IMG/VR virus record: IMGVR_UViG_3300027419_000009 | Location: 1-43,897 of that record | Length of the DNA: 43,897 bases | Direction: 5' to 3' (one strand) | From: a virus | Taxonomy: Duplodnaviria > Caudoviricetes | Shown: piece after piece, positions 1 to 43,897 of the stretch | How the letters are laid out: each line of letters begins with the position of its first letter | How positions within the stretch are numbered: the first letter of the stretch is position 1 | Program-made: the position numbers and the translations under genes | Notes under the pieces: generated by a model | What the model was told of the DNA's origin: nothing | The model's database searches: none | The model's input: the letters and a program-made list of their open reading frames with translations, nothing else

Positions 1-127
1 ACATGTATAGCTTTTCGTTTTTCATGTCCATTATTAATTTCGATCTGAATAAGATTTTCCCTGATAAGATCCTTGGTTTGCCTGTAAATATATTCAACGC
101 TAGCTTGATAATAAATGCTAACATCGA
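1..127. repeat. Terminal overlap, identical to 43771-43897 (circular assembly)
   Basis: Exact 127-bp direct repeat at both contig ends; an ORF reads through the junction; 127 is a common assembler k-mer size. Confidence 0.95.
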
Positions 128-467
128 TCGTTTCAGCCAAAATTTTTTGAGATTTCTCAATGAGCCTATAATCTGATAGCAGTTTTTCTTTTTTATGTTT
201 AAAATTTTCATCGCTTTCTGTTCGATTTTTAGCCAGCTGATTTTCTACCCAGTGGTAGGTAGATTCCTGGTCATCTGATTCTTCCCAACCCAGCGCTGTT
301 AGGATGGGATACCAACCCTCTCCGGGGTTCTCCCCGACAGGGAGACATATGTAGTCTCCATCTTCATCACTTGCAGCCCAAACCCGGAAACTACTTTTTG
401 CCAGTGCGTTTCGGGTCTCAATGCAATCTGTTATTTTTTGAATGTTTTGAAGTGTGTATTTTTTCAT
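1..467 (-). CDS. Early hypothetical protein (162 aa) spanning the circular junction, continuing 43770->43749
   Basis: Not in ORF track. ATG at 467 with AAAGGAG RBS; MKKYTLQNIQKITDCIETRNALAKSSFRVWAA...KRKAIHVVNGYLS, TAG stop at 43749-43751 after joining the ends. Confidence 0.85.
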   Translation of the reverse strand, partial: MKKYTLQNIQKITDCIETRNALAKSSFRVWAASDEDGDYICLPVGENPGEGWYPILTALGWEESDDQESTYHWVENQLAKNRTESDENFKHKKEKLLSDYRLIEKSQKILAETIDVSIYYQASVEYIYRQTKDLIRENLIQIEINNGHEKRKAIH

Positions 468-511
468 TGCTGACTCCTTTATTTAATTTGTTTTATTAAT
501 CTAATAATATA

Positions 512-560
512 AATATATATCAGATCGGTATGGCTGTCAAGCATTTTTTTATTATTTTTA
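512..560 (-). promoter_or_regulatory. Strong sigma70-type early promoter P1
   Basis: Minus strand TTGACA (540-535), 17 bp, TATATT (517-512); A-rich UP-like tract upstream and AAAGGAG RBS downstream. Confidence 0.85.
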
Positions 561-604
561 TAAAATTTTTTATTCATTTGATTTTATTAGATTTAACTAT
601 ATTT

Positions 605-638
605 TAAGGGGAGAATATTTTTATAATATCCCCCCTTA
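605..638 (-). terminator. Stem-loop, possible terminator or processing hairpin upstream of P1
   Basis: TAAGGGGGGATATT-ATAAA-AATATTCTCCCCTTA; G.U pair works on the minus strand, but there is no U-tract. Confidence 0.4.
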
Positions 639-710
639 CCATCCTATTTTTATTCCAGTTTTTTTATTAACATCGGTTTATGATCTGGCAATATAACCCA
701 GTCCCGATGA

Positions 711-1211
711 TCATAATTCCACCCCCAATTTTTTATATTCATTTTTAATATCATCCGGCATGATTGGATAAAAAATTTTCCGGGAAAGTCTTATGTATTC
801 ATTGCGATCTTCAAGGATAATAAGATCGTTCCTTGATATTCCAGTTACATTTTCCCATGCGTCAATAAAATCATTCTCAGCCTTTATCATTCTCTGATCA
901 GCCTGAATTAAAGGGCAACTATCATCATTTACTTTTATTCCTAATTGTTTGCGAGCCTTTATTACTTCAGCCCAAAATATCTGATAGTCTGATTCATTCA
1001 GATGATACGATAAATCTGGATTGATAACAATTTCATTATTAAATATGCTTTTAAAACTGTGTTCTTTTAATATTTTTCCCTCATAATCCATAACAATTTT
1101 TTTAGTTTTAATATACTCAATCAGTGCCATAAAATACTGTTTCATTAGCTCTATATATTCATCCGGTGGGTTTTTTATTTTATCAATGTTTCTAAATATT
1201 ATATTTTTCAT
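711..1211 (-). CDS. Early hypothetical protein (166 aa)
   Basis: ORF with GAGG RBS, in the cassette driven by P2. Confidence 0.75.
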   Translation of the reverse strand: MKNIIFRNIDKIKNPPDEYIELMKQYFMALIEYIKTKKIVMDYEGKILKEHSFKSIFNNEIVINPDLSYHLNESDYQIFWAEVIKARKQLGIKVNDDSCPLIQADQRMIKAENDFIDAWENVTGISRNDLIILEDRNEYIRLSRKIFYPIMPDDIKNEYKKLGVEL

Positions 1212-1234
1212 GTTTTAACCTCTTTTCTTAAAAT

Positions 1235-1594
1235 TTATATTTTAAAAATATCATCTGATTGTTTGATGATTTTATGAAGCTCAACATACTCATTCTCTCC
1301 CATTAACTCATAATCAGAGATCATATTATTTAAATGTTTTCTGAAATTTCGGTATCTATTTCTAAGGGGAGAATAGGTATTTAAGCTCATTATAAGATCA
1401 CGGATTTTATTAAGATTTCCAAAGAAATAATCAATAATGATTTGTTGAGATTCCCCCTTTGCGTCTGGAAGATTTCCAACATTAAGAGGAATTGGGTCAT
1501 TAATTTCTGATTTTTTATCAACGAAATAATAGCGCCCCAAATCATCTGTCTGAATTGTAAAATTTTTAATACTGAAAGTGAAAAGAGTTTTCAT
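1235..1594 (-). CDS. Early hypothetical protein (119 aa)
   Basis: ORF with AGGAG RBS, tightly packed. Confidence 0.75.
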   Translation of the reverse strand: MKTLFTFSIKNFTIQTDDLGRYYFVDKKSEINDPIPLNVGNLPDAKGESQQIIIDYFFGNLNKIRDLIMSLNTYSPLRNRYRNFRKHLNNMISDYELMGENEYVELHKIIKQSDDIFKI

Positions 1595-1605
1595 TTTTTT
1601 ATCTC

Positions 1606-1926
1606 CTATCTGGCAAAAAAATTACATACTGAATCAAACATACTTTCGGTGTCCAGGATTTCGATCTCATTTATATCATCAATTGTGGCTAATGGATCTC
1701 CATATTTCGCGCAGGCAGTCTGATAATAGCATTTGTCTAATTTATTACAATGGGAGTGATCTATAGTTATTAATTCACCACGCAGATATGCTAAAACATC
1801 TGATTTATCTACGTTAACTAGAATATCTAATTCAGCTTCCGGATCAGTCCCGTCTAAAACTATACTGGCAGTCATTGTTTCGTAGTTGATTAACATTACT
1901 GATTTTTTTGTTGTGGTTTTTTTCAT
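1606..1926 (-). CDS. Early hypothetical protein (106 aa, acidic, HxHC-x4-C-x5-C cluster)
   Basis: First ORF after promoter P2, AAGGA RBS. Confidence 0.75.
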   Translation of the reverse strand: MKKTTTKKSVMLINYETMTASIVLDGTDPEAELDILVNVDKSDVLAYLRGELITIDHSHCNKLDKCYYQTACAKYGDPLATIDDINEIEILDTESMFDSVCNFFAR

Positions 1927-1968
1927 CTCTTACATCCTTTTATTTAATTTTATTAACTTAATAATGCT

Positions 1969-2020
1969 AATATACATCGTGTCAGTTTCGCTGTCAAGCA
2001 TTTTTTTTATTTTTTTAATA
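1969..2020 (-). promoter_or_regulatory. Strong sigma70-type early promoter P2 (paralog of P1)
   Basis: Minus strand TTGACA (1997-1992), 17 bp, TATATT (1974-1969); shares AAAAAAATGCTTGACAGC with P1. Confidence 0.85.
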
Positions 2021-2039
2021 AATATTTGAAAATAAATAT

Positions 2040-2166
2040 ATATAGTATTGATACTCTATAAATAGGGTATGGATACCCACACTGCAATAAGTAAAGAATA
2101 AGTAAAGAATAAGTAAAGAATATAAAGGGTATTTTATAGGGTATCTATAGACTATTGATACCCTAT
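2040..2166. repeat. Origin-like iteron array A with 3x 11-bp A-rich tandem repeat
   Basis: Quasi-palindromic 9-mers ATA(G/C)N(G/C)TAT at 2051, 2062, 2136, 2147, 2158 (11-bp period); (AATAAGTAAAG)x3 at 2086-2118; 2051-2127 is the inverted copy of 21981-22057. Confidence 0.8.
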
Positions 2167-2167
2167 A

Positions 2168-4618
2168 TTATTTTTGCGGAAGATTGATCGATATTGGGTA
2201 TTCTCTCTGGGTTCCATCTGGCAGCTGGAATTTTAAGATTATAAACGGGGTATTAGTGGAAAGCTCTATATCATCACCATAGCCGCCGATCTCATAGCCG
2301 GCATAATATGAGGCGGTTTGATGGTCAACTGGATTGTCTATGAAATAGACTGACCCACCGGCAGCCCATTTAGACAGAAAAACAATCCCGGCTCCCACCC
2401 GGTCATTTACTCGGTCTAGGATCCCCTGAATTTGCGAAGTGCAATCTACCGAGACATAATGATATTCAGAATCGTTTGGGACAGAAACTGAAATAAGATT
2501 ATCTCCTGTTACATCCAGCCCGAACCATTTGTTGCTGATATAAAAATTATTTTCCCCCGGCTCTCCCGTTGAGTTTGGATTATATGTATGGCATTGTAGA
2601 TTATAATAATTTTCCGGGTCCGGTGTCGGATCCGGGACTGTAGGGGATGTTGTATCAAAAGTATAGCCCACCCAATCACCCTGAGCTGGCGGAATTGAAG
2701 CACCCCACGACCTGGTATAATGAATCCCGAAATATCCAGAGGGTCTGATTCCCCCGGGATCAATCATGCTTTTGAAACTCCATGATACCGGTCCCTGGTA
2801 ATGTAGGTTTTCCGGGTTGTAACAAGGCGACCGGAACTTACACGATGAATGGACATCGCAGGCGTTCATCTGTCCACCCCTGCGCATCGCTAAATTACAA
2901 TTTCCAGACCCGGTTCCGTTCTGATTCATACAGCCCCATAATCCAGTTTGTTCATATGCAACAATACAGGCTAGATCTACAGACGACAAGGTTGACACTG
3001 TCATTTTTATTTGCTTTGTTAAATTTATCATCTGCCCATGCCAGGATTTTGGAGACGGGCTAATGTCTTGCGTTGAATATGTCAGTCTTTGGGCTTTAGT
3101 TACTTTCGCGCTCAGGTAGGCGGTAGCTGAAACAATTGAGGCTCCGTATCCCTTCAATGCGACAAAAAAATCTATCGGCAATCTATAAATAATGGCATTG
3201 TGATATGCCCTTGTCCGGTCATAATTACCCGTTGATGGATTGAGGTAGGCGAACTCATTGGAACCCAATGGCTGACTCTCAGCCCCCCCTGCATAATAAG
3301 GCTCCCGTAGTGCATTTGAGGATGGCATCCATTCGGTCCCCCCTGAATATTCACCCCAGGGTAAATCACGGGTCGCAGTGTATTGTATTTGTTCTATGCC
3401 AGAATAATCCAATCTAACTGTATCCATAGATTTTAGGACTGTCCTAATATTCTCTATGGTTGATTTTTTGGCAAGGCTTTCCTGCGTGATGGCAGTAAAT
3501 TCGATCCGGTAACATCTCCCAGGAAGATTGTTTTTTCTTGTTTCCTGGTAAGTTTCCGTAAAAGTTATTTTCCCAGTAGTTGGGTTGATTGTGTAATCAG
3601 TCCCATGGACTAGGGTTTTATCCCCTGAAGCCCCTGAAGTGTTTTTTTGATTGATAATCCGGTCAACAATCTCAGTAACCGTTATTGTTTGGCTGGGATC
3701 GATAAATCCAGTTGAACCGATTTTAAAACTTGCGTCATCCGGGATCCCAATTTCATTTACCGTTCCAGTTTCATCCCAAAGCTCTATATAATCCAGTCTA
3801 AATTGTTTTGCAATAACAGCTACTCCATTACCGCCCTCAATTGTTAAATTTAAATTTTCAGGTTGTGATATATCAGACGGAAGATTTTGAACCTGATACT
3901 CAGCGTGATGGGCATAATTTGAGATTGCTTTTTTTATCAGGTATTTTTTCCCGATATAAGAGGAATTAGAAGGGCAGGCGGTAACCTCTAAAACATCATT
4001 CGTCTTTGCCTTGTTTTGATAATCCCATTGTCTGGCAGCTGGTTCACCTGTAGCAATATTCATCCATGGGGTTCTGCCGACTACATTACCACCCCCGTAA
4101 TATGACCATGATCCCTGAGTTTCCCCTAATAGCACCTCTTCCGGTGTCCATGAACCGCCACCCTCTTTTGCTTTCAGATATTTGATTTCTCGGCTGGATG
4201 GTTTGACCAAATATCCGCTGGAATATTGAGATTGGAAACCACCGGTTAAAACCATAGAATCAACCCAAGTCCCTATATTTATGGGCTGATAAAAAGGGCA
4301 ATCCGTTCTAATACATTTTCCAAATTGTCCCCGTGGAACTTTGATATTTTTTTCACAAGTCCAGCAATTTACATCTTCTCTTTTTGTCCCGAAAGTTATT
4401 GATCTGCCATTGGGAAAAGTTATGGTCTGCCCCGCCCTTGTCTGGCTATCGGTAGTGTCATATCTGCAATGACGGGCAACTGAATATATAAAATTAATCT
4501 CCGGATAACTCTTAACCAATTCCCCGGATTGATAAGATTCTATCATTCCGGTGGCTGGAACTCTTGCCCATACTGTCATTATGGATTTTGTTTTTTGTTG
4601 ATGGCTTATATTATCCAA
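2168..4618 (-). CDS. Large Cys-rich tail tip / receptor-binding-like protein (816 aa); in frame with the upstream ORF across one TAG
   Basis: Last gene of the tail module; beta/Gly/Ser/Thr-rich; 'LVHGTDYTINPTTGKITF' motif typical of tail proteins; Cys clusters. Confidence 0.65.
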   Translation of the reverse strand: MDNISHQQKTKSIMTVWARVPATGMIESYQSGELVKSYPEINFIYSVARHCRYDTTDSQTRAGQTITFPNGRSITFGTKREDVNCWTCEKNIKVPRGQFGKCIRTDCPFYQPINIGTWVDSMVLTGGFQSQYSSGYLVKPSSREIKYLKAKEGGGSWTPEEVLLGETQGSWSYYGGGNVVGRTPWMNIATGEPAARQWDYQNKAKTNDVLEVTACPSNSSYIGKKYLIKKAISNYAHHAEYQVQNLPSDISQPENLNLTIEGGNGVAVIAKQFRLDYIELWDETGTVNEIGIPDDASFKIGSTGFIDPSQTITVTEIVDRIINQKNTSGASGDKTLVHGTDYTINPTTGKITFTETYQETRKNNLPGRCYRIEFTAITQESLAKKSTIENIRTVLKSMDTVRLDYSGIEQIQYTATRDLPWGEYSGGTEWMPSSNALREPYYAGGAESQPLGSNEFAYLNPSTGNYDRTRAYHNAIIYRLPIDFFVALKGYGASIVSATAYLSAKVTKAQRLTYSTQDISPSPKSWHGQMINLTKQIKMTVSTLSSVDLACIVAYEQTGLWGCMNQNGTGSGNCNLAMRRGGQMNACDVHSSCKFRSPCYNPENLHYQGPVSWSFKSMIDPGGIRPSGYFGIHYTRSWGASIPPAQGDWVGYTFDTTSPTVPDPTPDPENYYNLQCHTYNPNSTGEPGENNFYISNKWFGLDVTGDNLISVSVPNDSEYHYVSVDCTSQIQGILDRVNDRVGAGIVFLSKWAAGGSVYFIDNPVDHQTASYYAGYEIGGYGDDIELSTNTPFIILKFQLPDGTQREYPISINLPQK

Positions 4619-4621
4619 TTT

Positions 4622-5887
4622 CTAATCTCCGGTAATCATATTAAAAGATTTTTCGCCCTCAGAGGGTAGCCAATTACGAAGCTCCCCGATGATATCCCCG
4701 GTAGAACCTGACCCTGTTATATAAACATTGGGATCATTGTCATCTATGAACCCTGTCGGCGCACCCAGTAGCCTATAAAAATACCCATTATCAATATGGG
4801 TAACCGAGTCCGTATCTGTCCAGAACCGCCAATAAGCCCCTGAAACATATCCAGAGGATGAATTACTAAGCTCCTGAATAAAACCCCCTTGAGCGGGAAA
4901 AGTATGGGTATCAACTTCACCCTGCCCTGGATCTCCCATTTGCGTTGCTGTCCCCATAAAATAATCCCCCAGCAATCCTACGATTGAGGGACCGGAACGC
5001 TGTGATATGACAGCCTTTGCGATAACCGTTGATTGGAGAGTTTCAATTAAAACAGAAATCTTTTTTTCTCTATACATCCACCGATTGACTATATCATGAA
5101 GGCAATTTGCAACCCTTTTAAAACCTTCATTTTCACTATCGAAATCTGGACATGATATATTTTTACATGATCCTGAATTTGTTCCCTGATATTCAGTTGT
5201 CCGGTTTTTAAGGCAGAGATTTTCCCATCCCTGACCATTACCATCCAGATCAAGATGATAATTCCAGCACCTATTTTTTTCTTTAGCTTCCAATCTGCGC
5301 CACGGGGTAGCAACATACCGCCAAACTCTAATGGAGTCTCCGGCTTTTATCATCTCCCCTGAATATCCAGCCAACTTAAATCTTTCATTATCCGGGTCAA
5401 TTTCGGAAACCCGGTAAAACCTTCCGGTAAATAATCCGCTGGTTATCTCAACAATGTCCCGAACCTGTAGCCGGGTGTAAAGAGTGTCAATACCGGCTTC
5501 CATAGCGATAGAGCTGAAATCTTCAGTAGTGTAAAACCAATCAGAACTAACATAATCAACCGTTAAATATTTCCGATATACAGAGGCATGATGGCGGTCA
5601 ATATCAAGATATCCAGAAATGGGTATCGTAACCCCTGCCTCGGTATAGTCTATGGTCAATGGAACCATACAAGACGGGACTCGGTTTACAATCCATTCCA
5701 GAGCGTCAACAACTGCCATTAATTCTTTAAATACTTTGGTTTTTATCTTGTCTGATTCTTGAGCTTCAGGAAAGGTTTTGAAATCATTTCGGATCTTGGT
5801 TTTACAAGTAGAATCTGGGCATTTACAGGAAGGCTTATAAACTAATTCAGGGGAAGTGATTTCTGTAAAATTGAATAAATGGGACAT
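4622..5887 (-). CDS. Cys-containing tail tip protein (421 aa)
   Basis: Position in tail module; N-terminal CKCPDSTC and internal C-x20-C...CxxxxC motifs. Confidence 0.6.
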   Translation of the reverse strand: MSHLFNFTEITSPELVYKPSCKCPDSTCKTKIRNDFKTFPEAQESDKIKTKVFKELMAVVDALEWIVNRVPSCMVPLTIDYTEAGVTIPISGYLDIDRHHASVYRKYLTVDYVSSDWFYTTEDFSSIAMEAGIDTLYTRLQVRDIVEITSGLFTGRFYRVSEIDPDNERFKLAGYSGEMIKAGDSIRVWRYVATPWRRLEAKEKNRCWNYHLDLDGNGQGWENLCLKNRTTEYQGTNSGSCKNISCPDFDSENEGFKRVANCLHDIVNRWMYREKKISVLIETLQSTVIAKAVISQRSGPSIVGLLGDYFMGTATQMGDPGQGEVDTHTFPAQGGFIQELSNSSSGYVSGAYWRFWTDTDSVTHIDNGYFYRLLGAPTGFIDDNDPNVYITGSGSTGDIIGELRNWLPSEGEKSFNMITGD

Positions 5888-5899
5888 TTTGAAAATCCT

Positions 5900-6256
5900 T
5901 TATTCTGCAAAGTAAAAACCGTAGCCATCTTCCCCGGTTGAGAAAGTCCCGCCCCCATATAAAAACATAAAACCGCCCGGAGTAAAGCCGATTTCAGCAA
6001 TATCGTTAGTCGAATATTCGTAACCGTTTAATGCTGTTAATGGAGTCATCAAGCAGGCGGAAACTCCCCGGCTATAAAGGTCAATCAAATAACCATCGTA
6101 TTGATTTTCACCTTGTTCATTTTTCCCCAGATAGGTTCTGATCTGGCAGATTAACCGGCGCGCTTCTCCGGATTCGCCTATGACCTTTGGCAGCTGGGAA
6201 GCAACACTATCAATATTTTTTTGGTTATGGATTATATTATCAATAATGCCCGGCAT
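5900..6256 (-). CDS. Small tail tip / spike-like protein (118 aa)
   Basis: Position after the tape-measure-like gene; N-terminal helix, beta core, Gly-rich end. Confidence 0.45.
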   Translation of the reverse strand: MPGIIDNIIHNQKNIDSVASQLPKVIGESGEARRLICQIRTYLGKNEQGENQYDGYLIDLYSRGVSACLMTPLTALNGYEYSTNDIAEIGFTPGGFMFLYGGGTFSTGEDGYGFYFAE

Positions 6257-6257
6257 A

Positions 6258-7448
6258 TTAATTCATCCCCTGATAATTGCGCTGCTCTTTATTGACATTT
6301 CCATTTGATTTATTTTTATTTTCCAAGGCAGTTATAAGTTTATCAATCCGGTAAAATAATCCAGCGTCTTCTGGGGTCATGGTCTTATTTTCCATCCGTT
6401 TTTCAGCCTCGAAAATCTTATTAGCCTGATCCGGTATGTATTGTTGCACCTTCTGCATAGCCGGCGCGTTGATCCCATAATATTTCATTAGATTTTCAGC
6501 CGACTGGTTATTGGATTGAATCTTTGATTCCCCGGCTGATAACTTATTAATCTCAGCCTCTGATTGTCTGATACCTTCCTCGGCTTGCTGCATTTCCCGT
6601 TTATTATATGCCTGAGTATTTTTTATCGCCTGTTTTTGTGAGGCTGTCAATGATTTTTCCCAATCTTCCTGTTTAACCCCTACCGGTTTTTTAGGTAATG
6701 GAATTGAAGGACTTAATATTTCCTGACCTTTTACCGCTCTCATGGCAGCTAAATTTAGAAATTGAGTCCTGTATTTTTGTTCTTGCTCAGGGGTTAGTGT
6801 TGCATTTTTTAGATTACCGACAGTCTCTTTTGACATTCCCAGAGATTCAGCAATTGACGATATATCACCGTTTAAAAATTGTTCTGCCACAGCTGAAGGA
6901 TCAGCTTTTTTTATTTTGGCTATCTGGATAACCTGTCTTATCTGATTATCAGATAACTGGCTTGCGCCTTTAACCGAGAACATTTCAGCAATTTTATCAG
7001 CCTTAATATCTTTCCCAGCTGTCTTTTTTGCAATATTTATTTTATTCTGCAAATCTTCAGGTTTAATAAACTCGCCTGAAATTGCGTTTTGTCCTAAAGT
7101 TTTCTCTTTAGCCTTTTTAAGATCATCTAATTCTCTTTTAGCTTCCTTTATTTTTGATATGAAATATTCTACACCGGATGCAGCAATTGCCCAGACTGAT
7201 AACCCAAGTCCCAGCTGTGCAACCGCCCCTGATAATGCCCTAACTGCACCCCTAGCCCCATAGACCTTTTTTCCTAATTGTCCCTCAAATTGATCGCCCC
7301 ATGATTTCGTTGCTTTTTTAGATTTTTTCTCACCATCAACCGCAGACTGTGCAACCTTATCAATATCACCGGCAGCCTTTTGCGCTCCCTGTGCAGTGTC
7401 CGGCTGAATACCAACTTTTATGTTTACATCATTATTTTGATTTGCCAT
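6258..7448 (-). CDS. Short tape-measure-like or ejection protein (396 aa)
   Basis: 'DVNIKVGIQPDT' TMP-like N-terminus, Ala/Gly hydrophobic segment (AVAQLGLGLSVWAIAASGV), helical K/Q/A-rich body. Confidence 0.6.
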   Translation of the reverse strand: MANQNNDVNIKVGIQPDTAQGAQKAAGDIDKVAQSAVDGEKKSKKATKSWGDQFEGQLGKKVYGARGAVRALSGAVAQLGLGLSVWAIAASGVEYFISKIKEAKRELDDLKKAKEKTLGQNAISGEFIKPEDLQNKINIAKKTAGKDIKADKIAEMFSVKGASQLSDNQIRQVIQIAKIKKADPSAVAEQFLNGDISSIAESLGMSKETVGNLKNATLTPEQEQKYRTQFLNLAAMRAVKGQEILSPSIPLPKKPVGVKQEDWEKSLTASQKQAIKNTQAYNKREMQQAEEGIRQSEAEINKLSAGESKIQSNNQSAENLMKYYGINAPAMQKVQQYIPDQANKIFEAEKRMENKTMTPEDAGLFYRIDKLITALENKNKSNGNVNKEQRNYQGMN

Positions 7449-7454
7449 ATTTTT

Positions 7455-9143
7455 TTATCCATTCGACAAACTTATAACCGTCTCAAATTTTATGAAATCA
7501 TGGGTTATGGATATAACATTTAATCCGGTATTAATATCATAATCTCCAATCCGTAAAGATTGAAAAATCCTTTTCATATTCACCGATTCAAATTTTTTAA
7601 TTTCATTCATAGTCCGGGTTAATTTATTTATAAGCCCCTGCCTGAATAACTCCCCATCATTAATTAATTCTGAGCTTATCATCTCATAACCAGATAAATC
7701 ACCCCCAAGATCATAGGCTGGTATGATAGCCCCGGATAATATGTATGCCCCTGGGTTGGCTGTAATTCCCTGTGTCCCGGTAACTATATAACGATAACGG
7801 GAGTCGTTTATAAATTCAATCCGTTCAAAATCTAAATGACCTTGTTTCCCAGTGTTAACCCATAGCCTTTCCGGAACTTCAAAAGTTGCTGTCAGATAAA
7901 CATCCCCCAGTTCATGAATATAATAAATTTTCCCAGTGGTCTGATTCTGGCAAAATGCAAGTTCATCATCTAATTCAATATAAACATCTTGTCCAGCTGT
8001 ATTCTGGATAAATTTAAAACCCTGAGTAACCCAAGACAGATCTTTAGTATCATAGGTTATATGACCGTAAAGATTGTTTAACCCTGTGTTATTCACCCAT
8101 AAATAGCATTTTGTCGGCTTGGCAGGATAAAGAGAATCATATAATAATTCTTTAACAACTGTCGGGTAAATTTGTCTCAGCTGCCAGTCGTCAGGTGTTG
8201 CACCGGTTTCAGAATCATAAACATCCCAAGCTGGTAAAGCCCAGCGTTGGAATACATTTTTATACAAATCTTTTTTTGTGGTTTTTAATGTAAAATTACC
8301 GTTAGTCCCAATCAAATCATTTTCAAGATCAGGATTCCAAGCCGGTATTAATTTAATGGTAGTCTCAATCCTTTTTTTAGCCCCCAGACCATACAGATGA
8401 TTAGTAACCTCAGAATAATCATAACGGATTGAACCGGAAGCGATATTGGCAGCCCCACCTTCACTATCTTTCCAATTCCTGTTTTTTTTGCCGGGGATTA
8501 ATCTAATATTAGGGTTATTCGCTGACCCGAATTTCCAGAATTCTAATTTTTGCTCTCCCCCTGCAAGGTAAAGAATCCGATGAGTAAGATTATCCTCGCA
8601 TTGCCATAAAACATCCCGAATGAAAGATCCTACTTGCTTACCCTCTGATTTTGTTTCACCCATCGTATCTGTCGGAAAAGTGTCTTTAGTCCATTGCAGG
8701 GATGTTTCAGATTTATAAAGTGCTTCTTCTATCATATCCCCAGCATTATAGCCGGTCAGGTTAACCTGAGAATAAACCTGCGAATTATACCGGTTGAACC
8801 ATGCCATCAACGGTATGTTGTTTAAATCGGTTAAATCGTTCGAGCAAATCCAAACAGTTTTTGATGGGTGTAAATCATTTTCAGGCTCCCTTAATTGCCC
8901 GGAAAAAATAGAGTTAGGGTAATGATCGCGGTCAAAATAAATTATGATAGAATCCCCTGATTTATAAGGGGAAATCTCACCAAATATATTTATAGGAAAT
9001 TCTATGGTTGCAGTATCAGGGTTCAGCCCTGCATTTAGAGAAATATTAATCAGCTTAACATTTTCGACTTTAGAACCATTGATATAAATTTCATATTCTG
9101 GCTGTCGTAAAATATCTAAATCTCCATTATTGGGTATCATCAT
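7455..9143 (-). CDS. Baseplate hub / Tal (gp27-like) tail protein (562 aa)
   Basis: Hub-like pattern: 'YEIYINGSKV..ISLNAGLNPDTATIEF..GDSIIIY..IFSGQL', 'YDYSEVTNHLYGLG', C-terminal 'LRIGD..VISITHDF..TVISLS'. Confidence 0.65.
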   Translation of the reverse strand: MMIPNNGDLDILRQPEYEIYINGSKVENVKLINISLNAGLNPDTATIEFPINIFGEISPYKSGDSIIIYFDRDHYPNSIFSGQLREPENDLHPSKTVWICSNDLTDLNNIPLMAWFNRYNSQVYSQVNLTGYNAGDMIEEALYKSETSLQWTKDTFPTDTMGETKSEGKQVGSFIRDVLWQCEDNLTHRILYLAGGEQKLEFWKFGSANNPNIRLIPGKKNRNWKDSEGGAANIASGSIRYDYSEVTNHLYGLGAKKRIETTIKLIPAWNPDLENDLIGTNGNFTLKTTKKDLYKNVFQRWALPAWDVYDSETGATPDDWQLRQIYPTVVKELLYDSLYPAKPTKCYLWVNNTGLNNLYGHITYDTKDLSWVTQGFKFIQNTAGQDVYIELDDELAFCQNQTTGKIYYIHELGDVYLTATFEVPERLWVNTGKQGHLDFERIEFINDSRYRYIVTGTQGITANPGAYILSGAIIPAYDLGGDLSGYEMISSELINDGELFRQGLINKLTRTMNEIKKFESVNMKRIFQSLRIGDYDINTGLNVISITHDFIKFETVISLSNG

Positions 9144-10385
9144 TTAATATGTTACCTCGCCAGAGATTGCCAGCGGATCGGGACTTAGACCATCCAGGTA
9201 TAAAGAGAATGTTTTTTCATTAGATTCCTCAGCATTATCAGAATTTAATGATCGGACTTTAAATAATACTGAGCCAACCGCACCGCTTTTTATGGCTGTG
9301 GTAGTGTAATAATTGGTTTTAATATTAATTGTCTGGCTAATGGATAAACTCCCGTCTAATAGCCAATTTGAGCCATTATCAAGTGAGTAATAAATATTAA
9401 ACTTAGAAATATTATAATCAAACGATTTCCATTTTAATTGTGCCATTCCCCCAGCCAATGCTTTACCTGTCAGGTCATAGGGAGATTTGGGTAATGGATC
9501 AGCCATAATAAAAGTTGAATCAATATAAAATTTTACTGTTTTTTCTTTAGAGATCATCCCGTATTTGTTCACCCCGACAACTGAGATTATCCAGTTTCCG
9601 GGCATAAAAAATAAATATGGGAAAGTAAAATCTGTTCCGGCTATAAAAGTAAGCGGCTTAGAATAATCAACCTCAGTATTTAATATTGATAGCTCTGGGC
9701 ATAGATTGGAAAAAATTAAATATCCGGCTGTATTATCTTCCGTCTTGTCCTCAGCTTCAGTTATGAGAATTGATAGGACATAATTTGAATAGAGATATTC
9801 AACCGATTCTGGACTATAGGGCAGACCTATTACTTTGATAGAAGCGATATTTGAAGCTATGCTGATATTGCCAGTCAGATCAGATCGTTTTAGAAAAAAT
9901 CTATAGGTAGCCCCATCATCCAGCGCCTGAGATTCCCAACCTGTGCTGTCAGGGTTAATAGTATCCAGTAACGAAAATGCTGATAATTCTAAGGCTGGGT
10001 TCCCGCTATCCCAATAAACAAAAATTGATTTTAAATCGGCGGTTGCGTCATTAGTCCAGCTTAATTTCAGATGGTTTCCACCAATTGGAAGGGGAGAAAT
10101 TATATTGGTATCTGTAAATGTTTCATTATCGAATGCTGGAAGAATATTAATATCTACCGGATAATCATTTCTGATATTTTGGATAGTGATATAGAAAGTC
10201 GAATCGTTAAATAAGAAAGCGCCTGATTGATATATCTTCCGATGGTATCCGGTAGTAACATCAATCGGGTATTTCATGAGATAAGAATAATATAAAATTC
10301 CATTATAAAAATCAGGGATTGACTCGTAAATCAATCCCCTTGATGGAATATTTGAACCAATTATTTTGTTTCCTAAATTGTTCAT
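9144..10385 (-). CDS. Fibronectin type III repeat tail protein (413 aa)
   Basis: About three FN3-like units (LKLSWT..YW..LDDGATYRFFLKRSDLTGNIS; PKSPYDL..LKWK..FNIYYS..FKVRSLNSDNAE). Confidence 0.7.
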   Translation of the reverse strand: MNNLGNKIIGSNIPSRGLIYESIPDFYNGILYYSYLMKYPIDVTTGYHRKIYQSGAFLFNDSTFYITIQNIRNDYPVDINILPAFDNETFTDTNIISPLPIGGNHLKLSWTNDATADLKSIFVYWDSGNPALELSAFSLLDTINPDSTGWESQALDDGATYRFFLKRSDLTGNISIASNIASIKVIGLPYSPESVEYLYSNYVLSILITEAEDKTEDNTAGYLIFSNLCPELSILNTEVDYSKPLTFIAGTDFTFPYLFFMPGNWIISVVGVNKYGMISKEKTVKFYIDSTFIMADPLPKSPYDLTGKALAGGMAQLKWKSFDYNISKFNIYYSLDNGSNWLLDGSLSISQTINIKTNYYTTTAIKSGAVGSVLFKVRSLNSDNAEESNEKTFSLYLDGLSPDPLAISGEVTY

Positions 10386-10867
10386 TTTTTAAATTTATTG
10401 AGATAATCAGAATAATACTGCATACATGAATTTATATAACGTTCTGGAATGATTTTATCATTTGGATTTCCAGAATTATAAGCGTCAAAAATATCCTGAA
10501 GCCTGAGCGTTCCACCTGCCTTCTCTTTAGCCTTTACCGCCCGATATTTGATATATTTTATTACATAGATAATTGAAGTTTCGTTATCCGCTAAACCTTC
10601 GGGAGTTCCGGTGTATCCTAACTCGCAGGCGGTCGGATACATGATCTGCCAACTCCCCCAAGAGCAACATGATTTTCTATCATATTTATCTATCATTTTT
10701 TTCATATTAGGATTTCTCCAATATGATATTTCAAACCGAGGGTTATTGTTTGCCCCTAATGTTGATTCCTGGCAGGCAATCGCATATAAAACAGCTTCAG
10801 AGTTAATGCCATTTGGTAATTTCAACAATGGCGCATTTCTTTTTATTACATCCATTATCATAAGCAA
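10382..10867 (-). CDS. Endolysin, lytic transglycosylase / lysozyme-like (SLT) fold
   Basis: AIACQES catalytic Glu motif, SWGSWQIM (GxxQ) motif, AYNSG motif. Confidence 0.85.
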   Translation of the reverse strand: MLMIMDVIKRNAPLLKLPNGINSEAVLYAIACQESTLGANNNPRFEISYWRNPNMKKMIDKYDRKSCCSWGSWQIMYPTACELGYTGTPEGLADNETSIIYVIKYIKYRAVKAKEKAGGTLRLQDIFDAYNSGNPNDKIIPERYINSCMQYYSDYLNKFKK

Positions 10868-10873
10868 ATATCC

Positions 10874-11029
10874 TTAATTGTTCAGCGTGAAAATTATACC
10901 GATGATAGTAAAAAGGATTGAGGGAATTAAAATAATAAACCAGCCTGCATTTACAAATTTTTCCATCTTTAGATAGATCAATAACATCTGAACCATCAAA
11001 ATGATTGTAACCATCAAAACATTTGCCAT
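10874..11029 (-). CDS. Small two-TM membrane protein, holin-like (51 aa)
   Basis: Not in ORF track: MANVLMVTIILMVQMLLIYLKMEKFVNAGWFIILIPSILFTIIGIIFTLNN; AGGGGG RBS; fills the gap directly before the endolysin. Confidence 0.7.
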   Translation of the reverse strand: MANVLMVTIILMVQMLLIYLKMEKFVNAGWFIILIPSILFTIIGIIFTLNN

Positions 11030-11032
11030 TTT

Positions 11033-11353
11033 TTAATCCCCCCTAATCTCATTTTTTTTAGCTGTTTCAGTAACATAAAGATTTTTCCAATATGCAGCCG
11101 ATTCTAAAAGCTGTTTCATTCTTGCCGGTGGAACGGCATAGTATCCAGAATATTCCCCGGAAGTTATTTTTTTTATCACCATATCCGAGGGGATAATGAC
11201 AACCTTAGTTTCCGGCTGTTTTATCTGAACCGTCTGAGTTACAATCGGAATTTTCGGCGCCTTGACTGTTATCAGGCTTGTCGCACAGGCTGTCAACAAT
11301 GCTATTGAGATCATCAACATTGTCAGAATTAATAGCTTTAGAAATATCTTCAT
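11033..11353 (-). CDS. Lipoprotein, o-spanin-like (106 aa)
   Basis: Signal peptide with lipobox LLTA-C, Pro-containing linker, C-terminal helix; overlaps the upstream membrane gene by 149 bp within the lysis cassette. Confidence 0.6.
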   Translation of the reverse strand: MKIFLKLLILTMLMISIALLTACATSLITVKAPKIPIVTQTVQIKQPETKVVIIPSDMVIKKITSGEYSGYYAVPPARMKQLLESAAYWKNLYVTETAKKNEIRGD

Positions 11354-11636
11354 TTTTAATAATCTCCGGTTCTGTTTTCTCTGGTTCTATCTCAATATTA
11401 TCATCACCCGGTTCTATTTTACCTGTTTTAAAAAAGGATAGTGGTATTTGGGTTGGGGAAAACCATGCCCGGATAATCAAAAATATCAATGGCTGCAAAG
11501 CTGTAACCAGTGGGAAAAGCCAAGCAGGGGCGTGTATAAACCCCTGCATTGACAAAATAAATGAGCAAATACCAGAAATGGTTAGCAGCGTTCCGATGAT
11601 CATATAACGAGATTTATACACTGGTTTTTTGTTCAT
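11205..11636 (-). CDS. Membrane protein (2 TM plus acidic tail), holin or i-spanin-like (143 aa)
   Basis: 'MNKKPVYKSR' holin-like N-terminus, two hydrophobic helices, D/E/N-rich tail overlapping the lipoprotein gene. Confidence 0.6.
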   Translation of the reverse strand: MNKKPVYKSRYMIIGTLLTISGICSFILSMQGFIHAPAWLFPLVTALQPLIFLIIRAWFSPTQIPLSFFKTGKIEPGDDNIEIEPEKTEPEIIKNEDISKAINSDNVDDLNSIVDSLCDKPDNSQGAENSDCNSDGSDKTAGN

Positions 11637-12175
11637 TATTTTTTCACCTTGAATAAATTTATGACCCCCTGAATTGTGTTTTCCAGAAGGTTCTGGGTAT
11701 CAAAACAGAGAATCTTTTTGACGTTTGCACCTGCCCCAGCAAATCCACCCATCTTACCGGATGAATCAACGGCTCCACCTATTTCAGCTGAGGGCTTTAA
11801 TTTGGCAATCTTAATATCTATATCCTCACGACAGGGACTATATGCAAGTGATCCAGTAAAAGTGTCTGGCTTGCTGACTACCCAGCCTACGCGAGCCTCT
11901 AAATTTACATACTCTAATGTCTCAGGCTGATAAGAGTATAAAACATATTCCAGAGTCGAGTTGAATCCCTCAACCGGGTTATCGTTCCCCCAGCCATAAA
12001 TAGTAGAAAATCTAATTCGGCTGGAATCATTGGCATAATCAGTGGTCGCCTTGGAAAATTCAGTAGAAGCATCATCGTAGATATTACTATCAGTAGTATT
12101 ATCATTCGATTCAGAATAAGAGAACTGAAAAGCAAAAACTGAAATTACAATTGATAGAATAAATAGTTTTTTCAT
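11636..12175 (-). CDS. Secreted beta-rich protein, possibly outer-membrane
   Basis: Probable ATG at 12175 (AGGTGGTG RBS); signal peptide MKKLFILSIVISVFAFQFSYS; alternating beta-strand segments. Confidence 0.6.
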   Translation of the reverse strand: MKKLFILSIVISVFAFQFSYSESNDNTTDSNIYDDASTEFSKATTDYANDSSRIRFSTIYGWGNDNPVEGFNSTLEYVLYSYQPETLEYVNLEARVGWVVSKPDTFTGSLAYSPCREDIDIKIAKLKPSAEIGGAVDSSGKMGGFAGAGANVKKILCFDTQNLLENTIQGVINLFKVKK

Positions 12176-12204
12176 TTGATTCACCACCTTTTTTACGATA
12201 TAAT
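12176..12204 (+). promoter_or_regulatory. Plus-strand sigma70-type promoter
   Basis: TTGATT (12176-12181), 17 bp, TATAAT (12199-12204). Confidence 0.65.
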
Positions 12205-12210
12205 TAATTC

Positions 12211-12277
12211 AGTTGATTTTTTCTCTTTCAATTATAGCCAGTTGTCGGCTTCCCCCTGACAGCTGGTTATTTTTTTT
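12211..12277 (+). ncRNA. Candidate ~65-nt small RNA
   Basis: Bounded by a plus-strand promoter and a plus-strand intrinsic terminator; no ORF; 5' arm complementary to several early-gene start regions. Confidence 0.6.
12234..12277 (+). terminator. Plus-strand intrinsic terminator
   Basis: TAGCCAGTTGTCGG-CTTCCCC-CTGACAGCTGGTTA then T8; 14-bp stem with three G.U pairs that form only on the plus strand. Confidence 0.8.
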
Positions 12278-12509
12278 ACTTTATAAATCTTGGGAGAAAA
12301 ATTGTTGCCAGAAATCCAAGGAACGAAACAACCCCTGATATTGCCAGTGAGCAACCCATGATCTTAGATTTCCATGCGTTGATAGAACCGATTTGCGTTT
12401 TTAGTTCCGCAACATCATCAAGCAATTTTTCAATCTGAGCTTCCGACCATCCTTGATACCGACCCTGCTTTATACCTTGTTCAAAGTCTTCTTTAGTCAT
12501 ATTTGCCAT
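12276..12509 (-). CDS. Coiled-coil plus C-terminal TM protein, XhlA-like holin candidate (77 aa)
   Basis: Heptad segment IEKLLDDVAELKTQIGSI followed by TM helix and basic tail; first gene of the lysis cassette. Confidence 0.65.
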   Translation of the reverse strand: MANMTKEDFEQGIKQGRYQGWSEAQIEKLLDDVAELKTQIGSINAWKSKIMGCSLAISGVVSFLGFLATIFLPRFIK

Positions 12510-12558
12510 AATTCCTCATTCCGACATTTTACAACAATGCCCTGCTAGAATGAAACTA

Positions 12559-13080
12559 TTAATCTACTCTAACCCATTTATTATTAGGCTTATATTCAAC
12601 CCATTTTATAAAATTAAATAAAACAGACAGAGAATCATTTATAAATTTTCCCTCAAAATTAATATACATCCCCTGACTATCAAACTCATGATCTTTATAC
12701 TGGAAACTAAATACTGGACTGTTTATATTGAATGAAGGATTTACAATAGTTTCAACTGCATAGGGTTCAATGAGTATCGGATATCTTTCTACATTCAGCG
12801 TAGTAATAATATCAATGATTATCTGTGTCGAATCATTATCAAAATAAATATTTTCAGTGGTAGAAATATTTTGATAAAGATATTTATAGGCAGTTGCCCC
12901 TTGATAGGTAAAAACGCAACTGGCAGAACCTAAAACATTATAAATATCATCATTGTTCCATATTTCCATGGCGTTTAAGTTGCCCCTGATATTCACCCCG
13001 TTTACTGTGGTATCAAGATCGAAAGCCTGACAGCCTGATAAAAATAATGAGACAATCAAAACAAGTAATGTTTTTTTCAT
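12559..13080 (-). CDS. Lipoprotein (about 173 aa), possible superinfection-exclusion or receptor-blocking protein
   Basis: Probable start 13080 (AAAGGGTGGTG RBS): MKKTLLVLIVSLFLSG-C lipobox; AT-rich; adjacent to the fibre-like gene. Confidence 0.65.
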   Translation of the reverse strand: MKKTLLVLIVSLFLSGCQAFDLDTTVNGVNIRGNLNAMEIWNNDDIYNVLGSASCVFTYQGATAYKYLYQNISTTENIYFDNDSTQIIIDIITTLNVERYPILIEPYAVETIVNPSFNINSPVFSFQYKDHEFDSQGMYINFEGKFINDSLSVLFNFIKWVEYKPNNKWVRVD

Positions 13081-13096
13081 ATCATCACCACCCTTT

Positions 13097-14482
13097 TTAG
13101 TCATATTTTCCAAATATCTCAAAACCATAATAGTAAACAGCTGTGGCATCTCGGTCTGTCTCTATCCATATAAAATATGTTTTATCAGAAGATAATAATA
13201 TTTTGTTTTGGCAAATTAATTCAAACGTTGGGGTAGTCCCAAAATTGGATATGCAGGTTGCAACTGTTTGAGTATTTATTATCTGTAGATCAGTCTGAAC
13301 TGATCCCTCATTTCTTTGACATACACGATAAAAAGTAGTTGATATGTCAGACGATCTTCTAACTTTCGATAAGACAGATGTAATTGAAAATGTTGAATTA
13401 TATAACCTACTAGGTATATCTATAATACATAAAGCGGTTGATTTTGTAACTGAAGATGAAAACCAAAATCCAAAATCAGAGGCTTTTGATATAGATCCGG
13501 AATATTGTTGAGCGTTTGATGCCGGAATGTATTTAATAAATGATGTTTCACTTGAATGGGTTAATTTGGCAGTTGTATCTATAACTAAATTTTTGCCATT
13601 TGGTATTTTAGTAGTATTATAATTTAGGCTTAATAATACACCATCCGCGCCATTAGCCCCCCGGATATACAGCTCATTGGAGCTTCCAGTTATCAGGTCA
13701 AGATAATTTCCATAGCTATATGATTTTAAAGCCATTCCCCTTCCAGAAGTATTTTTAAGAACCGCCAAGCTATCAGCATTTTTACTTGTAATTGTCTGGC
13801 AAGAAAATGTTGAATCAATAACCAGAGAATCGGTAATGATAATCTTAGAACTTTGCGCGCTGATTGTATTCCAACAAGTTTGATTGCCAAGGCTGGACTC
13901 ATACATATATATGCAGGAGACATTTGACCAACTGCATGGGTCCGTAAATGCCTCGTCATACCAATATAAATCAGTGATGTAACCGGTTTCCCATATAATT
14001 CCAGCGTTGGTATAACCCATATCTGGACCGGGCATATCACCATACCATTCATTTTTGGATATATTGGATGTAACCCAGCCGTTTCCCCCAGGTGTTTGTA
14101 AAAATCCTAAAAATTGAATTCCATTCATACCATGCTCGGTATCAATGGCATGAGCGAGTTGTATATCTGCATAATCACCGTCAATGACTGTTACAGATTC
14201 GGTAGTAATTACATATGTAACTCCAATATTTTCATAAAGTTCAGAGTAAACCTTTAACGCAACATTGGCAGTATCAGGCTTCCATGATTGTGGGACACTT
14301 ACCATTGACCACGGGATTGCTGAATCTTTACCCCACAGATCAGCGGCAGCATTTATATTGATTCTATCAGTTGAATCAGTTGCAGAACCAACCGACAGGC
14401 TTTCAAATCTGCCCGGAGTAAGGCAAAATGCTTGACCAATGATGAAATATATAGACAATACTAATAAGCTCTTAAATCGCAT
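13097..14482 (-). CDS. Tail fibre-like protein with N-terminal signal peptide (461 aa)
   Basis: MRFKSLLVLSIYFIIGQAFC signal-like N-terminus; S/T/G-rich beta repeats; C-terminal beta-sandwich-like domain. Confidence 0.55.
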   Translation of the reverse strand: MRFKSLLVLSIYFIIGQAFCLTPGRFESLSVGSATDSTDRININAAADLWGKDSAIPWSMVSVPQSWKPDTANVALKVYSELYENIGVTYVITTESVTVIDGDYADIQLAHAIDTEHGMNGIQFLGFLQTPGGNGWVTSNISKNEWYGDMPGPDMGYTNAGIIWETGYITDLYWYDEAFTDPCSWSNVSCIYMYESSLGNQTCWNTISAQSSKIIITDSLVIDSTFSCQTITSKNADSLAVLKNTSGRGMALKSYSYGNYLDLITGSSNELYIRGANGADGVLLSLNYNTTKIPNGKNLVIDTTAKLTHSSETSFIKYIPASNAQQYSGSISKASDFGFWFSSSVTKSTALCIIDIPSRLYNSTFSITSVLSKVRRSSDISTTFYRVCQRNEGSVQTDLQIINTQTVATCISNFGTTPTFELICQNKILLSSDKTYFIWIETDRDATAVYYYGFEIFGKYD

Positions 14483-14483
14483 T

Positions 14484-15167
14484 TTAGAATCTCCTCGTTA
14501 ATGTTTTAAGTAGTCTTATAAATCCCTGCCCAGCTTCATGATGATTTCCTGAACCTGCAATAATATAAAGCTCTTTAGCTGTCGGAATTTCCAGGTTTAT
14601 TGTTGCAGTAACTGAAGCTGACCCTTCCGGAATAGTCAGGTCATAATAGCCTACAGGGGAAGCCCCATCACATATACGGATTATAGAGCTGCCCCCTGTC
14701 GGTGGATTTAGAAGATTAATAGTAGCCGATTCTAGTTTTATCCTGGTATCCCATTTCAAACCCTGGCAGTAAACCTTACTCGACTCAATTTGGGAGGGCA
14801 GGGGAATGATAATATCTGATTGCTCCATTTGCTCTAATTCTATTTTTCTCAGCTGTGATCCCTTGGCAACATAAGAAGCGTAAAGAGTTGCTGGGAGATT
14901 AGCGCCTACCTGAATCAATCCGCGCGCCCAATCTAAAAGAATTGCCTGATCTGCGGTAATAGAACCGTATAATAAAAGATTTTCATTTAAGAGTGTGTAA
15001 CCAGTTCCAGTTTTACCTGCCCCTGTCCATAACTCTAAAGAATAGGGGTTAGGTTCATATTCTAAAAAACCTAACTTTCCGGTAATCCCTGAAGCCTGAT
15101 CAGTCCCTGAATCAAGATAAAGCAATTCATCCGATATTGTATAACCTGCGCCCTTATAATCCAGCAT
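14484..15167 (-). CDS. Tail-associated structural protein (227 aa)
   Basis: Position; two beta-rich domains; C-terminal jelly-roll-like pattern. Confidence 0.5.
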   Translation of the reverse strand: MLDYKGAGYTISDELLYLDSGTDQASGITGKLGFLEYEPNPYSLELWTGAGKTGTGYTLLNENLLLYGSITADQAILLDWARGLIQVGANLPATLYASYVAKGSQLRKIELEQMEQSDIIIPLPSQIESSKVYCQGLKWDTRIKLESATINLLNPPTGGSSIIRICDGASPVGYYDLTIPEGSASVTATINLEIPTAKELYIIAGSGNHHEAGQGFIRLLKTLTRRF

Positions 15168-15180
15168 TTAATAAGTTCTC

Positions 15181-15555
15181 CTATTCGGATAATTGCAAAA
15201 TCGACAATGAAAATGAAGCAAAATATCTTCCATCCGCTGATTTGTATATGCTGCCGTTTTGAGAAATTGCCATGATAACGCAATTACTGATATTCACAAA
15301 AGCCGATGATAAAGATCCGACAGTTACATCATCCCGTAAATCAAACCATTTTGTTTTTTCGTTCTCTAAATCTGATTTTGATGTTTTAATCATCAACATA
15401 TCATAGTTTAGAATTCTGCCGGTCTTGCCATAACTTTTAATAGCAACCCCATCGGCTGGCGGATAACTAATAATCTCTTTCTCTCTCTCAGAGCCTGTGT
15501 CAGAGATTAATTTATATACCCCTTCCCATGTATTACCAGCGAATGAAAATGACAT
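15181..15555 (-). CDS. Tube-fold / distal tail (tube-initiator-like) protein (124 aa)
   Basis: 'SYPPADGVAIKSYGKTGRILNY..GSL..NCVI..FSLSILQ' pattern resembles the GpU/Dit-type tube fold. Confidence 0.55.
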   Translation of the reverse strand: MSFSFAGNTWEGVYKLISDTGSEREKEIISYPPADGVAIKSYGKTGRILNYDMLMIKTSKSDLENEKTKWFDLRDDVTVGSLSSAFVNISNCVIMAISQNGSIYKSADGRYFASFSLSILQLSE

Positions 15556-15558
15556 TGG

Positions 15559-16005
15559 TTAAGTTCCGCTCACCAATTCTTTTTTGATTGGATTAACTCC
15601 GGCAGGGGAATAAATCCTGATCTCGAATTTCTCTGAAGCCAGCTCACCATGAGCCATAGTGTCTTCAGCTGGTCCGATAATGGCATAAACATTCGGATCT
15701 TTAGTCAGATCAAAAGAATATTTAATATAATTATTGGAATGAATTACCGGGGTTCTAATATCCAGAGAAGTAATTTTTTGATTGAATAGGGATATGAAAT
15801 CAATTCCGACAGCATTAATATCCAGGCTGATCCGGATATTGCCACCGGTAAAGAATGCGACCGATTGGGCAAGTGAATCATCATCACCGGCAGTAACTAC
15901 ATTGCCATTGATATTCCAAGTAACCCCCTTTATAAAGGTGAAGTCCTGATCCCCTATTGTAACCAGTGAAGCCCCGTTTGTAATTTGTTGCGTTGCGTTT
16001 GCCAT
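15559..16005 (-). CDS. Tail tube-like protein 2 (148 aa)
   Basis: Visible paralog of 16022-16438 (KGV..GDD..TG..KITSL.I..YAII..HGEL.SE...I.I..P). Confidence 0.65.
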   Translation of the reverse strand: MANATQQITNGASLVTIGDQDFTFIKGVTWNINGNVVTAGDDDSLAQSVAFFTGGNIRISLDINAVGIDFISLFNQKITSLDIRTPVIHSNNYIKYSFDLTKDPNVYAIIGPAEDTMAHGELASEKFEIRIYSPAGVNPIKKELVSGT

Positions 16006-16021
16006 TTTTTATACTCCTATG

Positions 16022-16438
16022 TTATGCGTCAACGAAAATTGAATCAGCTGAAGGATTAACAATCTTGATGGTAATGTTTTCGCTGGGTAATGCACCATGC
16101 TGAATCCCTGAGCTTATATCAGAGATTATCCCGTAGGCATTGGCAGCAAGGCTTTTAACCTTGGCGGTCCCACCGTTAGGCGGTTCAGCGGATATACTCA
16201 GAGATGTTATTTTAGATCCGGCAAGGGTAACAGAGTCAATGGAATCTTTATTAAAGGATATCGTTACATCCCCAGCCAGCCCAGTAATATACCCTTCCTG
16301 GACAAAACTAGCGTCATCCCCAACCTGTTCCACCCAATCCCCAGCTAAACCAACTGAAACATTTTGAACCCCTTTAAAGATTGTCCCGTTAATGGAAACC
16401 TCTTTTACATTCGCCAGCCTGACCTGTGAGAAGCTCAT
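16022..16438 (-). CDS. Tail tube-like protein 1 (138 aa)
   Basis: Follows the tail terminator; beta-rich tube-like size and pattern. Confidence 0.65.
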   Translation of the reverse strand: MSFSQVRLANVKEVSINGTIFKGVQNVSVGLAGDWVEQVGDDASFVQEGYITGLAGDVTISFNKDSIDSVTLAGSKITSLSISAEPPNGGTAKVKSLAANAYGIISDISSGIQHGALPSENITIKIVNPSADSIFVDA

Positions 16439-16440
16439 AA

Positions 16441-16911
16441 TTAAACCCCTTCTGCAATAACTCTTTTTACAGAAAATTCAATAAGAGTCATTAAATAGAT
16501 TTTATTTTTTTTATCATTTTTATCGTTAATATCAACTGTAATAGTGCCTTTAGTCGATACTGTATATGCAAAATTATTTAATTTATTGTTGTGCAATATT
16601 TTTCTTAATATTCCGGATTTCAGATATACCTCGGAAATATTGGCTGAATCGTCAAACTCACAATGATAGAATGATACTAAGCCGGTCAGTTCCACATTTG
16701 AATCATTTGAATTGTCTTCATCTCTGTCTTCCCATCCCGGAATGTAAATTCCTAATGCAGGGATAGAAGTTAAGTCAACCTTCCCGATTTCGACCCGACT
16801 GATCCCCAGCTTATTTAGATTTACAGGTTTTTCTAATTCAGCTTTTAAGGCATTGCAGAAATCCAATAAAAGATAGCCAGAATCAGTTTCATGTATTATT
16901 GAATCGGTCAT
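16441..16911 (-). CDS. Tail terminator / completion protein (156 aa)
   Basis: Synteny; 'PALGIY' motif; alpha/beta pattern typical of gpU/gp37-like proteins. Confidence 0.6.
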   Translation of the reverse strand: MTDSIIHETDSGYLLLDFCNALKAELEKPVNLNKLGISRVEIGKVDLTSIPALGIYIPGWEDRDEDNSNDSNVELTGLVSFYHCEFDDSANISEVYLKSGILRKILHNNKLNNFAYTVSTKGTITVDINDKNDKKNKIYLMTLIEFSVKRVIAEGV

Positions 16912-17513
16912 ATTGTTTCATTCAGCCCCTGAGATTGAATTAAGCGTTTATACTCTTTCTGAATATTTATTTTATTCCCGTTTTCGTCTCTGGCGGTAAT
17001 CCCATTTAGCTGTAATTCATATAACATTTGTTGCCTGATAAAAGCATGGATTTTTCTTTCGATAGCATAGATTGGAGATCCCTTACCATTCCACAAGTGC
17101 ATATAAGGGCGAGACCACATATAAACGCCACCAAATTGATGGACTCTGGCATATTTAATTATATTGGTATCAACCCCGTAGATAACAGAATAATTATCTT
17201 CTTTGATTTTATTTCCATGCGCGCCGGGTATTGTGGCAGCCCGTTTTAAAATCCCATGTAAAACTAAAATCTTTTTCCCTGGAAAATGTTTATGTTTCCA
17301 TCTGGCATATTTATCTGTTAAGGGTTGCCACCTGCGCCAATCATCCCCGATTTCACCCTCTTTAGAAAATATCTTTCTCTCTCCATAAGCAATTGATTTA
17401 ATGATATCTTTCCAAAGTGGCTTGAATTCTCCACGCTTCCCTATGTTTCCCATGTTAATCAGGGAAGCCCTGAACTGTGGGATACCGAATTGAGATATTG
17501 TTATTGTCAGCAT
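16908..17513 (-). CDS. Virion morphogenesis protein (Mu gpG / phage tail S family)
   Basis: WQPLTDKY..K..KILVLHGIL..G.D..KYARVHQFGG..RPYM motifs. Confidence 0.85.
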   Translation of the reverse strand: MLTITISQFGIPQFRASLINMGNIGKRGEFKPLWKDIIKSIAYGERKIFSKEGEIGDDWRRWQPLTDKYARWKHKHFPGKKILVLHGILKRAATIPGAHGNKIKEDNYSVIYGVDTNIIKYARVHQFGGVYMWSRPYMHLWNGKGSPIYAIERKIHAFIRQQMLYELQLNGITARDENGNKINIQKEYKRLIQSQGLNETI

Positions 17514-18295
17514 AAATCAATGCGCCCCTTCTCTATACCAACAATGCCCTTCCCATCATAAATAAATTCTGCCTTTTCATTATAAATAGGCTTACCGATA
17601 ACCGTTGCTGTTTCGGTTTCGGTAACCTCAGTGACAATGATTTCCCCTGATAAAATTTTAGAGATCATAGACTCTGCATATTCATTCCAAGCGTTTACCG
17701 ATTCATAATCAGAATCAGATTGACGGATCATAAACAGGTCGGAAAATATTCTAAAAGCAGTTCCGCGCTTGATGATCTCAAGGATTGTCCCATCAATATC
17801 AACCCCTGTTTCCCCTGTTTTTGCTGGAAAAGTTAGGCTGACAACTTTCCGCAATCTTGATATTAAATAGGCTAGATAGTCATCCAAATAATTTTCTAAA
17901 TCGTTTTCTGTAAGATCCGTGCTGGTAGTAAAAGATATGGTCTCTCCATTAACCGGGATACCAACCCATGCAGTTTTTGGGATGGTTATTAATTCATCGG
18001 GTGTAACATAATCAACCGTTATAGCAGAATCCCCCAGCAATTGCGATCCGTGATCAAGATAACCGGGGGATTGTTGCACCAATTTGCCATAAATTTCTGT
18101 TTCGCCGGAAGCCACTGAGATAATAAAATCATATCTATATGATCCCTTGAAAGTGCTGGATAAAGTAATTCCAGACAGCCGGGAATCCCCTGAATAGCTC
18201 ATTATCTGGGCAGTGTTACCAATCCCGATTTTTTTTGATGTTACATTGAGAATCAGTTTGATTTTAGATACTAGATCGGTATATAGATATGCCAT
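17507..18295 (-). CDS. Head-tail adaptor (Mu gp36-like) with an inserted beta domain (262 aa)
   Basis: C-terminal helical adaptor pattern (LENYLDD..YLISRL..TFP..ILEII..AFRIF..YAESMISKILSGEI); about 100-aa extra beta segment. Confidence 0.6.
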   Translation of the reverse strand: MAYLYTDLVSKIKLILNVTSKKIGIGNTAQIMSYSGDSRLSGITLSSTFKGSYRYDFIISVASGETEIYGKLVQQSPGYLDHGSQLLGDSAITVDYVTPDELITIPKTAWVGIPVNGETISFTTSTDLTENDLENYLDDYLAYLISRLRKVVSLTFPAKTGETGVDIDGTILEIIKRGTAFRIFSDLFMIRQSDSDYESVNAWNEYAESMISKILSGEIIVTEVTETETATVIGKPIYNEKAEFIYDGKGIVGIEKGRIDLC

Positions 18296-18304
18296 TTTAT
18301 CCCT

Positions 18305-18622
18305 TTATACTACATCAATTTTTTTAATGAATTTTGCGAGATTTGGGTTTTTCTCAGCGCATTTTACTAGGTTCTTTCCCGGATTTTCAACAATTTCATT
18401 TTCTGAATAAATCAATCCATCTGCAACTAATCCACTGACTAAAACGATAATAGAACCGGCTTTAATCTTTCCCAGTTTTTCTTTTAATTCATTAGCATTT
18501 TTCGGTGTTTCATTGTCAGATTTTTTTTCATCTTTAGGATCAGAATTGTTGTTTTTTTCATCCTTTTGATCAGGATTTTGATTTTCATCTTTTTTATTAG
18601 TGCTTCCTTTCGGTCTTGCCAT
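18305..18622 (-). CDS. Small charged head-associated protein (105 aa)
   Basis: MARPKGSTNKK basic N-terminus, low-complexity linker; typical position between capsid and adaptor. Confidence 0.55.
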   Translation of the reverse strand: MARPKGSTNKKDENQNPDQKDEKNNNSDPKDEKKSDNETPKNANELKEKLGKIKAGSIIVLVSGLVADGLIYSENEIVENPGKNLVKCAEKNPNLAKFIKKIDVV

Positions 18623-18639
18623 TTGCTCACCTTCTTTCT

Positions 18640-18680
18640 AAAAAAAATTCCCCTTTAGTTTCCGGGCAACCAAAGGGGAT
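18640..18680 (-). terminator. Intrinsic terminator ending the capsid transcript
   Basis: Minus strand TCCCCTTTGGTT-GCCCGGA-AACTAAAGGGGA followed by ATTTTTTTT. Confidence 0.85.
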
Positions 18681-18719
18681 GAATTAAAGTATGATTCCCG
18701 GCGCATACTTAAAACTTGG

Positions 18720-19154
18720 CTATTCCATAAGAGGGACTTTGCGGATATAAATTATAAAACTTGTTTCAGTTGTTAAGTTTGGGTCAGGGACAACAATCAA
18801 CCCTTTATAACAACGGATATACGGATTAAAATTATAAAATTTTTCATCGGCAGAAGATTTTACGGGCGGGACAATTATTTTCATTACATTGGTTGCCTGC
18901 GCGTAGGTAGTCGCATCACAAAAATTTATCCATGCCGTTGATGTAGTGCTTCCGGAAATGGCAATCCCATAAACATAACAGGGGGTCGTAGATACCACAA
19001 ACCCAGTTGAGGATTGAGTAGCCGTGATCTTATACTGAGCGGTAGCCTCTGCATATTGAGCTGAAGCCGGGACAGGGATCACCATAAAAGCCATGATCGA
19101 AACAATGGCTATGATAACTAAAATAGCTGAAAGCGGATAGTCTTTTCTAATCAT
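18720..19154 (-). CDS. Signal-peptide-bearing small beta-sandwich protein directly after MCP (144 aa)
   Basis: Hydrophobic core ending in PASA|Q (SPase I-like); mature part Thr/Ser/beta-rich; strong AAGGAAGGA RBS. Confidence 0.7.
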   Translation of the reverse strand: MIRKDYPLSAILVIIAIVSIMAFMVIPVPASAQYAEATAQYKITATQSSTGFVVSTTPCYVYGIAISGSTTSTAWINFCDATTYAQATNVMKIIVPPVKSSADEKFYNFNPYIRCYKGLIVVPDPNLTTETSFIIYIRKVPLME

Positions 19155-19195
19155 TTTTTTCCTTCCTTATATTGCAAATTATGAATAAATATTAT

Positions 19196-20203
19196 TTAGC
19201 TAACATCGGCAATAATAATATTATTCGGTTTTTTGACAATTGGCAGCCCGTTCTGTCCAACAAACATTTGAAGGGCAACTGGGTTTTTTGTAACATCAAC
19301 ATAACTAAAAAGCCCGGATACAAAATCAATTGATTGCCGGTTGATATTGGGGACAGCTGCAACTCCGGTCTGGAATTCATAAACTCCATTATTCGGGGTA
19401 TCAATCAACGCTTTACCGGTCGGGACATAATATTTTGCAACCCCGGAAGCAGTATACATTTCATCCCGGATTTCAAAATTAAATCCCTTCAGGCGCATGA
19501 TGTTGTCATCAACCAAAATATCGCGCCGGACATCCGAAACATCACGCATCATTTCATTGATGGCTTTGTTTTTTAAAATATAATTCCGGGTAATACCATT
19601 GATAACAATATTGGTTGCAACATCACCCGAGTCGGCAGCAATTTTTTGACGGAAGGTTGCCAGATCACCAATAATATCAGCTTCCGGATCAGCCCAAGAA
19701 ATGGCGGTTTTGACCTTGTGATCAGCCGGAATATTGTAATCAACTGTAAGTTTAATATCAGACTGATCTATGGTTATTTTCCCGTTCATCAATGCCTGCC
19801 AGCATGCGTATTCATAAATTCTATGCAGGGCAGCAACAAGATCAACTTGCTCACGCTGAATCTTGTCGGCGTCTCCGCGTTCAGTGGCATTATCCAGCTT
19901 AGAGATTTTGGCAAGCAGATCACCATGAAGGGTTTTATACAAAGCTGCATTAAGAACCATTGAGGTTCGGGGAAATTCGGTTAAAAGTTCAACGCTTTTA
20001 GCCGGCGCATTAGGAGCCTTAAACCCTTCAGCAATATTACGGCTGTAATTTACTTCATTCCATTTCGCAGAATCTCCTGGGAGATCAACCCGGTTAGTGT
20101 AATATCCGAATCTCTTGAGTCCCGGAAGTATAGCTGCCTGAGTGAAATTTTCAACGGATTTCGTTAGAAATTCGATGGAAAAGATTTCGGCAAAAGTGGT
20201 CAT
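19196..20203 (-). CDS. Major capsid protein (lambda gpE-like, HK97 fold)
   Basis: 'RIYEYACWQALMNGKI..VDY.IP..H...W.DP.ADIIGDL' and C-terminal 'LPIVKKPNNIIIADV' typical of Phage_cap_E. Confidence 0.9.
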   Translation of the reverse strand: MTTFAEIFSIEFLTKSVENFTQAAILPGLKRFGYYTNRVDLPGDSAKWNEVNYSRNIAEGFKAPNAPAKSVELLTEFPRTSMVLNAALYKTLHGDLLAKISKLDNATERGDADKIQREQVDLVAALHRIYEYACWQALMNGKITIDQSDIKLTVDYNIPADHKVKTAISWADPEADIIGDLATFRQKIAADSGDVATNIVINGITRNYILKNKAINEMMRDVSDVRRDILVDDNIMRLKGFNFEIRDEMYTASGVAKYYVPTGKALIDTPNNGVYEFQTGVAAVPNINRQSIDFVSGLFSYVDVTKNPVALQMFVGQNGLPIVKKPNNIIIADVS

Positions 20204-20230
20204 GTTTTTATTTGAATCCTTTCATTGCCA

Positions 20231-20617
20231 TTAAGATTTTACATCATTCAGCCAACAAACTTTTGCGGCTAAATCAGTTTTGGCATTCGCGTCAATTCCA
20301 GAGGTAGAAGGAAGTTTTGCATAATCAATATGAGCGTTTCCCTCGACAATGGAAACAACCTGATCATAATCTGAAGGGTCAACCCCGGAAGCCAAGAATG
20401 CAACGGCAACTTCCCTACCATCGGATTTAGTGTCATCATATTTTACATATTTTCCGGTGGCAGTAACTTTTCCTAAAACAGTTCCGCTGACCATTGCAGC
20501 TTCTCCTGCCGGGATAGTTGCGCTTGCCATATGGCAGCTATCAGGATTTAAGAGCCAAGCCCCCACCCCGAAAGCCTGAGGGGTAATACTGGAAAGTCCT
20601 ACGGGTTTATCAGACAT
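20231..20617 (-). CDS. Head decoration protein (lambda gpD-like)
   Basis: 'SGTVLGKVTATGKYVKYD...DGREVAVAFL' motif; between scaffold and MCP. Confidence 0.85.
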   Translation of the reverse strand: MSDKPVGLSSITPQAFGVGAWLLNPDSCHMASATIPAGEAAMVSGTVLGKVTATGKYVKYDDTKSDGREVAVAFLASGVDPSDYDQVVSIVEGNAHIDYAKLPSTSGIDANAKTDLAAKVCWLNDVKS

Positions 20618-21079
20618 TTATTTAATCTCCTGTTTTTTACCGAATATTTTATTCACGCCCTCAGAAGCAAGTTTATCTAATCTGGCTTCCCTTTCTTCAG
20701 GCGATTCAGATAAAGTTTTTCCGGTATCTGTTTTCGATAATTGCTTAAAAAGTTTTGTAACTTCATCCCCGCGTTTATCAAACATAGTGATAAAAGATTC
20801 TACCGGATCAACCTGAGTTTTGATTTCAGTTCCATCGGCAGCTTTAGAGAGAGTTATAATCTTACCCGATTCATCAAAATCACTCTCAACAATCTTTTTT
20901 AATCCTTCAGCTTCCACTGGAAGTATTTTTCCCTGAGCGGATAAAACATCAATTTTACTAAGCAGCTTGGTCTTTCTTTCTGCTAACTTTCCCGTTTCAA
21001 TCGTTTTGGAAAGTTCAATGTTTTTTTGTTTCAATCGCTCATTTTCTTCCTGAATTTTTTTCATTTCTTCAGGGGTCAT
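20618..21079 (-). CDS. Nested in-frame scaffold protein (153 aa, Mu gpZ-like internal start)
   Basis: Internal AAAGGCGGTG RBS before ATG 21079 (MTPEEMKKIQEE...), at the protease/coiled-coil boundary. Confidence 0.6.
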   Translation of the reverse strand: MTPEEMKKIQEENERLKQKNIELSKTIETGKLAERKTKLLSKIDVLSAQGKILPVEAEGLKKIVESDFDESGKIITLSKAADGTEIKTQVDPVESFITMFDKRGDEVTKLFKQLSKTDTGKTLSESPEEREARLDKLASEGVNKIFGKKQEIK

Positions 21080-21826
21080 AGTTTGATCATCACCGCCTTT
21101 ATCGGATTTATTGGAATATAAATCTTTGGATAAAAAATACATTTTTCCATTTTGAGATAAATAAACAGGCTCATTGAGAACCCCACCTAATGCTGGAAAG
21201 TTTGTAAAACTCAACTCAAATAAAACGGGTCCGAGCGATCCCTTCACCGGATGAATAAAATCATCAACCAAACCAGGTGAAACATAGGAAAATTTCTTAT
21301 CTTCAACTATCAGTTTTTTTCCTTCCTCAGAGAAATTCGGAAGGGCTAAAAGAGTCAACATCCCTGATTCATCGGTTGAAAGTTTTATATCTGTAACCTG
21401 ACCGTAAGAACCAAGCCCCCTGTTATGCTCGAGCAAAATAGAAGTTTTTATATCCGTCTCAAATTTTTTGAAATTATCATAGAGGGACTGAATATAATTT
21501 TTAGAAAATTCTATCACCCCATATTTATCGGTTTTAAATTTTCCCTCTCTCAATACTTCAATCCAGCCTGAATTATCAGACTTTGAGAGTGTTATATATT
21601 CCGGGTAATGAAAATTTATAACTTGGTCAGAATTATTGACGTTTTTAACATATTCCCCCTGATCGTTTAGAAAATACCCAATTTCAGCCCATGCAGCGGA
21701 TTCAGCTTTTTTATCATCTAAAAATTTATCCACCCAATAATTAAAATAATTCATCCATGATTCGGATTGATAAAGAGTAAGTGCTTGAACCTCATTAGGT
21801 AATTCATCGATTTTGGTAAATTTCAT
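20618..21826 (-). CDS. Prohead protease / scaffold (Mu gpI-like)
   Basis: 'WIEVLREGKF', 'LEH', 'FSYVSP', 'LFELSFTNFPAL' protease motifs; coiled-coil C-terminus. Confidence 0.85.
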   Translation of the reverse strand: MKFTKIDELPNEVQALTLYQSESWMNYFNYWVDKFLDDKKAESAAWAEIGYFLNDQGEYVKNVNNSDQVINFHYPEYITLSKSDNSGWIEVLREGKFKTDKYGVIEFSKNYIQSLYDNFKKFETDIKTSILLEHNRGLGSYGQVTDIKLSTDESGMLTLLALPNFSEEGKKLIVEDKKFSYVSPGLVDDFIHPVKGSLGPVLFELSFTNFPALGGVLNEPVYLSQNGKMYFLSKDLYSNKSDKGGDDQTMTPEEMKKIQEENERLKQKNIELSKTIETGKLAERKTKLLSKIDVLSAQGKILPVEAEGLKKIVESDFDESGKIITLSKAADGTEIKTQVDPVESFITMFDKRGDEVTKLFKQLSKTDTGKTLSESPEEREARLDKLASEGVNKIFGKKQEIK

Positions 21827-21930
21827 ATCAACCTCAAATTTTTAATTAACTCTGTTATATCAGATTGCATCATAAAAAATCAAAATATTATTTTCTAATA
21901 TTTTTTTAAAAAAGTATTCTAAAAAATAAT

Positions 21931-22170
21931 ATAGAGTATCAATACACTAAAGATAGAGTATCTATACTCTATCGTAAAGGCTTTATATTCTTTACTTATT
22001 CTTTACTTATTCTTTACTTATTGCAGTGTGGGTATCTATACCCTATTTATACAGTATTGATAGAGTATCTATAGAGTATTTAAGTTTAATAATTTAAATA
22101 TTATAAGTAAATTTTATTATCTAAGATCTAGATATAAGAATAGGGTATAGATAGACTATCCATACCCTAT
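21931..22170. repeat. Origin-like iteron array B (inverted relative to array A)
   Basis: 9-mers at 21931, 21953, 21964, 22038, 22049, 22060, 22071, 22140, 22151, 22162 (11-bp period); (CTTTACTTATT)x3; AT-rich 22080-22140. Confidence 0.8.
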
Positions 22171-22182
22171 TAATAAGATTTT

Positions 22183-24423
22183 TTAGAAAGATTTGTGGTC
22201 TAAAAGGTCATCTGTGGGGCGAATATAGTTCGGTTTTCGGTTAACCGCCAGCATAGATTTCCGTAAATAAAACATTATACAGCGGCATCCTTCATGGAAA
22301 TCTGGCTGCATTTCTCCCCAGTCTGGATTGTTTACAGATATGATTTGCCGGTCTAAATATTTACATAATGGACAGGTTGAACTATCAATTATTGCTGAAT
22401 ATTGCCCGGCAACTATTGGATCATCACCACCATTTTTCTCAACAAAATATTCAACATCTGACCGACCTAGATTTACAAAAATACCTGACTGAGTTAATGC
22501 CTGATTTTTAATATAGCCGGTTGCCCAATCAGATATTGCGGTAATAGCTTTGTTGATGATCTGAAGATTTGACATTGATTTCTGATAACTCATTTGCGCT
22601 GATAATTGTGCTTTTTTGGTCATGATATTAAAAGCGTCTTGAGTTAGAGTATCGGAAATACCTATGATATTAGACCTTGATTCATTAGGTATTGATGTTA
22701 ATTTAACACCCAGTTCATTCTGCGCCCCGGTAAATCCGAGCTGATAGCAATCAGTCAGAAATCCTTTTATAACTGACTCCCATTTACCAGAGTATTTTAT
22801 TTTAAGATTTTGAATCTCCTTTGTTGGATTACTGGTATCCAACCCTTTTTCAAGGTCTTTTTTGATTGCCGGGATAATATCATCATCTAAGATTTTTAAA
22901 AGTTCTGTTTGTAAATTTTGTTCCGCAGAATCCCATGAGTTAGATAAGTTTATTATCCCCTGTTTTCCTAAAGCCTTGTCTTCAACCCAGGTTAAATCCC
23001 TATGCCAGATAAAATCATTTTTAGATAAGGTCTTATCAGGTTCAATTTTCCCTTTTACGGGGATATTGTTTTTATCCGCTGGATTATCCAGCTCACCATC
23101 ACTTTTATCAGCCACAAGCATATTTACAGGGTCTGGCTGTTTATCTTCATTTTCTTCAAGGGGAATACCAAATAGGTTAGATAAATATTTTAAATCAACT
23201 TTGATTGATTTATTTTGAACCAATGATTTAAGGACATCGGATAAAACCGCCTTTTGTTCAGCGGTCATACCCTCAGCCTCGATGGTAACTTTTGGCGCGT
23301 TAACTCCATAATTGAAATCGACCAGCCATTTTATAAGGGTATTCTCAATTGTCTGATAAAGGTCTGTCTGTATAGCCTGCAATAAATTAAAATACATTTC
23401 CTCATGGGTTTGAGCCAATGAATAGGAACCAGACCCAGTTATATCTTGTGTCAAAACCCGTTCAGGGATCAGCATGGATCTTAATATCATGGTTTCAAAA
23501 TGGTTTAAGGCAGCTAAAAATTTATCACTTGCCTGCTTACTATCTTCCATCATAAAAATATCCATCATCGGGACATAACCTTTATCGTCTGAGGGCATGG
23601 CAGGTAATGTAACGGCGCAACCATCCGAGATTGACAGCATAGCCTTTTGACACTCAGCCATCATATTTATATCATTCCCAGCTGAATCTTTTTGAGGTGT
23701 AGCATTGGCAAACCCTTTCATCCAGGGCAGACCTTGCCGCTCAAAATATCTAAGCATTGATTGGACAAGAATGATTGAATGATACCACCATTCATAGACG
23801 GGGATTAAAATTGATTCTCCGTTGAGATTATCCCAGTAGCCATCAAACGTATTATGGAATGCCTTCGGACCAGAAAGCAAAATATTACTGGTAGAATCAT
23901 TTATCCTTGAAAGTTGTATATAACCGAATTCATCATATTCAGGTTTGTAATCGGATGGGTATAATTCCTTTACCGAATCAATAATAAAAGCATTTTTGCT
24001 TATCTTCATATCATCTACATCGAAACTATAATCTACAACATTTTTCCATATAATTTCATGGGGGGAGCGCCCATAATCCAATGATAAAAGTGATGTTTTT
24101 ATCAGGTTCATCCAGATCGGATCAAAAACTGATTTTATAAAACTCTGAATTTCAGGATCAGTGCATTTAAAACTTACTTTACTTCCAATGATAGGATATT
24201 TCAGAAAGGATAGTCCAAACTTTACCATCCCGTTTTTTCTCATTTTGGATATAATTCTATCATCTAAATTATCAACCGATGATACATATTTACCGCCTGT
24301 CAATGAATCAGGGGAAGCGAAATAAAAACTGGAATAACCAGCATTTCTGAGCTGATCAGTTACTCTGCCGATTGGCGGTTTACTCCCATTACCTGGCTGG
24401 GAAAGATTCTTTTTACCTGACAT
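22183..24423 (-). CDS. Portal protein (Mu gp29 / DUF935-like) fused to a MuF / SPP1 gp7-like head morphogenesis domain
   Basis: Portal motifs 'G.SIL..Y..W', 'FERQGLP', 'GSYSLAQTH'; C-terminal 'YSAIIDSSTCPLC..LD...PDFHEGCRC'; probable ATG 24423 with AGGAG RBS. Confidence 0.85.
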   Translation of the reverse strand: MSGKKNLSQPGNGSKPPIGRVTDQLRNAGYSSFYFASPDSLTGGKYVSSVDNLDDRIISKMRKNGMVKFGLSFLKYPIIGSKVSFKCTDPEIQSFIKSVFDPIWMNLIKTSLLSLDYGRSPHEIIWKNVVDYSFDVDDMKISKNAFIIDSVKELYPSDYKPEYDEFGYIQLSRINDSTSNILLSGPKAFHNTFDGYWDNLNGESILIPVYEWWYHSIILVQSMLRYFERQGLPWMKGFANATPQKDSAGNDINMMAECQKAMLSISDGCAVTLPAMPSDDKGYVPMMDIFMMEDSKQASDKFLAALNHFETMILRSMLIPERVLTQDITGSGSYSLAQTHEEMYFNLLQAIQTDLYQTIENTLIKWLVDFNYGVNAPKVTIEAEGMTAEQKAVLSDVLKSLVQNKSIKVDLKYLSNLFGIPLEENEDKQPDPVNMLVADKSDGELDNPADKNNIPVKGKIEPDKTLSKNDFIWHRDLTWVEDKALGKQGIINLSNSWDSAEQNLQTELLKILDDDIIPAIKKDLEKGLDTSNPTKEIQNLKIKYSGKWESVIKGFLTDCYQLGFTGAQNELGVKLTSIPNESRSNIIGISDTLTQDAFNIMTKKAQLSAQMSYQKSMSNLQIINKAITAISDWATGYIKNQALTQSGIFVNLGRSDVEYFVEKNGGDDPIVAGQYSAIIDSSTCPLCKYLDRQIISVNNPDWGEMQPDFHEGCRCIMFYLRKSMLAVNRKPNYIRPTDDLLDHKSF

Positions 24424-24449
24424 AAATTCTCCTATCAATCTATCAATTT

Positions 24450-25883
24450 TTATCTTCTTTCAGCTGCCATAATCTTACTGGCAACTATTGTCTTAGGTCT
24501 AAAAAATTTCAGCATTAATGCGTCAGCTCTATCCGGTGATTTGCCAATCCTTTTTTTCATATCTTCTTTAGATTCCATGATTATTTTTCCGTTGGAATGA
24601 AATTTATATTTAATAACCGTTAGCTGACTTATCAATTCTTGATCATCTCCGGATAGGCTTATTAAATCATATTCATCAAATCTTTCACCATTTTTAACAT
24701 ATTTATAAGTATTTTCAAACCGTTCTCTGAGATTCCAGTATAACTCGGCTCTGAGATTATAAAACCGCTCATGATCATTTGCAGCCATGGAAACATTAAC
24801 CCCATTAATCCCATGAATAGATTTTGACTGATCATAAACTCCAGCTCCCACCCCAATAATATCAATATTGGAATGGATCGCATTTAATTGTTTATGCTTA
24901 TTTTTTATCCATCCGGCATTTTCATTAGTATCAATACCGAATTTCCCTTCTATTCCCTCAATACAAGATCCCCTGCCATAAACTATTACCGATTCATCAT
25001 CCCCGTATCTGGCAACATCATGACCAATTGTATTTCTCCAATCGGATTTTGGTTTAAAAGCATTTATAGCCGTTTCAACCCAATCTAAAGTAATGAGATT
25101 ATCCGAGCCTGATTTAATAAAATCTGCTTTAACACGGGCTGTGAAAATTGGTGAATCTTCACCATATCCAAGTTTATCCTTGATGGATTCCGCTGTTACC
25201 TGTGGGGTTAAAGGGTTAGGTATCCATGAGCCTGATTTATCTTTTACAGCGGATGGGAATGAAAAGCATTTCCAGTTTTTTCTGAAGGTAGTAAATATCT
25301 TGTGAAAAAATCCTTGTTCATAACCTGGAACTGAGCAAAAGAGCCATTTATTTTCTTTTCCGGTCAAAGCTCCTGTGATAGCATCGCAAATTTCATCCTT
25401 TACTCCCTTGCCTTCATCTGTGATATATAACAGATGGTCGGCATGGAAGCCCTCAGCTCTCGCTGGATCTGAGGCTGTAAATCCCAAAGTAAACCAATCT
25501 TCAATATGATTGCCCTTGCCATCTAACATATATGCTGAATTGCTTAGCAGGTCAATATTATCCCTGAAATCAAAATTCCGAAACCATCTGGAATATTCTG
25601 ACCAAAAAATATCGACCTGCCGGGCAACCCCTGCGGTCATAGGGACTTTAGCGGAAGGTCTTGTTGACATAAACCAGATGGCGGAAAAACATTCAAAAGC
25701 CGTTTTTCCAATACCATTACCGGCTTTTAATGCTATTCTGTCGTATTCAGCTAAAGCGTTTAATACATCACATTGCCAAGGCTGGGGCGTAACATGGATA
25801 AAATCCTGAACAAAATCTACCGGGTTATCAATATAATGGCTGTAAACTTTACTTACTGTCCTATTTTGATTTTTTTTCATCAT
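24450..25883 (-). CDS. terL: Terminase large subunit
   Basis: Walker A AGNGIGKT, Walker B YITDEG, nuclease GHDVARYGDDESV and SPDRADAL. Confidence 0.95.
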   Translation of the reverse strand: MMKKNQNRTVSKVYSHYIDNPVDFVQDFIHVTPQPWQCDVLNALAEYDRIALKAGNGIGKTAFECFSAIWFMSTRPSAKVPMTAGVARQVDIFWSEYSRWFRNFDFRDNIDLLSNSAYMLDGKGNHIEDWFTLGFTASDPARAEGFHADHLLYITDEGKGVKDEICDAITGALTGKENKWLFCSVPGYEQGFFHKIFTTFRKNWKCFSFPSAVKDKSGSWIPNPLTPQVTAESIKDKLGYGEDSPIFTARVKADFIKSGSDNLITLDWVETAINAFKPKSDWRNTIGHDVARYGDDESVIVYGRGSCIEGIEGKFGIDTNENAGWIKNKHKQLNAIHSNIDIIGVGAGVYDQSKSIHGINGVNVSMAANDHERFYNLRAELYWNLRERFENTYKYVKNGERFDEYDLISLSGDDQELISQLTVIKYKFHSNGKIIMESKEDMKKRIGKSPDRADALMLKFFRPKTIVASKIMAAERR

Positions 25884-26358
25884 GCGCTTTAAGAATCAGA
25901 TCAGCCAAAGACAGCCCCTTTATATTATTATCGATCTCCTGCCGGTCTGCCCAATTTTCGCGATCCCTATTTTTAAGCCAGAATATACAGGCGGTAACAT
26001 CCGGGGAAACATGTTTTTTTGTAATCTCTTGTCTTACCTTCTCAATTTTTCCTGAGCGGTCTTGAATGACTTTCAATTCCTCATACTCATAGCCTAAAGC
26101 CCGTTTATAGAGTGATTCGACTACTTTTTTATCAGCCTCTTTTTTCCCTGCGCTTAACGATTCAAAAAATTCAGGGTGCGCCTGTTTCCATTTATCAACG
26201 CATTCAGCCGAAACCCCTAAAACATGGGAAATATCTTTATCTGTTAATCCCACCTCATATAATTTTTGAATCTTGGTCAGGTCAATCTTATACTTAAATT
26301 CTTTTGTTTTGTATTTACCTATTTTGGGTCTGACCCTCTTTTTTTTGATATCTGTCAT
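25861..26358 (-). CDS. terS: Terminase small subunit
   Basis: HTH N-terminus; 'VVESLYKRALGY' and 'PDVTACIFWLKNR' motifs; directly upstream of terL. Confidence 0.85.
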   Translation of the reverse strand: MTDIKKKRVRPKIGKYKTKEFKYKIDLTKIQKLYEVGLTDKDISHVLGVSAECVDKWKQAHPEFFESLSAGKKEADKKVVESLYKRALGYEYEELKVIQDRSGKIEKVRQEITKKHVSPDVTACIFWLKNRDRENWADRQEIDNNIKGLSLADLILKAHDEKKSK

Positions 26359-27212
26359 TTTTTATATTCCTCACTGATAATCTTAGGGACAGCATTTTTC
26401 CAATTAATTTTATGATGGATTCGGCGCTGTGTAGTCCCCATCATCCGAATTTTAACACAAGATGGATTATACATGACTGTGTAAAAAGATTTTATATAGG
26501 TTCCAGAATCTAAATAGGTTCCGGTCATTCCCCCTGATTGCTCTTGTGTCTGCCTTTGGACAATTGATATATACAAAATAGAAAAAAAGACAAATCCTTT
26601 ATTCCCTAATTTTATATAGGTGTTTACATCTTCATTGATTCTCCCAATGAATTTAAAAGGTCTTTTTGTTGAGCAAAAAAAGGAATTCATTGCCTTCCGT
26701 CTTGGTATTCTTTTGTATGAAGTTGTCCCGGAAGCCCCACCCATATAATCCCCACCCTGTGCAAACGCTATACTGGAAACATTTATTTTTTTGTAATAAT
26801 TCAGCGTAAGTTTAAAAACATCATCTAAACTCTTTACATCTTTTGCCCCGAAAATGAATCCTTTTTTATATTTATACTCAAACGACTGATAGTCGTCATC
26901 CAATTCAATAAAATATTCATACCCTAAACTCTCAGCAATATCAAAACAGGCATTACGGGCGTAAATGATTGTCCTTCTGTCCTTGAAATTATCTCCCTGA
27001 TCAAACTTTTTAACTATCGCTGACTTGGAAAATTTAATGACATGATCACCATATTTTTTTATATATTCATCACCTGTTTTATCTTCATCATCAATAATCA
27101 GATAAATCTCTCCGGTATAACCGCGATCCCTTAGAGTCTGATATGTCGTAACCCTGTCAGGTCTGCCATGAGTGAGGATAAAAACAATATAATCCCATTT
27201 CTTTTTATTCAT
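26355..27212 (-). CDS. GT-A fold glycosyltransferase, TAGT / GREB1-like (predicted DNA base modification)
   Basis: 'FILTHGRP', 'ARN', 'ELDDDY' (DxD), 'RKAMNSFF', 'GRINEDVNTY', 'GGMT..Y' motifs; probable ATG 27212. Confidence 0.75.
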   Translation of the reverse strand: MNKKKWDYIVFILTHGRPDRVTTYQTLRDRGYTGEIYLIIDDEDKTGDEYIKKYGDHVIKFSKSAIVKKFDQGDNFKDRRTIIYARNACFDIAESLGYEYFIELDDDYQSFEYKYKKGFIFGAKDVKSLDDVFKLTLNYYKKINVSSIAFAQGGDYMGGASGTTSYKRIPRRKAMNSFFCSTKRPFKFIGRINEDVNTYIKLGNKGFVFFSILYISIVQRQTQEQSGGMTGTYLDSGTYIKSFYTVMYNPSCVKIRMMGTTQRRIHHKINWKNAVPKIISEEYKK

Positions 27213-28005
27213 TTGGATAATCCTTTTCAGCCAGATCAAGGATATCATTTGTAAGTTCTACATATCCAGCTTCAATTGCCTTGTCGTAATCAATAATGAC
27301 CAGTGCCTGATCTTCCATAAGCCCCTGTAATTCTTTCCCAGCATGGGCATAATATTCAGCAATACTGGCAAAATCTAAAACGATATGCCTGGTAGCCGCC
27401 AGTTTTAAAAAGTTCTTAATATCTTCTGGAAGCCCAGAAGATTCAATCCTTTTTATTATCTGTAAATATTTATTGTCATCATATAAATCAGCCAGATCAG
27501 GATTTTCTCCTGTAATCTCATAAACAGGAGTATTGATTTTTGTCGTATAAGGCTGATCTCCTGAGCGCAGATGATCCATAAACTCTTTCAAACTTTTAGA
27601 ATCATAACCGGTTAAGCTCATGTTTAAACCAGTTTCCTGAAGTTGTTTCATCAACTCTTTCAATTTGGATTGATTCATATTAGCCAGTTCCGCAATCCGG
27701 TTATCTGCTATTAGATCGGCTGTTTCAAGCTCAGGAGAATCATAATCTTGAAAATCTACTGGTATTAGTTCTACCCCCAGCTCTTTGAGAGCTTCGAGCC
27801 TTCCATGACCGCGGACAACCAATCCTGATAAATTTGAAACGGTTACAGGACAGCGAATCCCTGTTTCCCTGATAATCTCAGCCAGCAATTTAATTTGTCT
27901 TTGAGAATGACCATTAGGATTTTCCGGATTAGGTTTTATCTTAGATACAGGAATTAATTTGTCATAAGCGCATTGAATTTTTATACTACTTTTATTTTTC
28001 GGCAT
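27205..28005 (-). CDS. ParB/Srx N-terminal domain fused to an uncharacterised helical domain
   Basis: 'KPNPENPNGH..QI..L..II...G...PV.V....VVRGHGRLEALKELG..IADNRIAE'; C-terminal 'FLKLAATRH..F..IAEYYAH..LMEDQALVIID'. Confidence 0.8.
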   Translation of the reverse strand: MPKNKSSIKIQCAYDKLIPVSKIKPNPENPNGHSQRQIKLLAEIIRETGIRCPVTVSNLSGLVVRGHGRLEALKELGVELIPVDFQDYDSPELETADLIADNRIAELANMNQSKLKELMKQLQETGLNMSLTGYDSKSLKEFMDHLRSGDQPYTTKINTPVYEITGENPDLADLYDDNKYLQIIKRIESSGLPEDIKNFLKLAATRHIVLDFASIAEYYAHAGKELQGLMEDQALVIIDYDKAIEAGYVELTNDILDLAEKDYPNE

Positions 28006-28669
28006 TATCTATTATCTCCCTTGCCTTTTTAAGGGCTTGAAATATTATCAACCTTGGAATAGATCTAAAACTTGTTTTATTTATAACCTCACTCAGATAT
28101 TCATAATTGTCTTCATTTATATAAATTGATGAATGATAATAGTTACCGCTTGTTTTAAAGATAAAATTCTCAAAGCCGGTAAATGATCCTTCCCTGCATT
28201 TTTCTACCGCAGAATCTACCATGAATGAGCTTATTTTTTTCCTTCCCATTAGTTCCATGGCAGTTTTTAGAATACAATAATTTTCGCGACTCATATAAAC
28301 GCTGACAATATTTTTTTGTTCATCTAGTTTTGGATATTTTATTAGCGAGAGATTATGGGTATCAGTGGGAGAGTTAAAATCCCATTGGCTTAAAATAGCT
28401 TTTCCCTTCTCTGTAACTTGGAATTCATACCATTTAGCCTTAGAATCATCATCAAATTTCAGATCATTTTGTATTTCTTTTTTTTCTATCAGACTATTAA
28501 ATAGCATAGTATTAATCGTCTTGTTTTTTATTATTATTGGTCTTCCGTTGCCAATATTGATTAATTCGCAATCATCTTTTCCTAAAGATGTTGATTGCAG
28601 TAACTGGCAGCCGTTCAACATTGCCTGAATGATTCTAAAATGCTTATCGAATAATGGCTTTATCTGCAT
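27992..28669 (-). CDS. Putative transcription regulator (wHTH-like N-terminus, two RHH-like repeats)
   Basis: Two repeats 'VSVYMSRENYCILK..ISSFM..A' and 'SSIYINEDNYEYLS..IPRLI..A'; precedes the packaging genes. Confidence 0.5.
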   Translation of the reverse strand: MQIKPLFDKHFRIIQAMLNGCQLLQSTSLGKDDCELINIGNGRPIIIKNKTINTMLFNSLIEKKEIQNDLKFDDDSKAKWYEFQVTEKGKAILSQWDFNSPTDTHNLSLIKYPKLDEQKNIVSVYMSRENYCILKTAMELMGRKKISSFMVDSAVEKCREGSFTGFENFIFKTSGNYYHSSIYINEDNYEYLSEVINKTSFRSIPRLIIFQALKKAREIIDNAEK

Positions 28670-28678
28670 TTAAACCCC

Positions 28679-29302
28679 TTAGAGTTTTAGCATTGGTTCG
28701 GTAATGAATGTTGCGGTCATATCTGCAACCTGTAAAAATCCTATCAGCCTTGATTGAGTATGAGCCAGTGCCATATCACTTGATAAAGCAAATTCTTTCG
28801 AGCCTTCAGTATAGCCTGCCATATGCCAGATTATAGATAAAGCCTCGTCATTTGTAAGGTCAGTAATATATTTTTGTAATAGAAAGACAGACTTTGCTCC
28901 ATGCCCAAGGGGAAGTCTTTTTTCATCCATCATATAAACTTGATATGCTTCCCATTTTCCAGTTTTTTCATCTTTCCTATTTCTTGTGCCTGTCCTATAC
29001 ATATCGAATTTACATAGATCATGGAATAAAGAGATTAACAAGGCTGATCTGTAAAGCTCTTGTTCATCCTTCAGTCCATATACATCGGATAATATTTCCA
29101 TTGAGTTATAAACTCCTATTGAATGGGCAACTAAACCACCTGGTATGTTTAAATGATACTGGATTGAAGCCGGTTGATTTGGAAAATCTGTTTTTTCCAG
29201 ATATTCGAGTAATGCCTTTATCTGTTTGAATCTGTGATGATCTTCTGGATAAATCCCCAGGGCTAACATTTTGAAACTTTCAAATCCTAAACTTTTTTCC
29301 AT
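28679..29302 (-). CDS. HD-domain phosphohydrolase
   Basis: 'PAS..YH...GGLVAHS', 'HDLCK', 'GHG.KS', 'WHM', 'AD' motifs. Confidence 0.9.
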   Translation of the reverse strand: MEKSLGFESFKMLALGIYPEDHHRFKQIKALLEYLEKTDFPNQPASIQYHLNIPGGLVAHSIGVYNSMEILSDVYGLKDEQELYRSALLISLFHDLCKFDMYRTGTRNRKDEKTGKWEAYQVYMMDEKRLPLGHGAKSVFLLQKYITDLTNDEALSIIWHMAGYTEGSKEFALSSDMALAHTQSRLIGFLQVADMTATFITEPMLKL

Positions 29303-30060
29303 TTTGATTTTTCCTCACTCAATCTTGAGATTGTGCCTAATATTCTGGCGTTTATTGATTGAAGTTCTTCTATAGCCTTAACTTCCAGACTATTCTTAAG
29401 ATCACAGAACCTGTAATAATCATTTACGTTTTCTATCCCAAATTCAACCAGCAACTTCTTAAACTGAGATAGGCTTATATTTTCATTTTCCAGCCTTTTA
29501 TTGGCTGTCCTTAATTCCTGACAATATGTATTTAACGCTTTTTTAATCTTCCCTGAAACAGCATGACCTAATAACCTATGATCATTACGTTCAGCCAGCA
29601 ATCGTTTATAAAATTCATATTTACCTTCATTTTGAAATTGATTCTTTGATTCTACAACCCGACTCATTAAGATATATTGATATAAAGATTCTGGAATATT
29701 ATTAGTCCTACGGGCAGCTTGCTTCTTTTTAATCAGCCTTGTCCCTTTTGATGTAACCCAATATAAACCGGCTTCGGATGGCAGCTCATTTACATCTATT
29801 AACCCATTAGGACAAACAAAATAAAATTCATGGCAATAATCAAGATAATTCTGCCATTTTTTATCATTGAGGAAATCACTACGGGAAACTTTTATCTCAT
29901 ATCCTTTTATGACCATTTGAGACCATGACCTGGGCATAGCCCAATAATCAAGACGATAATGATTATTCATCCAGGTTGTCCCGGTCTTGACCTCTGATAG
30001 GGAGAAATCATCTTTATGCTTTTGTTTTAGAAGTTCAATAATTTGTTTTGAATTTATCAT
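29287..30060 (-). CDS. MmcB-like PD-(D/E)XK protein
   Basis: 'EVK..RLDY..GYEIKVSRSDFLND.KW..Y..YC..FYFVCP' motif. Confidence 0.8.
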   Translation of the reverse strand: MINSKQIIELLKQKHKDDFSLSEVKTGTTWMNNHYRLDYWAMPRSWSQMVIKGYEIKVSRSDFLNDKKWQNYLDYCHEFYFVCPNGLIDVNELPSEAGLYWVTSKGTRLIKKKQAARRTNNIPESLYQYILMSRVVESKNQFQNEGKYEFYKRLLAERNDHRLLGHAVSGKIKKALNTYCQELRTANKRLENENISLSQFKKLLVEFGIENVNDYYRFCDLKNSLEVKAIEELQSINARILGTISRLSEEKSKWKKV

Positions 30061-30374
30061 CTGTTTTTTCTTTCATCTAATATTTCCTTTTCCATTTTAT
30101 CGCTTTTCCAAGTGTCTCTTATTTCCATAATAGAGTCCCTGTTTTTTGCTATATTTTGGAGAAGATTATAAACAGGCTTATCCTCAGAAAACCAGTTAGA
30201 TTTTTCATATAAATCAAGCCTTACCCGCTGCCTATTTGCGTCAAAAATCTCATTTGCTCTTTTCTCTATTATGTCCTGTATTTTTGAAAAAATAGCAAAT
30301 ATTATAAATAGACAGATTGTAAAGATAATGATAAAAGAACTGATTGCCCCAATAATAGTTAGGAAAATATTCAT
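30057..30374 (-). CDS. Hypothetical membrane-anchored protein
   Basis: N-terminal TM helix. Confidence 0.65.
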   Translation of the reverse strand: MNIFLTIIGAISSFIIIFTICLFIIFAIFSKIQDIIEKRANEIFDANRQRVRLDLYEKSNWFSEDKPVYNLLQNIAKNRDSIMEIRDTWKSDKMEKEILDERKNR

Positions 30375-30378
30375 TTGC

Positions 30379-30723
30379 TCACCTCAATATTTCAAGAATT
30401 CTTTCGAGTTTATTTATATCAAGATCCTGTGAATAAATATCATTCAGTTTTTTAATAATTAACATCCGTTTTTTTAAACATTTATTTAAATTAATTATTG
30501 TCTCAACTTCTTTACACATTGGGACTATCCGGTAGGAATACCAGTCTCCATCGTGCATGATACCATTGGAATCAAAAGATCTATTATTAGATAATTTTAT
30601 ATTCCCCCTTTTTGATTTAGATATTACTGTTTCAGAGGAAACAGTTGGATATTTAGTGTTGTCGTCAATAACATAAACCTGATCACCAGGCATTAAATTT
30701 TTAAGCCAGTCAATCCTGTCCAT
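30379..30723 (-). CDS. Hypothetical protein (SH3-like beta-barrel)
   Basis: 'LMPGDQVYV' pattern; AGGAG RBS. Confidence 0.65.
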   Translation of the reverse strand: MDRIDWLKNLMPGDQVYVIDDNTKYPTVSSETVISKSKRGNIKLSNNRSFDSNGIMHDGDWYSYRIVPMCKEVETIINLNKCLKKRMLIIKKLNDIYSQDLDINKLERILEILR

Positions 30724-30735
30724 TTATAATATCTC

Positions 30736-31077
30736 CTATGCCTTAAAATTTTTCCAAAATATGGCTTTCCGCTTTATATCACGGCGCCTAAATTCCTTTT
30801 TGATTATTTTATAAATATTAGTTTCAGCTTGATCTTTGCTGCATACCGAGAAATAAAAAACATCAAACTCTTTATTATGGTTTGCATGTAGTATCCGGCT
30901 AGGATCAGCATTTTTATCGACAATAATATTGATGATTTTCCTATTATTAATTTTTCGGCTGAAGTGGTCGGCTATTCTAATAGATAATATCATTTCTGAA
31001 TTTTTTTCAAAAACCTGATATTGTCTATAAATTGACCCTGTTTTTGATTCGAGAGAATCTACTAATTTTATTCTCAT
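30736..31077 (-). CDS. Hypothetical protein ('S.TGSIY..IRIADH' motif)
   Basis: ORF with AAGGGAG RBS; motif recalls small polyvalent-protein-associated domains. Confidence 0.6.
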   Translation of the reverse strand: MRIKLVDSLESKTGSIYRQYQVFEKNSEMILSIRIADHFSRKINNRKIINIIVDKNADPSRILHANHNKEFDVFYFSVCSKDQAETNIYKIIKKEFRRRDIKRKAIFWKNFKA

Positions 31078-31089
31078 TTTTCTCCCTTA

Positions 31090-31371
31090 TTAAAATGGCA
31101 AATCTTCTTGAATTTTATGTTTTCCAATTATTTCTTTTAGGGGAAAATACGCTCCAACTCCAAAGACAATATTATCAAGCAAAATATCATATATAGGGAA
31201 GCTATCAGCGGCAGCCACTACTACACATTTACCCCTAATAGTAATAGCCTCTAAAAGCTCCCCTCTGGTTATTGACAAATCTAAATCTTTAACTATAAAA
31301 AGATAGCGTTTCTTTTCCGGGTCTCCTGGATGATAACAAAACACAATATTATAGATTTTCAATTTACCCAA
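31090..31371 (-). CDS. Hypothetical protein
   Basis: Fills the gap in the operon; TTG start. Confidence 0.55.
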   Translation of the reverse strand: MGKLKIYNIVFCYHPGDPEKKRYLFIVKDLDLSITRGELLEAITIRGKCVVVAAADSFPIYDILLDNIVFGVGAYFPLKEIIGKHKIQEDLPF

Positions 31372-31535
31372 CTTTCCATATCAGATTTGAAATCTTCCCA
31401 GCATATAAAACAGATTGTTTTATCTATTAACTTATGCCAGTTATTTTTATTCATAAATTCTTCCATTTCATCTTGGCTTTTAAACTCATATTCTTTAGCG
31501 CATGAGTAACAGGTTAAAATTTTTACATCATCCAT
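31359..31535 (-). CDS. Small zinc-finger protein (58 aa)
   Basis: Not in ORF track: MDDVKILTCYSC...W...TICFICWEDF; two CxxC pairs; GAGGA RBS. Confidence 0.65.
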   Translation of the reverse strand: MDDVKILTCYSCAKEYEFKSQDEMEEFMNKNNWHKLIDKTICFICWEDFKSDMESWVN

Positions 31536-31902
31536 TATTCTGATCCTCGATTAAAACAGAGAAGCCTTTTAGTATTTTTGTTAATATCCCATGTGCCGGG
31601 ACTGCATAAACTCTTTTATTAGGTGGGTATTTACGATGATCTAGCCCGTTATCAAGTTCAGCTTCCTCACGTGAGAAATAGACAGCCTCAGTTCTCCATG
31701 TCTCCCAATATTCGCTTTCCTCTAATTGCTCAATGCTGTCATAATCTCCATCAATTTGATTTTCGCAATCATGATCATGATCACCACAGCAATCATAATC
31801 TTCATTTCTAGGATAAAGTTCTCTCACCTGATAAAGAAATATAGGATTTTCGAGGGCTTCTTCCCATTGGACATCTTTTCTCTTTCTTATTGGAAAATTC
31901 AT
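31528..31902 (-). CDS. Hypothetical acidic protein
   Basis: ORF in operon; CCGDHDHDC cluster. Confidence 0.65.
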   Translation of the reverse strand: MNFPIRKRKDVQWEEALENPIFLYQVRELYPRNEDYDCCGDHDHDCENQIDGDYDSIEQLEESEYWETWRTEAVYFSREEAELDNGLDHRKYPPNKRVYAVPAHGILTKILKGFSVLIEDQNNG

Positions 31903-31987
31903 TTTTTATATCCTTCCCCTTCCGCAATGCTTTTTATTTTTACCGGTTTCAATTTTAACTTCAATCATTGTTTTAATTGTTTTCATA

Positions 31988-32578
31988 TTAAGCCTTTTTA
32001 CCCCCATGCCTATATGGTCTTGTTTTGTTGTATTCATGCTTCTCTTTAATGATTTCCATTAAATCATGGTCTAAATATTTAGCATAGGCAAAACATCCGA
32101 TTATTGATCTTGTTAAAATCTCAGATATTTTACCTATCATCACAAGATTGTTTTTCTCAGCCCTGTAAATCTCTAAAGATTTTGAAACATTAAAATGTAA
32201 ACAGCAAATATGATTTAAAAATATTTCTTTTTTATATATATCAAATTGATTTATTTCTAAAAGACATTCCAAAAATTTTGAAAATAGATTTTTATAATCT
32301 AATGTTTCCATATACGTTTCAATATTTATTTGATAATGACCAAATAAATCCATTATCCTAATCACATAATCAGCCATTTCAACTAAATAACCTTCCGGCT
32401 TATTATCTTTATAATAGACAGCCATAATATTAGATTGTTCAGCTTCAAAAGCCTCTGAAATCTCTGAATGAAGTAATACTAATAATTCTGGAAGTTCTCT
32501 ATTTTTATTCCACCAACCGTGATCAATTGCTGTTTGATGTATTTCATCTTGTAGTTTTTTTAATTCCTCAATATTCAT
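31988..32578 (-). CDS. MazG-like nucleotide pyrophosphohydrolase (duplicated helical module)
   Basis: 'LLHSEISEAFEA..E.ADYVIRIMD' and C-terminal 'EKHEYNKTRPYRHGGK'. Confidence 0.85.
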   Translation of the reverse strand: MNIEELKKLQDEIHQTAIDHGWWNKNRELPELLVLLHSEISEAFEAEQSNIMAVYYKDNKPEGYLVEMADYVIRIMDLFGHYQINIETYMETLDYKNLFSKFLECLLEINQFDIYKKEIFLNHICCLHFNVSKSLEIYRAEKNNLVMIGKISEILTRSIIGCFAYAKYLDHDLMEIIKEKHEYNKTRPYRHGGKKA

Positions 32579-32580
32579 TA

Positions 32581-33054
32581 TTATTTTTCCTCTCTTTGGT
32601 TCTGGTTTATGAAACAGATTAATTCAACTAAACAATTTAAAATAGTTTTGCATTCAAAATTTACAGATATTTTTTTACCATCTTTTACATGTCTGTATTT
32701 TAGAATAAAACCCCTTGATCCATCTCTGAAACAAGTTTTAATTTCCAACCTTAAATATTGACGCAAGCCTAACAGATCAATCAGGTCTTGCTGGGTAAAA
32801 AATCTAGGTTGAATCTGATCGTTATAGCTGCAATGATGAATCCGGTAAAAATCACTATTGGACATTCTAAAAACATCACCATTAGGGCGAATATATAAGG
32901 TAGATTCAAATTCTGTTTTCTTCTGAGGTAATCCTAATTCTTTTAATTTTAACGCTTCTCTATAGTTAGTCCCTTCTATCATAAAATTCATTTTAGTTTC
33001 CATGATTTTCTTATCCACGAAATACCCCTTTAGCCTCTTTTTTATAAATTTCAT
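32581..33054 (-). CDS. Hypothetical protein
   Basis: ORF in operon; 'ALKLKELGLPQ' motif common in phage hypotheticals. Confidence 0.6.
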   Translation of the reverse strand: MKFIKKRLKGYFVDKKIMETKMNFMIEGTNYREALKLKELGLPQKKTEFESTLYIRPNGDVFRMSNSDFYRIHHCSYNDQIQPRFFTQQDLIDLLGLRQYLRLEIKTCFRDGSRGFILKYRHVKDGKKISVNFECKTILNCLVELICFINQNQREEK

Positions 33055-33547
33055 ATAAATCAGATTTTTTAAATTTTTCGTTGGCTTGTATTACCTGATT
33101 TATAAAAAGATCGTTCCTTTCTCCGCTAAACTGTGAATTCCAGTCATTAACGGAATAAAAATAATTACAGCTAACCCTGATATGTGGATTTTTAACGCAC
33201 CTGTTAAAACATCCTATTTGGTTTTCTTCTGCCTTATATTGGACTGGACCGCAACAATATGGGCAAGGTATTGGTTTTATCAACTGAAGTTTTTCTGTAT
33301 AGGCATTCCAGTTACGGGAAGCCCATTGAATAGTTGAGCTGCTAACATGGAATCCCCTATCATTGGGACAGCTAAAATAATAGGTAGGAATAAATTTGTT
33401 TTTTGTGTCAATCAATGAGTAAATTATTGGAAGATCAAGACAATGGTTGCATCTTTTTATTTTTAATTTTTTAAAATCTACTGAATTGGAAATATCAATC
33501 AACATTTTTTTATCTCCCTTTTTATTTTTTAAATCTATTTTCCCCAA
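33011..33547 (-). CDS. Tandem Lar-like zinc-ribbon protein
   Basis: Two repeats CxxC...C...WN (CNHC..WN; CPYC..C..C..WN). Confidence 0.55.
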   Translation of the reverse strand: MGKIDLKNKKGDKKMLIDISNSVDFKKLKIKRCNHCLDLPIIYSLIDTKNKFIPTYYFSCPNDRGFHVSSSTIQWASRNWNAYTEKLQLIKPIPCPYCCGPVQYKAEENQIGCFNRCVKNPHIRVSCNYFYSVNDWNSQFSGERNDLFINQVIQANEKFKKSDLYEIYKKEAKGVFRG

Positions 33548-33956
33548 CTTCCCAGCCGGGTATCAGAAATCTTAAAGCCTTATTCACTTTGAACCAGTCA
33601 GAATCAATAACCCTGATTTTAATATCTGGATAATATTTAGCCATCCGTTTTAGTTTTGTCTGGCTTTTAGAGTCCATGAAACCCTTTACCTCATGGTATT
33701 CTATTGAACCATTTTTATTTATAATTTTGAAATCGGGAAGATAGGATCGAACCCCTCTTTTAATTGCCTCAAACCAGAATGTTTCCGGCTCATAAAGCCA
33801 ATCAGATATCTTATTTTTTTCTCTCAAGAAATCTAAATATCTGGCATAGTTTTTCTCATAAAGGGACTTGAAATAATATTTTTTTTCAATCCCATCTTCA
33901 CCAACTCCGAAGGATAACCAACCCTTGTTATCCGATGTGTTGAACCATTTAGGCAT
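33522..33956 (-). CDS. PD-(D/E)XK endonuclease (DUF1064-like, possible resolvase)
   Basis: 'FKS..E..YA..L..YEP..YLPDF..HEVKG' motif. Confidence 0.8.
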   Translation of the reverse strand: MPKWFNTSDNKGWLSFGVGEDGIEKKYYFKSLYEKNYARYLDFLREKNKISDWLYEPETFWFEAIKRGVRSYLPDFKIINKNGSIEYHEVKGFMDSKSQTKLKRMAKYYPDIKIRVIDSDWFKVNKALRFLIPGWEVGENRFKK

Positions 33957-34513
33957 TAAAGATCTTCCTGATCTTCTGATTCAATTCCTTCTGATTCAGG
34001 TTCAATGTCTTTTGCTTCTACTGAAGCCCAGGGATTTAGGTAATGATAATCAGATTTTTTATCAGCTTCCTTAGTATATTTCAATTTAATTTCTTCTGGA
34101 ATTTCAGTCTTAGTAACTGTTTTAGTGGTGATAAATGCCACCATTTCTCCAACCTGAATACGGGCATTATCACCCGGATTGGCTGGTTCATAAGGTCTGA
34201 GCTTCTTTTTTAAATCCTTTTTTATTTCAGCAATCTGTTTTTTAATGCTTGATAAAGGTTTTTCCAGATCACTCACTTTTTTTATCAGAAAAGCGACCTG
34301 GTCATCTATGATCTGATATTTATGAGTTCTGGTATCAGGGTCAAAAGAATAATCTTCTTTATACATTGGCTCTGATTTTTCAGCCTCAAATAATTCATTT
34401 TCTGCCTTAATCCTATCCCCGACTTTTTTCAATGTTTTAAAATCGGTTGAGACTGTCTTTCCATCTGGCGTTCTAATTTCAATTCGTTCATCATTTTTGG
34501 TCATTTTCTTCAA
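33956..34513 (-). CDS. Hypothetical coiled-coil protein
   Basis: ORF in operon; AAGGAG RBS. Confidence 0.65.
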   Translation of the reverse strand: MKKMTKNDERIEIRTPDGKTVSTDFKTLKKVGDRIKAENELFEAEKSEPMYKEDYSFDPDTRTHKYQIIDDQVAFLIKKVSDLEKPLSSIKKQIAEIKKDLKKKLRPYEPANPGDNARIQVGEMVAFITTKTVTKTEIPEEIKLKYTKEADKKSDYHYLNPWASVEAKDIEPESEGIESEDQEDL

Positions 34514-34877
34514 TCTCCTTTAATATTTTTTGGGTTAATTTATAGATATAATTATCTATTTCAGGGCATGGTAAATAACTGTGTAAAGTGTCTGGTTTAA
34601 ATTTTAGCGTTACATATCTTTTAATAACATCTGTAAAATCAGGTATTACAAGTCCGGTAACATTGTCTGTGGTATCATTCGGATTTTCAAATTTTAAAAT
34701 CAGATCGCTATTTATCGCGGATTCCATTTTTATCCAACTTCCACCTGCATTGTTAAATAGATAAATCAATTCAGAGTCTGCCATTATCGCAAACTCAATA
34801 TAACCTTTCTTACATTCATCCTGATCAATATAAATTGATTCTCTCCATCTGGTATTTAGTTCCGGAAGCATACTCAT
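34491..34877 (-). CDS. Hypothetical protein
   Basis: ATGA coupling with the loader gene. Confidence 0.65.
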   Translation of the reverse strand: MSMLPELNTRWRESIYIDQDECKKGYIEFAIMADSELIYLFNNAGGSWIKMESAINSDLILKFENPNDTTDNVTGLVIPDFTDVIKRYVTLKFKPDTLHSYLPCPEIDNYIYKLTQKILKEIEENDQK

Positions 34878-35617
34878 TTTTTTATCTCCCGATGATCAGG
34901 ACCGACTACATTAAAAATTTCTGAAACTTCTACCAGCCTTGAATAAATCCTTGAATTACAAGATAGTTCCTTTTTATTTAAATTCGATGTTAAAAAAGTT
35001 GATTTCATGTAATTGTATCTATGATTTATCAGAGAATAAATTTGCTCGTTAACCCATTCTGAATCTTTTTGGGTTCCGTAATCATCAATGATTAGTATGT
35101 CAGCGTTTTTACAGGTATTAATAAGCTCATACCTGTCCTTATTTTCTATATTCCTGAGATAGTCAAAATAATCATTGAATGATATGTATTTTAGATTTAT
35201 ATTTATCAACCGCCGTAGAATTAGCTTGGCAATTATAACTGTGGCAGTGGTCTTTCCTGACCCAGTGTTTCCAAGTAAAACCAACCCGTTTTTTTTGTTC
35301 TTAATGTCGTATTGGGTTGAATAACTTTTTATGAGATTTACAATAGGATCATCCGGGGAATATAAATCTAAATTCAGGTCAATAAATCTCGGTGGGATAT
35401 TCGATTTTAGAAGTCTAAAATTGATAGCCTTCTCATTGTTGCATTTGCATGGATGGTATAGCCCTAAACGGTAATCATCCCATACCATACCCTCACCATC
35501 ACAATAAGGGCAAACGCTATCATCAATATTTGATTTATTACTGATAGTATTTTTAAGATCGAGTAATTTCTGTTTTAGTTCGGTCATTTGTGCTTCCCCA
35601 CAAGTTTTCGTTAGCAT
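34874..35617 (-). CDS. DnaC/IstB-like helicase loader ATPase
   Basis: CPYC..C.C zinc motif, Walker A GNTGSGKT, Walker B LIIDDYG, 'TSN', 'RIYSRL'; alternative start 35587. Confidence 0.9.
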   Translation of the reverse strand: MLTKTCGEAQMTELKQKLLDLKNTISNKSNIDDSVCPYCDGEGMVWDDYRLGLYHPCKCNNEKAINFRLLKSNIPPRFIDLNLDLYSPDDPIVNLIKSYSTQYDIKNKKNGLVLLGNTGSGKTTATVIIAKLILRRLININLKYISFNDYFDYLRNIENKDRYELINTCKNADILIIDDYGTQKDSEWVNEQIYSLINHRYNYMKSTFLTSNLNKKELSCNSRIYSRLVEVSEIFNVVGPDHREIKK

Positions 35618-36374
35618 ATGATTTTTTCTGATTAGAATTTATTGAACTGAGTATTAAAATAAATCTGTCATCGCCCTTTCCAGTTTTTCCCCTCAATGCT
35701 GACGGAGCGGTAATCCTATCATTCCACCACCAACCTGAATCATTTTCCGCGATCTTGGCTATGACCTTATCTAAATCCGATAAGTTCCTTTTATCTGTGT
35801 CTATGATCCCGTGGAAATCATGCGCCCATGTTTGTAGATTGGGAGTTTTCAGGGAAGGGAATTTTGCAACTAATATTTCCTTAAATTTTTTAGCATAAAT
35901 GAAATGCGTTGAATCTACAAGATATACCGGCTTTTTTTTAGTCTTCAGTTCTTCAATCTCAACATCTGGAATATCATCATGACTGATTTCAATTCCACCG
36001 GATTTTATTGATTTTAAAAGTATTTCCTTAAATTCTTTTGTTTTGATCAGCTCTAAATCCTTATTAAACCTAATAGCGACTTTTGGAGATCGAGAGTAAT
36101 TGTTTTTAAGCCAATTGACTATAAATATTTCATTGTTTTCTTGCGAATATATAACCCTTTTTTTTGATTGAAAATATCTTATGGCTTCCTCAATTTCCGG
36201 GACTTTTAGTCCGGTATGAAATGAAACAGTGGTTAGAGATATTTCATAAATTCCAGTCTGTGTTGTCTCCGGATTGGTTATTAGGTAAATGTAAATCAAT
36301 TTTTGTTCGGGAGTCAGTCCCTGAATGAATGTGTCTGTCCAAAATTTAGTTTGAAGTGTCCTATATAGAGCCAT
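35553..36374 (-). CDS. Replication initiator (replisome organizer, wHTH N-terminus)
   Basis: 'YR..QT.FW.D..LTPE.K..Y.YL.TN..T...GIYEI..HTG..NW.K.N..SPKV'; C-terminal 'PNLQTWA.D..D.R..W...I..P..LR.K'; adjacent to the loader. Confidence 0.85.
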   Translation of the reverse strand: MALYRTLQTKFWTDTFIQGLTPEQKLIYIYLITNPETTQTGIYEISLTTVSFHTGLKVPEIEEAIRYFQSKKRVIYSQENNEIFIVNWLKNNYSRSPKVAIRFNKDLELIKTKEFKEILLKSIKSGGIEISHDDIPDVEIEELKTKKKPVYLVDSTHFIYAKKFKEILVAKFPSLKTPNLQTWAHDFHGIIDTDKRNLSDLDKVIAKIAENDSGWWWNDRITAPSALRGKTGKGDDRFILILSSINSNQKKSYANENLWGSTNDRTKTEITRS

Positions 36375-36453
36375 CTTCTTAGTCCCCTTTATTTACATTT
36401 GTTTCATTATAATACAGTTCAACAAATTAATTTTATAATTTTTTTAGATAATA

Positions 36454-36481
36454 TGAGGGATGATCTAAAAATCATCCCTCA
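36454..36481. promoter_or_regulatory. Perfect 11-bp inverted repeat between the recombination and replication blocks
   Basis: TGAGGGATGAT-CTAAAA-ATCATCCCTCA; no U-tract on either side. Confidence 0.5.
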
Positions 36482-36493
36482 ATTAAAAAGGGG

Positions 36494-37897
36494 TTAAAAT
36501 AAGGTGGAATCATCTTCATGATCGATTGATTTTTTAATAGGAGTTCCATCAATTTTTTTTACCTCACCGCATTCAAGGTAAATCCCAACCTCACCGGATT
36601 CATCAACCCGTTCAGCCCAAATCTGAAAATCATTTTTTTCAGCAATTTCTTTAATTGCCTCAAGATGATCATTATCAAGTGAATTAGCGTCATCAATCCG
36701 CATGATCCTTAGATCTGGATTCAATGCTATTTTTACTGATACTGCAATCTGGATTTTCTGGGCAGTCGAACATTGCTCTAATGGAATCTCGTTAAAGGTA
36801 ACCCCTGCGCTGGAAAATCCTAAACCACTCACAGGAAATTGAGTGTTGGAAACTAGATTATCTTTATATCCTACAATTTGTTTTTCTTTTTCGACCAAAG
36901 AATCCATTATTAGCTGGTCTTCTGCCAATTGCGAACGCAATGATTGTAATGTGATCCATTGGTCTGCTTTCTGATTTATTGAATCAGCATTATTGATTTT
37001 ACTATCTATGTCAGTAAAATCAGGGTCAACCAAATCAACAATTTTTTCAAATTCATTAGAAATTTCTTTAGACATTAAAGATAAATCTTTATCTTGCCTG
37101 CTAGCTTCATCTTTAAGAATTGACAATTCATTTTGCAGTTTTTCTATAGAAATATTAAGTTCTTGCAGTTTTTTTTCATTTGCTTCATAAGCGACTTTTT
37201 TTAGTTTCAAAATATCACGCTTAGCATTGTTATCGCTAACGATTTCTGCCAATTTTCTACGATCGTTGAATAATCCGGATACTGAAATCTTTTCCGTTGG
37301 CTCAACTTCACCCATAAGCTCTATTGATTTTTTACGCAGATCAATAGATTTCCTTATTTCCTGCTGATCCCGTTTTATTTTTTGAAATGCCTGATTAATA
37401 ATTTCAATCGGATTGTCAGTTTCAATATTGGATTCAGATATTGATTCCAGATATTTTTTATCAGGGTTGAAATTGGTTATTTTTAACAAAGTCCCAACCT
37501 GATCTTTTTTGTCTTGCCTGAGAAATTCCAATGGATCAAAGGTGTAATTACCCCAAAGTTCATCGAGGATTTTCTGAGGTGTTGCATACTTCCCCCGTTC
37601 ACCGGTAACGGTCAGATAGCTTCCCTTCTCTGTGATTTTCCGAGAGACTACCAGTCCATTAGATAGAGTTATTTCTATCTCGGCGGTTTTCTGCCCGGAA
37701 TGAATCGGCATTTCCGGTATGTCCTTTTGACCGCCAAGCGCATACCATATTGAATCAATCAGAGAAGATTTGCCTGAAGCATTTTTTCCGGTTACCTGGA
37801 TTAAAGGGTTTTCCCCTAAGTTGTCCAGTTCGACAACTTTAATATTCTTGATATTTCTAACCAGTAGCTGAATTATTTTTACGTTTTTATTTTCCAT
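36494..37897 (-). CDS. SMC/Rad50-like coiled-coil ATPase (AAA_23 type)
   Basis: Walker A TGKNASGKSS, long coiled coil, degenerate signature CSTAQ, Walker B/D-loop RIDDANSLD. Confidence 0.85.
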   Translation of the reverse strand: MENKNVKIIQLLVRNIKNIKVVELDNLGENPLIQVTGKNASGKSSLIDSIWYALGGQKDIPEMPIHSGQKTAEIEITLSNGLVVSRKITEKGSYLTVTGERGKYATPQKILDELWGNYTFDPLEFLRQDKKDQVGTLLKITNFNPDKKYLESISESNIETDNPIEIINQAFQKIKRDQQEIRKSIDLRKKSIELMGEVEPTEKISVSGLFNDRRKLAEIVSDNNAKRDILKLKKVAYEANEKKLQELNISIEKLQNELSILKDEASRQDKDLSLMSKEISNEFEKIVDLVDPDFTDIDSKINNADSINQKADQWITLQSLRSQLAEDQLIMDSLVEKEKQIVGYKDNLVSNTQFPVSGLGFSSAGVTFNEIPLEQCSTAQKIQIAVSVKIALNPDLRIMRIDDANSLDNDHLEAIKEIAEKNDFQIWAERVDESGEVGIYLECGEVKKIDGTPIKKSIDHEDDSTLF

Positions 37898-37935
37898 TGA
37901 TTTTTTCCTTTTTTAAAATAAGGGTAAAGACTGGA

Positions 37936-39072
37936 CTATATAAGCCCAGGCATATCATCGCTTTGTTCTTCGGCTAACAATGGGTCAATATCATCATTTG
38001 ATTCAGTTTTGTGATCCGGTATAATCTCAACCTCAATATCTGGAAGATCAGTTTCGGGTAGATTATCCAAAATGTATTGTTCCATTCTGTCCAAAATCTC
38101 TATCGCCCATTTGTCCTGATTAATTTCATTGATTGACTTCGCAATGTAAATTTTACCGTTTTTGGGAGATATTATTTTTGAAAATTCCTGATAGATTTCA
38201 GCCTCGGTTTTGATGATATTCCGAGTCTTATAAATATCAATGATTTCCTTAACAGCATTGGGTATTTTGGTCTTTAATTCTTCCGATTCATCCTTGATAA
38301 ACTCAGGAGTATCAACCGGCTTTTCATCATCAATAGGAGCCGGAATAACAGCATTAGCTGGTATCATAGGAGTAAACCCGGCAGCTGATTCTATCAGGTT
38401 AGTTGCGCCACCTCTTATTCTATTAATAAAAGACGGGTCAACCGTATTTAATAAAATCTTAGGGACAAAATGAACCTGTTTTTTTCCCTCGTGATGGGTT
38501 TCAACTTGTGTCATTTGTAGGTCAAGGACTATTGAAGAAAACCGACCGCATAATCCTTGAACGTAATTCAGCCCATCCATGATTGATTTCAGTTTCATGA
38601 CTGACCCGGTATCAATCTGATAAACTCCCCCGTAATTGACCTCTGGAAGGATAACCAAAATATGACCGCGTAATGAGCAATCGCCATTGTTAAACTGTGG
38701 ACAATTGTCATAACATTTTATTTTAGGATCAATGGTTTCCACTGGAACAAAATTAAAATTTTTATCCCTGCGATATGCCCTCACCCCGTCTCCATAACAT
38801 TTAAGTCCTGCCCCCGAACCATACCATTTGAAGCTGTGAGGCATTAAAAGGCTGAGATTTTCAACGGGGAATAAAACCTTAATGGACTTTGGTTTTTCCC
38901 CGTATATTCTCTGAACCTCTGGCGGGCAAACAAAATAATCAGTTTCCGCTGGGTATTCCTTACCTTTGGCAGATAGCTTTTTAATCCCCAGCCGGATTTT
39001 TCCCAATCTTGGAAGCATCGGATCATTAAAAAGTCCTGGTATTTCATTGATTTTTTCTCTTGGTTTAATCAT
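37936..39072 (-). CDS. Gp3-like (recombination directionality factor-like) protein, probable recombination / ssDNA-annealing role
   Basis: 'LPRLGKIRLG.K......YP...DYF', 'C.GDG', 'GGVYQIDTGS' motifs; lies between exonuclease and ATPase. Confidence 0.7.
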   Translation of the reverse strand: MIKPREKINEIPGLFNDPMLPRLGKIRLGIKKLSAKGKEYPAETDYFVCPPEVQRIYGEKPKSIKVLFPVENLSLLMPHSFKWYGSGAGLKCYGDGVRAYRRDKNFNFVPVETIDPKIKCYDNCPQFNNGDCSLRGHILVILPEVNYGGVYQIDTGSVMKLKSIMDGLNYVQGLCGRFSSIVLDLQMTQVETHHEGKKQVHFVPKILLNTVDPSFINRIRGGATNLIESAAGFTPMIPANAVIPAPIDDEKPVDTPEFIKDESEELKTKIPNAVKEIIDIYKTRNIIKTEAEIYQEFSKIISPKNGKIYIAKSINEINQDKWAIEILDRMEQYILDNLPETDLPDIEVEIIPDHKTESNDDIDPLLAEEQSDDMPGLI

Positions 39073-39075
39073 GTA

Positions 39076-40206
39076 TTAAACCTCGCTTTCATTAATTTTC
39101 AAATTAGTATAAGTTTTTTTATAGAAGGCATTTTTATTAACTAACTCTTTATCGACCAGTTCCCGTTCCGTCTGTGTCAGGTTAACTGAATATTTTCCGC
39201 AAACAGCTTTTTTTAAGCCTAAATCTAACATCAAATTTTCAATTTCCAGTTTCATGAAATCAAGATCTTTCTCGAATTTTCTGGCTTGAGATTCAAGGCG
39301 GGATTTTTCAGCTTTTTGAATGAAATAATTATCAATCAGATCAAAGGCTTTTTTGTCTTCTATGACCTTCCCGGAATCTTGCAAAACTTCAAACTCTGTT
39401 TTCCGGTCTGTATTCTGGCATTGATTTTTATATCCGCAATATTGACAGCGCCAATTATCGGCTGGGTAAGGTCTTAATGGAAGCTTCTTAGATCCTGAAT
39501 AGGTATCAACTTCATCCCATTTTTTTAAAATGTTATCTAGTATGCCAACCATATTATGATGGATCTCAACAATATCACGCTGGGAAGTGATAAGTTCATT
39601 TACCGATAAAGTGTCGGTTTTAAAATCATAACTTAAAAGATACTCCAAATAAGCAGAAGTATTTTTGTTCTTCATTAATAGGCAAGCCTTTTTAATCTCA
39701 GGGTTAAACTTATTCAGTCCGTTGATGTATATGGCGCATTGAGCTAAATAATCCCATGGTAATTCCGTTGGATCGCCTTTTGCATATCTTTCCCATGAAT
39801 TACAATTTATCGCTTTATGCTCGAAAAGTATATCTTCACCCGTAGGAAGTGTCAGGATACCATCTATTGATCCTGAGACTTGTTGTCCCCGGATTGTCTG
39901 TATGCAATCAACTTTCATTTGTGAGCTGTGCAGTTTGATGATTGATTTATCAATCCAGTTTTTTGTCAGTTCCTCATGCCAGCTTGAATCATCAAAGACT
40001 AAAACAGCGCGCCCGGCTAGATCTTCTTGCGGAAATCCTAGGGACTGATAAACCATCTGGCGTAGGCAACGGGTATCATGACAATAGTCATGGGTAAAAG
40101 ATGAGTTGCTCGGTCTGTGCCGATAAACGCTATTATTTCCTGCGTTGTTAGCAACTTGCTCTTTGTTATACTGTTTAGCAACCTGTAAAATCAGATCTGC
40201 AATCAT
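39076..40206 (-). CDS. Cas4-like PD-(D/E)XK exonuclease with Fe-S cysteines
   Basis: 'PS..CLRQ', 'H', 'GSIDG', 'EHK', 'Q...Y', 'CQYCGYKNQC'. Confidence 0.85.
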   Translation of the reverse strand: MIADLILQVAKQYNKEQVANNAGNNSVYRHRPSNSSFTHDYCHDTRCLRQMVYQSLGFPQEDLAGRAVLVFDDSSWHEELTKNWIDKSIIKLHSSQMKVDCIQTIRGQQVSGSIDGILTLPTGEDILFEHKAINCNSWERYAKGDPTELPWDYLAQCAIYINGLNKFNPEIKKACLLMKNKNTSAYLEYLLSYDFKTDTLSVNELITSQRDIVEIHHNMVGILDNILKKWDEVDTYSGSKKLPLRPYPADNWRCQYCGYKNQCQNTDRKTEFEVLQDSGKVIEDKKAFDLIDNYFIQKAEKSRLESQARKFEKDLDFMKLEIENLMLDLGLKKAVCGKYSVNLTQTERELVDKELVNKNAFYKKTYTNLKINESEV

Positions 40207-40367
40207 TAAAATTTCCCCCTTGTTTCGACAATAATAATGGCAGAGATCAAAACCAGAATCAAAGCAATTAAAAAGGATACAGCCTTTAAAAATCTAGACT
40301 TTGGTTTTTCAAATCTACCAGATAATGGATTTAAGATCCATCTCGATTGATTATTTTGTTTTTTCAT
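40206..40367 (-). CDS. Small membrane protein (53 aa)
   Basis: Not in ORF track: MKKQNNQSRWILNPLSGRFEKPKSRFLKAVSFLIALILVLISAIIIVETRGKF; GAGG RBS; TAATG coupling to the exonuclease. Confidence 0.6.
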   Translation of the reverse strand: MKKQNNQSRWILNPLSGRFEKPKSRFLKAVSFLIALILVLISAIIIVETRGKF

Positions 40368-40566
40368 TATTGATTTTTTCCTCTTTCTCTATATGTAATC
40401 GAATAACCATGTTTACCCATTGATTAGGTTTCAGTCCAGTCGCTTTAAGTTTAGGAACAATTTCCGACTCCCAATAATCCTTGTTCACTCGGAGCCATAT
40501 GTAATGATTTTTCTCAGGATTTATTATTTTGGGTCTCCCCGGCTTCCTCTTTTTTTTATCAGTCAT
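40351..40566 (-). CDS. Small DNA-binding protein (GRPK plus RHH-like)
   Basis: Probable ATG 40566 (AGGGGGTG RBS); 'KPGRPK..IWLRV..G....QWV..VI'. Confidence 0.65.
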   Translation of the reverse strand: MTDKKKRKPGRPKIINPEKNHYIWLRVNKDYWESEIVPKLKATGLKPNQWVNMVIRLHIEKEEKINNEKTK

Positions 40567-40641
40567 TTTAATCACCCCCTTTATTTGTTTTATTTTATTA
40601 TTATAATACAAAACTTTATAAAATAAATAAAAATAATTTAT

Positions 40642-40932
40642 TTATTTTTTCTCGGATTTAAGCCAGATAATAAGATTTAACAATGACAATTCTAAAGATA
40701 ATGAACTGAATTCTTTTACGTTCATCTGTATATGTGAATATACATCAATCTCACTATAATAATATTTTACTTTAAAGAATTTCTTACCATGATAAATAAA
40801 CTTATCAATTCTTGTATGGTTAAACTGATCATCGGTTAATAAATTCCATAATAATTCAGTTTTTGATTTTTCATCTATAAATTCAATCCCATGTTTTTTT
40901 AATATCTTTAGACATTCATTATAATTAAGCAT
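40642..40932 (-). CDS. Hypothetical protein
   Basis: ORF with GGAGAAGG RBS. Confidence 0.65.
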   Translation of the reverse strand: MLNYNECLKILKKHGIEFIDEKSKTELLWNLLTDDQFNHTRIDKFIYHGKKFFKVKYYYSEIDVYSHIQMNVKEFSSLSLELSLLNLIIWLKSEKK

Positions 40933-40948
40933 AAACCTTCTCCATTTT

Positions 40949-42883
40949 TTAATATTTATTTCCCGTCTGTTTCCAATATTTCTTTAATATCCTTTTAGCC
41001 AATTTCGCTTGGCGCTGGGTAAGGCTGGGCAACAATGCAAGTTCTTTTCCTATGCAGGTGTCAATTTTATTGAACCCCATATCATTTTTTATATTGGCAT
41101 TGTCAAAATCAAGCCCTGCTAATAATCGCAAATCGGTCTGAATTTTGGAAATCAATTCAGGAGATAAATCCGGCTCACTGTCCCAATCTGTTTTTTTAGT
41201 CTTATGAAATTCCGATTCTTCAGCGTGATAAACAAAATCATCTTCATCCTTGGATGGTTCAGCCTGCATTTTTAGATCATTGGGGTTTATGCAGTCTAAA
41301 GCCCGTTCTATAATCTCCTGTTTTTTAATCAGCTGTTTAGAAATCTTAATATCTATTGAACCGTCTAAAACAAGATGATAAATATTTACAGCGTTTTTTT
41401 GACCTATCCTATGGCATCGATCTTCTGCCTGTATCATGTTTCCAGGCGTCCAATCCAATTCACCGAATATAACATTAGAAGCCTTGGTTAGTGTAAGTCC
41501 CACCCCGGCAGCCTGAATTGAACCGATAAAAACCTTCACGCTATCATCATTTTGAAATCTGTTAACTGATTTATTTCTATCTTCAAGATTCATTTCCCCG
41601 GTCAGTTTAACCGCCTGATCCGCAAATTCTTCTTGAAGTGAATTAATAACATCATGATGATGGGCAAATATAACGACCTTATCAGTTGACTCTAAAAGCT
41701 CATTTACATACTCAACCATCATCGGAACTTTTTTTATTGCAGTCTGGTATCTCAGTTTCGCCAGCATGGTAAAGCTGGCATTGATTTCTGAGCGCAATTT
41801 TTCAACCGCCGCCTTATAAGCTGAATCATCATCCGACAGCTTAGATATTTCAATTTCTGCCTTGATCTTGGTTATCAGCTCATGATTGAAGCATGAATTT
41901 TCTTCAGCTAATTCTTTTTTCAACTCTTTGGTTTCAACCGGGAGAATTACAACCGACCGGCGTTTTTCTGGCAGCTCTTTTAATACCTCAGATTTCAGCC
42001 TGCGGACATAATATCTTGATCGGATAATAAACTGCAATTCTTCCAGATTAGAAGCCCCGGAATCATCTATTCCATATTTAGTTTGCTTCCCATCACAATA
42101 ACGCATAACAAACTTGAACCAGTTTCCAAACATATCCGGGTCAACTGATTTAAGCATTGTGTAAATCTCTTTAGGGCGGTTTAGTATTGGCGTTCCAGTC
42201 ATAAAGATTTTTCTTTTACCAGGAATAGCCAGCCCTATCTTTGAGCGGATGGCTTTAGCTGATTTCATTTTGTGAGCTTCATCAAAGATGATTAAATCCC
42301 AAGCGTTAAGATTCAGATCATCCTTAAACTTGCTCAGAATATCATAGTTGATTATTTTAATCCCCTCAGTCTTGAGCTGATCCGGATTGCTGATAATATC
42401 TATCTGGTAGGGGTCTATAATCCATTTCTCAGCTTCAGACTGCCAGTTATATTTTAAGCTGGCTGGGCATACTACCAGAATGCGGTCTAAATCAGCTCTA
42501 AACAGGTTAATATAACCTAAACCTTGGATTGTCTTACCTAATCCCATTTCATCGCATAGCAGGCAATTAGGTCTCCCTGCCATGTATTCTATCCCTGCCC
42601 TCTGATATGGCAGATAGGCTAAACCTTCCGGAGCCGGGACTTGAAAATCAGATGATGATTTCATTGAATCTTCGATTGTTGTTTTTTCGGCGGTCTGAAT
42701 AAGGTTCAATGACTCTAAAGCCGACCCGTTGAAAAATTCTTTTAGTTTTTCGGCAACCTGACTATTAGTTGTTTCCCAGCGTTTTTCTTTAACATTCCAG
42801 CGGAATCCAGCTTCTTTAGGTGTAAACCGTTCCTCGTAACTTGATATGCAGTAGAATAATCCTTGTTCATAACAGACTTGCAT
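40949..42883 (-). CDS. SNF2-family helicase (SMARCAL1/HARP-like)
   Basis: DEMGLGKT, VCPASL, DEAH, TGTP, GVGLTLT, QAEDRCHRIGQ. Confidence 0.92.
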   Translation of the reverse strand: MQVCYEQGLFYCISSYEERFTPKEAGFRWNVKEKRWETTNSQVAEKLKEFFNGSALESLNLIQTAEKTTIEDSMKSSSDFQVPAPEGLAYLPYQRAGIEYMAGRPNCLLCDEMGLGKTIQGLGYINLFRADLDRILVVCPASLKYNWQSEAEKWIIDPYQIDIISNPDQLKTEGIKIINYDILSKFKDDLNLNAWDLIIFDEAHKMKSAKAIRSKIGLAIPGKRKIFMTGTPILNRPKEIYTMLKSVDPDMFGNWFKFVMRYCDGKQTKYGIDDSGASNLEELQFIIRSRYYVRRLKSEVLKELPEKRRSVVILPVETKELKKELAEENSCFNHELITKIKAEIEISKLSDDDSAYKAAVEKLRSEINASFTMLAKLRYQTAIKKVPMMVEYVNELLESTDKVVIFAHHHDVINSLQEEFADQAVKLTGEMNLEDRNKSVNRFQNDDSVKVFIGSIQAAGVGLTLTKASNVIFGELDWTPGNMIQAEDRCHRIGQKNAVNIYHLVLDGSIDIKISKQLIKKQEIIERALDCINPNDLKMQAEPSKDEDDFVYHAEESEFHKTKKTDWDSEPDLSPELISKIQTDLRLLAGLDFDNANIKNDMGFNKIDTCIGKELALLPSLTQRQAKLAKRILKKYWKQTGNKY

Positions 42884-42901
42884 TGATTTTTTCTCCCCTC
42901 T

Positions 42902-43654
42902 TTAGTTTTGGCTATTCTCCCTGTCCAGAAAACAGGAATTTTTTAGAGCATCTTCTGGCATCCAGGAATTGAGATTTGCGATTCTTGTTTTTTGAGTAGC
43001 CAAGAAAATATCAGCCATTTTGGCAAGATGCTTACGATCCATATATCTTGCAACTCGGAAATTTGGAAATTGTGAGACTAAAATTATAAATCTACCGAAT
43101 TTTTCGAGAGCTTCCAGGTCAATCAGGATAAAGGTTAAAATCTTCTCTGATTTGTCATCTTCTAAATTCTTAAAGTTGTATCTATCGGCAACTTTTGTTA
43201 GCAGAATCTCACCATATTCTGCCATTATTCCGATCAATGAAACCCCTTGAATTATTCTATCTTCCATTATTTTTTTCCATCCATCTATGGCATTTTCAAG
43301 ATACATTTTGCAAAAATCAAAATCTCCCTGAATATCCCGGTCATCGTCTTCGTAGCGGATGATAAAAATATCTTGTTCTGTTTTCCTGATCTGGATAGCT
43401 TGACTGGATAATCTAGACAGCTCTAAAACTAGCTCTTTAAGGATTGAATAACCATAAAGATGATTTTTGATCTGTCCGACAGAATCAAACTGATAAATAG
43501 CAAGTTTTGGGTTTCCCTTATCTACTTGGTTTTTATAGACTCTGACAACCCCATAACTTCCATTTTTTCTTGAGTTAGTCTGTGCAACTCTGCCTGGATA
43601 GGCTTCTTTTAGTTTGTTGATAAGCTCTATTGATTTCCTGTTCAAGTAAATCAT
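42902..43654 (-). CDS. Early hypothetical protein (250 aa)
   Basis: ORF with GAAGGGA RBS, immediately 3' of the hammerhead. Confidence 0.7.
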   Translation of the reverse strand: MIYLNRKSIELINKLKEAYPGRVAQTNSRKNGSYGVVRVYKNQVDKGNPKLAIYQFDSVGQIKNHLYGYSILKELVLELSRLSSQAIQIRKTEQDIFIIRYEDDDRDIQGDFDFCKMYLENAIDGWKKIMEDRIIQGVSLIGIMAEYGEILLTKVADRYNFKNLEDDKSEKILTFILIDLEALEKFGRFIILVSQFPNFRVARYMDRKHLAKMADIFLATQKTRIANLNSWMPEDALKNSCFLDRENSQN

Positions 43655-43683
43655 CTTTTATTCCCTTCTTTTAGATTTGATTT

Positions 43684-43748
43684 CCTGCAACCCTGAAGCC
43701 TTCCCCTTCAGGGTTTCGGGCAGTTATCGGCTGGCCTCATCGGGCAGG
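43684..43748 (-). ncRNA. Type I hammerhead ribozyme (U4C core variant)
   Basis: CCUGC [CCGAUGA] GGCCAG-CCGAUAA-CUGCCC [GAAA] CCCUGAAG-GGGAAGG-CUUCAGGG [UU] GCAGG: three stems and core in canonical order. Confidence 0.8.
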
Positions 43749-43770
43749 CTAAGAAAGATATCCATTAACG

Positions 43771-43897
43771 ACATGTATAGCTTTTCGTTTTTCATGTCCA
43801 TTATTAATTTCGATCTGAATAAGATTTTCCCTGATAAGATCCTTGGTTTGCCTGTAAATATATTCAACGCTAGCTTGATAATAAATGCTAACATCGA
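43771..43897. repeat. Terminal overlap, identical to 1-127
   Basis: Exact match. Confidence 0.95.

What the first reader, a model, noticed from the sequence alone, without database searches (positions are those of the whole stretch)
2040..22170. Two inverted origin-like iteron arrays bracket the whole 20-kb capsid-tail module
Seen: 2051-2127 and 21981-22057 are reverse complements at 75/77 positions. Each contains (AATAAGTAAAG)x3 and sits among quasi-palindromic 9-mers ATA(G/C)N(G/C)TAT phased every 11 bp, next to AT-rich DNA. They lie about 19.9 kb apart one way and 23.8 kb the other on the 43.77-kb circle, and their A-rich ends face each other across the protease-to-tail-tip genes. Established: lambdoid-type initiator systems normally have one iteron origin. 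Inference, possible functions: (a) two strand-specific or unidirectional origins; (b) a flip-flop substrate that could invert the structural module or convert theta to double rolling-circle replication, as with the 2-micron plasmid repeats; (c) initiator-bound sites that loop or gate late transcription, since array B lies directly upstream of the capsid operon and array A ends it. I recognise no site-specific recombinase, so any inversion would need the phage Exo/Gp3-like/SNF2 proteins or host RecA.
Basis: partly seen in the sequence, partly recalled or inferred. Interest (0 to 1): 0.85.

Follow-up and report, generated by a model that had tools for sequence, protein, structure and literature searches.

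The report
Twin inverted phage replication origins
An uncultured groundwater phage lacks the repeat array that most close relatives carry inside their replication-starter gene and instead has two back-to-front copies of it between genes, on either side of its head-and-tail genes; they likely act as a pair of replication origins, one starting the copying fork and the other likely stalling it, much as proposed for Bacillus phage SPP1.

Summary
In detail: 75/77 inverted identity, and sequencing-run contigs show two copies. The 9-mer ATA(G/C)N(G/C)TAT at 11-bp pitch is the repeat family of this phage's initiator type (35553-36374). A DNA-only search hit initiator homologues in 81 of 120 viral loci, and 77 of 80 homologues carry the array inside the gene, typically before an A-rich tract. 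This gene has none; two full copies lie between genes instead. Three other phages also pair an iteron-less initiator with an outside array, but only one each. SPP1 is the precedent for two origins, and its oriR sits just after portal and minor-head genes, as array B does. SPP1's pair is direct and one copy is intragenic. No second inverted module was seen in 166 other records. Inversion is unsupported: no recombinase was found and all genes lie on one strand, but isomers could not be tested. The scan has reported SPP1-like twin arrays on other DNA. Verdict: new variant of a known design; binding and firing are inferred.

The parts
2051..2127 (+). Array A shared core (last proximal iterons, linker, A-rich tract)
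   Evidence: 75/77 with reverse complement of 21981-22057; 56-nt contig at double depth
2040..2081 (+). Array A proximal iterons at 2040 (weak), 2051, 2062, 2073 (partial), 11-bp pitch
2086..2127 (+). Array A A-rich tract (AATAAGTAAAG)x3, predicted unwinding element; points into the head-tail module, against transcription
2136..2166 (+). Array A distal iteron triplet, 63 bp from the last proximal unit; directly after the stop of the 816-aa gene
1969..2039 (-). Sigma-70-type promoter (TTGACA-17-TATATT, 1997-1969) with an A/T tract, next to array A; twin at 540-512 has no iterons
21981..22057 (-). Array B shared core; same orientation relative to transcription as the intragenic arrays of relatives
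22027..22079 (-). Array B proximal iterons at 22071, 22060, 22049, 22038, 22027 (partial)
21981..22022 (-). Array B A-rich tract, predicted unwinding element
21931..21972 (-). Array B distal iterons at 21964, 21953, 21942 (weak), 21931
22080..22139 (.). A/T spacer; lies in the least stable 100-bp window of the genome (starts 22043)
22140..22170 (.). Extra iteron triplet of array B, right after the portal stop; also folds as a 15-bp RNA hairpin
35553..36374 (-). Replisome-organiser (initiator) gene, predicted winged-helix N-terminus; no internal iterons
   Evidence: phrog_6251 E 4e-33; fold; no doublet at up to 3 mismatches
34874..35617 (-). DnaC/IstB-type helicase loader
   Evidence: phrog_50 E 2e-45
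36494..40206 (-). Recombination block: SMC-like AAA protein, Gp3-like protein, Cas4-like exonuclease
33522..33956 (-). Holliday junction resolvase
   Evidence: phrog_190 E 1e-13
22183..24438 (-). Portal fused to a Mu_F-type minor head domain, just upstream of array B
   Evidence: PF06074 and PF04233
20618..21826 (-). First gene of the bracketed module, weak head-maturation protease match
   Evidence: phrog_976 E 1e-4
2168..4618 (-). Last gene of the bracketed module (816 aa, likely tail tip or fibre; unassigned)
   Evidence: position inferred

Best explanation
The two arrays are complete copies of this phage's likely replication origin, located between genes rather than inside the initiator gene and set in opposite orientation; one likely starts a replication fork and the other, held by the initiator, would stall it and trigger the switch to concatemer synthesis. 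Shown: the repeat family, its layout, its absence from this gene and the two inverted copies. Inferred steps: (1) initiator dimers bind the quasi-palindromic 9-mers one helical turn apart through the winged-helix domain; (2) the A-rich tract melts and the DnaC-type loader delivers a host helicase; (3) the fork runs from iterons towards the A-rich side (polarity recalled from lambda, untested here), so B fires along with transcription through the head-tail genes; (4) after 19.9 kb it meets initiator-bound A facing it and stalls; (5) the phage exonuclease, resolvase and host or phage strand exchange restart it as a rolling circle for packaging, as proposed for SPP1 oriR. Which copy starts and which blocks is not established.
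For: DNA-only pattern search: 81 of 120 viral loci hold a homologue of this initiator. Protein-only search: 77 of 80 best homologues have the doublet inside the gene, with 3 stray outside hits in 1.07 Mb. Layout iterons then A-rich tract is shared: A fraction 0.60 after versus 0.42 before in 71 distinct arrays, and 0.57 and 0.60 in arrays A and B. The window gene has no such repeat. G097, G155 and G159 likewise have iteron-less initiators and one outside array 7-9 kb away. Both copies look selected: distal clusters keep the 63-bp offset and 17 of 18 ATA/TAT positions but only 3 of 13 other positions. SPP1 has two initiator-bound origins with a fork-stall model (PMC6316719, PMC3485210, passages); its oriR lies between gene 7 and gene 8, right after portal and minor head, like array B.
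Against: No binding or replication data. The repeat is not universal in the protein family: only 32 of 80 best homologues from prokaryote genomes carry it, and two records matching 84% of the initiator length have no such doublet anywhere in the DNA scanned. The window protein sits on a long branch (1.2) of a quick tree; its group (18 of 19 other rows with the repeat) has support 90, below the starred level. No close relative exists to show conservation of the two-copy layout. Four-fold-site skew is near zero in both arcs and shows no inflection. SPP1's own fork-stall role for oriR is worded as a proposal in the passages read.
Confidence: 0.6

Rival explanations
1. Both arrays are initiator-bound, but they are simply redundant origins (each can start replication, perhaps bidirectionally) with no barrier or switch role.
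For: Both copies carry the full layout with identical spacing; nothing marks one as crippled.
Against: A second site is rare in this repeat family: 3 of 166 records, none an inverted full module, so one origin normally suffices; B occupies the SPP1 oriR position.
Confidence: 0.17
2. One array is the origin and the other is a regulatory initiator site: a titration or handcuffing site, or an operator that represses the promoter at 1997-1969 or gates read-through into the capsid operon.
For: A lies about 40 bp upstream of the -35 box of an 11/12 promoter; B lies between portal and capsid operon with no promoter better than 9/12; triplets after both stop codons fold as hairpins. G028 has three extra intergenic triplets besides its intragenic array.
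Against: An operator would not need the A-rich tract kept at full identity in both copies; the twin promoter at 540-512 has no iterons.
Confidence: 0.12
3. The 56-77-bp cores recombine and flip the 19.9-kb module, giving two isomers or reversing a fork into double rolling-circle amplification as in the yeast 2-micron plasmid (model recalled).
For: Inverted geometry; perfect 56-nt core beside diverged flanks could reflect gene conversion; the phage has recombination genes. An SPP1 mutant with a large inversion is viable (PMC6316719, passage).
Against: No tyrosine or serine recombinase. All genes are on one strand. The record is a single closed circle with a 127-nt overlap, longer than the repeat, which suggests one dominant isomer (inference). 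SPP1 keeps the same block at 42 of 48 between direct-orientation origins.
Confidence: 0.07
4. The 9-mers are bound by another phage protein, such as the ribbon-helix-helix-like products of 27992-28669 or 40351-40566, as a centromere-like or operator array.
For: 27992-28669 has structural look-alikes among ribbon-helix-helix clusters over residues 117-225 (below the naming bar); such proteins bind phased repeats (recalled).
Against: The repeat tracks the initiator family across unrelated phages; no partition ATPase was identified; the ParB_N gene sits beside a glycosyltransferase.
Confidence: 0.04

Closest known systems
Bacillus phage SPP1 oriL/oriR with replisome organiser G38P and loader G39P (PMC6316719, PMC3485210, PMC5737612, PMC5615212; passages read)
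   Same: Two distant modules of phased repeats plus an A-rich tract; initiator and loader genes adjacent; one module right after portal and minor-head genes; the block shared by the two modules is the last repeat plus the A-rich tract; exonuclease and resolvase present.
   Different: SPP1 oriL is inside gene 38 and the pair is in direct orientation, 12.9 kb apart, 42/48 identical. Here both are intergenic, inverted, 19.9/23.8 kb apart and 75/77 identical. The repeat differs, G38P shows only a 39-residue weak match (E 0.011), and no phage helicase of the DnaB type was identified.
DnaD-like replisome organisers of phrog_6251 type (for example Geobacillus virus E2 and Listeria phage LP-030-3) with intragenic iterons
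   Same: N-terminal domain about 35-50% identical; same 9-mer at 11-bp pitch followed by an A-rich tract.
   Different: Relatives normally carry one array in frame in the linker of the gene; this gene has none and the genome has two outside copies. I found no paper testing binding to this 9-mer.
Yeast 2-micron plasmid FRT/Flp amplification and Mu G-segment inversion (recalled, not read)
   Same: Inverted repeats dividing a circle into two unequal arcs.
   Different: No site-specific recombinase here; the repeats are themselves origin-type modules; no second isomer shown.

Membership tests
Phage iteron origin of the phrog_6251-type initiator family | Initiator homologue followed by a helicase loader | tested here: met
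Phage iteron origin of the phrog_6251-type initiator family | ATA(G/C)N(G/C)TAT units at 11-bp pitch followed by an A-rich tract | tested here: met
Phage iteron origin of the phrog_6251-type initiator family | Array inside the initiator gene | tested here: not met
   also not met in G097, G155, G159
Phage iteron origin of the phrog_6251-type initiator family | Initiator binds the repeats and melts the A-rich tract | not testable with these tools
   needs EMSA, footprinting, unwinding assay
SPP1-type twin origins (oriL/oriR) | Two distant repeat-plus-A-rich modules in one phage genome | tested here: met
SPP1-type twin origins (oriL/oriR) | One module inside the initiator gene | tested here: not met
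SPP1-type twin origins (oriL/oriR) | Direct relative orientation | tested here: not met
   SPP1 direct; window inverted
SPP1-type twin origins (oriL/oriR) | One module in the gap after portal and minor-head genes | tested here: met
SPP1-type twin origins (oriL/oriR) | Fork stalling at the second module and recombination-driven switch to concatemers | not testable with these tools
   recombination genes present; no replication data
Recombinase-driven invertible segment (2-micron Flp/FRT, Mu Gin type) | Encoded tyrosine or serine site-specific recombinase | tested here: not met
   PF00589 and PF00239 absent in six frames, controls rang in 14 and 12 of 14 genomes
Recombinase-driven invertible segment (2-micron Flp/FRT, Mu Gin type) | Both isomers present in the population | tested here: inconclusive
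   only contigs broken at the 56-nt core were available
Ribbon-helix-helix centromere or operator array | Cognate ribbon-helix-helix protein plus partition NTPase | tested here: inconclusive
   look-alike for 27992-28669 below the naming bar; no partition NTPase named

The most novel reading that the evidence does not exclude
The two opposed origins are a device aimed at the structural genes: both fire inward, re-copying the 19.9-kb head-tail module to raise late gene dose, or they recombine during replication to reverse a fork and drive recombinase-free double rolling-circle amplification in a tailed phage.
Probability: 0.1. Interest if true: 0.85.

Novelty: new variant of a known kind. Interest (0 to 1): 0.45.

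Why it matters
It ties a widespread phage initiator family (479 relatives in a partial scan) to a specific repeat code, so origins can be predicted even when they have left the gene. It also offers a natural test of the SPP1 proposal that a second initiator-bound origin triggers the switch to concatemer synthesis: here the second copy faces the other way, so orientation dependence can be tested directly. The phage is uncultured with no close relatives, which limits how soon this can be done.

Tried and rejected
Misassembly: rejected by double depth of the 56-nt contig, though run X1 may be the source of the record. Close relatives: none by protease, capsid or portal searches; best capsid relatives are 28-34% identical and their alignment was too divergent to seed a locus search. 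The A-rich repeat alone gave one unrelated-looking viral hit without 9-mers nearby; a core pattern in metagenomes found only this contig. No RNA holder listed. No Rfam family or tRNA; hairpins in the arrays follow from the palindromic units (z -4.1 for B, -1.8 for A). Whole-sequence GC skew has no inflection and four-fold-site skew is near zero in both arcs: uninformative. Module versus outer-arc depth is 51.3 versus 54.8, giving no sign of module amplification in that one sample; contig depth is a weak measure. G097's two arrays belong to two separate prophage-like regions in direct orientation; G161's are 750 bp apart. No solved-structure relative by sequence; Foldseek gave only winged-helix matches at E above 0.001; the wide fold search did not run. 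Literature searches for inverted twin phage origins or double rolling circle in phages returned nothing relevant, in an open-access library only.
Full report
1. The observation. The window is a complete circular virus record of 43,770 bp with a 127-nt terminal overlap; all long reading frames lie on the minus strand. Positions 2051-2127 and 21981-22057 are reverse complements at 75 of 77 bases. The perfect core is 56 nt, against a maximum of 20 nt in 30 simulated genomes, and exact 9-mers number 17 against 3.2 expected. In run X1, which may be the source of the record, the genome falls into three contigs: 19,913 nt at depth 51.3, 23,865 nt at 54.8 and the 56-nt core at 99.8. The repeat is therefore present twice. 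Because the contigs break at the core, they cannot tell which flanks are joined. Terminase and portal lie outside the bracket; protease, decoration, capsid, neck and tail genes lie inside.

2. Anatomy. Each array reads: four or five 9-mers at 11-bp pitch, a short linker, (AATAAGTAAAG)x3, then a distal cluster of three or four 9-mers that begins exactly 63 bp after the last proximal unit in both copies. In the first 31 bp of the distal clusters the copies agree at 17 of 18 ATA/TAT positions but 3 of 13 others (counted), which suggests selection on both. Array B has a further triplet at 22140-22170 beyond a 60-bp A/T spacer that lies in the least stable 100-bp window of the genome. Array A adjoins a near-consensus promoter at 1997-1969 whose twin at 540-512 has no 9-mers.

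3. What the repeat is. A scan of viral contigs for three phased 9-mers, using no protein information, returned 120 loci (16 of 64 parts scanned, about 480 estimated). Of these, 81 hold a homologue of the N-terminal domain of 35553-36374, nearly always with the array in frame just behind it. Conversely, of the 80 best of 479 protein-found relatives, 77 carry a doublet (up to 2 mismatches) inside the gene, and only 3 single doublets lie outside in 1.07 Mb. In 71 distinct arrays the tract after the repeats is A-rich (0.60 versus 0.42 before), as in arrays A and B. The window's gene has no doublet at 3 mismatches and no other notable internal repeat. The protein matches phrog_6251 and is followed by a DnaC-type loader; its model has a confident N-terminal domain whose best, weak, fold matches are winged-helix proteins. 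Three other records show the same exchange: the initiators of G097, G155 and G159 lack the repeat and an array lies 7-9 kb away between genes (4 of 18 records queried with the initiator profile matched, the fourth being G028, which has the intragenic array). Against full certainty: among the 80 best of 369 homologues in prokaryote genomes only 32 carry the repeat and none of the other 48 has an outside array in the flanks held; two records matching 84% of the initiator length lack it; and the window protein's place in an 18-of-19 repeat-bearing group rests on a long branch in a quick tree of 108 rows (rows over 85% identical or under 140 aa were dropped).

4. How common are two copies. Whole-record searches for exact doublets covered 116 records (3 loci not held) and 50 more (15 of its 91 loci were not searched). 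Comparing record counts with in-locus counts, 3 of 166 have a further site: G028 (short intergenic triplets), G097 (two separate prophage-like regions, direct orientation) and G161 (750 bp apart). Sixty records are at least 90% complete; only G097 is among the three. None was seen to have an inverted full pair. Degenerate second arrays would be missed. The phage has no close relative to test conservation.

5. Comparison with SPP1. Passages of PMC6316719, PMC3485210, PMC5737612 and PMC5615212 describe two origins of direct repeats plus an AT-rich element, both bound by G38P, unidirectional initiation at oriL inside gene 38, and a proposed stall at oriR that triggers recombination-dependent concatemer synthesis. 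I read passages only and did not open supplements, where the fork direction is reported. In the SPP1 record the gene 38 block recurs at 4901-4948, between gene 7 and gene 8, at 42 of 48 identity on the same strand, 12.9 kb away on the circle. So array B is the positional counterpart of oriR, and keeping the last repeat plus the A-rich tract alike in two origins has a precedent without inversion. The differences are that neither copy here is intragenic and the two are opposed.

6. Mechanism. Most likely the initiator coats both arrays. B has the family's usual orientation relative to transcription. If forks leave towards the A-rich side (recalled from lambda, untested here), B sends a fork along with transcription through the head-tail genes to meet initiator-bound A after 19.9 kb, and the stalled fork is restarted by the phage exonuclease and resolvase as a rolling circle. 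I put initiator binding at about 0.85-0.9 and this start-and-stall reading at 0.6. Skew gives no help. Flipping lacks a recombinase and would turn the head-tail genes against the terminase-portal genes, but a minority isomer is not excluded.

7. Novelty. Twin initiator sites are known from SPP1, and this scan has reported them on other DNA, including an inverted pair with one intragenic copy (e1-2699674; not checked by me). My SPP1 reading was noted before those look-ups. What is new here is that both origins have left the gene and face each other as near-identical complete modules; searches of the open-access library found no description of this. New variant of a known kind; interest 0.45.

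Noticed in passing
window 1969-2039 and 512-570: Two identical near-consensus promoters (TTGACA-17-TATATT) with A/T tracts on the minus strand, 1457 bp apart, likely early promoters.
   Followed up: partly
window 22183-24438: Mu-type portal fused to a Mu_F minor-head domain in one 751-aa frame.
   Followed up: no
window 26355-29302: Glycosyltransferase (TAGT), ParB_N, a 225-aa protein with ribbon-helix-helix-like C-terminus and an HD hydrolase just before the terminase genes; likely a DNA-modification cluster.
   Followed up: partly
window 2168-18295: Tail region almost without database matches and with no long tape-measure gene; 6258-7448 (396 aa) is the best candidate.
   Followed up: no
window 40351-40566: Small basic protein that looks by eye like an AT-hook plus ribbon-helix-helix regulator; no family match.
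   Followed up: partly
G097 51948-52044 and 113425-113613 (L211, L129): Prophage-like regions with the origin array moved next to the integrase gene while the initiator lacks internal repeats.
   Followed up: partly
G028 positions 1, 2682, 6390, 8797 (L128): An intragenic array plus three short intergenic triplets, suggesting regulatory use of the initiator sites.
   Followed up: partly
L318, L328, L352, L364, L371, L379, L390, L391: A group of related phages with a long array plus A-rich tract outside any clear gene; the five of their records tested had no match to this initiator profile.
   Followed up: partly
L309 29433-30359 and L310 9158-10006: Initiators matching 84% of the window protein's length have a different repeated peptide in the linker, suggesting a second repeat code in the family.
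   Followed up: no

Follow-up and report, generated by a model that had tools for sequence, protein, structure and literature searches.

Trans-acting bacterial sRNAs of the RybB/MicA type recognize their targets through a seed. Among phages, the c4 antisense RNA of P1 and P7 (Rfam RF01695, PMC2864571) uses its loops to pair with phage mRNA, so that ribosome-binding sites are partly occluded (PMC5320573, PMC8201110). Lambda OOP, P22 sar, lambda aQ and PAK_P4as15 are described as repressing the gene that they overlap, OOP and aQ from their own promoters, and VpdS and PreS as Hfq-bound RNAs that act largely on host RNAs (PMC12197685). The phage RNAs treated in the accessible parts of these sources either repress a single gene, be it overlapping or regulatory (OOP, sar, aQ and c4), or act largely on the host (PreS and VpdS), and in the part of the literature covered, in its main texts, we found no phage sRNA that represses several early genes of its own phage. 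The start-associated sequence (SAS) of cluster K mycobacteriophages is described in PMC3203893 as a 13-bp, SD-containing motif with 11–19 copies, asymmetric and in one orientation just before the starts of non-structural genes, and that source left open whether its partner is RNA or protein. Cluster A mycobacteriophage stoperators are also asymmetric one-orientation repeats across the genome (PMC9283540), and they are DNA sites for a repressor protein that need no complementary RNA unit.

We analyzed a phage genome of 43,897 nt (the whole stretch, here referred to as the window) and focused on a plus-strand unit at positions 12176–12277, in which promoter-like boxes, a plus-specific U-tailed hairpin and complementarity to distant gene starts in excess of chance are observed. 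We are inclined to the view that this unit makes a 67-nt trans-acting, multi-target sRNA that would damp the translation of six genes of the replication region. The sequence feature is real, and its interpretation as an sRNA is likely, as a prediction. A trans-acting sRNA is characterized by an accessible seed that is imperfectly complementary, beyond what chance would give, to several start regions not linked to it, and the predicted seed shows this.

By analogy, the mode of action is probably like that of P1 c4, although the unit is not a c4 member. c4 is a phage-encoded small RNA with exposed loops that pair with phage mRNA at ribosome-binding sites; for the unit, an open loop and complementarity to phage mRNA are predicted. 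Membership in RF01695 was rejected, as there is no covariance-model match at E≤1 and the predicted fold has two hairpins, whereas c4 has three stem-loops with a' and b' loops (PMC5320573). Moreover, c4 is cut by RNase P from a precursor and controls an antirepressor operon, whereas the unit resembles a primary transcript, bears its seed at the 5' end and would address six effector genes. At the level of pattern, a short antisense-strand unit with its own putative promoter and terminator opposite genes recalls the OOP/sar type. Membership there was also rejected for want of a perfect target overlap; the unit fills the 100-nt gap 12176–12275, and 12211–12277 touches only one stop codon. OOP, sar, aQ and PAK_P4as15 pair with one overlapped gene, whereas the unit overlaps a gap and matches distant genes imperfectly. 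With the RybB/MicA type, VpdS and PreS it shares a short 5' seed, a U-tailed terminator and several imperfect start-region targets; VpdS and PreS act mostly on host RNAs, whereas all the targets predicted here are the phage's own. Like the SAS as described in PMC3203893, the tag matched by the seed is asymmetric, in one orientation and within a few nucleotides of non-structural starts, but it is a different motif with five exact copies. It occupies the A-rich spacer beside the SD, has 4–6 looser copies with two in coding sequence, and has its complement in the 5' arm.

Genome organization

A 127-nt terminal overlap closes the window into a circular unit of 43,770 bp with a GC content of 36%, and its completeness is rated 100%; the phage genome is complete and circular, at about 43.8 kb. 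All 60 selected genes lie on the minus strand, in agreement with the earlier note, and no plus-strand ORF is longer than 118 aa. Structural and envelope genes occupy about 2–28 kb, and replication/recombination genes about 28.7–43.7 kb. We infer that the latter block is early, because twin promoters (11/12), at 1997 and 540, aim at it over the circular junction. The former, TTGACA-17-TATATT at 1969–1997 on the minus strand, is a likely early promoter and the twin of 512–540, and it would likely drive the target-holding operon across the junction. The regions around the twins (482–570 and 1939–2027) are 76% identical over 89 nt and have a common A-rich upstream element.

The operon that holds the targets also encodes, at 40351–40566 on the minus strand, a 71-aa protein assigned with high confidence as ribbon-helix-helix (RHH, CopG/Arc-like), a candidate transcription repressor. 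It scores a TM of 0.54–0.68 to RHH-type models and has a basic N-terminal arm, with no match in PHROGs, Pfam or NCBIfam. Its presence weakens an earlier proposal that the sRNA replaces a missing protein repressor. As for a stoperator-type repressor, the genome has this RHH candidate and no HTH_3 protein.

The unit is flanked by two minus-strand genes. At 11636–12175 lies a 179-aa ORFan with a signal peptide, which is outer-membrane-barrel-like with leads to PagL/PagP below 0.9. At 12276–12509 lies a 77-aa holin-like ORF, whose C-terminal hydrophobic segment was recognized by eye and whose stop codon overlaps the U tail; it has no match in PHROG, Pfam or NCBIfam. Both flanks had been described as lysis-cassette genes; the barrel-like protein is not clearly a lysis protein. 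Close by, 12559–13149 is a lipoprotein-like ORF, a secreted ORFan among lysis genes like the 179-aa one, and the overlapping 11205–11636 and 11033–11353 are spanin-like by eye.

Several other features of the genome were recorded. The two largest gaps contain a pair of 148-nt arms (2008–2155 and 21953–22100), 78% complementary and about 19.8 kb apart. Each arm has three 11-bp repeats in tandem, with short palindromes on either side, and a role as origins, late promoters or inversion sites is conceivable. Glucosyltransferase-like and ParB-like genes at 26355–28005 adjoin the terminase small subunit, which suggests a DNA-modification module. Ribosome-binding sites are stereotyped in this genome generally, and a second such site, GGAGATAAAAAA, occurs three times, before the ATG of three early genes with starts at 1594, 33504 and 34877; of these, 33504 is the likely start of the 33011 ORF. 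These three starts and one other are complementary to a stretch immediately upstream of the 540 promoter.

The plus-strand unit

The sigma70-like promoter match TTGATT-17-TATAAT (10/12) reported earlier is present on the plus strand at 12176–12204, and its -35 box runs into the beginning of the 179-aa gene on the minus strand. It is the best among 12 promoter-like matches in 11000–13500 (shuffles yield 10.4), and genome-wide 12 plus-strand sites, this one included, reach at least 10/12. Taken alone, the promoter is unremarkable and at chance level (12 found versus 10.4).

Placing the start by the -10 box predicts a 67-nt RNA at 12211–12277. Its 5' seed arm (12211–12233) had been described as unpaired, which the predicted fold contradicts, since 12211–12216 pairs with 12228–12233 in a weak 6-bp stem around an 11-nt U-rich loop (12217–12227). 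The loop itself has an unpaired probability of 0.98–1.0, and opening the stem costs about 1.9 kcal/mol.

The arm is followed by an intrinsic-terminator-like hairpin with a U tail (12234–12277, plus strand; 15 bp, three G.U pairs, loop 12249–12255). The earlier reading of 14 bp plus T8, with three G.U pairs formed only on the plus strand, is one of two ways to read 12234–12270, the other being 15 bp plus T7. The energy is -20.5 kcal/mol on the plus strand and -12.8 on the minus strand, a difference of 7.7 kcal/mol that is due to the three G.U pairs. Among 159 T-run hairpins (131 plus and 28 minus) it is the strongest at -20.7, followed by -18.2 for the best minus-strand one and -13.5 for the next on the plus strand. 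Being the strongest plus-favoured T-run hairpin in a genome transcribed from the minus strand, it points to a plus-strand transcript that ends at 12234–12277. The 67-nt fold has z = -6.7, and 0 of 200 shuffles were equally good. The loop is CTTCCCC; the 8-mer quoted earlier as the loop overlaps it, but two of its bases belong to the stem, and its complement has six occurrences on the minus strand. The whole window gave no Rfam match at E≤1.

Complementarity to the starts of replication genes

The perfect matches to the arm listed in the earlier note are exact: 42883–42895 (13 nt), 40370–40380 (11 nt), 39047–39061 (15 nt), 37897–37907 (11 nt) and 35619–35629 (11 nt). The first four belong to longer predicted duplexes, all on the minus strand. 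In the SNF2 helicase gene, 42882–42898 forms 17 contiguous pairs, four of them G.U, over the SD, spacer and AUG (-18.5 kcal/mol). The ribosome-binding site of a 53-aa membrane ORF (40369–40387) forms 18 pairs with a 1-nt bulge (-19.7), codons 4–9 of the Gp3-like gene (39046–39061) form 16 pairs (-18.3), and the SMC/AAA-like ATPase gene forms 13 contiguous pairs over its ribosome-binding site and AUG (37896–37908; -14.3). With G.U allowed, each of the four duplexes acquires one such pair at sRNA base 12212. Two minus-strand sites are additions to the earlier list, namely the leader and SD of an HD-type phosphohydrolase gene (29304–29324; 20 of 21 nt paired, three G.U, -20.7) and the early codons of a 124-aa ORF (31873–31886; 14 pairs, -17.0). 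All six target genes are within the replication region, spread over 14 kb. They match different parts of the arm, and their deviations are mostly G.U-compatible or a bulge. In the Gp3-like target, the observed codons have a probability of 0.01 given the peptide, and the peptide is absent from the family consensus.

The leader of the DnaC-like loader gene (35593–35629, minus strand) is a doubtful target, combining the 11-nt arm match with a loop-complementary SD at 35593–35599. The gene probably starts at 35587, because this start has its own SD and the PHROG match begins at residue 12. The exact match at 35619–35629 then lies 32–42 nt upstream, probably outside the start region, and the count of perfect matches falls from six to five of 59. 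The terminator loop has GGGGAAG as its exact complement, and this sequence is present in only two start regions, those of 31902 and 35587, with an arm match near both; in the 124-aa ORF it is the SD itself (31913–31919). This co-occurrence may be taken as a lead for two-site pairing. A further loop match had been noted at the ribosome-binding site of the exonuclease gene: AGGGGGAA before 40206 is exact, but such a pairing is weak evidence.

The core GAAAAAATCAA occurs five times on the minus strand and never on the plus strand, against 0.26–0.80 expected. Three of the five exact 11-mers have their end no more than 3 nt from a start, with none on the other strand. All six copies of AAAAAATCAAT are within 36.5–42.9 kb, two of them inside the SMC-like gene and away from starts (36525–37333, minus strand; at 36525–36535 and 37323–37333).

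Comparison with chance

A perfect complement to the arm of at least 11 nt is present in 5 of 59 other gene-start regions, or 6 of 59 with the original DnaC start. Five hits were reached by none of 20,000 column-permuted sets of start regions, none of 8,000 with the revised starts, and none of 9,000 position-specific Markov sets (0/37,000 for the pooled start-composition nulls). Shuffled arms reached five hits in 13 of 20,000 trials, and in 38 of 20,000 when the A6 run was kept. The non-self matches number eight on the coding strand and zero on the opposite strand; six of the eight are in start regions, which make up 8% of the genome, or five after the DnaC move.

With the original start list, three windows at 12211–12213 alone rank top among 43,770. 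Under the revised starts the arm shares its count of five hits with two copies within the SMC-like gene, which have neither promoter nor terminator. The seed begins at the predicted +1, and of 96 plus-strand promoter-like sites only this one is followed by five hits. In a blind pipeline the unit came first among the 23 terminator-like sites of the window. The same pipeline was applied to 23 distant phage records, drawn from 41 and two of them slightly below full length, where 365, 69, 9, 6 and 1 of 450 terminator-like sites have 0, 1, 2, 3 and 4 hits, respectively. The single 4-hit site is antisense to a real start, and all sites with at least three hits lack a promoter.

The energies gave a less sharp separation, and the duplex energies are modest. 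When accessibility was included, the top 7 of 59 starts were all in the 29-gene replication/early set (hypergeometric 0.005). A lenient energy model put the arm in the top 0.8–2.6% of windows; it accepted helices of any length, which inflates the null, and was replaced by duplexfold on composition-matched windows (1,826 used of 2,963 eligible). Ten of the 1,826 equal the six-site energy sum and one equals the fourth-best duplex, and the competing windows are complementary to real ribosome-binding sites. A genome scan found 42 non-self coding-strand sites at or below -13 kcal/mol, with eight in start regions, including five of the top eight. Three non-coding-strand control sites fell at -17 to -20, so the two new targets (HD hydrolase and 124-aa ORF) are individually within chance. 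In a hub test over eight sites the arm was best by a narrow margin, -119.7 versus -116.3, and pairing in the sRNA direction was better than the reciprocal at five of seven sites, the reverse holding at two.

Search for relatives

No close relative that would allow seed/target covariation to be followed was found in the collections searched. The exact hairpin pattern had no hit in viral contigs, and the arm pattern found only the window's own record in metagenome contigs. Five loci with a -10 box plus the seed pattern carry one motif copy each and were judged to be chance. Locus searches with single proteins gave none, none and one at 26%, and in blastn the unit had only matches at E≥1 among 50,697 phage records. 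Among 10 proteins looked up, nine are in one-member clusters and one is missing from the collection. None of 159 distant Gp3-like loci (80 + 79, alignment-based) has two GAAAAAATCAA copies, the seed or the RNA. The best protein identities are about 27–47% in most searches, with short segments up to 55%: 45% for the top match of the Gp3-like protein, 27% for the capsid, 47% for SNF2, and at most 42% among 150 matches for the SMC-like protein.

Alternative explanations

A trans-acting, multi-target sRNA, as proposed in the earlier note, is the best-supported reading, because the match counts beat the start-region nulls, the seed lies at the predicted +1 and the deviations are G.U-compatible; it stays a prediction. 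The same motif may instead be a tag for a protein, GAAAAAATCAA(T) being bound either as DNA (stoperator-like, perhaps by the RHH protein) or as mRNA (T4 RegA-like). We consider this unlikely; it would make 12213 a fifth site, with an unrelated hairpin beside it, and would place that copy in the leader of the 179-aa gene. It agrees with the common coding-strand orientation of all five copies including 12213, with the confinement of the six AAAAAATCAAT copies to 36.5–42.9 kb with two inside a gene, and with an RHH protein encoded among the targets. The inverted repeat TTGA-N11-TCAA is also carried by both 12213 and 29304, but it occurs five times, within the 1–7 seen for other spacings, and was rejected as an operator for being at chance level. 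A protein tag leaves unexplained why the 12213 copy sits at the +1 of an antisense promoter, before the strongest U-tailed hairpin. Nor does it account for targets that match different arm parts with mostly G.U or bulge deviations, and no promoter match of at least 10/12 overlaps the target sites. On this last ground the motif was also rejected as the -35 box of antisense promoters. A CRISPR-type guide was rejected too; Rfam gave no CRISPR family, and a single Cas-like match belongs to a Cas4-domain exonuclease, an enzyme common in phages.

The unit may also be purely local, although the chances of this are small. As a cis-antisense RNA or as a convergent terminator it would then attenuate or sever the late message, at a point after the holin-like gene and before the envelope/lysis genes that follow, and the seed would be a leftover ribosome-binding site resembling those of the early genes. 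Over the 100-nt gap, the RNA is perfectly complementary to the late message (-29.3 for the arm alone), and on the coding strand the seed resembles an SD with an A-rich spacer. Layouts of an anti-ribosome-binding site with a hairpin exist in other phages, and an antisense RNA to an endolysin gene is reported for PAK_P4 (PMC12197685). Against this, no opposite-strand ORF begins at the seed and the RNA leaves the SD of the 179-aa gene uncovered. Moreover, the matches are only on early-region genes, two of them inside coding sequence, where a ribosome-binding-site remnant predicts nothing. The remaining explanation is chance: a strand-biased genome rich in AT, whose ribosome-binding sites are A-rich, could produce a U-rich tract, a pair of promoter-like hexamers and several matches that have no function. 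This seems to us very improbable. The GC content of 36%, the abundance of promoter-like sites, the 0.8–2.6% of the lenient energy null and a locus chosen after the fact are all in its favor, but the start-composition nulls (0/37,000 at five hits), the hairpin z of -6.7 and the 0 of 450 terminator-like sites elsewhere with five hits speak against it.

Proposed mode of action

If the unit does make a trans-acting sRNA, a host sigma70-type polymerase would transcribe it as soon as infection begins. Pairing would nucleate between the open U-rich loop (12217–12227) and the A-rich spacer beside a start codon, the weak 6-bp stem would open at a cost of about 2 kcal/mol, and 13–20 pairs would come to cover the SD, the AUG or the first codons and keep the 30S subunit from loading. 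A second contact, with GGGGAAG SD sequences, may be made by the C-rich terminator loop. Accumulating RNA would act as a threshold or timer and cap the SNF2 helicase, the Gp3-like protein, the SMC-like ATPase, the HD hydrolase and two small proteins, alongside the RHH protein and not in its place. Late mRNA that runs through the locus is perfectly complementary to the RNA and could titrate it.

Matches to an integrase, a resolvase or HTH_3 (PF00589, PF00239 and PF01381) are absent from the complete genome, and a role in lysogeny is not supported by these three negatives. Because an integrase is absent, a lytic timer or dose cap, or control of a plasmid-like carrier state, is likelier than classical lysogeny. 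A bolder and rather doubtful version is an RNA-only developmental switch and immunity factor, in which one 67-nt RNA would time replication and recombination and be silenced by late mRNA. In such a switch the 5' loop might, at similarly long odds, read a tag at six or seven gene starts while the terminator loop grips some of the SDs.

A stand-alone RNA directed against the phage's own replication/recombination proteins would, if true, be an sRNA regulon inside a phage genome. It would also suggest concretely how start-associated motifs work, as Pope et al. 2011 did not settle what their partner is (PMC3203893). The unit is short, and ordinary reporter fusions would suffice for a direct test of its predicted pairings; a phage with no known relative or host makes a weaker test case than conserved examples.

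Related elements in other phages

Two elements of other phages were noted. In the cluster K phages Anaya (L225:29870–29882) and Adephagia (L226:14682–14694), the only SAS copy in reverse orientation forms the open loop of a conserved hairpin between genes. A related stretch is present in 135 records, with two-sided changes at 6 of 33 predicted pairs across six sequences. In SirPhilip the loop is changed and the tags are unchanged, so that loop/tag covariation failed; the hairpin is a candidate anti-SAS RNA. In a distant phage (L170, G021), the plus strand has a promoter-like site, a start-antisense window with two further matches and a weak terminator-like hairpin at the T-run 17132, possibly a cis-antisense unit.
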